Below, piece after piece: positions 1-64,000 of a DNA stretch of 64,000 nucleotides. Position 1 is the stretch's first letter; each line of letters opens with the position of its first letter. Source of the stretch: Bacteroidia bacterium (GTDB lineage Bacteria; Bacteroidota; Bacteroidia; 2-12-FULL-35-15). The stretch is taken from the NCBI GenBank assembly GCA_030654175.1, contig JAURXZ010000030.1:653510-717509 (forward strand), read 5' to 3'. The notes below the pieces were generated by a model. The model was given only the letters and a program-made list of their open reading frames with translations, did not search any database and was not told where the DNA came from. The position numbers were made by a program, and so were the translations under genes.

Positions 1-1067
1 CTGCGATTTTTTTCTTCAGCAATTGCTTGCTGTTTTTCATTCTCGGCTTTTGTTGCGGCTTCTTTTTTATCAAATTCGTAATTCATTTCCTTACGGACAA
101 GCTCTTTTTTGTTTTCCTGGCTGAAAATAGTGTCTTTTAATGCAACTGCATTTTTGTAATGAACAAGCGCAAGTTCAAAACGGTTGGTTTTGGAAAAGAG
201 ATTGGCAAGGAAATTTTCGACATTCATTTCTTCCTTCATCGCTCCAATTTCCTTATCCATTGCCAATGCATCCAACAGATATTTTTCGGCTTGCGCATAT
301 TTTTTTGTATTTGTATATAAGGAGCCTATATTTCCGAGATGTCTTGCAATTCCATTTTTATCTCCAATTTCATTCGCTATTTTCAATGCCTTAAAATAAT
401 ATTCCAATGCCTTGTCGAAATATCCTTGATTTTCATAAACCTTTCCAATGTTGCCCAGTGTGTTTGCAATTTCTGCTTTATTTCCCAATGATTCTTTCAT
501 CTTCAGGGCTTTGAAATAATAATCCAGTGCTTTAGGGAAATCACCCAGATCCCTGTAAACACTTCCGATGTTGCCGAGCCAGATTGAAACATGATTTGTA
601 TTGCCCTGTTCTTTCGCCATTTTCAATGCCTTAAAACCATAGTCCAATGCTTTGGGATAGTCGGCCTGATCGTTATAGATAATCGCGATATTGCCAATTT
701 GTTTTGCCATTCCAATCTGATCATTCAACTCCTCGTATATATTTAAAGCCTTTAGCCAAAACTCCAGAGTTTTAAGGTAGTCGCCCTGATAATAATATAT
801 TATGCCAAGGATGTTGTAAGTATTTGCAAGTTCATTTTTATATGGAGGATTTAATTGTTTGGCAAGTTCCAAAGCAACGTTTCCATAATGAATAGCGGAA
901 TCGTAAAGTCCTCTGATCCGGAACTCCCCGCATAAATTGTTTAAATGAATTACTTTGTTGATGTCTGCTTTATCCTTTTTGAGCAGAGTTTGGATGGAAT
1001 CAATATTTTTATTTTGGCCTTTAAATGAAGCGGGGAAAAGAAAAAAAACAAACATAATGTATAACAT
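1..1067 (-). CDS. TPR-repeat / SpoIIE-type PP2C phosphatase paralog; only the N-terminal part lies in the window (gene 3' end beyond coordinate 1)
   Basis: Reverse strand translates from ATG at 1067 as MLYIMFVFFLFPASFKGQNKNIDSIQTLLKKDKADI, matching the N-termini of the downstream paralogs (QNQNIDSIQILLKKD). Bases 1-90 translate to MNYEFDKKEAATKAENEKQQAIAEEKNR, the coiled-coil segment that precedes the TM helix in the paralogs. Absent from the ORF track because it runs off the window edge. Confidence 0.6.
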   Translation of the reverse strand, partial: MLYIMFVFFLFPASFKGQNKNIDSIQTLLKKDKADINKVIHLNNLCGEFRIRGLYDSAIHYGNVALELAKQLNPPYKNELANTYNILGIIYYYQGDYLKTLEFWLKALNIYEELNDQIGMAKQIGNIAIIYNDQADYPKALDYGFKALKMAKEQGNTNHVSIWLGNIGSVYRDLGDFPKALDYYFKALKMKESLGNKAEIANTLGNIGKVYENQGYFDKALEYYFKALKIANEIGDKNGIARHLGNIGSLYTNTKKYAQAEKYLLDALAMDKEIGAMKEEMNVENFLANLFSKTNRFELALVHYKNAVALKDTIFSQENKKELVRKEMNYEFDKKEAATKAENEKQQAIAEEKNR

Positions 1068-1141
1068 TTGTTTGGATTTGCATCGTGGGTAAAAAGTATA
1101 GAATTTGTGTAGAATCATTTTAGTGTGTTTTTTCAAAAAGG

Positions 1142-3358
1142 TTACACTCTTACCCCAAACACACAAACATCATCTATCTGCTCTAAAGAACCTTTCCATT
1201 CGGTGAAATGATTTTTCAAAATTTCTTTTTGGTCATTCATTGGTAGTTGAGTATTCGCGACTATCAAATCTTCAAGTTGTTTGTATTTGAATTTTTTACC
1301 TTTAGGTCCACCAAACTGATCGGCATAACCATCGGAGTAGAGGTAAATGCTATCACCTTTTTGCATTTGTATTTCATTATTTGTGAAAGGGCGACTTTCA
1401 GGATAATAACCAATTGGCTGCTTGTCAGCTTTTATTTCTTCTAACTTTCCATTTCTAATTAGGTTGAGTGCATTATTGGCCCCTGCCCATTGTAATTCAC
1501 TGGTCTTAAGGTTAAGTCTGCACAAAGAAATATCCATACCATCTTTACTACCACCCGCTTCACCTGTTTGTCTAAGTTCATTAACAACTTTATCACGGAG
1601 TTGATTGAGGATATCGGCTGGATTTAATAAATGTTCCGATGCAACAATACCATTTAAAAAAGAAATGCCAAGCATACTCATAACCGCTCCCGGGACACCA
1701 TGCCCTGTGCAATCAACAGCAGCAAAGTACCAATGCCCTTGCTTTTCGACTCCCCAGTGAAAATCACCACTTACAATATCTTTTGGCATAAAAAGGATAA
1801 AATGTTCGGGCAGGTGAATGCTGATATGTGCTTTTTCACCCATCAAGGCATCCTGTATTCGTTTAGCATAACGAATACTGTCAGTGATATCTTTGTTTTT
1901 TTCCTCAATTATTTTTTTCTGGTTTTCGGTTTCTATATTCTTGATTTCTATTGTTTGTTTTTGTTTACGGGTTTTACGGAGTGAGCGAAAAATAAAACCT
2001 GCAAAAGCAAGGATTATCAACAAACCAGAAACAATTGACCGGGTTATGATTTTTTGTTTTCGGTTATTTTCTTCAGCAACGGCCTGTCGAATTTCACTCT
2101 CCTCTTTTATTAAGGCTTCTTTTTTTTCAAATTGATAATCCAACCCTTTTTTGATAAGTTCTTTTCTATTGGCCTCATTAAATAAACTTTTTTTCATTTC
2201 ATTGGAACGTTTTAAATAATAGAGTGCATACAATCTTGTTTTTTCCAGATTTAAAAGTTTATCACCAACGCTGTCAGGCAATGGAATGTTAGCCTTTTTG
2301 TAGAGGTCACTTAACACTTCGTAATCCTCTTTTACCCCTTCTTTAAAGCCAATGAAATTATCAAGATAGAGAGCGCGATGAAGGTAGCTTGACGATTCTA
2401 TATATTTCTTTTGTTCTAAATACAGCGAACCGATATTGCTCAACCAGGCTGCGGTTTCATTTTTATCTCCAAGCTCTTCGGCCATCTTCAATGCTTTGGA
2501 ATAACAATCGAATGCATCAGTATAATTCCCCTTTTTCTTATATATAGTTCCAATGCAGCCGAGTTGATTCGCAATATATTTTTTATTTCCAAGTTCTTTT
2601 GCGACACCCAATGCCTTAAAATAGCAGTTCAATGCTTTTGGATAATCTCCTTGTATTGAGTAGACATTGCCTATGTTTCCAAAATGCCTTACTATACTAT
2701 TTTTATCTTCTAGCTCTTCGGCCATCTTTAATGCTTTAAAATAGTAGTCCAATGCTTTAGGATAATCACGTTGGTTTTTATAAATAATTCCAATATTGCC
2801 TAAATGTCTTGCTATCCCGCTTTTATCTTCGATCTGTTCGGAAATTTTCAGTGCCCTTAAATAATAGTCCATAGTTTTTGTAAGGTCGCCTTCTTTTGAA
2901 TATACAAGTCCTAAATTACCTAAACTAGTGGCTATACCCATTTTATTGCCAAGTTCTTCATCGAGCCTTAACGCTTTATTATGAAAATCAATTGCACTGG
3001 AATATTCGGATTTAAGGAAATAAAAATTACCTAAGTTGCCATAGGTTTTGGCAAGGAGGGTTTTAGTATATTTTGTCTTTTCTGCCGGAGAAGGAAGTTG
3101 GTTAATGACATCAAGTGCCAGCTTGCTGAGGATTATTGATGTGTCAGGGTTTTGAAACATTAACAGCCGGCTCAGGGCGTTGAGGTGATTTACTTTATTT
3201 GTGTCGGATATATCTTTTTTAAGAAGTATTTGAATTGAATCAATGTTTTGGTTTTGAGCTTTTAAGGGATTTGTTAAATAAAAACAAGCAAATAAAATGG
3301 AAAGCAAGAGTATTCGGTTGCTGTAGAAGTGAAAATAAAAAAACCTTTGCACAATCAT
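1142..3358 (-). CDS. Tetratricopeptide-repeat sensor protein with single TM helix and C-terminal PP2C-family serine phosphatase (SpoIIE/RsbU-like) domain
   Basis: 738 aa. N-terminal signal-like hydrophobic segment, ~8 TPR units (recurring LGN.G..Y...G.Y.KAL.YY.KAL pattern), TM segment IVSGLLIILAFAGFIF, coiled coil, then PP2C/SpoIIE motifs (SGDFHW..., AAVDCTGHGVPGA, YSDGYADQFGG). Confidence 0.85.
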   Translation of the reverse strand: MIVQRFFYFHFYSNRILLLSILFACFYLTNPLKAQNQNIDSIQILLKKDISDTNKVNHLNALSRLLMFQNPDTSIILSKLALDVINQLPSPAEKTKYTKTLLAKTYGNLGNFYFLKSEYSSAIDFHNKALRLDEELGNKMGIATSLGNLGLVYSKEGDLTKTMDYYLRALKISEQIEDKSGIARHLGNIGIIYKNQRDYPKALDYYFKALKMAEELEDKNSIVRHFGNIGNVYSIQGDYPKALNCYFKALGVAKELGNKKYIANQLGCIGTIYKKKGNYTDAFDCYSKALKMAEELGDKNETAAWLSNIGSLYLEQKKYIESSSYLHRALYLDNFIGFKEGVKEDYEVLSDLYKKANIPLPDSVGDKLLNLEKTRLYALYYLKRSNEMKKSLFNEANRKELIKKGLDYQFEKKEALIKEESEIRQAVAEENNRKQKIITRSIVSGLLIILAFAGFIFRSLRKTRKQKQTIEIKNIETENQKKIIEEKNKDITDSIRYAKRIQDALMGEKAHISIHLPEHFILFMPKDIVSGDFHWGVEKQGHWYFAAVDCTGHGVPGAVMSMLGISFLNGIVASEHLLNPADILNQLRDKVVNELRQTGEAGGSKDGMDISLCRLNLKTSELQWAGANNALNLIRNGKLEEIKADKQPIGYYPESRPFTNNEIQMQKGDSIYLYSDGYADQFGGPKGKKFKYKQLEDLIVANTQLPMNDQKEILKNHFTEWKGSLEQIDDVCVFGVRV

Positions 3359-3376
3359 TTTTATTACTTTTTTATA

Positions 3377-5455
3377 TTAAACTCTTACCCCAAATAAACA
3401 AACATCATCTACTTGTTCTAAAGAGCCTTTCCATTGTATGAAATTTTTTTTATAAATTTCTTTTTGATCCTTCAACAATAAATGGTTATTCGCTAAAATC
3501 AAATCTTCAAGTTGTTTGTACTTGAATTTTTTTCCTTTAGGGCCGCCAAACTGATCGACATAACCATCGGAATAAATGTAAATGCTGTCTCCTTTTTGCA
3601 ATTGTATTTCATGATTTGTGAAAGGGCGACTTTCAGGGTAATAACCAATTGGCTGTTTATCAGCCTTTATTTCTTCTAACTTTCCATTTCTAATAAGGTT
3701 GAGTGCATTATTGGCTCCAGCCCATTGCAATTCATTGGTTTTAAGATTTAGTTTACACAGGGAAATATCCATCCCGTCTTTGCTGCCGCCCTCTTCCCCG
3801 GTTTGTCGTAATTCTTTAATGACTTTATCGCGTAACCGATTAAGAATTTCGGCAGAGCTTAATAATTCTTCCGAAGAAATAATGTCATTAAGGAAAGATA
3901 TGCTAAGCATACTCATTATCGCACCAGGGACACCGTGGCCGGTACAATCAACAGCTGCAAAGTACCAATACTGTTGTTTTTCAGCTCCCCAATAAAAATC
4001 TCCGCTTACAATATCCTTTGGCATAAAAAGAATAAAATGCTCAGGCAGATGCATGCTTGTATGCTCTTCGTCTCTCAGTAATGCGCTCTGTATTTGTTTA
4101 GCATAATGGATACTGTCTGTGATGTCTTTATTTTTTTCTTCAATTATTTTTTTTTGAAGTTCGGTTTCGGCACTCTTGCTTTCAATTAGTTGTTTTTGTC
4201 TGCGAGTAATACGAAGTGTACGGAAAATAAAACCAGCGAACAATACCACTAATAAAAAACCAAAAGCAACAAAAAATATGATCATTTTTTGTTTTTGACT
4301 TTTTGCTTCTGCAACAGCTTGTTGTTTTCTGTTTTTTGCTTTTAATTCCTCTTCTTTTTTATCAAACTCATTATTCATCTCCTCGAGTTCAAGATTTTTT
4401 TTGAATTCGCTGCTAAAAATCAGATCTTCAATTGCAATATAATGTTGATAGTAATATATTGAACGCAAGCGCATTTGTTCCATATTTAGCAGTTCTCCGC
4501 CCACGCTATCAAGCAAAGGGATATTTGAACTTTCATAGAGGTTGCTTAAAGCCAAAAAAAGAGTTTTTTCTTCAACTTTTGCTCCCGTCTTTTTATTTAT
4601 TGCGAGTGCATTGTATAGATAATCGTAAGCTTTTCCGTAATTTTTTTGTTTAGTATAAATGGAGCCTATATAGACGAGCGTATTTGCTGTTTCCATTTCA
4701 TTGCCCAATTCTCTCTTCATATTTAATGCCCTAAAAGAATATTCTAATGCTTTAGGGTAATCTCCCGTACTTTCATATATGTTTCCTATAATATCAAGAG
4801 TCCTTGCTATGCTATTATTATTTCCGAGTTCTTCCTTAATCTTTAATGACTTCAAAGAGTAGTAAATCGCCTGGTGAAAATCGTGCATAGACAAATAAAC
4901 TCCTGCGATGTTATGCATAACAGCTGCAGCTAAGTTTTTATCATTTTGTTCTTGAGCCAAATTCAAAGCCTTGAAATAATAGTCTAATGCTCTGGGGTAA
5001 TTTAGTTGAAAAGCATAAGCAATCCCAATATTACAGAAGTTTTTGCTGATGCTTTTTTTGTTGCCGATTTCTTCATTAAGCTTTAATGCTTTTAAGGTAA
5101 AATCAAGTGCTCGCGGAAAGTCTGCTTTGTTCAAATGATAAACTCCAAGATTACCATAAGTATTTGCAAGCAGCGCAAATTTCCTTTTTCCTTTAATCGA
5201 GTTCAGGTGATTAATTATTTCAAGCGCCTGATTGCCCAGTAAAATTGAACTATCTAGGTTTTGATACATCAAAGCCCAGCCCAGGTCATTAAGGTGATTT
5301 ACCTTGCTAGAGTCTTCTTTGTCTTTTTTGAGAAGCGTTATCAGTGTGTCGATGTTTTTGTTTTGGGCAAATGAAGCCCCGCCCCAACCTTCTCCAAAGC
5401 GGAGGAAGAGTGAAAAAAGAATAAAAAGAAAAGAAATTTTATGATTGTATTTCAT
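3377..5455 (-). CDS. TPR / TM / PP2C (SpoIIE-type) phosphatase, paralog of 1142..3358
   Basis: 692 aa with identical architecture. The phosphatase domain is near-identical to its neighbour (SGDFYWGAEKQQYWYFAAVDCTGHGVPGAIMSML). The 4-nt ATGA overlaps the downstream ABM gene. Confidence 0.85.
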   Translation of the reverse strand: MKYNHKISFLFILFSLFLRFGEGWGGASFAQNKNIDTLITLLKKDKEDSSKVNHLNDLGWALMYQNLDSSILLGNQALEIINHLNSIKGKRKFALLANTYGNLGVYHLNKADFPRALDFTLKALKLNEEIGNKKSISKNFCNIGIAYAFQLNYPRALDYYFKALNLAQEQNDKNLAAAVMHNIAGVYLSMHDFHQAIYYSLKSLKIKEELGNNNSIARTLDIIGNIYESTGDYPKALEYSFRALNMKRELGNEMETANTLVYIGSIYTKQKNYGKAYDYLYNALAINKKTGAKVEEKTLFLALSNLYESSNIPLLDSVGGELLNMEQMRLRSIYYYQHYIAIEDLIFSSEFKKNLELEEMNNEFDKKEEELKAKNRKQQAVAEAKSQKQKMIIFFVAFGFLLVVLFAGFIFRTLRITRRQKQLIESKSAETELQKKIIEEKNKDITDSIHYAKQIQSALLRDEEHTSMHLPEHFILFMPKDIVSGDFYWGAEKQQYWYFAAVDCTGHGVPGAIMSMLSISFLNDIISSEELLSSAEILNRLRDKVIKELRQTGEEGGSKDGMDISLCKLNLKTNELQWAGANNALNLIRNGKLEEIKADKQPIGYYPESRPFTNHEIQLQKGDSIYIYSDGYVDQFGGPKGKKFKYKQLEDLILANNHLLLKDQKEIYKKNFIQWKGSLEQVDDVCLFGVRV

Positions 5456-5793
5456 TTGAATTCATAATCCCGTTCTACCAAACAAATACGGGTTTTGTAA
5501 TTTTTATACCAAATTGCTTTTCCATTTTTTTGAGCAACAAGATGTTCTGTATTCAATTTCCATTTTTTGATGGATTCCAGATCCTTCCAATATGAAACGG
5601 TGATTCCCAAATTTTCTCTCGCAAATTCTATCCCTAAAAATCCATCCTGTTGTTTGGCTAAGTTAATCATTCGTTCTGAAGTATCGGAATAACCTTCAAC
5701 TTCCTCGGTTCGCTCGGAAGTGAATATTACCGCATAATAAGGAGGTTTAGGTGTTTCAGCGAATAAATTCATATTTGTTATCGTATATAACAA
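5452..5793 (-). CDS. Small ABM-domain (antibiotic-biosynthesis-monooxygenase-like, ferredoxin-fold) protein
   Basis: 113 aa. The pattern YAVIFTSERTE...EGY...GFLGIE...SYWKDLESIKKWK...HLVAQKNGKAIW fits the ABM/Dabb domain. Start codon overlaps the stop of the upstream phosphatase gene (translational coupling). Confidence 0.5.
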   Translation of the reverse strand: MLYTITNMNLFAETPKPPYYAVIFTSERTEEVEGYSDTSERMINLAKQQDGFLGIEFARENLGITVSYWKDLESIKKWKLNTEHLVAQKNGKAIWYKNYKTRICLVERDYEFK

Positions 5794-5805
5794 ATATAAA
5801 AAAAT

Positions 5806-5843
5806 AAAGCGATAAGTTTTAAATGAATAAAACTTATCGCTTT
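5806..5843. other. Perfect 15-bp-stem hairpin (aaagcgataagtttt / aaaacttatcgcttt, 8-nt loop)
   Basis: Read directly in the 5794-6126 intergenic region, just upstream of the ABM gene start on the minus strand. It is AT-rich, so it may be regulatory rather than a terminator. Confidence 0.5.
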
Positions 5844-5983
5844 TAAAATTAACTATAAAAGTTTTGCTTCTATTCAGGAGCGCACCTCTATAAAACTTCT
5901 AAAAAAACAAACTGTTCCAAAGTTCCAAACTATGGAAATGTTCATCAACAAATTTGATTGCGTGAGGGGTTGTAGCGAAAATC

Positions 5984-6011
5984 CTTCTCCTCGCCTTTTA
6001 GCGAGGAGAAG
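5984..6011 (-). terminator. GC-rich hairpin (cttctcctcgc / gcgaggagaag) followed on the minus strand by a T-rich tract; candidate terminator of the A2M gene
   Basis: 11-bp stem and 6-nt loop read directly from sequence, ~120 nt downstream of the A2M stop on the minus strand. Confidence 0.5.
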
Positions 6012-6126
6012 ATTGAAGCGGAAAGCCAGACCCGCAGCACAGCGAAGGGGCACGCCCTAATAAATCCAATAATAAAAAACGTTTTTACAAAACCTGTTCA
6101 GCAGAACTATATCATTTTACAACAAA

Positions 6127-9100
6127 TTATTTTCCAACCTTCACTCTGATACCTTCTGAGTTGCTTGAAAACTCAGGAGCATACATACATTGAATGGAAG
6201 TAATGCCGTTTGAGAAATTACCATTATGTGTTACCACTAATGGGTATTCAAAAACATAGGTTCCTTTGGGTAACCGGTCAAAAAAGAAATTTGTTGCTGC
6301 ATCACGTGTACTTTCGTAATACCCTAAACCATCCTGCCATTTGTATCTTGAAATAACATTGGTTGGTTCAAAACCAGATGCACGCATATCTTTCATTTGT
6401 ACATATTCCATATCTCTATCAACACGCAACTCGATACGAACCTTAATTTTGTCTCCCACCTTCAATAACGTTTTTTCCGTTATAGGTTCTATCACGGGAC
6501 CGGCATCAGTGTTTTTTTGCAGGAACAATTGTTTCTTCAAATTCAATGGTGTTTTTGAAGGAGTGATCTTGTCCAACTGCTCAAAATATTGCCAATACAA
6601 AGCGCCCCAACTAACACCTTCATCTTTTTTCACAACTGTAACTTCACCCATTTTAGGATTAATATCACCTCCGCTCCAGGATGTTTTAAAATAACCCGTG
6701 CCTGCTTCCTGTTTTAAATCAGGCATTTTTTTAGGATCAATTTTTTGTTCACCCAAACTAATTTCCACATTGCTTTCTGTTGCTAACCAGTCTGTTCCCC
6801 TAAGCAACAATGCATACACCGCTTCAGTTGTTGCTTTAGTCGTTTTCCAATCCTGTGTTTGTTTTGATTTTAGTAACCATACTTTCAAATCATCCACTGC
6901 TTTTTTATCATTTGATACTTCATCAAACGCTTCGATCAAAAGCGCTTGTGCTTCAATCGGTGCCTGATACCAATAAAATCCATCATAATTCTCTTTCCAG
7001 TACATTCCCATTTCTTCGCTGTTCAGAGAGTTCTCTTTCAAGGATTTCATTATATCCTTAGGAGTTACTTTATCATCATAACGATGTAATGCCAATGCGA
7101 TCATTCCTTGCATATACCGGCTGTTTTGCAACCAATATTTTTTCTCCTGGCCTTTATAATAATCAAATGCTGTTTGATTACGATTGTCAATACTAATGTC
7201 CTTAAAATAACTGCGGGCATACAAGTATTGAATTTGCTGGTAACCTAAGTGATTATCATTAAGATGTGCTCTATCGTGTTTCAATATCCATTCATAATCT
7301 TCGCGAATACGATTATCCAGATACTTCACTCCCTCTTTCACCATATTCCATACGGTTGCATCATTATGAATATTTTTAATACCCAGGTGATCCAGATGCC
7401 CCATTCCTGTGATGATATGCTGCGTGATGTAACGATTATCAGGCATTCCTTCAAACCACGGCCACCCACCATTTGACGATTGCTGTTTTTGCAGTTTTTT
7501 TAACGCAACGGCCAACTCATTACTCATTTTATTTAAATCGAACAATACCGCAACACGTTTTTTGCGTTCCGTCTCATCTTTTGCATCCAACACCCATGGG
7601 GTTTCTTCAAGCATCAACGATTTTAATTCCTGATTTTTTTCCAAGTTGGATAGGAGCGCTTTTGAATCCGGAGTGTTTTTCCAGGAATCAAATACCGCTT
7701 TTATTTTTGGTGATGAGTTTGCAATATGCGAAGCAATGCTGTTTGCATAAAAACGTGAAAAAGTTTGTTCCGAACATTCATAAGGATATTCCATCAAATA
7801 TGGCAACGCTTGAACTGCATACCATGCAGGGTTTGCAGTAAACTCCAGCGTAAGTTTATGATTACGTAAAGTTGTGGAACCATTACTTTGATTAATCAGT
7901 TTTTCGAAACGGAATGTTTTGGTTTGGTTGTTTCGGATAGGCAATGGCATTGTTTCAGTAACCAGCATTCTGTTAGTTAATACAGGTAATGCCATTTCCT
8001 CTCCATCTGTAAAGTTCCCGGCCTTAGCAACCACTTTATAGGTGATGGCCCCTACACCTTCGGGAACAGTTATACTCCAGCTTAATGCAGAGCTTTGCCC
8101 TTTTTTAGATGTGAATGAAGTTTGCCCCTCTTTTGTAAGTTGGGCAGTAATATCCTTCATGGATGTTGCATCATAAAAATAGACCTGTGCGGTTCCTGTC
8201 AGATCGCCATCAGATAAATTTGAAATTTTTGTACTGAATTCCATTTTATCATTTTCACGAAAAAAACGAGGAGCGTTTGGTATTACCATCAAGTCTTTTT
8301 GCGTAACCAATTCTTTTTGAATAGTGCCAAATTTCAAATCTTTGGTATGTGCAAAACCCATCATTTTCCATTTGGTTAACGCCTCCGGAATAGTAAATTT
8401 TATTATTACATTTCCATCTTTATCTGTTTCCAGTTGAGGATAGAAAAAAGCTGTTTCAGCAAAATTACTTCGTGCAGCAACTTTTGACATGTCTTCTCCA
8501 CCGCCTGATTTTTCTTCGGGTTCCTGATTTTGTGATTCACCTGTGGAGGCTGTTGTAACATCATTAAGATAACCACTGTTGGAATCTTTTTTCGGTGATT
8601 CTTTTTTATCTTTACTATTTCCTGATAATTCACTTTCATCACTCTCTGCAGATTTTTCTTCGCGAGCCAAAGAACCACCCATTGCAGGAGCACTCATACT
8701 TCTGGATGCCATTTTTTGTCTGCGACCGCCTCCGCCTTCACCATCCATATCATCACCATAACCATAATAGCCATTACTATATCCGAACCAATTTAAATGA
8801 TCGTAATAACGGTATACACCTGATGGATATCTGTTCCACTCAATATTAAAAACCTGCGCATTCGCGGTACCAAAACCACTATTTACATCCCAATATAAAT
8901 TGGAATAATAATTATTGTAAATATCAAAATACCAATAATTGGGCTTAAAAGCATCTAATGACGCATCGTACAAGGTTGCCATCATTTCAGCCGCCAATTT
9001 ATCTCCTTTTTTATCTTTGATCTTTACTTTCCATTCTTCCTGCTGTCCGGGAAGTAATTTATTGCGGAAGGTTTCAAATTCAATATCCAATTCCTTATTT

Positions 9101-12100
9101 GTATATGGCACAGTAATCACACCATCGTGCATGTAGGACCGATTATTTTTTATAAATACACAATGAAAAGAAAAATTACCACGGTGTTTTTCTTCAACAG
9201 GAATTTCAATTAATTTCTGTTCTTTATTAAGTGTGATATACTCTTTTTTAACGATCTCGCCCTTGTGTTCTATTTCATAAAGCACTTTTACATTGTTTTC
9301 TTTTGAGCCGATCACAAACTGGGCTTTGGCGCCAGGTTCAACAGGACGAACAGTGATCATATTAAACCAATCAATATTGTTACCCGGCACTTCGCTTCCG
9401 CTGTTAGAATAAACAGTAAAATATTTTATTTCTTTCACATCTTCGCCATAGGCATCTTTACTATGTGCCTCCATAACATATACTCCCTTTTTCCATGTAT
9501 TAAGATTTGCGATCTTTACAGAGTCGTTCATATTTGGAGATGAAATTTTGCCACTTGCAGAAACTATTTCGGCCGTATTTTTAAATGCTTTTTCAAAAAC
9601 TTTTTCCCCTCGTACCCATTTGTACATATTGTTTTCGTCCTTGTACTCATCATTAGGAAAGGTTTTTTCAAATTCATCTTTACTCAATAAAAATTTATCG
9701 GGCTGAGTCCAGGCACGTGTACGATATGTTTTTTCAGGCTCTTTCAATTTATAGATCTCTACTTTGCCTTGTGCAGCCTGAAACTGACCACTCATATTGG
9801 TAGTAGAAATTGTAAAAGCCTCTTTATTTTCTTTCTCAAGCAAAGCCGGAATGTTTATATCAAGCGTCAATGCTGTGTATGCAACCCTCACATTCGTCTG
9901 TGAACTGTGTGTTTCACCATTGATATCGGTAACATCGGCATAAACCGTAAAGGAGTATGTTGGTTGATACGATTTAGGAATACTAAGATCGGGTTGCGCT
10001 TTAAAATCAATAAAAAAAGCACCTGTATCATTTGAAGTAGTAACACCGTTTGTAATTTCCATTTGCGGAGACTGAGGGTAATAACCTCTCCACCAATACC
10101 ACCAATAAGGGAAGGATGCATTTCTTACCACACGGTATTTTACTTCAGCACCATCAATTTTAGCGCCTGAATAGGCCTTAGCAAGGCCTTCAACTTTTAT
10201 CTTTTCGTCTAAACGAAAACTGCCTTTTACCGGATTAAAACTTACTTCGAACTTAGGACGCTTATACTCTTCCACCGAAAAATAAATAGATCCGCTACCA
10301 TTGCTTAAACTCATTTGCCCATTAAGAACCCCACTTGGCGTTGTGAATGAACCGTTGAAAGTACCATACTCATTGGTGGTTAAACTTACATCGGCCACTT
10401 TCTGAGAATTAACATCATAAAAAGTAACTGTAGTGGATGTTTTGGGCATTATTTCATTTGTTTCACCATCGGTATTAATCATTATGCCTTTGAAATAAAC
10501 GGTCTGTCCGGGTCTATAAATAGCCCTATCCATAAAGAAGAACGTTCTTGGTTGCTTGCGTTTTTCATCAATATATGTTTTGTACTGATAAATTGCATTG
10601 TCCGTTTGAAGACGATCTACCTCCACTTTACCATCCCCTGTGGCAGATGGAGCATTGTAAGAAAAATCCACACTAAAATTTCTATAATCACCAACCGGTG
10701 GAACATTAAAATATCCGGTTTCATCGCTTGTGAATTTTTCTGATCTTACATATTCATATTTACGTAAAGTGTAGTTGTATTTTTCGTAATACAATTGTGC
10801 GGATACTCCTTTCAATGGAGCGCCATTTTCACGGTGTTGTAAATAAAAATCATAACTGCCATTTGTCATTTTCCGATTTATATAGCTGATGTTTGACGAC
10901 CAGATCGGAGCATATGCCACACCATTTTTTTTATAAGAGAATGTTTTGTCAGACCCTATAAGTATCACATAATGTCCGAGTGGCAGTTCGGGTATTTTTA
11001 TTTCTGTGGAATGTGATTGATAATCTTCATCAACCGGTAACTCAATTGTCCATTCCTTTAATGGTGCAAGTTTTAAATATTGCTTGATCAATTGTTCGCC
11101 ATAATAACGTTCAACAGATCTATTATATTTATCAATATCCATTTGTGCAATGCGCACATAAACTGTTTTTACATTTTTATATGTTAAAAGCGCGCGGAAT
11201 GGTTGGTTAGGAAGCGCCACCTTATCTGTAATAAAATCAATGGAATGTTCATTTATCTGAGCTTTCAGCACTTCACAATTAATGGCACCATCACTCTTTG
11301 GATATTTTTTAATTACAGCATCACAAACCTCAAGCGCTTGCTTTTTCAACCACTTGTATTCCTCTGATTGCAAAGGCTTGTATTTATTACCTTGTTCAAA
11401 GTACACTTTAGCTATTTCATAACTTACTTCGGCTGAAGCTGGATTTGCGGCTAAACGTTTTTCCAGATTTTGTAATGCCTTCAGATATAAACTATCTTTT
11501 ATTTCCGAAACAGATTTGTTTTTTACAAATTTCAATCGTTTTAAGTCAACGTCAATTAAAGCGATCTCTCCATGTCCTTCCTTGTATGAAAAGGAGTTGG
11601 TTGCGGAGTGAAACTTTATAAGGTCCTGCAAAATTGTAAGCGCATAATATTTGGAAGACAAGGTGTCTTTTGTTTCAATTTTAAGTTTTGAGAACGACTC
11701 AAAATCATTAAAATAATTATTATCATTTAATTCGAATTTGTAAGCCGGACGAATGATGTCGGGCTCTTCGCTCATATAAAAATCAACGGCACGGTGTGCA
11801 ACAAAATCATATAAGGTTGGGCGAAATTTACGTGAGTTGTTGTTTTCTTTTACTAATATCTCATCGTAAATATTAAGAGGGGTGCGCTTTAAACTATCAA
11901 CACTTTCAAGTGAAGCCTGATAATTTTTTATGACCTGAGAAAAAATTGTTTTTAAATCCCAGGTAGTTATATCATCATTATCAAAATTAACAGTGGCTGT
12001 GCGGTTATAAAATTTCCAACGGTTGTTTTGATAATACTGCCAATAACTTTCGGCTATCATGGATTGCAAAACAGGCTTCACCGGATAGGTGGCTTCTTTG

Positions 12101-12435
12101 GCCTCTTCATTTAATTTGTTGAGTGCTTTCACCAAAGAATATTCTTCGATGTATTTTTCAAATTTCATCCGATGGATGATGGCTTTTACAAATTGAGGTG
12201 AATTGTTTTCGGCTTTTGCTTTATCGTAAATTCCAGCCACCACCTCCAAGGCGGATTTGTTCAGGCCTTTTGCAGTGAGCGAATCGACCTTTTTCCATTC
12301 TTTAACATAATTGCTGCCCTTAGGGAAAATTAATAACATCGTGTTTTTATTTTTTTTATAAGTGGTGATTGTAAATGCTGTTGCAATCAATGAAATTGCG
12401 ATCAAAGCAATAACAGATATTCCCTTGTATTTCAT
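6127..12435 (-). CDS. Bacterial alpha-2-macroglobulin family protein (MG domains, thioester motif CSEQ, bait-like Ser/Glu/Gly-rich region)
   Basis: 2102 aa. N-terminal signal/anchor MKYKGISVIALIAISLIATAF. Low-complexity bait-like segment GEGGGGRRQKMASRSMSAPAMGG...SGGGEDMSK, then SNFAETAFFYPQLETDKDGN (A2M N-terminal region signature), then the thioester site EYPYECSEQTFSRFYANSIASH. Confidence 0.9.
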   Translation of the reverse strand: MKYKGISVIALIAISLIATAFTITTYKKNKNTMLLIFPKGSNYVKEWKKVDSLTAKGLNKSALEVVAGIYDKAKAENNSPQFVKAIIHRMKFEKYIEEYSLVKALNKLNEEAKEATYPVKPVLQSMIAESYWQYYQNNRWKFYNRTATVNFDNDDITTWDLKTIFSQVIKNYQASLESVDSLKRTPLNIYDEILVKENNNSRKFRPTLYDFVAHRAVDFYMSEEPDIIRPAYKFELNDNNYFNDFESFSKLKIETKDTLSSKYYALTILQDLIKFHSATNSFSYKEGHGEIALIDVDLKRLKFVKNKSVSEIKDSLYLKALQNLEKRLAANPASAEVSYEIAKVYFEQGNKYKPLQSEEYKWLKKQALEVCDAVIKKYPKSDGAINCEVLKAQINEHSIDFITDKVALPNQPFRALLTYKNVKTVYVRIAQMDIDKYNRSVERYYGEQLIKQYLKLAPLKEWTIELPVDEDYQSHSTEIKIPELPLGHYVILIGSDKTFSYKKNGVAYAPIWSSNISYINRKMTNGSYDFYLQHRENGAPLKGVSAQLYYEKYNYTLRKYEYVRSEKFTSDETGYFNVPPVGDYRNFSVDFSYNAPSATGDGKVEVDRLQTDNAIYQYKTYIDEKRKQPRTFFFMDRAIYRPGQTVYFKGIMINTDGETNEIMPKTSTTVTFYDVNSQKVADVSLTTNEYGTFNGSFTTPSGVLNGQMSLSNGSGSIYFSVEEYKRPKFEVSFNPVKGSFRLDEKIKVEGLAKAYSGAKIDGAEVKYRVVRNASFPYWWYWWRGYYPQSPQMEITNGVTTSNDTGAFFIDFKAQPDLSIPKSYQPTYSFTVYADVTDINGETHSSQTNVRVAYTALTLDINIPALLEKENKEAFTISTTNMSGQFQAAQGKVEIYKLKEPEKTYRTRAWTQPDKFLLSKDEFEKTFPNDEYKDENNMYKWVRGEKVFEKAFKNTAEIVSASGKISSPNMNDSVKIANLNTWKKGVYVMEAHSKDAYGEDVKEIKYFTVYSNSGSEVPGNNIDWFNMITVRPVEPGAKAQFVIGSKENNVKVLYEIEHKGEIVKKEYITLNKEQKLIEIPVEEKHRGNFSFHCVFIKNNRSYMHDGVITVPYTNKELDIEFETFRNKLLPGQQEEWKVKIKDKKGDKLAAEMMATLYDASLDAFKPNYWYFDIYNNYYSNLYWDVNSGFGTANAQVFNIEWNRYPSGVYRYYDHLNWFGYSNGYYGYGDDMDGEGGGGRRQKMASRSMSAPAMGGSLAREEKSAESDESELSGNSKDKKESPKKDSNSGYLNDVTTASTGESQNQEPEEKSGGGEDMSKVAARSNFAETAFFYPQLETDKDGNVIIKFTIPEALTKWKMMGFAHTKDLKFGTIQKELVTQKDLMVIPNAPRFFRENDKMEFSTKISNLSDGDLTGTAQVYFYDATSMKDITAQLTKEGQTSFTSKKGQSSALSWSITVPEGVGAITYKVVAKAGNFTDGEEMALPVLTNRMLVTETMPLPIRNNQTKTFRFEKLINQSNGSTTLRNHKLTLEFTANPAWYAVQALPYLMEYPYECSEQTFSRFYANSIASHIANSSPKIKAVFDSWKNTPDSKALLSNLEKNQELKSLMLEETPWVLDAKDETERKKRVAVLFDLNKMSNELAVALKKLQKQQSSNGGWPWFEGMPDNRYITQHIITGMGHLDHLGIKNIHNDATVWNMVKEGVKYLDNRIREDYEWILKHDRAHLNDNHLGYQQIQYLYARSYFKDISIDNRNQTAFDYYKGQEKKYWLQNSRYMQGMIALALHRYDDKVTPKDIMKSLKENSLNSEEMGMYWKENYDGFYWYQAPIEAQALLIEAFDEVSNDKKAVDDLKVWLLKSKQTQDWKTTKATTEAVYALLLRGTDWLATESNVEISLGEQKIDPKKMPDLKQEAGTGYFKTSWSGGDINPKMGEVTVVKKDEGVSWGALYWQYFEQLDKITPSKTPLNLKKQLFLQKNTDAGPVIEPITEKTLLKVGDKIKVRIELRVDRDMEYVQMKDMRASGFEPTNVISRYKWQDGLGYYESTRDAATNFFFDRLPKGTYVFEYPLVVTHNGNFSNGITSIQCMYAPEFSSNSEGIRVKVGK

Positions 12436-12581
12436 ACTTAAACTGTTTTTTATTTGTAAATATTGGATTCATAGTTGTTTATAGAAAACATTAAACTTGA
12501 ATACTATAATAATGATGCAGGGTGAATTAAAATTCCATAAAGAATCAAAATATTTTTTTTAATCATTTGATTAAAAGGCCA

Positions 12582-14765
12582 TTAAACTCTAATTCCAATC
12601 ACTAAAATATCATCCACCTGCTCACAATTTCCTTTCCACTGTTGGAGCTGTTTATTTAAAATTTCTTTTTGCATGCGCATTGGCTTATGGCAATTCGCCA
12701 AAAACAACTCTTTCAATTGTTTGGACTGGAATTTTTTACCTTTCGGTCCACCAAACTGATCAACGTAACCATCGCTGAATGTAAAAATACAATCGCCTTT
12801 TTCTAATGGGATCACTGTGCGTGTGAATGGTTTTTCTATACCAATATGTTTTCCTACAGGCATTTTATCTGGTTTAAATACCAATAGTTCACCATTTCTA
12901 ATAATATAAAAAGAATTATTGGCGGCAGAATATTCCAATTCCATTTTTTTAAGATCGAAACGACACAGAACAGTATCCATTCCATCTTTCCCCTCTTCGG
13001 AAGACCCTTCAGGGTTAACTGCTAAAATTATTATTCTACGTAATTCATTAAGAATTTCATCCGTATGTTTAAGATGGGATTTGGAATAAATAATTTCATT
13101 AAGAATCCCCATACTGATCAAACTCATAAATGCACCCGGTATTCCGTGGCCGGTGCAATCAGCTGTACAAACATACAGGTCGTTATCTTTTTCCATCAAC
13201 CAATAAAAATCCCCACTCACAATATTTCGAGGCTGATACAAAATAAAATAATCGGAAAGGCGCTGAGAAATATACCTTTCAGATGTTAAAAAAGAAGATT
13301 GAATTCGTTTTGCATAGCTGATACTCTCGGTAATTTCTTTATTCTTTTGGCTGATCTCAATATTCGCTTTTTGTTTAATCCGATAACGGTTATAAGCAAG
13401 CAACGCAAACAACAATAACAATATACTTACTCCAATAGAACCATTTTTAACAACATTCTGGTTTTTTAACTTCGCCTCTTGTAATGATTTGTCTTTGGTA
13501 AGCAGTTCGATCTCTTTTTCTTTTTTATCAGTTTCATATTTAGTTTGTATTTCCGCCATGTTTTTTGAATTGTTTTCATTCATAAGCGAATCTTTAATAG
13601 TGGCATGATGTCTAAAATAAGTATATGCATTTTTAAAGTCTTCTTTTTTTAAGTATGCTTCTGAAAGTTCTTCATTACCTTCCATCAATATTTCCTTACT
13701 TTTAATAGATTCAGCAAGTACTAAACTTTTTTTTAGATATTTCAATGCCTTTTCAATATCCCCTTTATTAGAATATAAAGTACCAATATTGAGCAATGAT
13801 TTTGCGCTTCCATCTTTATTTTCAATATCATCATTTATAAGCAAGGCTCTCTCATAATATTCTAAGGCTTTTTCGTAATTTTTTTTGTTGCTGTATATGT
13901 TTCCGATATTCATTAGAGAAATTGCAGTTGCGGTTTTATCTTTAATTTCTTCAGTAATTCGCAAAGATTTTAGATAATATACCAATGCAGTATCATTGTT
14001 TTTTAGTTTTTCATAAACATTTCCAATATTAGTTAGGGATTTATTAAGACCCGCTTGACTTTGCACCTCAGTGCTGATTGCCATCGCTTGTTTATAATAG
14101 GTCAAAGCGCTTTCGTAATTCCCGCCTGCCTTATAAACATTCCCAACTCCTAAAGAAGGGTTAATCATTAACTCCCTATTGCCAAGCTGCTCAAATGTTT
14201 TTAATGCCTTGATATAATACTCCAAAGCTTTTTCATAATTCCCTGTATAAAAATACGAGGTCGCAATATTGCTAAGTGGCATGGATTTTTTATCTCCAAT
14301 GAATTCACAAATTTCTAAAGATTTTAAATAATTTTTTAAAGCTTTTTCATAATTTCCTTGATTTATATTAACATTCCCAATACTATTTAAACTATTCGCA
14401 ATTCCTTTTTTATCGGAAATACCTTCTCTGACAGATAATGCTTTAGAATACTGCTCTAATGCTTTATCAAAATCCCCTTGAACAAAATAAATAGCACCAA
14501 TTGCGCTATAAGAGTTTCCTATCCCTTTTTTAAAATCAATTTTTGCAGAAAGTTTTAATGCTTCATGGGAATGTTCTAAAGCTTTTTCAGGGTTTTTTTT
14601 TCTGTATTCTACTGACAGAGCATTTAGAATATTTATTTTTGATGTGTCGACAGAATTTTTTAATTCATTTTCGAGACTATCTATTTTATTGGATTGGGGA
14701 AAGCAACTTGCAGGATGAAATAAAATGCAAACAAAAATCAAAAAGGAAAATAAAAAATATTTCAT
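12582..14765 (-). CDS. TPR / TM / PP2C (SpoIIE-type) phosphatase, fourth paralog
   Basis: 727 aa with signal peptide, TPR units, TM segment SIGVSILLLLFALLAY, and the phosphatase block SGDFYWLMEKDNDLYVCTADCTGHGIPGAFMSL...FSDGYVDQFGG. Confidence 0.85.
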   Translation of the reverse strand: MKYFLFSFLIFVCILFHPASCFPQSNKIDSLENELKNSVDTSKINILNALSVEYRKKNPEKALEHSHEALKLSAKIDFKKGIGNSYSAIGAIYFVQGDFDKALEQYSKALSVREGISDKKGIANSLNSIGNVNINQGNYEKALKNYLKSLEICEFIGDKKSMPLSNIATSYFYTGNYEKALEYYIKALKTFEQLGNRELMINPSLGVGNVYKAGGNYESALTYYKQAMAISTEVQSQAGLNKSLTNIGNVYEKLKNNDTALVYYLKSLRITEEIKDKTATAISLMNIGNIYSNKKNYEKALEYYERALLINDDIENKDGSAKSLLNIGTLYSNKGDIEKALKYLKKSLVLAESIKSKEILMEGNEELSEAYLKKEDFKNAYTYFRHHATIKDSLMNENNSKNMAEIQTKYETDKKEKEIELLTKDKSLQEAKLKNQNVVKNGSIGVSILLLLFALLAYNRYRIKQKANIEISQKNKEITESISYAKRIQSSFLTSERYISQRLSDYFILYQPRNIVSGDFYWLMEKDNDLYVCTADCTGHGIPGAFMSLISMGILNEIIYSKSHLKHTDEILNELRRIIILAVNPEGSSEEGKDGMDTVLCRFDLKKMELEYSAANNSFYIIRNGELLVFKPDKMPVGKHIGIEKPFTRTVIPLEKGDCIFTFSDGYVDQFGGPKGKKFQSKQLKELFLANCHKPMRMQKEILNKQLQQWKGNCEQVDDILVIGIRV

Positions 14766-14964
14766 CTAATTATGAATTTTATTAAAACCTGATTATTAGG
14801 TATAATTTAACGTATAATAACTGTTTTGTTTGAACCAAAAAACACATTTAATAAAAAAAATTTCTTGTTTATAAAAATGCAAACCTTACGAATAACAGAG
14901 ATAAAAAATTATATCATCCTCAACACAAATTTTTTATAACGATGCAATTTACATCAATTTTTTT

Positions 14965-15010
14965 ATAAAAAATAACCCCGATAAATTCTTATCTAAAAAA
15001 TTTATCGGGG
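14965..15010 (-). terminator. Rho-independent terminator for the SBBP/T9SS gene
   Basis: Stem ccccgataaatt / aatttatcgggg (12 bp) with a U-run on the minus strand (top-strand aaaaaataa at 14965-14975), immediately after the stop at 15036. Confidence 0.7.
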
Positions 15011-15035
15011 TATTCAGATGAAGTGTTTTATTGTT

Positions 15036-17459
15036 TTATTCCACTTGTATCATTTTTATTGTGATGATTTCGCTGCCAATTTTTAATTTCAATAAATAAA
15101 CACCTGCTGTCAACCCTATATTATCTGCGTTAAATTTACAGGTAACGACTCCTGCTTGTTTTTTTTCATTTAATACTTCGGCTACCTTTTCCCCCAATAA
15201 ATTAAATACATCCAATTGAATCACATTTGCATCCACTATTGTAAACTGAATAGTGGCAATCCCTTTATTAGGATTTGGATATAAATGTATGTTTGTTTTA
15301 GACGGAGTGATTTGCTTCACAGTTGCTAATGGATCAATATAAATCGAACCCGAATCAGCTATAAAGTCAAGGTTATTGATATTTTGTAAACTATCTAAAC
15401 ATTCATGATACGTTGAATCCATCGGCAAACCGGGGATATTTACATAAATTTTATAACATCCGGCTGGAAGATTGCTAAAAATATACTTTCCATCTACATC
15501 AGTAGATGTATAAGCAATGATGCTGCCAGGGTCCCCTTCTAAACCGATTGGAGTCCCTTGAATGGGCGTCCCAGCTGTGCGGTCATAACCAAAACCTTCT
15601 AAAATAACACCTCCTAATGAAGCACTTCCATTAAGGGAAAGAAGCCCTCTCATATTAATGGTTGCTGTTGAGAAGGTTGTAAATGGGGATGTGATAACTA
15701 TAGGAGTAGCTTGCTCCCAATGTGTAGAATCGGAAAAGTATGTTGCGGCAAGCAAGGGGTAAGTCAAACTATCGGCTATTGCTAATACAAGATAACTATC
15801 TTCATAAACCTCCAAGAAAGCATAATCACCAGCGGTTTGAATTGAAGTGATATCAACTAAATGCATTGCAGCATTCCCATCATTTGTATACTGTGTATAT
15901 AAATAAACATAACCGGCAGTAACAGGGTTTCCGATATTATCAAAAACATTTCCTGAAATTGTAGAGGTTCCGCCCGGGCGATATTTTGCAAAAAAGATAT
16001 CCTGTGTATTAGATGAACTCACGCGGTTTGCTATTCCGGCACCAACATCAAAATTTACCGTGCCTTGATAATATCCTGTAATGTATACATTTTCTGCTGT
16101 ATCAACAGCAATACCTGTTCCTGCATCTTCAACACCTGCACAAAGGCTTTTCGCCCATAAGTAATTCCCTGCATTATCATATTTTGCGAAAAATATATCC
16201 CCTCCATCTGACCCGCTTGTATGGGTGTCATCAACTGTTATTGAAGGGTCAAAATCGGCATCGCCCTGGAAAGATCCTGTTATGTATATATCGCCTTCAT
16301 TGTCAACAACAATGCATGATCCAAGGGCGCTATCAACAGCAGAAGTGGCCGGTGCTCCAATTGGATATGCAAATTCATATTCTCCGAGCTGATTGTATTT
16401 TGCGTAAAATAAATCTTTAACCCCCTTAGAAGTTTGAATTTGGCCACCCATTGGATCAAAAGCTATGGTGCCACTGAAAGCACCTGTTAAATAAAATTTG
16501 CCGGCAGTATCCACTGCAATGCTTGTTCCCACACCAGAACCAGCGCTTCCACTGAGTTTTTGGGCAATAACATATCCTCCAAACGAGTCATATTTAGCAA
16601 AAAATATTGCGTCTTGGGTGCCTAAGGATATTTGATTAATAATACCCGGTCCCGGGTCAAAATCAACCGAACCTTTAAAAGATCCTGTCAAATAAGCATT
16701 TCCTGATTTATCAACAGTAATTGATGTAGCGATATCACGGTCTGCACCTCCTATTTGATTTGACCATTGAAAAATCCCTGCGTTATCGTACTTTGTAATA
16801 AATATATCTTCAACACCTCCTATCGCTGAAAACAGGGCCCCTCCTATGGTTGATTCAAAATTCGCACTTTTAAAAACCCCTGTTACATATACATTTCCGG
16901 TGATATCCAGAGCAACACTATTGGTAATATCAACTAATAAGCCTCCTTGGCTTCTTACCCACATAAAATTTCCACTATTATCATATTTTGCAACAAAACC
17001 GTCCAGTTCTCCTGAGCTTGACGCATAAGATATCACTTGATTGGATGTATTAAAATCCACAGTACCCCAAAAAGCACCGGCTAAGTATACGTTTCCAGCA
17101 GTATCAACTGCAATACTTGCCCCTGAAGACCAACTTGATAAATTATATGCATCTAGTGTTTTCGCCCAAACACAATCACCATTGGCAGTGTATTTTGCGA
17201 AAAAACAATTACGAACTCCTGAACCTACTAAAGAAACGGGAGTTCCGAAAGGATTAAAATCGGCAGGTGCAATCCCTGCGCCAAAAGATCCAGTTACATA
17301 TACAAAGCCCGAATCATCAACAGCAATGCTATATCCTTTATCGTTTCCAAGGCCGGTAGAACTAATACCTTTAACCCATTTATAATTTATTTGAGCTATT
17401 GCATGATTAAATGCTAAACAACCCAATAGAATGAAAAAAAATTGTATTTGTTTTTTCAT
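15036..17459 (-). CDS. Secreted SBBP-type beta-propeller repeat protein with T9SS type A (Por) C-terminal sorting domain
   Basis: Repeated GNVYVTG(S/A)F... SBBP-like blades throughout. C-terminal ~85 aa (NIHLYPNPNKGIATIQF...GVYLLKLKIGSEIITIKMIQVE) has the T9SS type A CTD pattern. Start set at MKKQIQFFFILLGCLAF (signal peptide); the ORF-track start at 17507 adds 16 unlikely residues. Confidence 0.8.
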   Translation of the reverse strand: MKKQIQFFFILLGCLAFNHAIAQINYKWVKGISSTGLGNDKGYSIAVDDSGFVYVTGSFGAGIAPADFNPFGTPVSLVGSGVRNCFFAKYTANGDCVWAKTLDAYNLSSWSSGASIAVDTAGNVYLAGAFWGTVDFNTSNQVISYASSSGELDGFVAKYDNSGNFMWVRSQGGLLVDITNSVALDITGNVYVTGVFKSANFESTIGGALFSAIGGVEDIFITKYDNAGIFQWSNQIGGADRDIATSITVDKSGNAYLTGSFKGSVDFDPGPGIINQISLGTQDAIFFAKYDSFGGYVIAQKLSGSAGSGVGTSIAVDTAGKFYLTGAFSGTIAFDPMGGQIQTSKGVKDLFYAKYNQLGEYEFAYPIGAPATSAVDSALGSCIVVDNEGDIYITGSFQGDADFDPSITVDDTHTSGSDGGDIFFAKYDNAGNYLWAKSLCAGVEDAGTGIAVDTAENVYITGYYQGTVNFDVGAGIANRVSSSNTQDIFFAKYRPGGTSTISGNVFDNIGNPVTAGYVYLYTQYTNDGNAAMHLVDITSIQTAGDYAFLEVYEDSYLVLAIADSLTYPLLAATYFSDSTHWEQATPIVITSPFTTFSTATINMRGLLSLNGSASLGGVILEGFGYDRTAGTPIQGTPIGLEGDPGSIIAYTSTDVDGKYIFSNLPAGCYKIYVNIPGLPMDSTYHECLDSLQNINNLDFIADSGSIYIDPLATVKQITPSKTNIHLYPNPNKGIATIQFTIVDANVIQLDVFNLLGEKVAEVLNEKKQAGVVTCKFNADNIGLTAGVYLLKLKIGSEIITIKMIQVE

Positions 17460-17724
17460 GTGTCCGAGATTTAAATGTTGTATGCCAAAGATAGTACAAA
17501 AAATCAATTTTCCTACTCTAAAATTCAGGCATTAAGTCTAACAACATCAGGCCTGAAATCAATAAATAGTTTTTATAAAAACTGAAAAAACAATTCTAAT
17601 TGGGCCTGAAATCAGCCTTTTAAAAAAGGCGAGGGCCTTTAGTTGAACTATTCAAAATTTTTGAATTCGAATTTGAATTTTTGAATCTGAGCGCAGGAAA
17701 AAAATTGAAATAAAAAACAGAAAA

Positions 17725-18324
17725 TTAATCAATGTCAGTAACTCCACCTGAAACAACAAATTTCATTACTTCGGATGAGGAAGCCTCCACGTAAGTAATA
17801 TGGTCAAGCGGTACTATCAATAAATTGCCTGAAAAAGAATAGGATAATGGCATATAAACGGCTACGGTACCCTCCTTAATTTTGAGTTCACTAAGATCTT
17901 CCTGGGTCACAAAACCTAACTGCTGAATGTTATTTTCTTTATTAATGGTAACCAATACAGGCTTATTAAAACGTTTTTTACTACCAACAAATGCGGAAAA
18001 TAAATCTTTTATTGATGAATACACTGTTTTAATAAGGGGCGTATGCTCCATAATGCTGTCAAACATTATAAACAAAGGGCGTAAAATGATTGATGAACCC
18101 AACAAGCCCATTAAAAAAATCAATGCCAATGCAGAACCAAGTACTATGAATGGATCCACTACGGGACTTACAATTACCCCAAAAATGCTAAAAAAAGACC
18201 CTACTAAAACAACAATGCTGTATACCACATAGGCGGTGATCGCAACCGGCACTGTGATAATTAACCCTTGAATAAAATAACGTAAAATTTTGTTCATTTT
18301 TTGTAGCTTTTTTAATGGAAACAA
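17725..18324 (-). CDS. DUF502-family small membrane protein
   Basis: 199 aa with two N-terminal TM helices, then a conserved soluble part (LIKTVYSSIKDLFSAF...VLVTINKENN...GFVTQE...LSYSFSGNLLIVP) typical of COG2928/DUF502. Confidence 0.7.
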   Translation of the reverse strand: MFPLKKLQKMNKILRYFIQGLIITVPVAITAYVVYSIVVLVGSFFSIFGVIVSPVVDPFIVLGSALALIFLMGLLGSSIILRPLFIMFDSIMEHTPLIKTVYSSIKDLFSAFVGSKKRFNKPVLVTINKENNIQQLGFVTQEDLSELKIKEGTVAVYMPLSYSFSGNLLIVPLDHITYVEASSSEVMKFVVSGGVTDID

Positions 18325-18560
18325 AATTAGTCAAATATTTTTTTGTTTCAGTAGGAATCAAGCCTTAAAACAAAATGGGAGCACAAATAAGGCAGATTCA
18401 ACCATATTGAATATGTGGAAATATGTGAGAAGGATTTAAATAGTGATATTGCTATCAATTTTATAAAAATTAAACAGCCTCTGACAACCATTATTTTATT
18501 ATTTTTGAAAACAGCCATAAGATGATTCCCCGGAATCACAACAAAAAATAATTATTCTGA

Positions 18561-20105
18561 ATGGAAAACAAGATACAAGAACTCAACAAAAAGATAGCTG
18601 AAGCACAATTAGGTGGTGGAGAAAAACGCATTGAATCTCAGCATAAAAAAGGAAAACTTACAGCGAGAGAACGCTTACATTTTTTAATGGATGAAGGTAG
18701 TTTTGAAGAAATAGGAATGTTTGTAACACACCGTTCTGTTGAATTTGGTATGGAACGCGAAAAGTATTTAGGAGACGGTGTAGTAACGGGTTACGGAACT
18801 ATCAACGGACGATTGGTTTATGTTTTTTCCCAGGATTTTACAGTGTTTGGAGGATCGTTAAGTGAAACGCATGCCGAAAAAATTTGTAAGATCATGGATC
18901 TGGCCATGCAAAATGGTGCACCTGTAATTGGGCTGAACGATAGTGGTGGTGCACGTATCCAGGAGGGTGTTGTTTCACTGGGTGGTTATGCAGATATTTT
19001 TTATCGTAATACCCGAGCTTCAGGAGTGATCCCTCAACTATCAGCAATAATGGGACCTTGCGCTGGTGGCGCAGTATACTCTCCTGCTATTACAGATTTT
19101 ATTATGATGGTTGAAAACACTTCTTATATGTTTGTTACAGGTCCGAACGTGGTAAAAACAGTAACACACGAAGAAGTAACATCAGAAGAATTAGGAGGCG
19201 CCTCTACACACTCAACAAAATCAGGAGTAACCCATTTTTCATGTGCCAACGAAATTGAGTGTATCAATAACATTAAAGCACTATTGAGCTATATGCCGCA
19301 AAACTGTGAAGATGAAGCACCGAGCGTTTTGTATGAAAGTAATGGCAAAGAAAAACGCCCTGAACTAAATTCAATTATTCCTAAAAACCCAAATCAACCC
19401 TATGATATTCGTGAAGTAATTAATGGGGTGATCGATTCGGAATCTTTTTTGGAAGTACACAAAAATTTCGCAGAAAACATTGTAGTTGGTTTTGCAAGAC
19501 TGGCAGGTAAAAGCATTGGTATTGTTGCAAATCAACCTGCTTTTTTGGCCGGGGTATTGGATATTGATTCATCCACTAAAGCTGCACGTTTTGTTCGTTT
19601 TTGCGATAGCTTTAATATTCCCTTACTGGTGTTTGAAGATGTCCCTGGATTTTTACCGGGTACCGACCAGGAATGGAACGGTATCATTACCAGCGGTGCA
19701 AAATTATTGTATGCTTTTTGTGAAGCAACTGTACCGCGCATTACTGTAATTACCCGCAAAGCTTATGGTGGTGCTTATGATGTGATGAACAGCAAACATA
19801 TTGGTGCCGACATGAACTACGCCTGGCCAACAGCTGAAATTGCTGTAATGGGTGCTAAAGGTGCTGCTGAAATTATTTTCAAAAACGAAATTGCATCCTC
19901 TAAAGATCCTGCAGCCACTCTTGCTGAAAAGGAAAGAGAATATATTAAACACTTCGCAAATCCCTACCGTGCTGCCGAAAGAGGTTATGTAGATGAAGTG
20001 ATTAATCCGGAAGATACACGTGAAAAATTAATAAAAGCATTTGGTATGCTTAAAAACAAAGTAGATGTATTACCAAAGAAAAAACATGGTAATATTCCGT
20101 TGTAA
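18561..20105 (+). CDS. Acyl-CoA carboxylase carboxyltransferase subunit (propionyl-CoA carboxylase beta / methylmalonyl-CoA carboxyltransferase family)
   Basis: 514 aa with strong family resemblance (N-terminal [18 protein letters not shown]..., GGARIQEGV, the carboxyltransferase N and C halves). Confidence 0.9.
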
Positions 20106-20112
20106 CGATTTG

Positions 20113-20186
20113 ATGTTGGACGTTGGATGTTAGATATTGGGACTCAGGGTGTTTGATTAACCAATATCTAATTTCCAATATCCAAC
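20113..20186. terminator. Imperfect long inverted repeat between convergent genes (candidate bidirectional terminator)
   Basis: gttggatgttagatattgg ... ccaatatctaatttccaatatccaac form an ~18-bp imperfect stem with a ~20-nt loop between the stops at 20105 (+) and 20192 (-). Confidence 0.45.
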
Positions 20187-20191
20187 TTTAG

Positions 20192-21838
20192 TTATTTCTT
20201 ATTTAACAATTGAAGATACAGATCCTTGTCCGCTAAAAAATTGCGGGCATATACCACTTCAGGGTCAGTTTGCAAGCTGTTTTCCATAAAGCCGGTATAG
20301 TAATAATACCTTGAAACAATTTCCTCTTGCAGCGCTTTTTTGATCTGCTCTTTATTTTGCAAAAGCATTTCTTTTTTCGATTCTATAATTTGCTGATTCA
20401 ATGCTTTGTATTTTTTTTCGAAAAGTTTTATCGTATTGTTGTTTTTTGAAAGTTCTTCAAACTCCATCAATTTCAACTCTTCGGGAGTTTTAAAAGGGTA
20501 TTTTCTGTTTTCGATATAACCCACAAACGTATAAAAACTAACATCTGTAACAATCATCTTATCGGCTGGAACATTCACCTCTTTGGTGTTTCGAAAATAA
20601 GTAGCATAATCAAAGATCAATGAAGACTTTTTTAATGCTTCAACTATAGGTGCGTTTTTTTGTACCGGTTCTGTTTTTATATCCGGCTCTATTCCTCCTA
20701 TGTCAAATACTTTTCTTCCATTCCGGGTATAAAAAACTTTTTTCAGGCTATCAGAAAATATTTTTTCTTTTCCATTAATATATCTACTGGAGTAATCCCG
20801 TTTTTGAATACATCTCCCGGAAGGTGTGTAATACCTGGCCGCTGATAAATACAAACTTGTTCCCTGACCCGGAAAACGAGTGCCTTGTACGAGGCCTTTT
20901 CCAAACGTTTTTTGCCCAATAATAACGGCCCTGTCAAGATCCTGCATGGCCCCGGTAAAAATCTCACCCGCAGAAATGGTATTACTATTTGTTAGAATTA
21001 CCAAAGGTAAAAGTGTATCAAGAGGTTCGTTGTGCGTTATATTATTATAGTCAGTGGCTTTCCCTTTTATATGTAAAATAAGAGTGTTTTTTGGAACAAA
21101 AACATTCACACAATTAACGGCTTCCTCCACCAAACCACCAATATTATCGCGCAGATCAAGAATGATCGATCTTAATTTAAGATTTTTTTTCAGGTTTGTT
21201 ACTGCTTCCAGAAATTGAATATCGGAGCCTCTCAAAAACTGCTGCACCTGGATATAGCCAGTTGCAGAGTCGAGCATGGTGTAAAAAGGAATTGACTTGG
21301 TTACAATTTGTTTGCGGATGATCGTTTTTTGTACCAATCCCACATGAGGCCTTTTAACAGTAACGTTAACGCTCGTTTCCGGAGTACCTCTCAATAGTTT
21401 TAATGTTTCATCAAGAGATTTCCCTTCCATTGATACCCCATCCACCTCTTTATAAATATCCCCGGCTCTCAGATCATTTTGCTCAGCACCGTATCCCTCA
21501 ATAACAGCTGTAATAATAACTGCAGAATCTCTATAATCTACTCTGGCACCAATGCCTGAATAATTTATCCCCGCCCATACATTTTCTCTTTCTCTTGTTT
21601 CGAGCGAATCAAAAAAAACGGTATGAGGGTCAACTGACTTTACCATGCCATCAATCGCACGCCTGATAAGGATATCAGAGTCGAGCGTGTCAACAAAATC
21701 GCTTTTGAGAATTTTAAAAACAGAGGAAAATAAACTTATATTTTTTGCATTTTTTTCATCATCCGAACTGGCAATAAAAAATGCTGTTGAGGTTATTGCA
21801 ATAAAAAAAATGAGGCCGTAAATAAAAAATTTTTTCAT
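20192..21838 (-). CDS. S41 family C-terminal processing (tail-specific) peptidase with PDZ domain
   Basis: 548 aa. Signal peptide, PDZ-like LRAGDIYKEVDGVSMEGKSLDE, and the S41 catalytic region NSNTISAGEIFTGAMQDLDRAVIIGQKTFGKGLVQ. Confidence 0.85.
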   Translation of the reverse strand: MKKFFIYGLIFFIAITSTAFFIASSDDEKNAKNISLFSSVFKILKSDFVDTLDSDILIRRAIDGMVKSVDPHTVFFDSLETRERENVWAGINYSGIGARVDYRDSAVIITAVIEGYGAEQNDLRAGDIYKEVDGVSMEGKSLDETLKLLRGTPETSVNVTVKRPHVGLVQKTIIRKQIVTKSIPFYTMLDSATGYIQVQQFLRGSDIQFLEAVTNLKKNLKLRSIILDLRDNIGGLVEEAVNCVNVFVPKNTLILHIKGKATDYNNITHNEPLDTLLPLVILTNSNTISAGEIFTGAMQDLDRAVIIGQKTFGKGLVQGTRFPGQGTSLYLSAARYYTPSGRCIQKRDYSSRYINGKEKIFSDSLKKVFYTRNGRKVFDIGGIEPDIKTEPVQKNAPIVEALKKSSLIFDYATYFRNTKEVNVPADKMIVTDVSFYTFVGYIENRKYPFKTPEELKLMEFEELSKNNNTIKLFEKKYKALNQQIIESKKEMLLQNKEQIKKALQEEIVSRYYYYTGFMENSLQTDPEVVYARNFLADKDLYLQLLNKK

Positions 21839-21853
21839 GAACTCCTGCCCTCT

Positions 21854-23797
21854 TTATTCTTTTATGAATGATTTATAATTAACTCCTGATTTAAGCACGG
21901 TTTTAATAAAATAAGTGCCTTTAGCATATTGACCAGTATTTATTGTTACCAACTTTTGAATACCATTATATATTTCCGACCTAAAAACAATTCTCCCCAA
22001 AACATCTGTTATTTCAATGGATTCAACAGTATTTGCATTGTTTAAGGAAAGAATGTTAATGTTATCTTTTGCAGGATTTGGGTAAACAATTACCTGGTCA
22101 CCTATTAAAGGGTATTCTGATATTCCGGAAATAGTATTACCAGCTGAAAGTAGCCATAACATGGGGTCAAATTGAACACTTACAATTGGGAACGGAACAG
22201 TAACATTAAATATTTGTCCGGAATTTGTATGATCAAACACAATAGTTGTATCGGTATTTTGCCCGATGAACTGAACAGGAACAGGCATTTCAAAAAAAGA
22301 AACCGAAGGATCCGACTGCGTTTGATTAACCGTTAAAGTAACGTCATTTAAAGTCTGGCCCCACAAAAGATGATAGGACGGAAAGCCTTGATTATAATAC
22401 CATTGATTAAAAAATCCGGTCAAACTCTGGTTTCCGGCAGCTTCAAAATGTGCTATCAGATCAGGTGTACGGGCATATTTTCCGGCAAGCAAGGGGTCAT
22501 TCAAATAATTTTTTATTGATAAAAAAAACAAAGAGTCGCCTAATTTCCAGCGAAGCATGTGAAGGAGGTAGGCGCCTTTTTTATAGGATAATCGTCCGTC
22601 AAATATTCTTCCAACAGAGGTTGTATCATCGCATAATACTGTGCCACCGGGAGAAGAAGTGATAGAGACAATTGCGGAGGCTTTCCATTGCATCCAGGAG
22701 TCAGGAAAAAAACGTTCTTCCGTTAAGCCTTCAAAATAGGTTGCAAAGCCTTCATTAAGCCAAATATCCTGCCAGCTGCCACAAGTGATGTGATCGCCAA
22801 ACCATTGATGGGCACATTCATGCGCCATTAACGAATGATTAAAATCCACAACAAAACTCATTGTTTGATGTTCCATTCCTCCACCCCAACCGAATTGAGC
22901 ATGGCCGTATTTTTCATTTACAAATGGATATGTAATGGTGAGGCTATCGAAGAATTTTATGATGTTGATAATACCTGTTGTTTGGGTGCGTGCCAAAGAA
23001 TCGTTTTCGGGGTAAACATAATTCAATACCTGAAGCGAGTCCCCTCCTGGCAAAGGCACATAGTCGGAGTAAGATGAATAGTTAGTAACTGCAATTGCTA
23101 TAAGGTAGGCTGCAATCGGGTAACGGGTTTTCCAATGGTAAATCTTATCACCTGCTGATGTGTTTTCAGAAAGCAATATTCCATTGCTTCCTACCCTGTT
23201 TATTTGTGGAGTAATTACAATTATATCAACTGAATCAATCTTATCATTTAAACTTTGTTTGCACGGCCACCATTCTTTTGCTCCAAAAGGTTCGGAAAGC
23301 GTCCAAATAACAGGTGTGCCATTATGCGTTGATTGAATAAATGAACCCAGGCCTGTGCTTGGTGGTACGCCCTGATAATAAACAGTTATTGAGTCGAGGG
23401 TGTTTATAGGAATAGCGGCAGGAAGGCTGATCTGTAAAACATCAGCGGTTAAGCGGCTGAACGACAAAACGGAGTTATGATATTTTACCGAATCCACCGT
23501 TAAGGAATCGGAGAGATCAAATTCTATTTGATCAAATCCATTTACAATGGGTTTAAAATAAGAAGTAATACCCCCCCGGATATAATTTACAGCGGGATCT
23601 ATATTCCATTCACAGCGATGGTATTTTAGATCATAGTTATCAGAAACTCCCGACAAAACCGATCTCCACTTACCAGCTTGTGCCTTTTGCTCTGATGATG
23701 GAATGTCTATTATATTACTGTTTGGGGAAACAAACTGAGCATCAACCTTTAATGAAAAAATAAAAAGTGAAAACAATAACAAAACCATTGTTTTCAT
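21854..23797 (-). CDS. M1-family zinc aminopeptidase with T9SS type A C-terminal sorting domain
   Basis: HExxH...E zinc motif (AHECAHQWFGD...WLNEGFATYFE). C-terminal VIVYPNPAKDNINILS...GTYFIKTVLKSG is a T9SS CTD. Start chosen at MKTMVLLLF (signal peptide); the ORF-track start is 23818. Confidence 0.8.
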   Translation of the reverse strand: MKTMVLLLFSLFIFSLKVDAQFVSPNSNIIDIPSSEQKAQAGKWRSVLSGVSDNYDLKYHRCEWNIDPAVNYIRGGITSYFKPIVNGFDQIEFDLSDSLTVDSVKYHNSVLSFSRLTADVLQISLPAAIPINTLDSITVYYQGVPPSTGLGSFIQSTHNGTPVIWTLSEPFGAKEWWPCKQSLNDKIDSVDIIVITPQINRVGSNGILLSENTSAGDKIYHWKTRYPIAAYLIAIAVTNYSSYSDYVPLPGGDSLQVLNYVYPENDSLARTQTTGIINIIKFFDSLTITYPFVNEKYGHAQFGWGGGMEHQTMSFVVDFNHSLMAHECAHQWFGDHITCGSWQDIWLNEGFATYFEGLTEERFFPDSWMQWKASAIVSITSSPGGTVLCDDTTSVGRIFDGRLSYKKGAYLLHMLRWKLGDSLFFLSIKNYLNDPLLAGKYARTPDLIAHFEAAGNQSLTGFFNQWYYNQGFPSYHLLWGQTLNDVTLTVNQTQSDPSVSFFEMPVPVQFIGQNTDTTIVFDHTNSGQIFNVTVPFPIVSVQFDPMLWLLSAGNTISGISEYPLIGDQVIVYPNPAKDNINILSLNNANTVESIEITDVLGRIVFRSEIYNGIQKLVTINTGQYAKGTYFIKTVLKSGVNYKSFIKE

Positions 23798-23843
23798 ATT
23801 TACCGAATAGAATATCATTCTATAAAGATAATAAGATTAATTC

Positions 23844-23876
23844 AAAAAAAATCCCCTAAAAAAGGGGATTTTTTTT
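23844..23876. terminator. Hairpin atcccc(N7)ggggat flanked by A-run and T-run: terminator for the punA-lpxK transcription unit, and possibly bidirectional
   Basis: Read directly; overlaps the purine nucleoside phosphorylase stop at 23875. Confidence 0.65.
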
Positions 23877-24687
23877 AAATCAGTTTCATAAGCTCTTTCA
23901 TAATTAATGTCATCTTTTTCTCGGCCTGTGCGGCCACATGTTGAACCTCTTCGTGGGTTACCTGAACAATTTTGCCCGGTACCCCTAAATCAGTAATGAT
24001 TGACATCGCGAAACAAGGAATTCCCATGTGTCGTGCAACAATTACTTCGGGCACAGTACTCATTCCAACAGCATCTGCTCCAACGTTAAAAACATATTTG
24101 TATTCGGCAGGTGTTTCAAATGTTGGGCCTGTTAGGCCTGCATAAACACCTTCCTGCACTTTTATGTTATTTGCCGAAGCCACTTGCTTTGCTTTATCAA
24201 TAAGGTCTTTATTATACGCATCGCTCATATCCGGGAAACGTGGTCCAAGTTCAGCCATATTTTTACCTATCAATGGATTGGATGGAAAAAGGTTAATATG
24301 ATCGTTGATGATCATCAGATCACCAATTTCGAAATTCGGATTAACACCACCGGAAGCATTGGAAACAAAAAGTTTTTGAATGCCTAAAAATTTCATCACC
24401 CTTACCGGAAAGGTAACCTGTTGCATATCATATCCTTCATAAAAATGAAAACGCCCTTGCATGGCAACCACGTTCTTTCCACCTAACTCACCAAAGATCA
24501 GTTTACCTGTATGGCCTTCTACCGTTGAAACAGGGAAGTTCGGGATCTCTTCGTAAGGAATGGTATGTTTAATATTTATTTCCTTTACCAGGCCACCAAG
24601 TCCGGTACCCAAAATAATTCCAATTTCCGGCTCAATGGATATTTTACTTTTAATGTACGCTGCTGTTGTTTTGATTTGTTCTAACAT
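23875..24687 (-). CDS. Purine nucleoside phosphorylase (PNP family 1, PunA/inosine-guanosine type)
   Basis: 270 aa with family signature ([49 protein letters not shown]). Confidence 0.85.
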
Positions 24688-25738
24688 AATGTAAAATTTG
24701 TTCGTTAAATTCGTTTTTGTCCTTTTCGTAAAAATCTATTTCAATTGGCATATAAAAAAGCGGCATGTGGCTTAAAATGTCTGAAAAATCAGGGTTTCTT
24801 AAACGCATTGCATCTTTTTCGGTGGTCACTATTATTTTATTTGACGATGCAATATTATCAAATATTTTTTTAACTTCTTCTAAATCATTTTTTGTGAACG
24901 TATGATGGTCCCGAAACTTAACAGGAATAAGGGTTTTTACTTTATCTTTTAAATAATATTCCAGAGATTGAGTATTGGCTATTCCGGTAAGCAGGACAAC
25001 GGAATAATGTCTTTCAAAATAATATTCTTTACTAAACGGGTTAATCGTTTGGGCATGCAAAGGAAGGAAGTCACCATATTTAATATATGAAAAATAAATA
25101 TGCTGATGCGGTAATGGCTTGATCTCCTTTGTTAAACGATTACGTTCAATTGGTAAAAGCACTTCCGGACACTTGGTAACAATAATAATATCGGCACGTT
25201 TTATTCCCGAACCAAATTCCCGCAAACTTCCTGTAGGCATTACAAAATCGTTGAAATACAATTTATCGAACTCGGTTAAAACAATTGACAACCCCGGTTT
25301 TATTGCCCTGTGCTGAAAAGCATCATCCAATAAAATGGTTTGTACCATCGGGAAAAGGTTTACTATCTTTTTTACGCCTCTCACCCGTTTCGCATCCACA
25401 GCAACATGTACATTACTAAATTTAACGGCAAACTGAAGTGGTTCATCACCAATATCGGCAACTGTAGATTGTGCATTCGCTAAAACAAAACCTTTGGTTT
25501 TTCTTCCATAACCACGGCTGAGTGTGGCTAAGTAAAACTCCGGACTTAATAAACGGATTAAATATTCGATATGTGGTGTTTTCCCTGTGCCACCAACAGT
25601 CAGGTTCCCCACAGAAATATTGAGGACCTTAAATTCGGTAGAAGAAAATATCCCCCAATCATATAATTTATTGCGCATAGAGAGCAACAGGCCATATAAG
25701 AGTGAAACAGGAAAAAGTAGTATGCGCAAAAATTTCAT
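24650..25738 (-). CDS. lpxK: Tetraacyldisaccharide 4'-kinase (lipid A biosynthesis)
   Basis: 362 aa with P-loop [22 protein letters not shown] and overall LpxK similarity. The 3' end overlaps the PNP gene start by 38 nt. Confidence 0.85.
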
Positions 25739-25765
25739 TGGCTAAAAGTACGAATATTAATGTAT

Positions 25766-26064
25766 CGATGTGCTGATGTGCTGATTCCTGATGAGATAAT
25801 GTGCTAAATTTTTGATGTGCTAATGTGCTGATTAGTTGATGTGCTGATGAACCAGTGAACAAAATTTTAATGTACAACATACTAATGACTAAGATGATGC
25901 GTAGATGTGCTGATTAGTTGACTTTCCAGTCACTGATTAGCTCTTTTCTCACAAATTCTGAAATCAAATTTATGCCAACTAAATCGTTATATTTGTACAT
26001 TGCTAATCAGTACATCAACTAATCAGCACATTAGCACATTAGCACATCGGTAAATCAGCACATT
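25766..26064. repeat. Composite repeat filling the lpxK/DUF3109 divergent intergenic region. Tandem TGTGCTGAT-type units form a left arm (25766-25850), a right arm (26001-26064) is their reverse complement, and a partial middle copy lies at 25903-25922.
   Basis: Left arm cgatgtgctgatgtgctgattcctgatgag...tgatgtgctaatgtgctgattagttgatgtgctgatg. Right arm aatcagtacatcaactaatcagcacattagcacattagcacatcggtaaatcagcacatt. The right arm ends 6 nt before the DUF3109 ATG. Confidence 0.7.
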
Positions 26065-26070
26065 AAAATT

Positions 26071-26637
26071 ATGATAGCAATAGATAATACAATAGTTTCG
26101 GAGCATTTGCTTGAAAAAAAATTCGTGTGTGATTTGAATGCATGCAAAGGAGAATGTTGCGTAGCCGGTGATTCGGGTGCTCCGCTTGAACTGGAAGAGA
26201 TCGCGATAATGGAAGACCTGCTGGATAAGGTAAAACCCTACCTGCCTAAGGATGGACTTAAATCGATTGAAAAACAAGGTGTTTTTGTGATCGATGAGGA
26301 TGGAGATTATACAACTCCATTAGTAAAAGGCAAGCACTGCGCTTTCACCTATTTTGAAAATGATATTGCTAAATGTGCTATTGAAAAAGCCTATTATGCA
26401 GGTGATATCACCTGGAAAAAGCCTATTTCCTGCCATTTATACCCTGTACGCATCACTAAATACAAGGATTACGATGCAGTAAACTTCCACAGCTGGGAGG
26501 TATGCAAACCGGCATGTGAATGCGGAGCTAAGCTGGATGTACCGGTATATAAATTTTTGCGCGAACCATTGATCCGTAAATACGGTGAAGATTGGTACAA
26601 ACAATTGGAATTTGCTGATAAAATAAAAAAGGCATAG
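26071..26637 (+). CDS. Cys-rich conserved hypothetical protein (DUF3109-like)
   Basis: 188 aa with CDLNACKGECC and further Cys (C...C...CKPACEC). Matches my recollection of Bacteroidetes DUF3109 proteins; family assignment not verified. Confidence 0.55.
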   Translation: MIAIDNTIVSEHLLEKKFVCDLNACKGECCVAGDSGAPLELEEIAIMEDLLDKVKPYLPKDGLKSIEKQGVFVIDEDGDYTTPLVKGKHCAFTYFENDIAKCAIEKAYYAGDITWKKPISCHLYPVRITKYKDYDAVNFHSWEVCKPACECGAKLDVPVYKFLREPLIRKYGEDWYKQLEFADKIKKA

Positions 26638-27050
26638 CTTCAAAAGTATTAATTGTAAAGGAGTACCTAAGCATACCCCCTCCAAACACTTGTATATGTA
26701 ATACGGATATTTCCCTATTAGCTCCAAATTTTTTTACATTTAATTTTCAGTTTTTTTTCCAATAGAGTTAATGTCGTGTTTTTAAATACGTTAGTGATTT
26801 ATCAACATTCATCTGTTAATTCTGCATGTTTATAACTTCAACCAAATGTTAATTCAATCCACTTGACTACCCGTTTTTTTTTGACAAGATTTGTACACCT
26901 TAATTCAATAACCAATTCTTTACTTAAAACGCTCAAAAAGAAAGCAATAGGCTTTCAGGGGAATTCAACCCTCTGTTTTTAAGAAAGACCTGAAAGCAAC
27001 AGGTTGATTAAGAGGTAGTTAAAAAAAAACAAACAAGAAAAAAGATATAA

Positions 27051-28019
27051 ATGACAGCAGAACCAATATTAAAAGAGAACAAAGACAGATTTGTACTTTT
27101 CCCTATCAAACATAATGATATATGGGAAATGTATAAAAAAGCAGAAGCGAGCTTTTGGACTGCAGAAGAAATTGATCTGAATCCTGATCTTCAGGATTGG
27201 GACAATAAATTAAATGACGATGAGAAACATTTTATTAAACATGTGCTTGCTTTTTTTGCTGCAAGTGATGGTATAGTAAATGAAAACCTGGCCGTTAACT
27301 TCATGAGTGAAGTTCAATATCCGGAAGCTCGTTGTTTTTATGGTTTCCAGATCATGATGGAAAATATTCATTCTGAGACCTATTCTCTATTAATAGATAG
27401 CTATATTAAAGATCCTAAAGAAAAAGATAGACTTTTTCATTCTGTAGATACACTGCCATGTGTTGGGAAGAAAGCCGATTGGGCTATTAAATGGATAGGA
27501 AACGGAACCTTCGCTGAACGGTTAATTGCTTTCGCTGCAGTGGAAGGGATATTCTTTTCAGGAAGTTTCTGTTCTATCTTTTGGTTGAAAAAACGTGGAT
27601 TAATGCCGGGCCTTACTTTTTCGAACGAACTTATTTCCCGTGACGAGGGTTTACATTGCGATTTTGCATGTTTGCTTTATTCACAGTTGGAAAATCAGTT
27701 GCCACAGGAAAATGTAACAGCCATCATTACCAATGCCGTTGAAATTGAAAAAGAATTTGTATCCGATGCACTTCCTGTTCGTTTGATAGGTATGAATGCC
27801 GATATGATGTGCCAGTATATTGAATTTGTTGCCGACAGATTATTAGTTGCTCTTGGATGCCCTAAAGCATACAATGCAACCAACCCATTCGATTTTATGG
27901 AATTGATCTCCTTACAAGGCAAAACTAATTTCTTTGAAAAACGCGTTGCTGAATATCAAAAATCAGGAGTAATGGGTAAGAAGGAAGACAATGTTTTCAA
28001 ACTTGACGAAGACTTTTAG
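27051..28019 (+). CDS. nrdB: Class Ia ribonucleotide reductase small (beta/R2) subunit
   Basis: 322 aa. [29 protein letters not shown] and di-iron ligands (E...H motifs) are typical of eukaryote-like R2. Confidence 0.9.
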
Positions 28020-28137
28020 TGTCATTTCGAGCTTGTCGAGAAATCTTTATTAATAAATAAAAAGATGCTTCGACTCCGCTCAGCATGACCCAGGCGAGAT
28101 AGATTAATAAATTAGAAAAATACTTAATACAAAATAT
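28020..28137. repeat. Small Bacteroidetes-type interspersed repeat modules in the nrdB-nrdA spacer
   Basis: gtcatttcgagcttgtcgagaaatc and gatgcttcgactccgctcagcatgac (reverse complement gtcatgctgagcggagtcgaagcatc). They are responsible for the spurious VMLSGVEAS-containing antisense ORF. I recognise this motif family from Sphingobacteriia intergenic regions (memory, unverified). Confidence 0.45.
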
Positions 28138-30633
28138 ATGTACGTAATAAAAAGAGACGGAAACCGGGAATCGGTAAAATTTGACAAGATCACAGCACGT
28201 ATCCAAAAACTTTGCTACGGATTAGATGCTACTCACGTAACAGCTATCAGTGTTGCGATGAAAGTGATTGAAGGTATTTACGAAGGTGTAAGTACCAGTG
28301 AATTGGACAACTTAGCGGCTGAAACAGCTGCAGCACTTACTACCAAACACCCTGACTATGCGCTTTTGGCATCACGCATAGCTGTTTCTAACTTACACAA
28401 AAACACTAATAAATCGTTTTCCAAAACAATGGAAGCGCTTTATTCATACATCGACCCGAAGACAAGCAAAAAAGCACCTTTGATCGCTGATGATGTTCAT
28501 GAGATCATTCAAAAAAATGCACAGGAATTAGATTCCACCATTATTTATGACCGCGATTTCGGTTATGATTATTTCGGATTTAAAACATTGGAGCGTTCTT
28601 ACCTTTTAAAATTGAACGGAATGGTGGCTGAACGCCCTCAACACATGATCATGCGTGTGGCTGTTGGTATTCACAAAGATGATATTGCATCCGTTATTGA
28701 AACATATAACCTGATGAGCGAGCGTTGGTTTACACATGCTACACCAACATTGTTTAATGCAGGAACTCCAAAACCACAAATGTCGTCATGCTTTTTGTTA
28801 ACGATGAAAGATGATAGCATTGATGGTATCTATGACACATTGAAAAACTGTGCAAAAATTTCACAAAGTGCAGGTGGTATCGGATTAAGCATTCATAACA
28901 TACGTGCTACAGGTTCTTACATACGTGGTACAAATGGTACTTCGAACGGTATCATCCCGATGTTGCGTGTATTTAATGATACTGCACGTTATGTTGATCA
29001 GGGCGGTGGGAAACGTAAAGGTTCATTCGCTATTTATTTAGAGCCTTGGCATGCTGATATCTATGAGTTTTTAGATATCCGTAAAAACACTGGTAAAGAA
29101 GAAGCCCGTGCACGTGACCTTTTCACTGCAATGTGGACTCCCGATCTATTCATGAAACGTGTAGAAGCGAATGGCGACTGGTCATTGTTCTGCCCTAACG
29201 AAGCACCAGGCTTGGCTGATTGCTGGGGTGAAGCATTCGAAAAATTATATACTAAATACGAAAAAGAAGGCCGTGCACGTAAAGTAATTAAAGCACGCGA
29301 ACTTTGGACAGCTATTATCGATTCACAAATTGAAACCGGTAACCCTTACATGCTTTACAAAGATGCTTGTAACGCAAAGAGCAATCAACAAAATTTGGGT
29401 ACTATCAAATCATCTAACCTTTGTACCGAAATTTTAGAGTACACTGCACCAGATGAGATCGCTGTGTGTAACCTGGCTTCTATCGCTCTTCCACGTTTTG
29501 TTGAAGGTGGAAAATTTGATCACCAAAAATTATTTGATATCACGTATGTGATCACTAAAAATTTAAATAAAGTAATTGATCGTAATTACTACCCGGTTGC
29601 TGAAGCAAAAAAATCTAATTTACGTCACCGCCCTATTGGTATTGGTGTACAAGGTTTGGCTGATGCATTTATTTTAATGCGTTTCCCTTTCGATTCTCCG
29701 GAAGCAATATTATTGAATAAAGAAATTCACGAGACCATCTATTATGCTGCAATGACAGCATCAAAAGACCTTGCGAAAGTAGAAGGCACTTATGAAACAT
29801 ACGAAGGATCACCTGTTTCGAAAGGTGTATTCCAATATGATATGTGGAATGTTACCCCATCTAGCCGTTGGGAGTGGGATGTGTTGAAAGAGGAAGTAAA
29901 AAAACACGGTGTGCGTAACTCCTTGTTATTAGCGCCAATGCCAACTGCAAGCACTTCACAGATCTTAGGAAATAACGAATGTTTTGAACCGTATACTTCC
30001 AATATTTATTCGAGACGTGTATTATCAGGTGAGTTTGTGATCGTGAACAAACACTTGTTGAAAGACCTTGTTAAATTGGGTATCTGGAATGACAGCTTGA
30101 AAAATAAAATTATTATTGCCAATGGTTCCGTACAAAACATTGAAGTAATACCGGCTAACATTAAAGCATTGTACAAAACAGTTTGGGAAATTTCTCAAAA
30201 GGTGATCATCAACATGGCTGCTGACCGTGGAGCATATATCTGCCAGTCACAATCATTGAACCTGTTTGTACAGGATGCTAATTTTGCGAAACTATCTTCT
30301 ATGCATTTTTATGGTTGGAAAGCAGGATTAAAAACCGGCATGTATTACTTACGTACCAAAGCTGCTGCTGATGCAATTAAATTTACTGCTGATGCTTCTG
30401 CTGCTAATGAAAAACCATTAACAGTTACTACCACAACTGCAACTACTGCAACAACAACAGCCCCTACCGAAGTATTGGGTAACGAGGATGTATTGATACA
30501 GGAGCGCCAACAACAAATAAGCAATGAACGCCAGGCACTATTAGAAGCTGAAGCACAAAAAGCTGCTGAGATCGCTGCTCAATTGACTTGTTCGCTGGAT
30601 AACCCGGATGCTTGTGAGGCTTGTGGGAGTTAG
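28138..30633 (+). CDS. nrdA: Class Ia ribonucleoside-diphosphate reductase large (alpha/R1) subunit with ATP-cone
   Basis: 831 aa. N-terminal ATP-cone ([16 protein letters not shown]), catalytic NLCTEI and Cys residues, and a C-terminal CxxC tail (CEAC). Unusual Thr/Ala-rich plus Gln-rich insertion before the tail. Confidence 0.9.
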
Positions 30634-30654
30634 GTAACAAAAAATAATTAATGT

Positions 30655-30693
30655 AAAAAGCCCCGATTACATAAAGTAGTTGGGGCTTTTTAG
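30655..30693 (+). terminator. Rho-independent terminator after nrdA
   Basis: agcccc(gattacataaagtagtt)ggggct followed by ttttt. Confidence 0.7.
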
Positions 30694-30890
30694 TCTAAAA
30701 TTCTATCATTAATTTTTTAACGAATAGCTATGAAGGAAGAATTACAGACACCAAGAAAAACGACACAAACATTCGCATATCTACCCAAAAACTGGTTGCT
30801 ATGCGCTACTTTGTAGCGAGTATAAACTGGTTAGTGGTAATTTTAAGAACTACTTTATAGACAACATAATTCTTCACATAAATCAATACT

Positions 30891-31280
30891 ATGGACTTAA
30901 AAGATTTTATTAAAAACACTATTTCTTCCATAAGCACTGCAATTACTGAAAGTCAAACAGAATTAGCAGAGAAAGGTGTAATTGTTAATCCTGAAAGGAT
31001 GGAAATTGGAAAAAATGGGGAGAAGCTACTTCGAAGTGATGGTTGGCGTTATATTCAAAGTTTGGAATTTGATATTTTAGTTGGCGTTGAGGAACAACAA
31101 AATGGAAATGGAAAAGCAGAACTAAAGGTTGCCGGGATTTTAAACATTGGTGGAGGCTTAACTGAACAGAGTACGAATCAAAACCAAAATCGCATTAAAT
31201 TTAATATCCCAGTTGCTTTTCCTACAAGCGATACTCCTGAAAAATATAAAAGCAGCAAGGGTCAATATAGTGTTGCATAA
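30891..31280 (+). CDS. Hypothetical protein (no recognisable domain; Gly/Asn/Gln-rich central region)
   Basis: 129-aa ORF flanked by a terminator upstream and the REP foldback downstream. Coding status rests on ORF length only. Confidence 0.4.
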   Translation: MDLKDFIKNTISSISTAITESQTELAEKGVIVNPERMEIGKNGEKLLRSDGWRYIQSLEFDILVGVEEQQNGNGKAELKVAGILNIGGGLTEQSTNQNQNRIKFNIPVAFPTSDTPEKYKSSKGQYSVA

Positions 31281-31372
31281 GAATACGAGTTACAATCAGG
31301 AATCAAATGACCTATAGTGTAGATTTCCAAACCGAAAAAAAAAGCCTAGTTGATTTTGTTGATAGACCCCCG

Positions 31373-31552
31373 GTAGGCGCTAAGCTGAAGCGTTGCAAGT
31401 GTGTGAGGGCTTAGTGACGTTTTGTAACAGGTAAGCTGTGCTTACAATCCCAATATTTAATTCGAAGACAAAGTTTACTATGTTTGAAGTACTGTGTATG
31501 GTAAGCACAGCTTACCTGTTAAGATAGTCACTAAGCGCAGCTTAGCGCCTAC
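31373..31552. repeat. REP-like nested foldback. Outer inverted repeat is gtaggcgctaagctg / cagcttagcgcctac; inner is taacaggtaagctgtgcttac / gtaagcacagcttacctgtta.
   Basis: Read directly, immediately upstream of the transposase gene. Arm copies recur at 32231-32287, 33865-33882 and 34436-34504. Confidence 0.75.
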
Positions 31553-31671
31553 ATACACCATACACATACCTACACATACATAGTAAATCAAATCCAAAAA
31601 ATAAAGTTACTGTTGAATTTAAAAACAATACCAATTGTTTTGTTTATTTTTAAAATTAAATTCACAAAAGA

Positions 31672-32205
31672 ATGTCAGAAAAATATAAAACACATAGTGA
31701 TGGTTTATACTTTGTTAGCTTTAGTGTTGTAGGCTGGATCGATGTTTTTACAAGAAGAGAATATCAGGAAATTTTGGTGGATAGTATTTCGTATTGTCAA
31801 CAACACAAAAACCTTAAAATTTATTGTTATTGTGTTATGCCAAGTCATGTTCATTTTATAACGTATTCTGAAAATGGCGAAATATCAAATGTTTTAAGAG
31901 ATTTAAAATCATTTACTGCTAAACAAATAATAAAGGCAATAGAAGAAAACCCTACAGAAAGCAGAAAAGAATGGATGTTAAATAAGTTTGAGTATCATGG
32001 AAAAAACAGTCCTCAAAAACAAAAGATGCAATTCTGGAAACATGATAATCATCCATTTTTTTTATATAGCAATAAAATGATCCAGCAAAAAGTGGATTAT
32101 ATTCATAACAACCCTGTTGAAGCAGGTTTTGTTAACGACCCTAAAGAGTGGCGGTTGAGCAGCGCTAATGAACAAAGCCCGATAAAATTGGATGAACGCA
32201 TTTAG
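31672..32205 (+). mobile_element. IS200/IS605-family HuH tyrosine transposase (Y1 / REP-associated RAYT-like TnpA)
   Basis: 177 aa. HuH motif in CVMPSHVHFI and size/organisation typical of RAYT. Flanked on both sides by copies of the same palindromic repeat ending ...cactaagcgcagcttagcgcctac (31524-31552 and 32263-32287). Confidence 0.7.
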
Positions 32206-32230
32206 CTGGCTACTATATTTGAAGAACTGA

Positions 32231-32287
32231 GTATGGTATTCATAACTTACCAATTAAGGATATCACTAAGCGCAGCTTAGCGCCTAC
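32231..32287. repeat. Degenerate copy of the right arm of the REP-like foldback, downstream of the RAYT gene
   Basis: gtatggta...cttacc..ttaagga tatcactaagcgcagcttagcgcctac aligns to 31496-31552 with an internal deletion. Confidence 0.65.
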
Positions 32288-32353
32288 GCGAGTATACTAA
32301 ACTAAACAAAAAAGAGTTTTCTACCAATACAGTCAAAACAGAGGTTACAAACA

Positions 32354-32920
32354 ATGGATATGGATCTGATCACTTTTCTAAAGAGTCTCACTACTATCGT
32401 ACCCCAAACAGAAGCAGAAATACACAAAGTGTTTTTTGCCGAACAATTGCCCAAAGGCCACAAACTTCACGAAGAAGGTGAAGTCTGTAATCAATTATTT
32501 TACATTGAAAGTGGTTTATCGCGCACCTTTTATTTTAATGAAGAGGGGAAAGACATTACCTACCGCTTTAATGGAGAAAACACCTTTACTTCACTCATAG
32601 AAAGCTATTACGATCACAAACCAAGCTTTTATACAATTGAATTGCTTGAGGATGCTGTTGTGCACACTGCACCATTCCCTGAATTTGAAAAACTCCTGGA
32701 AAAACACCCTGAACTGATGAAAGTTTATAACCATGTACTGCGCAATTTTGTTCTTCAATCCAATGAACGAATTGTTGCACTTCAGTTTCACAATGCACAG
32801 GAACGCTACCAAATGTTTGTCGACAAAAACCCGCACCTTCTTCAACGGGCGTCATTGGGCCATATCGCTTCTTACCTTGGCATTACACAGGAAACATTAA
32901 GTCGTATCCGCTCAAAATAA
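32354..32920 (+). CDS. Crp/Fnr-family transcriptional regulator (cNMP-binding domain + C-terminal HTH)
   Basis: 188 aa. Beta-roll region (GEVCNQLFYIESGLSRTFYFNEEGKDITY) and HTH ASLGHIASYLGITQETLSRIRSK. Confidence 0.8.
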   Translation: MDMDLITFLKSLTTIVPQTEAEIHKVFFAEQLPKGHKLHEEGEVCNQLFYIESGLSRTFYFNEEGKDITYRFNGENTFTSLIESYYDHKPSFYTIELLEDAVVHTAPFPEFEKLLEKHPELMKVYNHVLRNFVLQSNERIVALQFHNAQERYQMFVDKNPHLLQRASLGHIASYLGITQETLSRIRSK

Positions 32921-32936
32921 TTGGCAGGAAAAAAAA

Positions 32937-32961
32937 TTTTTTGACAAATGTCAAAAATTTT
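32937..32961. promoter_or_regulatory. AT-rich palindrome containing TTGACA-AA-TGTCAA (TTGAC-N4-GTCAA), a Crp/Fnr-family-type operator candidate between the regulator gene and the hemolysin-III gene
   Basis: Perfect 6+2+6 inverted repeat at 32941-32954 with extended A/T symmetry. Downstream lies a TAacTTTG element (32980-32987) resembling the Bacteroidetes -7 promoter motif. Confidence 0.45.
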
Positions 32962-33015
32962 CTCATTGCTGCGGCTGTAACTTTGCATTACAAAACAATT
33001 ACTATCAGCAAGGTT

Positions 33016-33840
33016 ATGAAAACAATAAAAAAAACAGATCGATTTCCAAAATACGGAAGCCTTTTAAAAGACATTAGCCCATTTACCCATTCCGAATTAG
33101 ACAAATTTCTGTATGAGCCGGAAAACAGGACCAGCCCCCGTTTTGACATGCATCAACAAGAGTTAAGTACCGGGAACAATGTATTTTACCGGGCTGTTAA
33201 GGTGAAAGCAAAAGGAAAGATCCAGAGTACCAGCGAAGAAATTGTAAATACCACTACGCACGCAGCTGGTGTTTTACTAATACTCTTATTTTTGCCGGTG
33301 CTTATCAGCAAGGCGATCCATAACAATAACCCACAAATGATCTGGAGCCTTGTAATTTTTGGTTTCGGTATGTTCATGGCTTACCTGGCATCAACAATGT
33401 ATCATCTTGTAAAAAAAGAAGCTACAAAACGTAAGCTGAGGGTGTTGGATCACATTGGTATTTTCCTGTTAATTGGTGGAACATATACCCCAATCGTTTG
33501 TAAATACACAGATACCACTACTGCAATTTATTTCTTGAGTGTGATGTGGTCATTGATAGTTGCCGGTAGTGTACTCAAAGTTTTTTTTACCGGCAGGTTT
33601 GAGCTGTTATCTACCATTATATACCTGTTCCTGGGATGGATGGTGGCATTTATCATACAACCTTTGCACGAACAAATGCCATTGGATGTTTTTCTCTGGA
33701 TATTAGGGGGTGGATTGGCGTATACAACAGGCATTGTTTTTTACCTGTGGCACAGGCTTAAATACCAGCATGGAATATGGCACCTGTTTGTACTTGCCGG
33801 CACCGTACTACAGTTTATAGCTATTTATAAAAGTGTGTAA
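33016..33840 (+). CDS. Hemolysin-III / PAQR family membrane protein
   Basis: Seven-TM protein with hallmark EEIVNTTTHAAG...MYHLVKK...HIGIFLLIGGTYTP...WHLFVLAG. ATG 33016 is preferred over the ORF-track TTG start at 32941, which sits inside the palindrome. An alternative ATG at 33148 is also possible. Confidence 0.7.
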   Translation: MKTIKKTDRFPKYGSLLKDISPFTHSELDKFLYEPENRTSPRFDMHQQELSTGNNVFYRAVKVKAKGKIQSTSEEIVNTTTHAAGVLLILLFLPVLISKAIHNNNPQMIWSLVIFGFGMFMAYLASTMYHLVKKEATKRKLRVLDHIGIFLLIGGTYTPIVCKYTDTTTAIYFLSVMWSLIVAGSVLKVFFTGRFELLSTIIYLFLGWMVAFIIQPLHEQMPLDVFLWILGGGLAYTTGIVFYLWHRLKYQHGIWHLFVLAGTVLQFIAIYKSV

Positions 33841-33896
33841 GTGTTTTTTTAATATAGTTTTGCAGTAGGCGCTAAACTGAAGTATTGTAAATAATT

Positions 33897-34301
33897 TTAT
33901 TGCCGTATTTTATCCTCGTTCATTTTTTCTTTTATCCAGGATAGGGCTGCATTGCTATCTTTAAATAATTTTATATCCGTTTTGTGGTTACATTTATTTA
34001 GTCGCAATAAAAAAAGTCCAATTAAACGTGTACTCAATGATCTTACCACAATGGCCATAGCAATAGTATTTTCGAATGCTTCAGCTGTAGAAGAAAATTC
34101 ACGAGCGTCCTTGTCAATGTTAACAAAATCATGTCCTTCAACCAAAACACTAAACCGCTTCGAATTTGTTAATTGTACAGCAGCGTTATAATTTTCCCGG
34201 GCATCCTCAAGCGTTAAATTAATATTTTCTTTAACTACCACTTTAAGTATTCCTTCTTCTATTAAACTGTTAACAACTGTTCGTGTTTCAATTTCTTGCA
34301 T
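33897..34301 (-). CDS. Hypothetical protein with possible STAS/SpoIIAA-like fold (anti-sigma-antagonist-like)
   Basis: 134 aa. C-terminal ...IKLFKDSNAALSWIKEK resembles STAS-domain C-termini (F-x-s-x-e-A-l-x-W). Assignment from pattern only. Confidence 0.4.
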   Translation of the reverse strand: MQEIETRTVVNSLIEEGILKVVVKENINLTLEDARENYNAAVQLTNSKRFSVLVEGHDFVNIDKDAREFSSTAEAFENTIAMAIVVRSLSTRLIGLFLLRLNKCNHKTDIKLFKDSNAALSWIKEKMNEDKIRQ

Positions 34302-34435
34302 AGCAAAGTAAAAATAAAAATAATTTTTATTATTTAAAAGAACTTAAAACAAAAAAATCTTGAATCAGGGGGGAGCCAAAAGGGAATATTTATACGAAGT
34401 TCGGTTTGGTTTTACTTAAAAACTGGACTTTGCTC

Positions 34436-34504
34436 CCTGTAACCGCCAAGCTGAGGCGTTGCAAGGATGTGAGGACTATTGACTTTTTTAACAGGTAAAC
34501 TGTT
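34436..34504. repeat. Copy of the REP-like left arm, followed by the same ttatttttaaaattaaatt tract that precedes the RAYT gene, here upstream of the M23 peptidase gene
   Basis: ccctgtaaccgccaagctgaggcgttgcaaggatgtgaggactattgacttttttaacaggtaaactgt aligns to 31366-31438. Confidence 0.6.
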
Positions 34505-34535
34505 TTTTGATTATTTTTAAAATTAAATTTATTTT

Positions 34536-35138
34536 ATGTCAAACTTTCTTCTTATTCTGATCACAACATTTTTAATTCAAGGTCCAATCTCCATACCCAT
34601 AGGTTCGGGGAACCGCCAGGATATTTCAAAGATCCATCTGACTAAGATCGGACAGTTTGGGTTGATCAGAAAAGCAAGACCAAATGTACCTGAACATTAT
34701 CATACAGGAATTGACATCAAACGACCAACTGATAATTATGAATCGGAACCGATCTACCCAATCGCAAAAGGCATAGTAATAAGCAAAAGAACGGATGGCA
34801 CTTATGCAAACTTAATAATTGAACATGAAATAAATGGGATCAAACTGTGGACATTATATGAACATATTTCAGGTGTGAAGGTGAAGGTTAATGATGTTGT
34901 GAATTCTAAAATTCCAATTGCACGCTTTATGAATAAAGGGGAGTTAGATCGTTTTGGTTGGCAATTTGATCATTTCCATTTTGAATTAATAAAAGTTAAA
35001 CCGGGTAAAATAAAACCAAGCAATAAAACTCCTGAACGATTTTTTAATTCGTATTCGTTGATCTGTTATAGCATTAATGATCTGAACAAATATTATTTTG
35101 ATCCGATTGAATACTTCAATTATAATATCAATAAATAA
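34536..35138 (+). CDS. M23 (LytM-type) metallopeptidase family protein, secreted
   Basis: 200 aa. Signal peptide, HxxxD motif (HYHTGIDI) and HxH motif (HFHFEL). Confidence 0.65.
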   Translation: MSNFLLILITTFLIQGPISIPIGSGNRQDISKIHLTKIGQFGLIRKARPNVPEHYHTGIDIKRPTDNYESEPIYPIAKGIVISKRTDGTYANLIIEHEINGIKLWTLYEHISGVKVKVNDVVNSKIPIARFMNKGELDRFGWQFDHFHFELIKVKPGKIKPSNKTPERFFNSYSLICYSINDLNKYYFDPIEYFNYNINK

Positions 35139-35413
35139 TAAAGCACCCTGTAAAAATCCATAAAACATTTCTAATAAGTTTGCCTGCCAAGAAAAATTAA
35201 TTTTTGCATCCATCACCAATTAAAAAAGAAATTACGTGCCTGTTTAAATTTCCTGTGTTCGTTTTTCGGAGAATTTAAAATGTGTGAATGATGTAATTTA
35301 TTCCTAAAGTTATGTAATGTATATCCTTTACGAGGGGCTGATCTTTGTAGATCATAATCTACCTATCAGAGATGGTGCACCCTGCTTAAGTAAAACCCTT
35401 TTATTCTTTTATA

Positions 35414-36388
35414 ATGGATCATGTAAATTGGTTTTTAATTCTTCTGAACTTCCTTGCCGGGCTTACCCTGTTTTTATTGGGAGTGTCGAATATGTCGAAA
35501 GGAATGAAAGCGCTTGCTTCGGATAAAATGAAGCAAATACTTGAAAAATTTACATCAAATGTTTTTACCGGGATCTTAACAGGTGCTATTGCTACAACAA
35601 TTTTAGACTCGTCTTCTGTTGTGATCATTATGGTGATAGCTCTGGTAAATGCGCAGCTATTAACTTCTAAGCAATCGTTAGGAATTATATTGGGTTCAAA
35701 TATCGGAACAGCGGTAGGCAGCCAGATCATCGCATTTGATGTTGGAGCATATTCAGCAATTCCATTATTAATAGGCTTTATCATTTTTTTAGCAGGGAGA
35801 AATGATAAAACAAAACAAATTGGAACATGTATTTTGGGGCTTGGATTAATTTTTTTCGGCTTGTATTACATCGGAGCATCCGCTGAACCATTAAAAACAA
35901 TACCTTCTTTTGCTAACCTGATGACGCAAATAGAAACGCCTTACAAAGGCGCTTTAACGGGTGCCATCACCACATTATTAATTCAATCCTCCTCGGCTAC
36001 TCTTGGTATTGTGATATCGCTGGCAAATCAAAATCTAATTACTTTATCTGCTGCAATAGCTGTAATGCTCGGTGCTGAATTAGGCACGTGTTCAAACACT
36101 TTAATTGCCTCCATTGGTAGGTCAAGAGACGCGGTAAGAGCAGGGGTTTTTCATTTGTTTTTCAACATCGTATCCCTGGTATTAGGATTGATATTAATAA
36201 TACCATTTACTTCATTGGTAAATTTAATTTCCGGGGCAGCAACACTTACGCGACACATTGCCAATGCACACGTACTGTTTAATATTTTAGGGGTTGCACT
36301 ATTCATAGGATTTGTTCCAATGATCTCGAAAGTACTTTTAAAAATAATTCCTGACAAAACGGAGCTGAAAACAGTAAACACAATTTGA
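35414..36388 (+). CDS. Na+/phosphate cotransporter family protein (two Na_Pi_cotrans repeats, no PhoU tail)
   Basis: 324 aa. Two copies of the conserved motif (LDSSSVVIIMV...GSNIGT and LIQSSSATLGIVISLA...GAELGT). Confidence 0.8.
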   Translation: MDHVNWFLILLNFLAGLTLFLLGVSNMSKGMKALASDKMKQILEKFTSNVFTGILTGAIATTILDSSSVVIIMVIALVNAQLLTSKQSLGIILGSNIGTAVGSQIIAFDVGAYSAIPLLIGFIIFLAGRNDKTKQIGTCILGLGLIFFGLYYIGASAEPLKTIPSFANLMTQIETPYKGALTGAITTLLIQSSSATLGIVISLANQNLITLSAAIAVMLGAELGTCSNTLIASIGRSRDAVRAGVFHLFFNIVSLVLGLILIIPFTSLVNLISGAATLTRHIANAHVLFNILGVALFIGFVPMISKVLLKIIPDKTELKTVNTI

Positions 36389-36826
36389 GTTATACCGTTA
36401 ATAAAAGCAGTTGACAAGTCCAATTTTTAGTTTATTATCATCATAAAAATCATTATCCGGAAGGATTAGAAAAAAATAATTCTGAACTATCGGACTTGAA
36501 ACGTAAGAAATATTCCAAGTAGGATGGAACAATTTCGACTCAAATGTTTTTTATTCACCGGAAAAAAAACACCCTTCCGCACAGAAAGCCATTCACTCTC
36601 GCTTTTTTGTAATTTTTGCAATCGCCCTTACCAGTGGATGATTTAGACAAGTCTGCATAAATTATATCCAATTACAAACGCTTACAAACAGGTATATCCG
36701 TATATAAACACTTACGAACCGAATCAGGAATGCCGATCTCCACACCTTTGCATCGTCAAAAAACAGCAAACCGTTTTATTGATAACGATATTAAAAACAG
36801 TATTAACAACTAAAAAAACAAAAACC

Positions 36827-37168
36827 ATGAATGCATTACGTAACAAAGTACAATTGATCGGTAACTTAGGAATGGCTCCGGAGATCAAAACATTAGAGAG
36901 CGGAAGAAAACTGGCAAAAATGAGTATTGCCACAAATGAATCGTATAAAAACGCGAAAGGCGAACTTGTAAAAGAAACACAATGGCATAACCTTATTGCC
37001 TGGGGTAAAACTGCAGAGATCATCGAAAAATACCTGAAAAAAGGAAGCGAAGTTGCCATTGATGGAAAACTGATCAACAGAAATTATAACGATAAGGATG
37101 GCGTAAAGCGATATGTAACCGAAATTGAAGTGAATGAAGTGCTTCTAATTGGTGGAAATAAAGCCTAG
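36827..37168 (+). CDS. ssb: Single-stranded DNA-binding protein (OB fold), copy 1 of a tandem duplication; lacks acidic C-terminal tail
   Basis: MNALRNKVQLIGNLGMAPEIKTLESGRKLAKMSIATNESYKNAKGELVKETQWHNLIAWGKTAEIIEKYLKKGSEVAIDGKL is an SSB OB-fold. Start placed at 36827 to match copy 2; the ORF-track start 36779 adds 16 residues. Confidence 0.8.
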   Translation: MNALRNKVQLIGNLGMAPEIKTLESGRKLAKMSIATNESYKNAKGELVKETQWHNLIAWGKTAEIIEKYLKKGSEVAIDGKLINRNYNDKDGVKRYVTEIEVNEVLLIGGNKA

Positions 37169-37224
37169 TCAATTAAAAAATTTCAAAAAAATAAAAAAAA
37201 ATTAACAATTAAAAAACAAAAACC

Positions 37225-37563
37225 ATGAATGCATTACGTAACAAAGTACAATTGATCGGTAACTTAGGAATGGCTCCGGAGATCAAAACATTAGAGAGCG
37301 GAAGAAAGCTGGCAAAAATGAGCATTGCCACACATGAATCCTATAAAAACGCGAAGGGCGAACTTGTAAAAGAAACACAATGGCATAACCTTATTGCCTG
37401 GGGCAAAACCGCAGATATCATCGAAAAATATTTGAAAAAAGGCAGCGAAGTTGCTATTGATGGAAAACTGATCAACAGTAATTATACCGATAAGGATGGC
37501 GTAAAGCGATATGTAACCGAAATTGAGGTGAATGAAGTACTGATTTTGGGCGGAAAAGAATGA
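37225..37563 (+). CDS. ssb: Single-stranded DNA-binding protein, copy 2 (near-identical to copy 1); lacks acidic C-terminal tail
   Basis: 112 aa, ~93% identical to copy 1. The upstream 17 nt (aaaaaacaaaaaccatg) is also duplicated; repeat unit 398 bp. Confidence 0.8.
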   Translation: MNALRNKVQLIGNLGMAPEIKTLESGRKLAKMSIATHESYKNAKGELVKETQWHNLIAWGKTADIIEKYLKKGSEVAIDGKLINSNYTDKDGVKRYVTEIEVNEVLILGGKE

Positions 37564-37584
37564 ACCAAACTAATTATTTTTTAA

Positions 37585-37617
37585 AGCCCCTGAAAAAAAT
37601 TCAGGGGCTTTTTTTAT
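37585..37617 (+). terminator. Rho-independent terminator after the ssb pair
   Basis: agcccctga(aaaaaat)tcaggggct followed by ttttttt. Confidence 0.75.
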
Positions 37618-37757
37618 TTGCAATATTCCTGAACTAAAGCAATACGTTTGCCTTCAGGTGGCAAGAATCGTTTCAGGCACAACACCTATTTTCAAAAAAG
37701 AAGAAAAGATTGGATCATAATTTATTTTTTAATCCCTTGAAAACAAATCAGGATCCA

Positions 37758-40700
37758 CTACCCTTCCATCTCAATCACAAGATCATCCGCATCCACCATT
37801 CTGCCTTCTTTCAGTTGAACACTTTTTATTTTTGAATTTTGATTTGCAACAATAGTTGTTTCCATTTTCATTGCTTCAATAGTAAATAAAGGAGCATTCT
37901 TTTTTACAACATCACCTGCTTTTACAAATATTTTTGAGATCATGCCCTGTAAAGGCGCGCCAATTTCATTTGCTCCCGACACTTTGATATTAGCATGTTT
38001 TACGATCTGAATATGATTGTCTTTAATTTCAATGGCCCGGTTTTGTCCGTTCAATTTAAAAAAAACGGTTCTCACTCCATTTTCATCAGGCTCTCCAACA
38101 TATTCCAGTTTTACAATAATATTTTTTCCATGAGAAATTTCAATCATAATTTCATCATTGTTCTTCATTCCATAAAAGAATTCCAGGCTTGGAATAGGAC
38201 TAACATTGCCATAGGTTTGAAAATGTTTAAAATAATCTTCAAACACTTTAGGATAGAATTTATAAGAAAGGAAATCAAGAAAACTTAAATTATTATCAAA
38301 TTTCTGACGAAATGCGATCATTTCTTTTTCAAAATCTACAGGCTTTAAATGAGCATTTGGTAATTCGGTATAGGGCTTTTCATCTTTTAAGATAAGTTTT
38401 TGAAGATGCTCCGGAAACCCTCCAAAAGGCTGGCCAAGATCACCCTTGAAAAAACTTTTTACCGATTCAGGAAACGAAATGCTATCCCCTTTTTCAAGAA
38501 TATCCTTTTTTGAATAATTATTGGAAACCATGTATTGAGCAAGATCTCCAACTACTTTTGAGGAAGGTGTTACTTTAACAATGTCACCAAAAAGTTCGTT
38601 CACATCCTCATAGGCTTTTTTTATTTCAACCATCTTATCTCCCAAACCTAATGATATCGCTTGTGATTTAAGATTTGAATATTGTCCGCCCGGTATCTCA
38701 TGTTTATAAACCTCGGCTGTACCTGCTTTTAAGCCTGATTCAAAAGGATAATAATGTTCCCTGATGGTTTCCCAATAATTTGAATATTCATTCAACGAAT
38801 CCATATTAAATTCCTGGTGACGTGGTGTTCCTTTTAACCCTTCTACCAGTGAATTAAAACTTGGTTGAGATGTTAAGCCCGACATCGATGCCAGCGCAAC
38901 ATCAATAACATCAACTCCTGCTTCAATCGCTTTTAAATAGGTGGCACTCTGGATAGAAGAAGTATCGTGCGTGTGCAGATGTATTGGCAGATCAACAGTT
39001 TTCTTTAACTCCGTAATTAACAACTCAGCAGAATACGGTTTTAATAATCCCGTCATATCCTTGATCCCAATAATATGAGCTCCGGCATCCTCCAACTGTT
39101 TAGCAAGATCCAGATAATATTGTAACGTGTATTTTGTTTTTGATTTATCCAGTATATCACCTGTATAACAGATGCATACTTCTGCAAGTCCTCCTGTACG
39201 CTCTCTTACCGCGTTAATACTCACCTTCATACTATCAACCCAGTTAAGGGAATCAAATATTCTGAAAAGATCCACCCCATGTCCCCATGATTTTTCAATG
39301 AATTTCTCAACCAGGTTGTCCGGATAAGCAGTATATCCAATAGCATTGGAGCCTCTTATTAACATTTGCAACAATACATTTGGAATTGCTTCGCGTAATA
39401 GTTGTAAACGTTTCCACGGACTTTCATGCAGGAACCTCAGTGCAACATCAAAGGTTGCCCCTCCCCACACTTCCATCGAAAATGTTTGAGGGTGATTGTA
39501 AGCGAATCCTTCTGCAACAGCCATCATGTCTTTTGTTCTTACCCTTGTGGCAAGTAGCGACTGATGGGCATCACGGAAAGTTGTATCTGTATATTGTATT
39601 TCTTTTTTTTCTTTAAGCCACTTGGCAAAATTTTCAGGGCCAAGTTTGGTTAACAATTGTTTTGTTCCCGAAGTAATTGGATGTGACCTGTCAAAATCAG
39701 GAACCTTAGCGACTTCAAACTTTTTATTAATGTCAATTATTTTTACATCCGGATTTCCATTCACAGTAATATCTGCAAGAAAACGCAGTGTTTTTGTCCC
39801 GCTATCCAATCCGTTATTAAAATGTAATAATTCAGGATGCTCCCCAATAAAATTAACGGTAGCATTACCCTCCTGAAACACATGATGGTTGATCACATTT
39901 TCAAGAAATTGAATATTGGTTTTCACCCCTCTTATCCTGAATTCGGTTAATGCGCGATGAAGTCTCTGACTTGCTCCTTTAAGTGTTCTTCCGGAAGCGG
40001 TTACTTTTACAAGCATTGAATCAAAGAACGGTGATATCTTAACTCCATTATAGGAACTGCCTTCATCTATTCTTATACCATAACCTCCTGCATTACGGTA
40101 GGCTGTAATGGTACCGTAATCGGGTTTAAAATCATTTTGAGGATCCTCTGTGGTGATACGGCATTGAATTGCAAATCCATTGCATTTAATTTCTTCCTGG
40201 CTATTGATAAAGATCCCGGAGGATTTAAGAGAATGTCCACTCGCAATTAAGATCTGACTTCTTACAATATCAATTCCTGTTATTTCTTCGGTAACAGTAT
40301 GTTCTACCTGTATGCGGGGATTCACTTCTATGAAATAAACATTTTCCTGTGTATCAACCAAAAATTCAACAGTTCCGGCATTATTATAGCCGACTTTTTT
40401 AGCTAAACGAAGGGCGTATTCATACAATTTATTTTTGGTTTCCTGTTTCAGATTAGGAGCCGGTGCAATCTCCACTACCTTCTGAAACCTGCGCTGTATA
40501 GAACAATCCCTTTCAAAAAGATGAACAATGTTACCATGTTTGTCCCCTAAAATTTGTACTTCAATGTGTTTTGGTTTATCAATAAATTTTTCAAGGAAAA
40601 CAGTATCATCACCAAAAGCATTTTTAGCTTCCCGTCTTGCTTCATTATACGATTTTTCCAGATCTTCTTCATTCCGGATGATGCGCATGCCCCTTCCTCC

Positions 40701-41198
40701 GCCACCGGCAGCAGCTTTTAGCATTACCGGGAAACCAATTTTTTTCGCTTCCGCTAATGCTATCTCCGCTGTAATAAGATCTTGTTTACTGTCTTCAATA
40801 ATAGGAACACCCGCTTCTATCGCCACTTTTTTTGCTGCGATCTTATCGCCCAACTGTTCCATGATTTCAGGATCAGGACCAACAAAAACAATTCCCTCTT
40901 CACGGCAGCGTTTTGCAAACGTTACATTCTCCGATAAAAAACCATAACCCGGATGGATCATATCAATACCCTCTCTTTTTGCAACGCGGATTATTTCCTC
41001 AATATCCAGATAAGGTTTTAAAGGCTCGTTCTCTTTACCGATGATGTAGGATTCGTCCGCTTTATAGCGATGTAAGGAATACCTGTCCTCATAGGTATAT
41101 ATTGCAACGGTTTTTATTTTTAATTCAGACGCAGCCCTTAACACTCTAATGGCAATTTCTCCACGATTTGCAACAAGCAGTTTTTTAATTTTATCCAT
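37758..41198 (-). CDS. pyc: Pyruvate carboxylase (biotin carboxylase + carboxyltransferase + biotinyl domains)
   Basis: 1146 aa. N-terminal KKLLVANRGEIAIRVLRA (biotin carboxylase), central TIM-barrel CT region, C-terminal biotinylation motif EAMKMET. Confidence 0.9.
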   Translation of the reverse strand: MDKIKKLLVANRGEIAIRVLRAASELKIKTVAIYTYEDRYSLHRYKADESYIIGKENEPLKPYLDIEEIIRVAKREGIDMIHPGYGFLSENVTFAKRCREEGIVFVGPDPEIMEQLGDKIAAKKVAIEAGVPIIEDSKQDLITAEIALAEAKKIGFPVMLKAAAGGGGRGMRIIRNEEDLEKSYNEARREAKNAFGDDTVFLEKFIDKPKHIEVQILGDKHGNIVHLFERDCSIQRRFQKVVEIAPAPNLKQETKNKLYEYALRLAKKVGYNNAGTVEFLVDTQENVYFIEVNPRIQVEHTVTEEITGIDIVRSQILIASGHSLKSSGIFINSQEEIKCNGFAIQCRITTEDPQNDFKPDYGTITAYRNAGGYGIRIDEGSSYNGVKISPFFDSMLVKVTASGRTLKGASQRLHRALTEFRIRGVKTNIQFLENVINHHVFQEGNATVNFIGEHPELLHFNNGLDSGTKTLRFLADITVNGNPDVKIIDINKKFEVAKVPDFDRSHPITSGTKQLLTKLGPENFAKWLKEKKEIQYTDTTFRDAHQSLLATRVRTKDMMAVAEGFAYNHPQTFSMEVWGGATFDVALRFLHESPWKRLQLLREAIPNVLLQMLIRGSNAIGYTAYPDNLVEKFIEKSWGHGVDLFRIFDSLNWVDSMKVSINAVRERTGGLAEVCICYTGDILDKSKTKYTLQYYLDLAKQLEDAGAHIIGIKDMTGLLKPYSAELLITELKKTVDLPIHLHTHDTSSIQSATYLKAIEAGVDVIDVALASMSGLTSQPSFNSLVEGLKGTPRHQEFNMDSLNEYSNYWETIREHYYPFESGLKAGTAEVYKHEIPGGQYSNLKSQAISLGLGDKMVEIKKAYEDVNELFGDIVKVTPSSKVVGDLAQYMVSNNYSKKDILEKGDSISFPESVKSFFKGDLGQPFGGFPEHLQKLILKDEKPYTELPNAHLKPVDFEKEMIAFRQKFDNNLSFLDFLSYKFYPKVFEDYFKHFQTYGNVSPIPSLEFFYGMKNNDEIMIEISHGKNIIVKLEYVGEPDENGVRTVFFKLNGQNRAIEIKDNHIQIVKHANIKVSGANEIGAPLQGMISKIFVKAGDVVKKNAPLFTIEAMKMETTIVANQNSKIKSVQLKEGRMVDADDLVIEMEG

Positions 41199-41280
41199 AA
41201 AAAGTATAATTTTTTCGGTATTTTAATTTAATAAATGGGCGGCCAAAAATAAGAATAAAAGGGCATTGTTTTTTTTGATT

Positions 41281-42564
41281 TTAATCATTGTTTTGCGCAA
41301 CCAACTGAACTGTATATCTGCTCTTCACTTCCAATAACACTTTTTTATCCATCGTTACTCTGTCAATAGTGGCCTGATCGTAATAACGTATCGTTATTAA
41401 TTCGAGGTTTTCGTTATACAAAACACGATACTCTTTTTGTAATGTTTTTATCAGGTCGGGTAATTTATGAGCATCGTTATCTATACACACTGAAAAGCTG
41501 ATAGCAGAATTTTGCATCATATTTATTTTCACCTGTTTTTCGGCAAACAATTTATAGATAGCACTAAAATTTTCTTCTACAATAAACGAAAAATCTTTTG
41601 GCGAAATAGAGATCAATACCTGGTCTACCTTAAAAATAAAGCAAGGCAAGGGCAGTGACGATTGATCTTCATTAATAATTGTGCCTGCTTCCTTTGGATT
41701 CAAAAATGATTTTACGTACAAAGGAATTTTTTTATTTTGTAGTGGTTTTATCGTTTTTGGGTGAATAACAGTAGCCCCGTAATAAGCCAACTCTATTGCA
41801 TCGTGATAAGAAAGATGTTCAATTTTTTTTGTTTCAGCAAACCATTTAGGATCGGCATTTAAAACCCCGGGTACATCCTTCCAGATAGTAACACTCTCTG
41901 CATTGCTTGTAAATGCTATAATAGCAGCGGTATAATCAGAACCTTCACGCCCCAAAGTGGTAGTATAATTTTCGGAAGTACCACCAATGAATCCCTGGGT
42001 AACTGTGATTCCTTCGCTTGTAGCAAGGGCTTGGGAGAGGCGCTGTGTAAGTTCCCAATCCACATTGCCCTGGCGGTAAGTATTATCTGTTTGAATAAAA
42101 TCCCTCACATCCTGCCATTTACTTTTAATACCGGCTTGATTCAAGTATGCATTTACAATTTTTGTGGAAACAATTTCACCAATGCTTACGATCTGATCAT
42201 ATTCATGGTCATAACTATGAGTAGGTGATTCTTCAATTGCCCAATCCAACTCAACAAATGCATTATTAATTTCATTATATATTGGATGACCTTTGTCAGT
42301 GAACAATTGCTCTATAATATCAAAATGATACTTTTTTATTTCTTCTAAAATTGTAGTAGCATTTTCTGTTTCAGTTGTTTTATTTTCCTCCGAAAAAAAA
42401 TACGCATTGGTTAACCGTTCCAATGCATTGGTGGTTTTACCCATTGCCGACAAAACAACCACAATGTTTTGATCAGGATACTGTTTTAAAATTGTTGCAA
42501 CATTTTTTACAGCTTCTGCATCTTTAACGGACGCTCCTCCGAATTTAAATACCTTCATTTTCAA
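41281..42564 (-). CDS. lysC: Aspartate kinase
   Basis: 427 aa. N-terminal MKVFKFGGASV and the KFGGTSV-type kinase motif, with C-terminal ACT-like regulatory region. Confidence 0.85.
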   Translation of the reverse strand: MKMKVFKFGGASVKDAEAVKNVATILKQYPDQNIVVVLSAMGKTTNALERLTNAYFFSEENKTTETENATTILEEIKKYHFDIIEQLFTDKGHPIYNEINNAFVELDWAIEESPTHSYDHEYDQIVSIGEIVSTKIVNAYLNQAGIKSKWQDVRDFIQTDNTYRQGNVDWELTQRLSQALATSEGITVTQGFIGGTSENYTTTLGREGSDYTAAIIAFTSNAESVTIWKDVPGVLNADPKWFAETKKIEHLSYHDAIELAYYGATVIHPKTIKPLQNKKIPLYVKSFLNPKEAGTIINEDQSSLPLPCFIFKVDQVLISISPKDFSFIVEENFSAIYKLFAEKQVKINMMQNSAISFSVCIDNDAHKLPDLIKTLQKEYRVLYNENLELITIRYYDQATIDRVTMDKKVLLEVKSRYTVQLVAQNND

Positions 42565-42583
42565 TTATTCAATTTATTCAATT

Positions 42584-42835
42584 TTGCAGCAGGCAATTTT
42601 ATACCCGGTAATTGCAAAAAGTTAATCTCTGTTTTTTTATTGATATATTTTAAAGAAAAGTTAATTATTATCCAACACTTCTAATTTTTTGTTAATTGCT
42701 TACTTCAAAATTGTTTAATTCTATCATTTGCCTACTGCAAAATTGCTCAAATTGTAATATTTGCCTACTGTAAAATTGCTTAATTGTTTAATTGTAATAT
42801 TTGCCTACTGACCTAATGCAAAATTGCCTACTGGT
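42584..42835. repeat. Cluster of TTGCCTACTG(c/t)AAAATTGC-type short repeats between the GNAT gene and lysC
   Basis: Four direct copies (42728, 42762, 42802, 42826), including two ~40-bp tandem units aattgtaatatttgcctactg, plus an inverted imperfect copy gcagcaggcaa at 42586-42596. Confidence 0.6.
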
Positions 42836-43322
42836 AATTTAGTATTTGTTCCTTGGTCAACTTACAGTTGATCCATTCTTTATCTAAGTTTGAATTTATT
42901 TTTTCGTAAAACCGGATTGCCGGTTCATTCCATTCCAATACCTGCCATTCCAACCTCTGAACATTCTTTTCTTTCGAGACCTTTACGACTTCATCAAATA
43001 GTTTTTTCCCAACACCCTGTTTTCTGTACTGTTCGGTCACAATTATATCTTCCAGGAAAATACATTTGCCTTTCCAGGTAGAATACTTCACATAATAGAG
43101 GGAGATGCCTACAATTTCGCCCTCCACCTCAGCAACAAAAAAATAAAAAACAGGATCTTCACCAAACCCATCCCTTTCCATGTCTTCAGTGGTAACAATT
43201 ACTTCGTCAGGCGCATTTTCATATAAAGCCAACTCTTTTATTAATCCCAAAGCCGCTGACAAGTCTGATTTAACTCCTTTTCTTACTGAAATAGTCATAC
43301 GTACATGTTTTTTTAACTTCAA
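42828..43322 (-). CDS. GNAT-family N-acetyltransferase
   Basis: 164 aa with acetyl-CoA binding motif RKQGVGKKLF. Confidence 0.75.
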   Translation of the reverse strand: MKLKKHVRMTISVRKGVKSDLSAALGLIKELALYENAPDEVIVTTEDMERDGFGEDPVFYFFVAEVEGEIVGISLYYVKYSTWKGKCIFLEDIIVTEQYRKQGVGKKLFDEVVKVSKEKNVQRLEWQVLEWNEPAIRFYEKINSNLDKEWINCKLTKEQILNYQ

Positions 43323-43505
43323 CCCTCCCCATTTTCAATTGCAGATGGCTAACCGGCAGGTTCTGATGAGATAAATAACCTGTTTATTCCCTTTATCTAC
43401 TAAAGTAACAAAGATATTTAAATCTTTGAAGGACTAAGTGACATTTATCATTTTCATTATCACAAAATTAACACGACATTTGCGTAAATTCAAACAAAAA
43501 AAACA

Positions 43506-44534
43506 ATGAGCAGGGTAAAAACACTAGGACAATTTATAATTGAAAAGCAGGCTGACTTCCCATTCTCTAAAGGTGAATTATCAAGACTTTTACGTGATAT
43601 CGGAATTGCCTCAAAAATTGTGAACCGTGAAGTAAACAAAGCCGGATTAGCTGATATTTTGGGCGATGCAGGTGAAATAAATATTCAGGGCGAAAATGTA
43701 AAAAAACTGGATGTATTTGCAAACGAACAATTTATTGCTGCATTAAGCGTAGGTGGCGAATGCTGTGCTATTGCTTCTGAAGAAAATGAAGACATCATTA
43801 TTATTAATAATGAAATGTCGAAAAATGCAAAATATGTGGTGGCCATTGATCCTTTGGATGGTTCATCCAATATTGATGTAAATGTTTCTGTAGGTACTAT
43901 TTTTTCGATCTATCGCAGAACATCACTTACAGGACCGGGAACAAATGAAGACTTTTTTCAACGTGGAACCGAGCAGGTAGCAGCAGGATATGTAATTTAC
44001 GGATCTTCCTGCATGATGGTGTACACCACAGGTAAAGGGGTCAATGGCTTTACATTAGACCCTTCTATCGGAGAATTTTGTTTGTCGCACCCTAACATGC
44101 AAACCCCTAAAACCGCAACAACTTATTCTATTAACGAAGGGAACTATGTGCATTTCCCTGATGGTGTAAAAAAATATTTGAAATATTGCCAGGAAGAAGA
44201 TGATTCAACAAATCGCCCGTTCTCATCACGTTATATTGGATCGGGTGTTGCTGATATTCATCGTAACCTGATCACAGGTGGTATTTATATTTATCCAACT
44301 ACTGCAAAATCACCTAAAGGAAAATTACGTTTATTATATGAATGTAATCCTTTGGCCTTTATTATTGAACAAGCCGGAGGTAAAGCCACTGACGGATTTC
44401 GCAGGATCATGGAATTAGATATCAAGGAACTTCACCAACGTACACCCTTATTTATCGGTTCTTCTGAAATGGTTGATACAGCCTGTGCTTACATGAAAAA
44501 ATATTCAACAATGGATGCTGTGATAAATGAATAG
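43506..44534 (+). CDS. fbp: Fructose-1,6-bisphosphatase class 1
   Basis: 342 aa with FBPase I signature (LGQFIIEKQ..., [22 protein letters not shown]). Confidence 0.9.
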
Positions 44535-44551
44535 ATAAATTCTACAATTTA

Positions 44552-44590
44552 GCAGTAGGCAATTATTCAATTTGAACAATTGCCTACTGC
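44552..44590 (+). terminator. 13-bp perfect hairpin gcagtaggcaatt / aattgcctactgc built from the TTGCCTACTGC repeat; candidate terminator after fbp
   Basis: Read directly 18 nt after the fbp stop. The loop is 13 nt and the downstream tract is only weakly T-rich. Confidence 0.5.
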
Positions 44591-44636
44591 CCAATTGTGA
44601 AATTGTAAAATTTATTTCTTTTAATCGTTTTTTAAT

Positions 44637-45827
44637 ATGAAAACAATTGACAATTATAATTTCAAGGGAAAAAGAGCTGTAGTTCGTGTTGATTTTAACG
44701 TGCCGCTCGATGCCCAATACAACATTACTGACGACACCAGGATCACTGCTGCTACGCCTACCATCAAAAAGATACTAAATGATGGTGGTTCTGTTATTTT
44801 AATGTCACACTTAGGAAGGCCTAAAGAGGGCCCCGAAGAAAAATTCTCGTTAAAACACATTGTACCGCATTTAAGTAAATTATTAAATACTCCTGTATCA
44901 TTTGCCCCCGACTGTATTGGTGCAGAAGCCAAATCAATGGCAAAAGCGCTTAAACCGGGTGAAGTGCTTTTATTAGAAAACCTGCGTTTTTATAAACAAG
45001 AAACAGCAGGTACAGAATCCTTTGCCCATGAACTGGCTTCACTGGGCGATGTATTTGTTAATGATGCTTTTGGCACAGCGCATCGTGCACATGCATCAAC
45101 TACTATCATTGCAAAATTTTTTCCTAACGATAAAGTGTTCGGCTATGTAATGGCCAACGAAATTGCAAACATCAATAAGGTATTGAACAAATCAGAGAAA
45201 CCATTTACTGCTATTATGGGTGGGGCAAAGGTTTCCGGTAAAATTTTAATTATTGATAAGCTACTGGATAAAATTGATAATCTTATTATCGGTGGAGGAA
45301 TGGCCTATACATTTATTAAAGCTCAAGGCGGAAAAGTGGGTAGCTCCTTAGTGGAAGAAGACAAACTGGACATTGCTTTAAAAATAATAAAAGATGCAAA
45401 AGCAAAAGGTGTAAATATTTTTATTCCCGTTGATACTGTTGCCGCTTCTGCTTTTTCAAACGATGCAAACAAACAAACTGTTGATATCAACGCCATACCT
45501 GATGGCTTTATGGGTTTAGATATTGGCCCTGAATCAGAAAAAATATTTGCTGAAGTAATTTACAATTCAAAAACTATTTTATGGAACGGCCCAATGGGTG
45601 TTTTTGAAATGGACAATTTTGAGCATGGCACCAAAGCCATTGCTGAAGCCATTGTTGTGGCCACAAAAAAAGGTGCGTATTCTTTAATTGGCGGAGGCGA
45701 TTCTGTTGCAGCTATCAATAAATATAATCTTGTGAATGATGTTAGTTATGTATCTACTGGTGGCGGGGCATTACTTGAATATATTGAAAGTGGGAATTTG
45801 CCGGGGGTACAGGCGATAGAAGAATAA
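44637..45827 (+). CDS. pgk: Phosphoglycerate kinase
   Basis: 396 aa with [15 protein letters not shown]-terminal motif and C-terminal GGGDS...STGGGA. Confidence 0.9.
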
Positions 45828-45937
45828 AAGAATTGCTGATAAAGTCCAATTTGACAATTCTATAAATGGTGAATTTGATCCTATCGCCAATTTAATATCT
45901 CCTCACGCGGAATTGAGTAAGAGAATGAACTTCCAAA

Positions 45938-48900
45938 TTACCGTATTAAAGTTACAATCCCTTTATACTTATGTTTCCGATCTTTTAGATCAATCGCTTC
46001 TACAACATAAACATATACTTCAGCCTGAGCAATTTCGCCACCATGATTTGCTTTTCCATCCCAGGGTTTATCTATATCATCGGTTTTGTAAATTAAATTA
46101 CCCCAACGATCAAAAATAGTCATTTCATATTTTTTTATAAAAATGCCTCTGCCTGAAAAGCTATCATTTATTCCATCTCCATCAGGGGTAAATGCATTAG
46201 GGATATAAAATAAAAAATCGGGTTCAATAATTACGGTTTGATAAGCTGTATCCATACAATTGTATTGAGTGGATGTGATAAGTGTCACTAAGTATGTACC
46301 ACTATCTGCGTAAGTATAAGGAGCAGGGCTTAAGACAGAAGATGTATCAGAACCATCACCAAAATTCCAGTTCCAATGATCGGCTCCCGTGGATAGATCT
46401 GAAATTGAAATGACTGGATTTGTAATCGTTGTTGTTGGGGGGGTAACTGTGAAACTCGCATTTGGAGAGGGATAAACAGTAATGTAATTATTTTTAGTAA
46501 CGGTACTAACGCATCCACTGTCGGAAGTGGCTGTTAGCGTAACATTGAAATGTTCAGGTAAAAATACAGATTCAGTACCGTAACAATGGAATAGGTCCTG
46601 TGCTACTGTGGAAGAGCTTCCATCGCCAAGCGTCCACAACCACTGATCGATACTGCCCGTTGTACTATAGGAGAAATTTAAAAATAAAACACACAAGGGT
46701 TCACAGCCTATTGTATCATAACCATCAAAACGTACTATCGGATTTGGATTGACGGTAATAATTTTAACAGCTGAATCCTCACATCCGAAGTTAGAAACAA
46801 CCAACAGCTCAACAGTATAGGAACCGGAAGAAGTATAAAGGTGAGATGTGTTTTGATTTGTATTTAATGAACTGCTATCTCCAAAGTCCCATAACCAGGA
46901 TGCAATCACGTTATTGGTTGGGATAGTAGAAATATCAGTAAACTGAACATTGTTTCCATCACAAACATTTGCAGTGGAAAACTGTGCATCAGGCGGAGGA
47001 TAAACGATCACATTTTTAATAACTGTATCCGAACATCCATTGCCGGTAATTACTTTCAGAAAAACAGGATATGTTCCCGCCTGAGTATATAATTTATCGG
47101 GGCTCTGAGTGCTAGCGTCAATGCCGGTATTGTAATCAAAATCCCATTGCCAGCTGGCAATATTATCCGGAACTGCAACCGTTGAAAGATCTGTAAATTG
47201 AGTAAGCGCATTTAAACAAACACTATCAGCTTTAAAAGCTGCAAGGGGTTTAGCATAAACATCTATTGTATGAAGCACACTATCTTTGCACCCCTGCGCT
47301 GTAATAGCCATTAATTCTATATCGTAGCTACCCGGAGAGTAGGTATGTGTTGGCGAAAACGATGTATCATCAATTCCGGTAGTATGATCAAAATCCCAAC
47401 TGTAAACAGAAGCGCCTGTGGAAGTGTTTTGAAAAGCAGCTTGTAAGTAATCACAAACATTATTGACAGTAAAAGCTGCTACCGGAAGACAATAAACGTC
47501 CAAAGGTTTGGTGCTGGTAGAAGTACATCCGCTATCAGATGTTGCTGTGAGGCTGACAGTATAGGTATTGCAAACAGAATACAAATACGTAGGATTTTGT
47601 AAAATTGAACCTGCTGTCCCTTGTCCGAAAGTCCAGTTGTAAGCATCAATAGTACCGCTGTTAATAGTGCTACTATCTATAAATACGGAAGTAAGCCCAA
47701 CACATACGGCAGATGCTCCAAAGTTCACCACAGGATTAGGATTTACGTAAACAATACTACTGTCTTTTGCTACACAATTGTTTTGATCTGATACTGTTAA
47801 AATATAATTTGCGGTAATAGTTGGAGAAAAAGTTATGTTCTGAGTGGTTAAGCCTCCCGGCTGCCAACTATAATTATAAGAGCCAGTTCCGCCTGTATTT
47901 GTTGAGTTTAAGGTGCCGCTGCTTCCCTGGCAGATAGAAACGAAATTTGTAATATCTGATATTAGTTTGGTTGGTTCTGTGATAGTCACATTTTGAGTAA
48001 CCGTGCATAAATTCGAATCGGTTACCGTGCAGGTATAACTGCCTTGAATAAGCGCTGTGGCTTGTTGCGAGGTTTGAACAGGTGTGCTGTTCCAGCTATA
48101 AGAATAAGGCGGTGTGCCTCCTATGGCAATAATAGTGGCATCTCCTGTGGCATCTCCAAAACATTTAACATGATCAATAAAAACATTGTCAATACCGAGT
48201 GCCGCTGCCGGACTTGTGATCACAGTGCTGTCTTGCGATGCGCAGCCCTTTATATCCGCTACTGTTACTATATACTTTACCGGGGTCAAACCTGTTATCA
48301 CTGCGGTAGTAGATGTGTTACTCCATGCATACGTATAAGGAGCTGTTGTGCCCGAACCTGCAGCAGTTATTGCTCCGTCATTCAGGCCGAAGCAGCTTAC
48401 ATTAGTAGGATCGAGAGAAACGACAGGCAGGGGCAATATGCTGAGTGTATCATAAATAGTATCTGTGTAACAGGCATAGTGATTAATAGCAGTTACCAGG
48501 TAATCTGCTGTACTATCAAATTGCATAACCGGATTGTAAACTGAGGCTGTTCCGATCAATACATTAGGAGTTGTAAGTAATGCAAACCGCCAATCATAAC
48601 TTACTATTTTAAATGTATCCAACAATCCGAACTGTACAAATCGATTTACACAACTGTCGCTTGCAACTATTTTGTTTACTGGCCGGATCAAACTGGTAAC
48701 AATTGCGGGTAAGCCTAATGTTGATGATCGTCCACCCAAACTTTGTTGCATATCCACATATCCGCAGCCTGTACCCAATATATTCGGACTATTAATTACG
48801 CCTAAAGATGTTTGTCCATGCAAGGCAGCGTATATTTTACCATTGGCGGCAATCTGCAATGCACACATCTTATAACCTATTGCATTAGCTGTGGTTCCAA

Positions 48901-49825
48901 TGATCTGCCTGGATGCCAAAAACGCAGCATTATTTGCCACTGTTAAATCGTACTGATAAATGTTTGAGTTGTTCAATAAAGCATAATAAAGTATTTTGTT
49001 ATCAGGAGAAAATTCCTGACTGTATGAATAACCTCCGGGTGAAGAATCCGAAAACTTAGTACTCAAAACACCTGATGTATTGTTAAAATCATATACATAT
49101 ATACCATTGGGCACTGAGCCATGGGTTGCTGTAACTATCTTGCTATCAGGCGATGACTTTAATGAGCCCAAATGGGCATCCATCGCTGGACCAACAGAAC
49201 TAATAACAGGTGTATTGTTAAAACCGGCAGATGTTATGGCATAAGCATAATAATCAGGCGTTCCTACCGGCTTTCCTATTACCCAAAAATCACAATTATT
49301 GGAATGTTGTGCTACACATATTTTTTCTGTTGTAGTGGTACCATACAGATGTATGTTTTTTACTGCAGTTACGCTTCCCAGTCCGCCATTCAACGTCATA
49401 TCTACTTCAGAATAACGTACACCGTTGGGGCCACCAACATATTCAACTGTAACTATAAAATATTTATCAAAACGTTTACTTCCGTAGTTATAGGTTCCGG
49501 GGTAAGGAACTATAATAGCTGATTGAGTTGCAGAAGGATTACCAAACAAGCCTGTTCCATTGGGCATTGCCACATGATTTTTATTCCAGACAGTTATACC
49601 ATCCGTATAAAATACCAATGCGCCATTTTTGTCCGCCACAGATGCACAGCCTTCTGAAGTGCTAAGTACTCCATCGGTAAGTGGTGTTGGAGGGTCCGTG
49701 TTAAAATCAAGTCCCGCATTAACCCCAAAATACCAAATGTTGGCTTCACCCTGTGCAAAAATAGCAGATGTAAAACTTAGTATAAAAAAAGTGTAAAAAA
49801 ATAATATTTTTAATCGTGTGCCCAT
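45938..49825 (-). CDS. Giant secreted adhesin-like protein: N-terminal beta-propeller-like region, SprB repeats, PKD-like repeats, T9SS type B (gliding-motility-associated) C-terminal domain
   Basis: 1295 aa with signal peptide. SprB-repeat matches (VSCFGLNDGAITAAGSGTTAPYTYAWSN..., HVKCFGDATGDATIIAIGGTPPYSYSWNS...). C-terminus YIPNAFTPDGDGINDSF...FDRWGNLIYKTDDIDKPWDGK...YVYVV is the TIGR04131-type CTD. Confidence 0.85.
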   Translation of the reverse strand: MGTRLKILFFYTFFILSFTSAIFAQGEANIWYFGVNAGLDFNTDPPTPLTDGVLSTSEGCASVADKNGALVFYTDGITVWNKNHVAMPNGTGLFGNPSATQSAIIVPYPGTYNYGSKRFDKYFIVTVEYVGGPNGVRYSEVDMTLNGGLGSVTAVKNIHLYGTTTTEKICVAQHSNNCDFWVIGKPVGTPDYYAYAITSAGFNNTPVISSVGPAMDAHLGSLKSSPDSKIVTATHGSVPNGIYVYDFNNTSGVLSTKFSDSSPGGYSYSQEFSPDNKILYYALLNNSNIYQYDLTVANNAAFLASRQIIGTTANAIGYKMCALQIAANGKIYAALHGQTSLGVINSPNILGTGCGYVDMQQSLGGRSSTLGLPAIVTSLIRPVNKIVASDSCVNRFVQFGLLDTFKIVSYDWRFALLTTPNVLIGTASVYNPVMQFDSTADYLVTAINHYACYTDTIYDTLSILPLPVVSLDPTNVSCFGLNDGAITAAGSGTTAPYTYAWSNTSTTAVITGLTPVKYIVTVADIKGCASQDSTVITSPAAALGIDNVFIDHVKCFGDATGDATIIAIGGTPPYSYSWNSTPVQTSQQATALIQGSYTCTVTDSNLCTVTQNVTITEPTKLISDITNFVSICQGSSGTLNSTNTGGTGSYNYSWQPGGLTTQNITFSPTITANYILTVSDQNNCVAKDSSIVYVNPNPVVNFGASAVCVGLTSVFIDSSTINSGTIDAYNWTFGQGTAGSILQNPTYLYSVCNTYTVSLTATSDSGCTSTSTKPLDVYCLPVAAFTVNNVCDYLQAAFQNTSTGASVYSWDFDHTTGIDDTSFSPTHTYSPGSYDIELMAITAQGCKDSVLHTIDVYAKPLAAFKADSVCLNALTQFTDLSTVAVPDNIASWQWDFDYNTGIDASTQSPDKLYTQAGTYPVFLKVITGNGCSDTVIKNVIVYPPPDAQFSTANVCDGNNVQFTDISTIPTNNVIASWLWDFGDSSSLNTNQNTSHLYTSSGSYTVELLVVSNFGCEDSAVKIITVNPNPIVRFDGYDTIGCEPLCVLFLNFSYSTTGSIDQWLWTLGDGSSSTVAQDLFHCYGTESVFLPEHFNVTLTATSDSGCVSTVTKNNYITVYPSPNASFTVTPPTTTITNPVISISDLSTGADHWNWNFGDGSDTSSVLSPAPYTYADSGTYLVTLITSTQYNCMDTAYQTVIIEPDFLFYIPNAFTPDGDGINDSFSGRGIFIKKYEMTIFDRWGNLIYKTDDIDKPWDGKANHGGEIAQAEVYVYVVEAIDLKDRKHKYKGIVTLIR

Positions 49826-49885
49826 TACTTAGAACATTTATTAATTAACCCGTTGGTGAAGCATAAATCATACAGCAATCATGAT

Positions 49886-52800
49886 CTATTTCATCAATGT
49901 AACAATCCCATTGTAGGCGTGATCTCTATTTTTAAAATCGGTAAGTTTTACAACATAAACGTATACGTCTTTTTGCGCAATTTCGTTACCTCTATTTGCT
50001 TTTCCATCCCATGGTTTATCAATATCATCGGTTTTGTAAATTAAATTACCCCAGCGATCAAAAATAGTCATCTCGTATTTTTTTATAAAAATGCCTTTAC
50101 CTGAAAAGCTATCATTTATACCATCTCCATCCGGTGTAAATGCATTAGGAATATAAAATACAAAGTCAGGTTCAATAACAATAGTTTGATGTGCCGTATC
50201 AACACAATTATATTGAGTGGATGTGATCAGTATTAATGTGTATGTGCCGGTATCAGCATAAGTATATGAGGATGTATTATAAACAGAGGAAGTATCAGAA
50301 CCATCGCCAAAATTCCAATTCCAATGATCAACTCCTGTGGATAGATCAGTAATTGAAATAACAGGGTTAGTAATGGTCATTGCTTGAGGCTCAACAATGA
50401 AACTCGCATCAGGATTGGGGTATACGGTGATGTAATTGTTTTTAGGCAACGTTGTAACACAACCACTATCGGAAGTAACCGTTAATGTAACATTAAAAGA
50501 ATTAGGCGAACCTACAGAATCATTGATATAACAATGGTCGAAAGATTGGGAAGTTGTTCCCGGGCTGCCGTCTCCAACATTCCATGCCCATTGAACATTA
50601 ACACCGGTGAGAACAGAAGATGAATTTTGAAAAGAAATACACAAAGGCTCGCATCCAACCGTATCGCTTGAACTAAAATTCACAACAGGATTTGGGTTTA
50701 CCGTAACCGGTTTTGTGGTAGAATCCAAACAGCCAAAATTGGATACGATCACCAACTCAACATTATAATCATTTGCAGTAGCATACAAATGGCCACCAGG
50801 AACAGATTGGCCGGAGTGAACTAAACTGCCATCTCCAAAATTCCAGGTCCAGGACTGTATAGTGGTGTTAACAGGGGTGCTTGACAAATCAGTAAATGAT
50901 ACCGCAGTTCCTGCACAAACGTTGGCTGTAGAAAATTCTGCTGTAGGGTTAGGATAAACCGAGATGTAATTAATTTTAGAAAGAGTACTAACGCATCCAC
51001 TATCGGAAGTAACCGTTAATGTTACATTAAAAAAAACTGGGGAAGAGTTGTTGCTATAACAATGATTGGAATTTGTAGTATTGCTTGTTGCACTTCCATC
51101 ACCAAAATCCCAGAGCCAGCTAAAATTATTTCCTGTGTTAACGGACGATAAGTCCTGGAAGGAAACGCATAACAATGCACACCCGGCCGTGTCGTCAGCG
51201 GTAAAATTTACCATTGGTTTAGGATTTATTGTAACTATTTTAATGATGGAATCGGAGCAGCCGAAATTGGAAACTGCTTGTAATTGTACACTATAAGAAC
51301 TGTCCAAAGCAAAAAGGTAAGAAGGACTTTGAGTATTATTTAATGGACTTCCATCACCAAAGTCCCATGAATAGGCTTGTATCGTCTCTGGAGAATTAAT
51401 TGTTGATAAATTAATGAACATTACAGAGCTTCCAACACATACATTGGCAACAGAAAATTGAGGAACCGGTAGCGGATGAACATCAACATTTATTGAAGCG
51501 CTGCCAATGCAATCGTTACTGTTTTTTACAATAACTGAATAAGTTGCAGGTGAAGAAGGCGATACCGAAATTGCAGTTGTGGTGGCTCCCGTGCTCCACA
51601 AATACGTTCCACCACCAGATGCAGTAAGTGTAGTGCTATCACCATTACAAATACTTGCATTACCGGTTATTGAGGCTATTGGTAATGAGTCTACCGTTAT
51701 TATCAGGCTGTCTGTAACGGAACAATTATTAATATCTGTGCCGGTAACAAAATATTCGGTAGTGATCAGAGGGCCGGCAATTACAGTTGTTCCTGAAGGT
51801 GCATTCAGTCCTGCAATTGGCAACCATGAATAAGTAAATGCACCACCGGCATTTATTTGCACGGAATCTCCAATACAAACGGATGAGCTGGGGCTGAGCG
51901 ATAGGGTAGGTAATTGATGAACAACAATTTGTATTTGCGCAGTATCCTTACAATTATTATAATTAGAGATCACCTGATAAGTGATATCGGTGATCGGTGA
52001 TGCGATAACTGTTTTTGCAGTATCACTGCTTAAAGTTATTGCCGGGGACCATAAATAATTTGACTGACCATTTGCAGTGAGTGTTAACGTATCACCATTA
52101 CAAATGCTGTCTTTGCTTGCACTTATTGTTAAATCGTCTATTGGTTCAAACCATTGTATTACCACTAAACCATCACCACCTGTTTTTATATCGCCAACAG
52201 CACCAACCGTCATATCATAATCGTTCCCCACTCCTGCTCCTGAAATATAGTGAACATCGGTCATATCAGGTGGATAAATATTTAGCTCCGGTGTAAACTT
52301 AACAAATCCCCCCGAAGTATATTTAAAGCCAGAACCACCTTCACCGCCATCTGCAAAGTCTTCCGGAAGGTGGCCGGAAAACGAAAACCTGCTTATCCCT
52401 GAAATACCTCCAACATACCCACCACCGCCACCGCCAAAACCTGTAGAATTTGTAATTGCATTTTGCCCTGTTAATGGTAAATACCCTCCTGATAAAGGAC
52501 CATTGCCATTACCACCGGACGTTTCATCTAACCCATTAGCATCTGCCATACCGCCTCCACCACCTGCTATAACCCTTGCATTAGCCTGAGTAACGGTTGA
52601 AAAGAACACTCCACTTAATCCGCCACCAGAACCGGTTTCGGAAGTACTTGCTGATGCCATAGAATTTCCGCTGCCTCCAAAACCAAAAGTTGATCTTGCT
52701 GTTTGATTTTCGGCCCTTGTAGCCCAACCTCCTTCACCGGAAATTACAACGTACGTTTCACCGGGAGAAGTTATAAACTCGTCAACAGTGAAGCCTCCAG

Positions 52801-53143
52801 CTCCAGCCCCAAAACCATACGCAGCAACATAACCACCACCACCACCGGCTCCCCAGGCTTTAACTTTTATTGAAGTTACTCCTGCAGGTATAATAAAATG
52901 CTGATCAAACCCTGTATATTTTACTGCAATACCTCTATTATAGCCTAATTCAGGCAATACTGTTTTCCAGGCGGTTGAATTATAACCGCAAACATAACAT
53001 TGGTTTAAAGTTGCCAGATCAGGATCTGCACAATCAATCAAGCCATCACTATCATCATCAATTCCGTTACCGGAGATCTCAGTTTGCGCAAAAAAAGACA
53101 AACTATAGAAGGTGAATAATATAAAAAATAAAAGTTGTTTCAT
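49886..53143 (-). CDS. Secreted multi-domain protein with Gly-rich N-terminal module, PKD-like repeats and T9SS type B C-terminal domain
   Basis: 1085 aa with signal peptide. Long GGGGG-rich segment (aa ~95-260). Repeated ...FGDGS...TVTSDSGC... PKD-like units. C-terminal 95 aa near-identical to the neighbouring genes. Confidence 0.85.
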   Translation of the reverse strand: MKQLLFFILFTFYSLSFFAQTEISGNGIDDDSDGLIDCADPDLATLNQCYVCGYNSTAWKTVLPELGYNRGIAVKYTGFDQHFIIPAGVTSIKVKAWGAGGGGGYVAAYGFGAGAGGFTVDEFITSPGETYVVISGEGGWATRAENQTARSTFGFGGSGNSMASASTSETGSGGGLSGVFFSTVTQANARVIAGGGGGMADANGLDETSGGNGNGPLSGGYLPLTGQNAITNSTGFGGGGGGYVGGISGISRFSFSGHLPEDFADGGEGGSGFKYTSGGFVKFTPELNIYPPDMTDVHYISGAGVGNDYDMTVGAVGDIKTGGDGLVVIQWFEPIDDLTISASKDSICNGDTLTLTANGQSNYLWSPAITLSSDTAKTVIASPITDITYQVISNYNNCKDTAQIQIVVHQLPTLSLSPSSSVCIGDSVQINAGGAFTYSWLPIAGLNAPSGTTVIAGPLITTEYFVTGTDINNCSVTDSLIITVDSLPIASITGNASICNGDSTTLTASGGGTYLWSTGATTTAISVSPSSPATYSVIVKNSNDCIGSASINVDVHPLPVPQFSVANVCVGSSVMFINLSTINSPETIQAYSWDFGDGSPLNNTQSPSYLFALDSSYSVQLQAVSNFGCSDSIIKIVTINPKPMVNFTADDTAGCALLCVSFQDLSSVNTGNNFSWLWDFGDGSATSNTTNSNHCYSNNSSPVFFNVTLTVTSDSGCVSTLSKINYISVYPNPTAEFSTANVCAGTAVSFTDLSSTPVNTTIQSWTWNFGDGSLVHSGQSVPGGHLYATANDYNVELVIVSNFGCLDSTTKPVTVNPNPVVNFSSSDTVGCEPLCISFQNSSSVLTGVNVQWAWNVGDGSPGTTSQSFDHCYINDSVGSPNSFNVTLTVTSDSGCVTTLPKNNYITVYPNPDASFIVEPQAMTITNPVISITDLSTGVDHWNWNFGDGSDTSSVYNTSSYTYADTGTYTLILITSTQYNCVDTAHQTIVIEPDFVFYIPNAFTPDGDGINDSFSGKGIFIKKYEMTIFDRWGNLIYKTDDIDKPWDGKANRGNEIAQKDVYVYVVKLTDFKNRDHAYNGIVTLMK

Positions 53144-53157
53144 TCGTTTGTGTCGAT

Positions 53158-55647
53158 TTATCTTATCAATGAAACGATCCCTTTGTAATTGTGTTTCCGG
53201 TTTTTAAAATCAGTTGCTGTAATTGAATAAATATACACATCTGCCAATGCAATTTCTTTTCCCTTGTTAGCCTTTCCATCCCAGGGTTTATTTATATCTT
53301 CAGAAACAAAGATCATATTTCCCCAACGATCAAAAATATTCATTTTAAATTCTTTTATAAAAACTCCTTTGCCTGAAAAGTTGTCGTTGATTCCATCACC
53401 ATCCGGTGTAAATGCATTTGGAATAGAAAACACAAAGTCACTTTCTATACTTATGGTTTGAGATGCCGTATCTAAACAATTAAATTGAGTGGATGTAATA
53501 AGCGTTATCAGGTAAGTACCGGTGTCGCCATAAGTGTGTGGGGCCGGATTATTTAAGGACGAAGTTGTAAGATCACCAAAATCCCAGATCCAATTAACAG
53601 CTCCAACAGATAGATCTGTGATGGAAATAACAGGATCTATAATAGTTGTTGTTTCCGGTAGGGCTGTAAAAGAGGCAATAGGATTGGGATATACGGTAAT
53701 AAAATTGTTTTTAGATAATATACTAACGCATCCGCTATCGGAGGTAACTGTTAAAGTAACATTGAAAAAATTTGTGGCAAACACAGAATCGTTGGTGTAA
53801 CAATGATCAAAAGATTGAGAATTAATTATGGGGCTGCCATCACCCACATTCCATTGCCATTGAATATTATCGCCCGGACTTACAGAAGATGAATTTTGAA
53901 AAGAAACACATAAAGGTTCACATCCGGTAGTATCATTTGCAGTAAATGATACGGTAGGGTTTGGATTAACAATAACTATTTTAGTAACAGAATCGGAACA
54001 ACCGAAATTGGAGACCGTTAATAATTGGACCGTATACGAACCCACGGCAGCATACAGGTGGGAAACATTTTGAGTTGTAATAAGAGGAGTACCATCGCCC
54101 AAATTCCATGTCCGGGATTCTATCGTATCTGTTGCAGGAATGGTTGATAGGTCGGCAAACAACGTATTTGCTCCCAAACAAACATTTGTTGTTGCGAATT
54201 TCGCATCAGGGGGGGGGTGAACCACAGCACTTGTTATTAATGTGTCTTTACAACCATTATTGGTAGTAACGATCAGAGAAACCGGGTAGGAACCTGGATT
54301 TGAATATGTATGAGTAGCATTCTGAGTGCTTCCTGATGGGCTGCCATCAGCGAAATTCCATGACCAGCTTGAAACAGTTCCGCTTGAAACAGTTGACGAA
54401 TCATTAAAATTCATTGCCTGGTTTAAACAAACATCACCAAAACTATAGTCCGCAACAGGCAGAGGATAAATAAGCACCGAATCCACATATGTATTGCTTA
54501 CACAACCATCCTTAACAAACGTCATACTAACAGTATGATAGCCCGGTGTTAAAAAAACAATTCCAACAGGATTTTGTAAAATGGATGTAGCTGGCGAAGC
54601 ATTTGCAAAGGTCCAGAGGAAAGTAGAGTTTGATAAAAAATTTCCACCTGCAGTAAAGCTGAAACTATTGCCACCCAGGCATTTTCCGGCAGGAGCCGTG
54701 AAAGTAGAAACGGGTGTTGGACTAACAATTACCGAATCGGTTGTAAGCGGTGAAACACATCCGTTTGCATCCACCGAAAGTGTTATGATTTTTGTCCCTG
54801 CACTTGGCCAGCTAACTGTATAAGGCCCCTGACCGGAGCCCGAAACAATAGTACCAGAATCGAAATCCCATGTATAGGCGTCACCAGTTGTACCTGTGCC
54901 TGTGTATGTGATAGTAGAGTTTGTTCCTATACAAACAGGAGATGTAGCTGTGAATGTTGAAGTTGGAGGTGTTGACACCGTTACTCCAACTACTGTTGGT
55001 CCGGTTGTTACTCCGCAGTCGGTTATATCCATTGAAACATTATATGTTCCGGGGCTTGCATAAATATGACTCGGACTTTGATCAGCACTATGTGGTGTAC
55101 CATCACCAAAATCCCAGTTGTACACAGCTGTGCTTCCGGCTGTACCCGTGTAAGTGAAGACGATATTATTTCCGGCACAAGCGGGAGCGCTAATAGTGAA
55201 GGTAAGCGTAGGGGTTATTGCTGTTGGACAATAGGTGAAATTAATTTTATAATTATGAGCCGCAGAAGGACCACTATCATCAAATCTATAGATCGTTTCC
55301 CAGCCATTACTTCCGGTTGGCGCCTGCACCAACGCACAAACATTAGAGCATTGGGTAACAGTGGAAGTCATATCCATACATTCGGTAACACCTGAAAGTG
55401 TGAAAGGAGTACTCCAGTTTCCCCAGGGAGTACCATTTACCGACAACACATCTCCTGAACAACTGGAATGCTGCCCCGGGTTGGAACCACCCTGGTGCAC
55501 CCACCACATTTGATTTCCCTGAACATGAAGTAAATCTACAACATCGATACAGGCATGAACGTCATAAGAAACACATTGCGAAAAGCCAGTAACAATGGGA
55601 AACAAACAATTGATAAACCAGAATAAAACAAGTAATTTTTTTTTCAT
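53158..55647 (-). CDS. Secreted PKD-repeat protein with T9SS type B C-terminal domain
   Basis: 829 aa. Signal peptide, multiple PKD-like units, and the same CTD (SIPNAFTPDGDGINDNF...FDRWGNMIFVSEDINKPWDGK). Only a 14-nt gap to the upstream gene. Confidence 0.85.
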   Translation of the reverse strand: MKKKLLVLFWFINCLFPIVTGFSQCVSYDVHACIDVVDLLHVQGNQMWWVHQGGSNPGQHSSCSGDVLSVNGTPWGNWSTPFTLSGVTECMDMTSTVTQCSNVCALVQAPTGSNGWETIYRFDDSGPSAAHNYKINFTYCPTAITPTLTFTISAPACAGNNIVFTYTGTAGSTAVYNWDFGDGTPHSADQSPSHIYASPGTYNVSMDITDCGVTTGPTVVGVTVSTPPTSTFTATSPVCIGTNSTITYTGTGTTGDAYTWDFDSGTIVSGSGQGPYTVSWPSAGTKIITLSVDANGCVSPLTTDSVIVSPTPVSTFTAPAGKCLGGNSFSFTAGGNFLSNSTFLWTFANASPATSILQNPVGIVFLTPGYHTVSMTFVKDGCVSNTYVDSVLIYPLPVADYSFGDVCLNQAMNFNDSSTVSSGTVSSWSWNFADGSPSGSTQNATHTYSNPGSYPVSLIVTTNNGCKDTLITSAVVHPPPDAKFATTNVCLGANTLFADLSTIPATDTIESRTWNLGDGTPLITTQNVSHLYAAVGSYTVQLLTVSNFGCSDSVTKIVIVNPNPTVSFTANDTTGCEPLCVSFQNSSSVSPGDNIQWQWNVGDGSPIINSQSFDHCYTNDSVFATNFFNVTLTVTSDSGCVSILSKNNFITVYPNPIASFTALPETTTIIDPVISITDLSVGAVNWIWDFGDLTTSSLNNPAPHTYGDTGTYLITLITSTQFNCLDTASQTISIESDFVFSIPNAFTPDGDGINDNFSGKGVFIKEFKMNIFDRWGNMIFVSEDINKPWDGKANKGKEIALADVYIYSITATDFKNRKHNYKGIVSLIR

Positions 55648-55700
55648 GAATAAATTTTCTTTTATTTAATTTACAATATGAATATAGCCTCTGTTTTCAA

Positions 55701-58700
55701 CTACCTTACCAACGTTACAATTCCTCTGTATTTGTGTTTTATCATTTTAAAATCAGTAACCTTAACAACATATACATACACATCGCTCTGCGCTAATTCA
55801 TTACCATGATTTGCTTTTCCATCCCATGGTTTTCTGATGTCGTCTGTTTGATAAATGAGGTTACCCCACCTGTCAAAAATAAGCATTTCAAAATCTATAA
55901 TTCCATATGCTTTTGCAGGAAAGGAATCATTTATTTCATCGCCATTAGGTGTAAATGCATTGGGAATATAAATTACCCAATCAAGGCCTATTAAAATGGT
56001 TTTCTGAATGGTATCTGCACAGGAATAGATATTATTAACTATCAGGGTAACATCAAACTGCCCCGTATCCGTATAGGTATAATAAGGATGTTGTAAAGTA
56101 GAAATACTATCCTGCAGGCCAATACTAAGATCCCATTGCCAGATAGTGGCTCCCAATGATTCGTTTTGAAAAGAAATAAGTGGGCTTAATATTGTTGCTG
56201 GTTGCGGACTATAATTAAATGCAGCAACAGGGATAGGATTTACCGTAATATAATCATTCTTAATGAGGGTAGTGGTACAACCATCATTTGATGTTACAGT
56301 TAATTTTACGGTATAGGTTACCGGAGAATATACGGTGTTGTTTTCAAAACAGTGAAAGGGATTTGTGAGGTTACTCAACGTACCATCACCAAAATCCCAG
56401 AACCACTGCTGGTTTATACCTGTTGCTATGGTAGATAGATCCTGAAAGTTCACGCATAAAGGAGAGCATCCGATACTGTCAGGTTGAAAATCAACAACAG
56501 GGCTGGAACGAACTGTTATTGGAAGAGTGACCGTATCCTGGCACCCAATAGCATCTGTGACAATAACTGTATAAGAAGAATCTGCCATTGGTGAAACCGT
56601 TATACTCTCTGTGGTTTCGGAAGTGTTCCATAAAAAAGAATACCCCGGAGTGCCGCCTGAAGCCGAAGCAGTGATTGTTGTGCTTTGTCCCTGGCAAATA
56701 TTTGTGGAGGTTGCGCTGGCGGTAACGGCCACCGCTGGTGTGACAACAGCACTGAACGTTTGTACACAACTATTGGAATCCGACACCGTAACGCTGTAAG
56801 TCCCCGATGATAAACCGGTTATTGCGTTAGTGGTTTGTCCATTGCTCCACAAGTAGGTGTATGCACCTGTTCCACCGCTTGCTGTTACAGTTGCTGTTGC
56901 ATTATTACCTGTGTTACAAGTTCCACTTAATATCGCAATACTTGCCGTTAAAGCAGATGGTTCTGTTATAGTTAACGATGCGCTTGAATCGCAACCGGCA
57001 GCATCGGTTACAACGATGGTATAGTTGCCTGCACAAATGCCATTGGCCGCGGAGGTTGTTTGTGCAGGTGTTGTGTTCCATGAATAAGTGTAACCGGGGG
57101 TGCCGCCCGAGGCCGTTACTGTTGCTGTTCCATTACAGATCGCATTGCAGTTCAAATTAACCTGAGCAGTAATAGCAACTGTAATAGCTAAGGCTGGCTC
57201 AATGATGGTAACAGTTTCAGTTGCAGAGCAACCGTTTGCATCAGTAACAATAACAGAATAAGTGCCTCCGGAAAGAGTTGTGGCGGTATCGTTCAGCTGA
57301 GTCGGTGTTGTGTTCCATACATAAGTGTATGGTGCAGTTCCACTCCCTGTAACAGTGGCTATAGCGCTACCATTGCTTTCCCCCTTGCAGATGGTGTCCG
57401 GATCGCTCATAGAAAGAAGAGGATTTGGATTTGTAATTACCTCCACTGTATCTTTAGAAACACAATTGATCCTGTTTATTGTTACTTCGAAATTATTTGT
57501 TACCGGTAAGCCGGAATTATTTAATGCCGCAAACGTTGCCTCTGAAGAATTCAGGTTACTTAATCCTGGGGAAGCGGTCCATAAATAGGTGTATCCGGTG
57601 ATGGGCGGATAACCCAATGTAATTGTTTGGCCGGAACATACACTGGTATCAATACCAATTTGTGTCATTGGTATAGTGATGGCCAACTGGTCGGATATGC
57701 AGGAACAATGGTTTACAGAAGTGTCCAATACCGCAATAACAGAACAGGAATTTCCGGCAGGTAAAAAAACATCCGATGAATAAGAATAGCTTCCATTTTC
57801 GGGTATCGAAGCATTGAGTGTATCGTTTACAATAAAAACATCCCCGGTATTATAAACTCCGTTTCCATTGGCATCAAAATAATAACTGATGACCACATCA
57901 TTTACCGGTAAAATATCTTCGCCCGTATTATTAATAGTAAAGCTAATAGTAGCGGTTTCCCCTGTGGGTGGGTTAGGTACAGAATATCCGCTTGGATCGC
58001 TTAGGGATAAATAAGCTTTGTACGCGAAAACAGCCAGGGTATCAAATCCGTTTATAACATTGATATTACAGGCATTTCCTGTAGAGGTACATACTACGTT
58101 GGCGATACTCAATGTGCTGGCCTGGAAATAAGAAATACCACAGGAGATAGCAGCTGGTGTTCCGGCATAATTAAAATCAAAAACAACACTATCCCCGGCT
58201 TGCATTCCTGCGGGCATCTTCCATTTAAGAGTCAACTGCCCGTTCAACATGGTTTGCACCGGATTTGGGTTTGCAGGAGCATTGTGAATACCTGCAAAAG
58301 AACTGTTTTCATAGCTTACACCATACGGAAGAGTAATGACGATTGAATCCGTTGCTCCAATAGCGCCCGGACCAAGATTTACAGCATTTACATGCATTAT
58401 CGAACTGGCAGCACACGGAGAAATATAAGTGGTTGACAAAAAAACATCGGTAGTATAAGTGGCCTCGGCACCTGTTATTACAAGCTGTACAGGAGGTATC
58501 AGGTCCTGGTTCACAGGAAGTCCGCAGGCTGCTTTCCCCTTAATGTTAAACTGAATACTATTGCCCGATGTGTAACTGCAATTGGTAATTATTTTGAATG
58601 TGACCTTCACTAAGTTCAATGTTGAATCGAGATAACCTTTTAAACCATTGCTACCAATAAGGTTATTTATGGCCGACAGATCCCATTGCCAGGTAGTTCC

Positions 58701-61700
58701 ATTCAGTAAAACAGGGTCGGGAATAACGCTATAAGGGCTATATTCAGGATAACTAAGTTTTGACGAACCCGGTACAATAACCACTCCTACCGGCAAAACA
58801 GTGGTTAATAATACATTGTATAAGGTTCCTGCCTGAAAATTTACCAATTCAACACTATAGTTGCTTGTGTCGCATAGCGGGACTGAACCGGATGGACCGG
58901 TCACCGCAATATCCAATGCAGGAATGAGTGGTGTTTCTTTCAAGGTAATTTTACCGGGTAAGCAGGGATAATCAGATAAATTAACAGGATAACCCTCGGA
59001 ACAATTCCAACCTGCATAAATGATAATGCTGTCCTGGAAACAGGAAGTAAAATTGGCTGTAACCCGAAAACTTCGGATAGTAGCAGCATTTACTGTTCCA
59101 AGCTGATAAATATCACCTGTAGCCGGAATAGAAACATTGTTATCCACATCAAATACATCAATGATAGCTACGCCCGAAATTGTGGGGCAACTTATCCAGG
59201 AGTTTTCTGTATTAGAGGTGTTGGAAGGGTTTGATAATGTGACATCCCAGGTAGCCATACTATCAGGAGCATTAACGGATGGCAATATGGATTGAAGAAA
59301 AAAAGACGGGGCATCATAAATGACATAATCCTGTGTCGCGGATACAACCAAAGGATAACTTCCGGAGCCGGTTAAATAACCGGTTGGTGAAAAGGTCCAA
59401 TCATATTGTATTCCCTGCGACACAACAGGTGTGACCTCACAGGAGGGGACAATTATAACATCAAGGGTGCCAGAGAACCCATCATCGCTCAATGGAAGAG
59501 TTCCTCCATAACCATTAAAATAGTTTTCTACCGGAAACACAAGCAATGCAGTATCCGCGTAAAGCGGTGTTAAAGCAATCGCTGCACTTGTGCTCGAGAG
59601 TCCTGATCCGGCTGTTCTATCTTCAGTGAACTGAGCAGAAACAAATTTATAGCCGAGTGGAATAAGGGCTGTCAAATTACTGATATGCGCCCAGTTCCGG
59701 TATTCGTTAGGAAACAAATTCCCTCCATTGTAATTGCTGCAACAGGGCCCGATACTTAAATAATACTTCTGTGAGATGGTAATATTTTCGCAGGATTTTA
59801 CAGTATAATAACTATCGTCATGGCTCTCAAACCGATACCCCATGATAAAACACTGACTAAAAAAACCGTCACACTGGTATCTGTTAAAGCCCGGGGGAGG
59901 ATTCGCAACATCGGTTAAATAAAATTCATTGGTAGTTTCACAAGTGTAAATCGGACCTATGGTGTTAGTTGAGACTTTATATCGAGGTATAAACACCAAA
60001 GAATCGCTGTTTAAATATTGAAATCCATTGGGCATACAGCCGGAAGAAATAAGTCCCGCCACACTTAAATTATAAGAAAAAGAACGTGTGGTGCCCGTTG
60101 TAGTCACCCCGGCAGTGAAATTAGTACAGGTGGCAACAAGCACTCCTCCTCTGAATACAGTTAATTTTGCATCCTGATACGTTAACAAATTACCATTTGT
60201 TATGGAACTGTTTATATAACAATACACCCAGAAAGGATGTGCTGTGCTGGTTCGCACTTTTCCATGATAACCTTCTGAAATGGTATCACCAAACATGGCC
60301 CTGTTGGTTTTTATACTTGAAAAATTCAGATTTCCGCTCACATCAGGGACACCGTTTCCACCTCCCGGTTCATTATCCGGCAGGCCATAGCTGGTGCGTT
60401 TGAAATAATAATTACGGACCATCATCCCCTCAGGACATACACTAACTTCCGGTTCAACAGGGATCACAATAAATGTTGCACAAAGAATGCTTACCGGTGC
60501 ACTTTGACAGGAAACCGCCACTTCACACGCACATGAAACGGAGGGTACATAAAACACCTTTATGTCCACAGAACCAAACCCTCCGGAACAACCATTACAA
60601 TCTACTGCAAGGTCAATTTTTACCTGTGCCTGATTCAGATCAAAAGGTGGCATTCCGTTAAAAATTGCAGTTATGATATTGCCGGAAGTTGTCACTGAGG
60701 TGGGGTTCCAGGTGTCAACTCCATTTATACTTAATACATAAGGATTAACCAAATTAACTAAACAGGGAGGCAGTGTGAAAACAAATTTCCAGTAACCACT
60801 TGCATCACCCGGATAAGGTACCTGAAGTCCATAACTAGTGAATTTAAAATTAAATGCACCCGTCTGACCGGAATCTAAAGTGGAAGGAGAATAGTTATTA
60901 CTTAAAATACCATACAACTGGGAATACACTCTTCCCCAGCCCTGGCTGATAATATAAGAGCTCTGACAGAAATTGCTGTAACTTCCACGATACGCCCAAC
61001 CGTTCAGATAAGATTGCCCGGTACCTGCGCAGGCATTGTAGCAGCAGCTGTAGGTATTCCATTCCAAATAGGCCGTATCCCCTGCATTAAGAGCAGGAAT
61101 AGTTAAGTATACCCTCCCCTTGGAGTTTGCGGCCATACAATTTAACTGATCTGTGATTTCTGTACTATCAGCGGTAACGCTGGTGATTGGGCCTGAGTCT
61201 ATTTGTAACTTAAAGCTGGATTCATCAATATTTGAACCCACACTGCTGTTATACCCTGAACCGTTTGTCTGAAATATATCCAGCTGAATATTAGTGGCTT
61301 GTCCCAATCCGGTATTCACGATCATCAACCTTTGAAGACTGGCATTTCCCGCACCCAAACAAGGATTCATATCGGGGTTCAGGGGGGTGATCTCTATATT
61401 TGGTATCAGGTTAGGAAACACCACATTGGCGCCAAGAATAGACGTCTGGCAAACCTGGTTGTTACACCCCCATGCGGCAGTGATGTCTGAAGCAACAAGG
61501 AAACAGTTATTAACCTTTACTGTTTCGCAAATAATAATAGATTCGCCCTGCTCAAATAAACCGTTATTATTACCAACAGAACTGAAATGCGAAGCATTAA
61601 ATGTAATTGTTTCGGTAGTACCTGAATTCACCCAAACACCATTATTTATGTTGTTAACCTGTATCCCGGTTCCATGAATATCGGTAAGCGTAAACTGGGC

Positions 61701-62267
61701 CAAATCGCCAAGTCCACTGTTAGTGATCGTTATACACCGTGTATAGATGTCACCAATATTGGCGGTGTAAGACTGATTGGTAATGTTAGAAATGTTTAAA
61801 ACCGGTTGTTTTACAGAATATGTTAAAGTAGTATGGTTATCATAATTTTGGCTGTTATTAGCAGTGTAATCAACACGTATTTTATTTTCCACTACCCCTC
61901 CTCCCGCAATATATGCGATAATATCACAATTGGCAGATGCAGTAATTGTAATGCTTAAGGCTTGCGCCAAAGGAATAATAGAGGGCAATAAAAATACTGG
62001 TTTGTTCGGGGTGCTGGTGTTCAGTTCTGTCACTCCGGCACCTGTTACTGATCCTACCTGGTAAACCATCCCCGATGGCATTGTAAGCTTTAACGTATCA
62101 CTTGTAACGGTGAAGGGGGAGGGGTTATAGATGGTAATGGTAAAAACTTTGGCTGCCCCGCAAACGCTGATCTGAGAGGGTAAGTTACTGCCAATAGTAA
62201 TAATATTGCCCTGGCTATAGCACTGATAATAGACTAAAGAGAAAATAAAGAGTAAAAACTTTTTCAT
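55701..62267 (-). CDS. Giant (2188 aa) cell-surface adhesin-like protein with SprB repeats, PKD-like domain and T9SS type B C-terminal domain
   Basis: Signal peptide MKKFLLFIFSLVYYQCYS. At least five consecutive SprB-type repeats (ICKGESNGSAIATVTGSGTAPYTYVWNTTP..., TYTYLWSNGQTTNAITGLSSGTYSVTVSD...). C-terminal IPNAFTPNGDEINDSF...FDRWGNLIYQTDDIRKPWDGK. Confidence 0.85.
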   Translation of the reverse strand: MKKFLLFIFSLVYYQCYSQGNIITIGSNLPSQISVCGAAKVFTITIYNPSPFTVTSDTLKLTMPSGMVYQVGSVTGAGVTELNTSTPNKPVFLLPSIIPLAQALSITITASANCDIIAYIAGGGVVENKIRVDYTANNSQNYDNHTTLTYSVKQPVLNISNITNQSYTANIGDIYTRCITITNSGLGDLAQFTLTDIHGTGIQVNNINNGVWVNSGTTETITFNASHFSSVGNNNGLFEQGESIIICETVKVNNCFLVASDITAAWGCNNQVCQTSILGANVVFPNLIPNIEITPLNPDMNPCLGAGNASLQRLMIVNTGLGQATNIQLDIFQTNGSGYNSSVGSNIDESSFKLQIDSGPITSVTADSTEITDQLNCMAANSKGRVYLTIPALNAGDTAYLEWNTYSCCYNACAGTGQSYLNGWAYRGSYSNFCQSSYIISQGWGRVYSQLYGILSNNYSPSTLDSGQTGAFNFKFTSYGLQVPYPGDASGYWKFVFTLPPCLVNLVNPYVLSINGVDTWNPTSVTTSGNIITAIFNGMPPFDLNQAQVKIDLAVDCNGCSGGFGSVDIKVFYVPSVSCACEVAVSCQSAPVSILCATFIVIPVEPEVSVCPEGMMVRNYYFKRTSYGLPDNEPGGGNGVPDVSGNLNFSSIKTNRAMFGDTISEGYHGKVRTSTAHPFWVYCYINSSITNGNLLTYQDAKLTVFRGGVLVATCTNFTAGVTTTGTTRSFSYNLSVAGLISSGCMPNGFQYLNSDSLVFIPRYKVSTNTIGPIYTCETTNEFYLTDVANPPPGFNRYQCDGFFSQCFIMGYRFESHDDSYYTVKSCENITISQKYYLSIGPCCSNYNGGNLFPNEYRNWAHISNLTALIPLGYKFVSAQFTEDRTAGSGLSSTSAAIALTPLYADTALLVFPVENYFNGYGGTLPLSDDGFSGTLDVIIVPSCEVTPVVSQGIQYDWTFSPTGYLTGSGSYPLVVSATQDYVIYDAPSFFLQSILPSVNAPDSMATWDVTLSNPSNTSNTENSWISCPTISGVAIIDVFDVDNNVSIPATGDIYQLGTVNAATIRSFRVTANFTSCFQDSIIIYAGWNCSEGYPVNLSDYPCLPGKITLKETPLIPALDIAVTGPSGSVPLCDTSNYSVELVNFQAGTLYNVLLTTVLPVGVVIVPGSSKLSYPEYSPYSVIPDPVLLNGTTWQWDLSAINNLIGSNGLKGYLDSTLNLVKVTFKIITNCSYTSGNSIQFNIKGKAACGLPVNQDLIPPVQLVITGAEATYTTDVFLSTTYISPCAASSIMHVNAVNLGPGAIGATDSIVITLPYGVSYENSSFAGIHNAPANPNPVQTMLNGQLTLKWKMPAGMQAGDSVVFDFNYAGTPAAISCGISYFQASTLSIANVVCTSTGNACNINVINGFDTLAVFAYKAYLSLSDPSGYSVPNPPTGETATISFTINNTGEDILPVNDVVISYYFDANGNGVYNTGDVFIVNDTLNASIPENGSYSYSSDVFLPAGNSCSVIAVLDTSVNHCSCISDQLAITIPMTQIGIDTSVCSGQTITLGYPPITGYTYLWTASPGLSNLNSSEATFAALNNSGLPVTNNFEVTINRINCVSKDTVEVITNPNPLLSMSDPDTICKGESNGSAIATVTGSGTAPYTYVWNTTPTQLNDTATTLSGGTYSVIVTDANGCSATETVTIIEPALAITVAITAQVNLNCNAICNGTATVTASGGTPGYTYSWNTTPAQTTSAANGICAGNYTIVVTDAAGCDSSASLTITEPSALTASIAILSGTCNTGNNATATVTASGGTGAYTYLWSNGQTTNAITGLSSGTYSVTVSDSNSCVQTFSAVVTPAVAVTASATSTNICQGQSTTITASASGGTPGYSFLWNTSETTESITVSPMADSSYTVIVTDAIGCQDTVTLPITVRSSPVVDFQPDSIGCSPLCVNFQDLSTIATGINQQWFWDFGDGTLSNLTNPFHCFENNTVYSPVTYTVKLTVTSNDGCTTTLIKNDYITVNPIPVAAFNYSPQPATILSPLISFQNESLGATIWQWDLSIGLQDSISTLQHPYYTYTDTGQFDVTLIVNNIYSCADTIQKTILIGLDWVIYIPNAFTPNGDEINDSFPAKAYGIIDFEMLIFDRWGNLIYQTDDIRKPWDGKANHGNELAQSDVYVYVVKVTDFKMIKHKYRGIVTLVR

Positions 62268-62420
62268 CCTTTGCTATTTTGGCAAATTAAAATTACTGAA
62301 AACAATAGTTTTGAAAGGTAATAAAAAAGATGCTGTAAATTGGAAAATAGTTGCATTGGGAGGACAAGCTATATCAAAACGAAATATTGAGATATCAGTA
62401 TATCAAGAAAAGAAAGAAAT

Positions 62421-64000
62421 TCACCTCAACAATGTTACAATCCCTTTATAGAGGTATTCCTCTTTTTTAAAATCAACAACTCTTATCGAATAAACATATA
62501 CATCTTGTAGTGCAATTTCCGTCCCGCGTTTTATTTTTCCATCCCAGGCTTTGTTAATGTCATTGGAAATGAAAATCAGATTTCCCCAACGATCAAATAT
62601 CCTCATTTCAAATTCTTTTATAAAAACACCTTTGGCTGAGAAACTGTCATTTTTTTCATCTCCATTTGGTGTAAATGTATTTGGGATATAGAATTCAAAT
62701 TCCGGTTCAATAATGACAGTTTCATAGGCGGTATCTATACAATTGTAAGTAGTGGATGTAATTAACGTTATTGTATAGGTGCCTGCTTTTTGATAAGTAT
62801 GAGAACCGGGATCGGATAAGGCATAAGTTGTGCTATCTCCAAAATTCCAATTCCAAAAATCTGTTCCTATTGATAGGTCGTTAATTGAAATAACAGGATC
62901 GGTAATAGTTGTAGCCTGTGGTTGAGCTGTAAAATCTGCTATGGGATTTGGAAATACAGTGATAAAATTATTTTTAGATAGTGTGCCAACACAACCACTA
63001 TCAGAGGTTACTGTTAAAGTAACATTAAAAATGTTTGGAGAAGATACATTATCATTGGTATAACAATGATCAAAAATTTGAGAGTTATTTACAACACTGC
63101 CATCGCCTACATTCCAGTCCCACTGAACGTTACCTCCGGTTGCAATAAAAGACGAATCCTGAAAACCAACACATAAAAGTTCACATCCGGTTTTATTAAT
63201 TGCAGAAAAATTAACAAGGGGGGTAGGGTTAACAGTAATTGTTTTAGTTACAGAATCTCTGCACCCGAAATCAGAAACTGCCAATAATTGAACCGCATAA
63301 GAACCAACAGCAGCATACAGGTGTGTGGTGTTTTGGTTATTAATAACAGGACTGCCATCACCAAAACTCCATGCCAGATTTAAATTATTGCCGCTTGCAA
63401 TCATTGATGAATCGTTGAAATTCATAATTTGTGTCAAACACTTTCCGGTAAAGCTAAAATCAGCAAGCGGCAATGGCTGCACAGTTACAGTGGCTGTTCC
63501 GCTTTGTGTCGGAGAACAGTTCCCTGAACCAGCATCCTGCATACTTACCAAAGAATACAAATATATTCCCGAAACGCTTGTAGCAACATTAACTGTCGCA
63601 TTATTTCCCACACTGGTTACCGTTTGAGCTGTTCCGCCATTAACCATATACGTGAAGGTATAAGGCGCTGTTCCACCTGCCCCTGTAAAAGTAATGAATG
63701 GTGCTGTAGCATTCTTACATATTGCTGTTGTTCCTGTAATTGTTGCGGTTGGCAATGGATTTATGGTTATTGTTATCCCGGAGCTGCTTGCAGTTGCTGG
63801 ATTTGCACATGCATCGTTAGATGTTATTACACAGGAGACCACCTGTCCGTTAGTTAATGCTGCTGTTGTAAACGTTACACTGTTTGTTCCAACATTCGAT
63901 CCGTCCACCTGCCATTGGTAAGCAGGAATTGTTCCACCATTAACAGGTACAGCGGTAAAAGTGACGCTGGCACCGGGACAGATACCTCCGCTTGGTGATA
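62421..64000 (-). CDS. Fifth T9SS type B CTD / PKD-repeat protein; 5' end beyond the window
   Basis: C-terminal YIPNTFTPNGDEKNDSF...FDRWGNLIFISNDINKAWDGK with PKD-like units upstream. The reading frame stays open past the internal Met (63908) to the window edge. Confidence 0.7.
   Translation of the reverse strand, partial: SPSGGICPGASVTFTAVPVNGGTIPAYQWQVDGSNVGTNSVTFTTAALTNGQVVSCVITSNDACANPATASSSGITITINPLPTATITGTTAICKNATAPFITFTGAGGTAPYTFTYMVNGGTAQTVTSVGNNATVNVATSVSGIYLYSLVSMQDAGSGNCSPTQSGTATVTVQPLPLADFSFTGKCLTQIMNFNDSSMIASGNNLNLAWSFGDGSPVINNQNTTHLYAAVGSYAVQLLAVSDFGCRDSVTKTITVNPTPLVNFSAINKTGCELLCVGFQDSSFIATGGNVQWDWNVGDGSVVNNSQIFDHCYTNDNVSSPNIFNVTLTVTSDSGCVGTLSKNNFITVFPNPIADFTAQPQATTITDPVISINDLSIGTDFWNWNFGDSTTYALSDPGSHTYQKAGTYTITLITSTTYNCIDTAYETVIIEPEFEFYIPNTFTPNGDEKNDSFSAKGVFIKEFEMRIFDRWGNLIFISNDINKAWDGKIKRGTEIALQDVYVYSIRVVDFKKEEYLYKGIVTLLR

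Follow-up and report, generated by a model that had tools for sequence, protein, structure and literature searches.

Does a row of genes that end in the same type of C-terminal domain (CTD) serve to vary the cell surface, or is it simply a multigene family? The 64-kb stretch of DNA from an uncultured Bacteroidota bacterium analysed here, which we refer to as the window, ends in such a row on its minus strand. A first-pass annotation described it as five "giant" SprB-repeat/PKD adhesin-like genes with near-identical 3' ends, and proposed that these ends are substrates for recombination and domain shuffling. We consider it most probable (roughly 0.7) that the locus is an ordinary but dynamic tandem paralog array of at least five T9SS-exported surface proteins, without programmed variation within the cell.

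Layout of the array

The array consists of five co-oriented minus-strand ORFs, g1 to g5 (Table 1). The spacers between them measure 60, 14, 53 and 153 nt (from g1 to g5), in agreement with the first-pass description, and the word "giant" fits only g4, the one gene that is truly large. ORF g5 runs open past position 63998 into the window edge, which places its N-terminus outside the window. The number five is a lower bound, because related arrays contain two to three further CTD genes upstream of the g5 orthologue. The downstream neighbour of g1 is pgk, and the array is surrounded by other CTD cargo genes and by housekeeping genes (pgk, fbp, and the genes for aspartate kinase and pyruvate carboxylase). 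Scans for Sigma-70 promoters and for terminators gave background levels (promoter-like sites: 57 found, 56 expected by chance; terminator-like sites: 12 found, 15.2 expected), and the Bacteroidota -7 motif (TAnnTTTG) is absent from the array spacers.

Table 1. Coordinates of the array genes, their domains and the spacers discussed in the text.
Feature	Position in window	Strand	Description
g1	45938..49825	-	1295-aa T9SS type B cargo; ORF, Pfam and TIGR04131 (47.9 bits)
g1 head	48686..49744	-	aa ~28-380; beta-propeller; no Pfam model
g1 type B CTD	45941..46204	-	aa 1208-1295
g2	49886..53143	-	1085-aa type B cargo; ORF and HMM matches
g2 glycine-rich domain	52151..52897	-	aa 83-331; PF21722 sub-threshold
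g2 type B CTD	49889..50152	-	aa 998-1085
g3/g2 junction	53144..53157		14-nt spacer; breakpoint between strains
g3	53158..55647	-	829-aa type B cargo; ORF and HMM matches
g3 type B CTD	53161-53427	-	HMM match
g4	55701..62267	-	2188-aa type B cargo; ORF and HMM matches
g4 type B CTD	55704-55970	-	HMM match
g5/g4 spacer	62268..62420		153 nt; without a gene here
g5	62421..64000	-	525 codons from the 3' part of a type B cargo gene (protein >525 aa); ORF and HMM matches
g5 type B CTD	62424-62687	-	HMM match

A common C-terminal module behind different heads

All five C-termini match TIGR04131 (46.7-49.7 bits; curated cutoff 35) and PF13585, CHU_C (57.9-66 bits; cutoff 27), and each match ends at most three residues from the C-terminus. 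The type B CTD that had been assigned to every gene is thus confirmed, at a length of about 88 aa. Inspection of the translations revealed Sec signal sequences in g1 to g4 (a basic residue, a hydrophobic stretch, then A/S-Q), and the g5 orthologues have an N-terminal signal peptide. None of the T9SS core genes (sprA/sov, gldKLMN, porV) is located within the 64 kb; two type A CTD cargo genes (TIGR04183/PF18962) are present in the same window, and these type A cargo genes suggest that the organism has a T9SS. The HMM matches support the view that the array comprises T9SS type B cargo genes that differ in their heads and have the C-terminal module in common.

In g1, the signal peptide is followed by a 7-bladed-type beta-propeller head, two SprB repeats, an Ig/PKD stalk and the CTD, with Pfam matches to PKD_4, SprB and CHU_C. 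The AF2 model of the head has a pLDDT of 90.7 and a pTM of 0.83. Its best Foldseek match is 1L0Q (YVTN propeller plus PKD; E 2.7e-13), followed by WD40 and lactonase propellers. This head has more than 1700 homologues, carried by type B and also by some type A T9SS cargo. The g2 protein contains a signal peptide, an acidic Cys repeat, a glycine-rich domain head, an Ig-like/PKD stalk and the CTD. This is a short form; long forms in relatives have an additional N-terminal head of 590-730 aa. The g2 head scores 20.0 bits against PF21722 (cutoff 24.3), and homologues of the region carry PF12810 and/or PF21722; the homologue search with this head was dominated by glycine-rich low-complexity matches, and close orthologues were missing from the returned set. 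The order in g3 is signal peptide, a Cys-rich head of ~140 aa, five PKD stretches and CTD, and that in g4 is signal peptide, a Cys-rich all-beta head of ~1500 aa composed of tandem sandwich domains, four SprB repeats, PKD and CTD. The AF2 model of g4 aa 1-1200 is all-beta (pLDDT 78.7), and Foldseek searches with the g4 head returned just generic strings of Ig, MG and ASH domains (TM 0.10-0.16), to which no specific function can be assigned. The visible part of g5 contains Ig-like and three PKD stretches followed by the CTD; its orthologues (1017-1120 aa) have a glycine-rich head, and PF12810 is weakly marked in one of them. PDB sequence searches with the g1, g2 and g4 heads gave no significant match.

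The HMM search detected PKD domains in all five array proteins. SprB repeats (PF13573) are present only in g1 (two stretches) and g4 (four stretches), in each case as a small share of the protein, and the Pfam search found none in g2, g3 or the visible part of g5. The description of the five genes as SprB-repeat adhesins is overstated. The other differences between the gene bodies that had been noted are real: g1 has its propeller and g2 its Gly-rich region, the latter with a sub-threshold PF21722 score. Homology between the paralogs extends 350-750 aa upstream of the CTD, through the PKD/Ig region, at 35-63% aa identity.

Absence of a linked shuttle gene

A PorP/SprF-family shuttle is commonly encoded directly downstream of its substrate gene; 'orphan' type B substrates that lack an adjacent sprF are already known and are still family members (PMC12618676). 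No PorP/SprF (PF11751-type) match was found among the window ORFs of at least 120 aa, and PorP/SprF is also absent from the 42-kb homologous array of JAZKBF010000008 and from arrays L001, L002 and L005. The reported lack of an interleaved sprF/porP gene therefore applies to the entire 64-kb window and to the related arrays. Because these regions contain no PorP/SprF gene, the array members would be classified as 'orphan' type B substrates; a porP/sprF gene could be located upstream of g5, beyond the window.

Related arrays differ in gene content

All comparison sequences are MAGs or metagenome contigs. Related genomes keep the order g5-g4-g3...g2...g1, and whole genes are gained or lost. The window from 53153 to 64000 is collinear with JAZKBF010000008 (86.5% nt), a MAG that has, in addition, the genes A and B, g2 genes of the long form, and a minimum of two further genes upstream; its g1 orthologue is 89% identical (aa). 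At least nine array genes are present in a related MAG array, and L005, L002 and L041 have other gene contents and other flanks. Contig L040 is 97.2% identical through g3 (98-100% in the last 1 kb of this gene) and is unrelated to the window from the base after the g3 stop codon, where a propeller-headed long form is found instead. In three relatives the g5/g4 spacer is empty, two others have an AbiEii toxin-antitoxin pair or a RhuM-family gene at this place, and the g2-type heads differ between genomes (none, propeller or another type). Thus, the locus is not invariant among related genomes. The collinearity of g5-g4-g3 is reproduced in four independent assemblies, which confirm only the g5/g4/g3 joins and not g3/g2 or g2/g1.

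Full-length g4 orthologues keep the same length of ~2188 aa while their aa identity falls from 98% to 55%, which indicates that the individual genes are old and stable. The 80% identity between the alternative g2 forms suggests that these are old alleles with deep divergence.

CTD-coding ends are mosaic

The 3' ends of neighbouring genes had been described as ~90% identical. We found 82% identity between the last ~300 nt of g1 and those of g2, with 92% reached solely in a 180-nt core, and 64-74% identity for all other pairs (59-69% at the protein level); overall, the array CTDs are 59-83% identical (aa). The longest exact run between paralogs is 32 nt (50022-50053 in g2, equal to 46074-46105 in g1), and in nine of the ten paralog pairs the longest exact runs are 12-25 nt. 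With 64-82% identity and such short exact runs, the present-day ends are poor recombination substrates.

CTD ends have nevertheless been exchanged between members, so this part of the proposed shuffling stands. Nearest-neighbour and third-codon-position identities of the CTD ends are discordant with those of the gene bodies, and MaxChi places the breakpoints at the CTD boundary, with 260-330 nt left to the 3' end (p values between 1e-4 and 3e-3). Positions 49997-50176 of g2, the first 180 nt of its final 288 coding nt, share 92-93% identity with g1 and the g1 orthologue and 83% with the closest g2-type gene. The 32-nt exact run falls within this stretch, and the breakpoint is placed at ~264 nt before the 3' end, with p = 1e-4. 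The window g2 and the MAG g2-type gene are not strict orthologues (dS 0.8-0.9 versus 0.4-0.6 in other pairs), which complicates triplet tests. For the last ~330 nt of g3, gene A of the related MAG is a closer match than the g3 orthologue (p = 1e-4). The controls g4 and g1 gave p = 0.42; for the control g5, p was 0.008 and the breakpoint fell on the edge of the alignment. The CTDs of g4, g5 and g1 follow orthology across genomes, that of g1 being nearest to J_g1 (91% nt). A further candidate mosaic, in which a g2-type body would be joined in g2 to the final 810 nt of gene B from the MAG (derived from the blastn HSP window 45913-50698/JAZKBF 34709-39489), is ruled out by sliding-window identity: along its whole length g2 shows ~80% identity to the MAG g2-type gene, and its resemblance to B is confined to the last ~150 nt. 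Variation of the heads by CTD crossovers, as had been envisaged, does not account for the observed pattern, since the clearest head differences are located at 5' ends and whole-gene slots.

Purifying selection and absence of switching machinery

The dN/dS values are 0.03-0.23 in all segments (heads, stalks and CTDs), demonstrating purifying selection; among the segments of g1 and g4, the lowest value (0.05) is that of the CTD. The array ORFs are all intact and have signal peptides and CTDs (g5 being cut by the window edge). The window contains no site-specific recombinase, and a single transposase-like ORF, an IS200-like remnant, lies at a distance of 14 kb. Seven weak inverted pairs were detected (18-27 nt, 78-94% complementarity), none of which flanks a spacer, and the one repeat that TRF detected is located inside g1 (23 nt, 1.9 copies). 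Donor cassettes that are silent, promoterless or truncated and have long flanks of high identity were not seen in the array. The idea of a built-in generator of surface variation is therefore not supported. Given old and stable genes, purifying selection, and no recombinase, inverted repeats, tracts or silent cassettes, the variation would be evolutionary and act at the population level.

Discussion

The mosaic CTD ends have to be accounted for by any explanation of this locus, and we considered whether they could be apparent only. If the likeness of the 3' ends reflected common descent and strong purifying selection on the secretion signal, with independent duplications and losses and no recombination, then the low dN/dS of the g1 and g4 CTDs and the plain orthologue behaviour of the g4, g5 and g1 CTDs would be as observed. 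This is very unlikely, however: the discordance reaches third codon positions (J_A versus g3 87-92%, against 42-65% for J_A versus its g2-like relatives; J_g2 versus J_B 88%), the majority signal for the window g3 reverses at a defined breakpoint from 131:25 to 7:23, and MAG gene A combines a g2-like body with a g3-type CTD. Metagenome misassembly that joined paralogs or strains at repeated CTD/PKD sequence might create both mosaics and strain differences. The metagenomic origin of every comparison sequence fits this, as do the ends of L001 and L002 soon after the g4 orthologue and of L040 inside the gene after g3, which resemble repeat-induced breaks. We give such an artefact equally little credence, because the exact inter-paralog repeats in the window (at most 32 nt) are well under typical assembly k-mers, and both partners of each mosaic are complete in the MAG in their own contexts, so that a single mis-join is insufficient. 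The g5-g4-g3 collinearity in four independent assemblies and the intact array ORFs also argue against it.

Exchange of CTD ends being real, the conserved ends might recombine actively, so that head-CTD shuffling generates surface variation at appreciable frequency within a lineage, as the first-pass annotation proposed. Breakpoints at the CTD boundary, the difference between close strains in the slot after g3 and the varying g2-type heads would all be in line with this. We nevertheless consider it unlikely. The paralog ends are too dissimilar (64-82%, exact runs of at most 32 nt), the g4, g5 and g1 CTDs track orthology, the length of g4 is constant down to 55% identity, and dN/dS is low everywhere, with the heads as the most conserved part. 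No recombinase, inverted repeat, simple-sequence repeat or promoterless cassette serving a switch was found in the window, and the exchange of equivalent CTDs would leave the displayed head unchanged.

We therefore favour the ordinary but dynamic tandem array, a gene family that would be reshuffled at a slow pace. Each protein would consist of a Sec signal peptide, a distinct head, a shared Ig/SprB/PKD stalk and the ~88-aa type B CTD. Once the protein has been exported by Sec, its CTD would be recognised at the T9SS translocon, probably along with the neighbouring PKD region; a type B secretion signal may need up to 235 aa (PMC12618676). The cargo would then be passed to a PorP/SprF-type outer-membrane shuttle and be held on the surface as a putative adhesin or binding protein; type B cargo is known to be anchored by PorP-like proteins (PMC9143113). 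Because there is no linked shuttle gene and the CTDs are 59-83% identical, one or a few shuttles encoded elsewhere are most likely common to the array members, as for the F. johnsoniae orphans. The array would evolve as genes duplicate, as whole genes are gained, lost or replaced at fixed slots, and as heads are exchanged, and short-tract recombination would swap or homogenise the CTD-coding ends, which would keep them compatible with a shared shuttle. The outcome would be a surface repertoire that differs between strains. With some doubt, we regard as possible a true 'common-adaptor' system, in which gene conversion among neighbours keeps the PKD plus type B CTD module uniform, one unlinked PorP/SprF shuttle serves many cargo proteins, and heads or genes are swapped at fixed slots between strains, giving surface variation at the population level.

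The closest known parallel is formed by three F. johnsoniae orphans (Fjoh_1123 and Fjoh_1720, together with Fjoh_4934), which share >44% CTD identity and are served by the single PorP/SprF-like shuttle Fjoh_1677 (PMC12618676). In the same organism, a CTD pair at 68% identity shows crosstalk and a pair at 43% does not, and most type B CTDs have a mutual identity of 20-30% (PMC12618676). The identities in the array are within the range where a shared shuttle has been shown in F. johnsoniae. Like these orphans, the array members are putative adhesins with repetitive stalks, TIGR04131-type CTDs and no adjacent sprF-like gene, and their CTDs are far more alike than unrelated type B CTDs. Unlike the orphans, they sit together in a single tandem array (five or more genes here, nine or more in the related MAG) with a long shared PKD and CTD module and exchanged CTD segments, and sharing of a shuttle is what we infer for them. 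With F. johnsoniae SprB (sprCDBF operon, cognate shuttle SprF) they have in common the type B CTD, the SprB repeats of g1 and g4 and the nature of a large surface protein. However, SprB (6497 aa, 669 kDa) consists largely of repeats, the array genes have no sprC, sprD or sprF neighbours, their heads are unrelated, and nothing points to a role in motility.

Kgp, RgpA and HagA of P. gingivalis are likewise T9SS surface proteins with shuffled modules on a conserved CTD and exchange between paralogs, and the strain mosaics of P. gingivalis T9SS cargo are not tied to the core phylogeny (PMC5266723). That cargo has type A CTDs and near-identical (>90%) adhesin modules, is encoded at dispersed loci and belongs to a host-associated pathogen (PMC5266723). 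The array, in contrast, has type B CTDs and modules that are 35-83% identical, is a single tandem locus and comes from an environmental uncultured organism.

The CHU_C families of Cytophaga hutchinsonii, from which Pfam PF13585 originates, and those of other Cytophagia/Sphingobacteriia contain many PKD/Ig-rich secreted proteins with the same CHU_C/type B end, and CHU_C-domain proteins far outnumber PorP/SprF genes. To our knowledge, an array organisation and the exchange of CTD segments have not been described for CHU_C multigene families.

Less work has been done on type B than on type A T9SS substrates, and the matching of type B CTDs to PorP/SprF shuttles was worked out in 2025 only in part, for one model organism. 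The locus provides a natural test case: at least five orphan substrates, CTDs that are 59-83% identical, signs of CTD exchange between neighbours, and conserved heads. If one shuttle serves all of them, the natural CTD variants would reveal which positions are free to vary. If the 'common-adaptor' system is true, CTD-shuttle specificity, an open question of the T9SS, would be tied to the concerted evolution of a tandem family. In its other aspects, we regard the locus as a normal multigene family whose members are putative adhesins. The strain differences show how environmental Bacteroidota alter their surface repertoire.

A tandem array of type B cargo genes

An ORF scan delimited five neighbouring minus-strand genes, g1 to g5 (see the table), and the spacers between them (60, 14, 53 and 153 nt) have the lengths given in the first-pass annotation. 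All five C-termini contain a T9SS type B sorting domain (CTD), as that annotation had proposed, with scores of 46.7-49.7 bits for TIGR04131 (cutoff 35) and 57.9-66 bits for PF13585 (CHU_C; cutoff 27). Judged from the sequence by profile matches, signal peptides and position, g1 to g5 belong to the type B cargo family. Their description as SprB-repeat/PKD proteins holds in part: a profile search found PKD domains in all five, and SprB repeats are present in g1 (two stretches) and g4 (four stretches) but absent from g2, g3 and g5. The G+C content of the array (0.385-0.43) is above that of most of the remaining window (0.32-0.39), which is probably a composition effect of proteins rich in Gly, Thr, Ser and Pro and not a sign of foreign origin.

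Coordinates of the array genes and of other features in the window and on related contigs
Feature	Sequence	Coordinates	Strand	Length
g1	window	45938-49825	minus	1295 aa
g2	window	49886-53143	minus	1085 aa
g3	window	53158-55647	minus	829 aa
g4	window	55701-62267	minus	2188 aa
g5	window	from 62421, open at window edge	minus	525 codons readable
Array segment, G+C	window	46001-64000		
Acidic repeat of g2 (aa 25-44)	window	53012-53071		
g5-g4 spacer	window	62268-62420		
T9SS type A CTD cargo (SBBP beta-propeller protein; M1-family peptidase)	window	15036-17507; 21854-23818		
TPR + SpoIIE/PP2C phosphatase genes	window	1142-3358; 3377-5455; 12582-14765		
Alpha-2-macroglobulin gene	window	6127-12435		2102 aa
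IS200-like Y1 transposase ORF	window	31672-32205		177 aa
g2' (dS comparison with g2)	JAZKBF010000008	26292-31754		1820 aa
AbiEii toxin and partner	L007 (JAZJZM010000001)	12285-13906		partner 273 aa
RhuM-family gene	L008	1286-2296		
Gene following g3	L040 (Ga0105164_10007396)	3137-6458		
Apparently split long-form g2/A-like gene	L041 (Ga0114966_10000081)	6030-11312		418-aa N-terminal and 920-aa C-terminal ORF, 1.2-kb gap

On the 3' side of g1 lie a convergent pgk, fbp, a GNAT gene and the genes for aspartate kinase and pyruvate carboxylase. None of the window ORFs of at least 120 aa matched the PorP/SprF models, which bears out the earlier remark that no sprF/porP-type partner is interleaved. 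Since two type A cargo genes are also present in the window, the organism presumably uses the T9SS with both CTD classes. The array has no simple-sequence tract, no inverted repeat of note and no recombinase, and promoter and terminator scans gave background levels. The sole mobile-element trace within the window is the IS200-like ORF, a weak partial-profile match 14 kb from the array. Elsewhere in the window, the bacterial alpha-2-macroglobulin gene is surrounded by the three paralogous TPR + SpoIIE/PP2C phosphatase genes.

The 3' ends had been called near-identical, at about 90%. This was overstated, because the measured identities are 64-82% and exact runs do not exceed 32 nt. Comparison of the final 288 nt gave 81.6% identity (83% aa) for g1 with g2 and 64-74% (59-69% aa) for all other pairs; a repeat finder run over 300 nt matched the g1 copy to the other four at 82, 74, 69 and 73%. 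The longest exact run between any two paralogs (32 nt) is shared by g1 and g2, and in the other nine of ten pairs such runs measure just 12-25 nt. Homology between the paralogs reaches 350-750 aa upstream of the CTD and takes in the PKD/Ig stalk (35-63% aa identity).

Order is conserved and slots vary among related genomes

All comparison sequences are metagenome assemblies. Full-length g4 orthologues, all from uncultured Bacteroidota/Bacteroidia, were found with identities of 98, 88, 87, 81, 67% and lower (minimum 55%) and an almost constant length of about 2188 aa, so each gene is an old and stable lineage. The best-matching array, on the MAG contig JAZKBF010000008 (merged from loci L013, L014 and L016), has the order two upstream CTD genes (at least 1349, and 1547 aa), g5', g4', g3', A, g2', B, g1' and a non-CTD gene, where primes mark counterparts of the window genes, and A (1570 aa, g2-like) and B (1249 aa) are extra CTD genes. 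Amino acid identities to the window genes are 85% (g5'), 87% (g4'), 91% (g3'), 78% (g2') and 89% (g1'). Positions 53153-64000 of the window are collinear with this contig (86.5% nt); the window lacks A and B as well as the 733-aa N-terminal head of g2', and its g3-g2 and g2-g1 joins rest on its own assembly.

The segment g5-g4-g3 is likewise collinear in L038 (96.6% nt) and L039 (87%). L040 is 97.2% identical through g4-g3, reaching 98-100% in the final 1 kb of g3, and is unrelated (22-30% identity) directly past the g3 stop codon. There, the following gene starts with a g1-type beta-propeller head (35% aa to g1); it is a long form, that is, a g2-type gene with an extra N-terminal head, and joins this propeller to an acidic Cys repeat and a glycine-rich domain of the g2 type, the latter 87% identical (nt) to g2' versus 80% to window g2. 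With this gene, at least three head states are represented among g2-type bodies: none, propeller and another type. Other arrangements were found in L005, which carries the 67% g4 orthologue in another five-gene array, flanked by suf genes and a metallo-beta-lactamase gene, in L002, where g4' comes first after POR/nuo genes, and in L041, whose array consists only of g3' and an apparently disrupted long form. This split gene may be a pseudogene.

In the window and three relatives, the g5-g4 spacer (150-153 nt) contains no gene. L001/L007 carries an AbiEii toxin-antitoxin pair at this position and L008 a RhuM-family gene, which makes the spacer a small hot spot within the array for the insertion of defence or mobile genes. 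Comparison of these contigs indicates that array order is conserved and that the slots are variable. The slots differ between relatives, so the locus is not invariant and syntenic, and the first-pass proposal of a locus able to generate surface variation survives this comparison.

Heads differ in fold and are under constraint

The g1 head (aa ~28-380) has no Pfam match and no PDB sequence match, and more than 1700 homologues occur on T9SS cargo. An AF2 model built from 40 homologues (pLDDT 90.7, pTM 0.83) shows a beta-propeller followed by an Ig-like domain, and its closest PDB structure is 1L0Q, the YVTN propeller plus PKD of an archaeal S-layer protein; the label "beta-propeller-like" was therefore correct. 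In g2, the signal peptide precedes an acidic Cys repeat and a domain rich in glycine, which matches PF21722 below threshold; homologues of this head carry PF12810/PF21722. The acidic double-disulfide repeat, directly after the signal peptide, gave a sub-threshold NF033662 match and a weak PDB match to Teneurin-4. It looks like a module boundary, because in the long forms it lies internally, where the extra head meets the glycine-rich domain. The g3 protein has a Cys-rich head of ~140 aa and then PKD domains. The g4 head (~1500 aa, with many invariant cysteines) is predicted to be all-beta, with sandwich domains arranged in a string (pLDDT 78.7); its fold matches are generic only (Ig/MG/ASH-domain strings). 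The g5 orthologues (1017-1120 aa) are annotated with a weak glycine-rich domain match.

In the comparison of window and MAG, every head, stalk and CTD segment has a dN/dS of 0.03-0.23, and the g1 (0.06) and g3 (0.03) heads are the most constrained, which speaks against the heads being subject to diversifying selection or antigenic variation. The dS values are 0.4-0.6 for the g1, g3, g4 and g5 pairs, and 0.8-0.9 for g2 and g2', about twice those of the flanking orthologue pairs. Together with L040, this suggests that the g2 slot of the window holds a distinct, older allele or paralog and not a strict orthologue of g2'.

CTDs are mosaic

In a gap-free alignment of 25 array-gene CTDs from five genomes, the nearest relatives of the g4, g5 and g1 CTDs are their own orthologues (89-91% nt). 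The first 180 nt of the g2 CTD are 93% identical to g1' and 92% to g1, versus 83% to g2' (third codon positions: 82, 80 and 75%). In the MAG, the g2' CTD is 94% identical to that of its neighbour B (third positions 88%), and gene A combines a g2-like body with a g3-type CTD, 92% identical to window g3 (third positions 87-92%, versus 42-65% when A is compared with g2-type genes). Over its last ~330 nt, window g3 is nearer to A than to g3'. Triplet MaxChi permutation tests (p 1e-4 to 3e-3) located the breakpoints at the CTD boundary, 260-330 nt from the 3' end. Of the controls, g4 and g1 had p = 0.42; g5 had p = 0.008 with a breakpoint at the alignment edge, treated as an artefact. An 810-nt g2::B chimera, considered at first, did not hold up.

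Discussion

The locus consists of tandem genes for orphan type B cargo; its content varies between strains, and its CTDs are mosaic. The array genes are not orthologues of SprB, as they have few SprB repeats and the sprCDF context is absent, and every defining feature of programmed variation systems is absent from the locus. For type A cargo, modular rearrangement and allelic exchange are known from the gingipains and HagA of P. gingivalis (PMC5266723).

Type B CTDs, which are T9SS signals, are handled by PorP/SprF-family shuttles, which anchor the cargo (PMC9143113). In F. johnsoniae, a shuttle gene adjoins 9 of the 12 type B substrate genes, and three "orphans" with CTDs more than 44% identical have one shuttle in common; most type B CTDs there are just 20-30% identical to each other, crosstalk was observed for a CTD pair at 68% identity and not at 43%, and up to 235 aa can be needed as secretion signal (PMC12618676). 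Because the array CTDs are 59-83% identical, the PKD module is common to the proteins and no shuttle gene is linked to the array, we infer by analogy that the array proteins would be orphan substrates served by one shuttle or a few, encoded elsewhere in the genome. CTD exchange between neighbours may help to hold the CTDs compatible with the shared shuttle(s). The array is of modest interest as a natural dataset for CTD-shuttle specificity.
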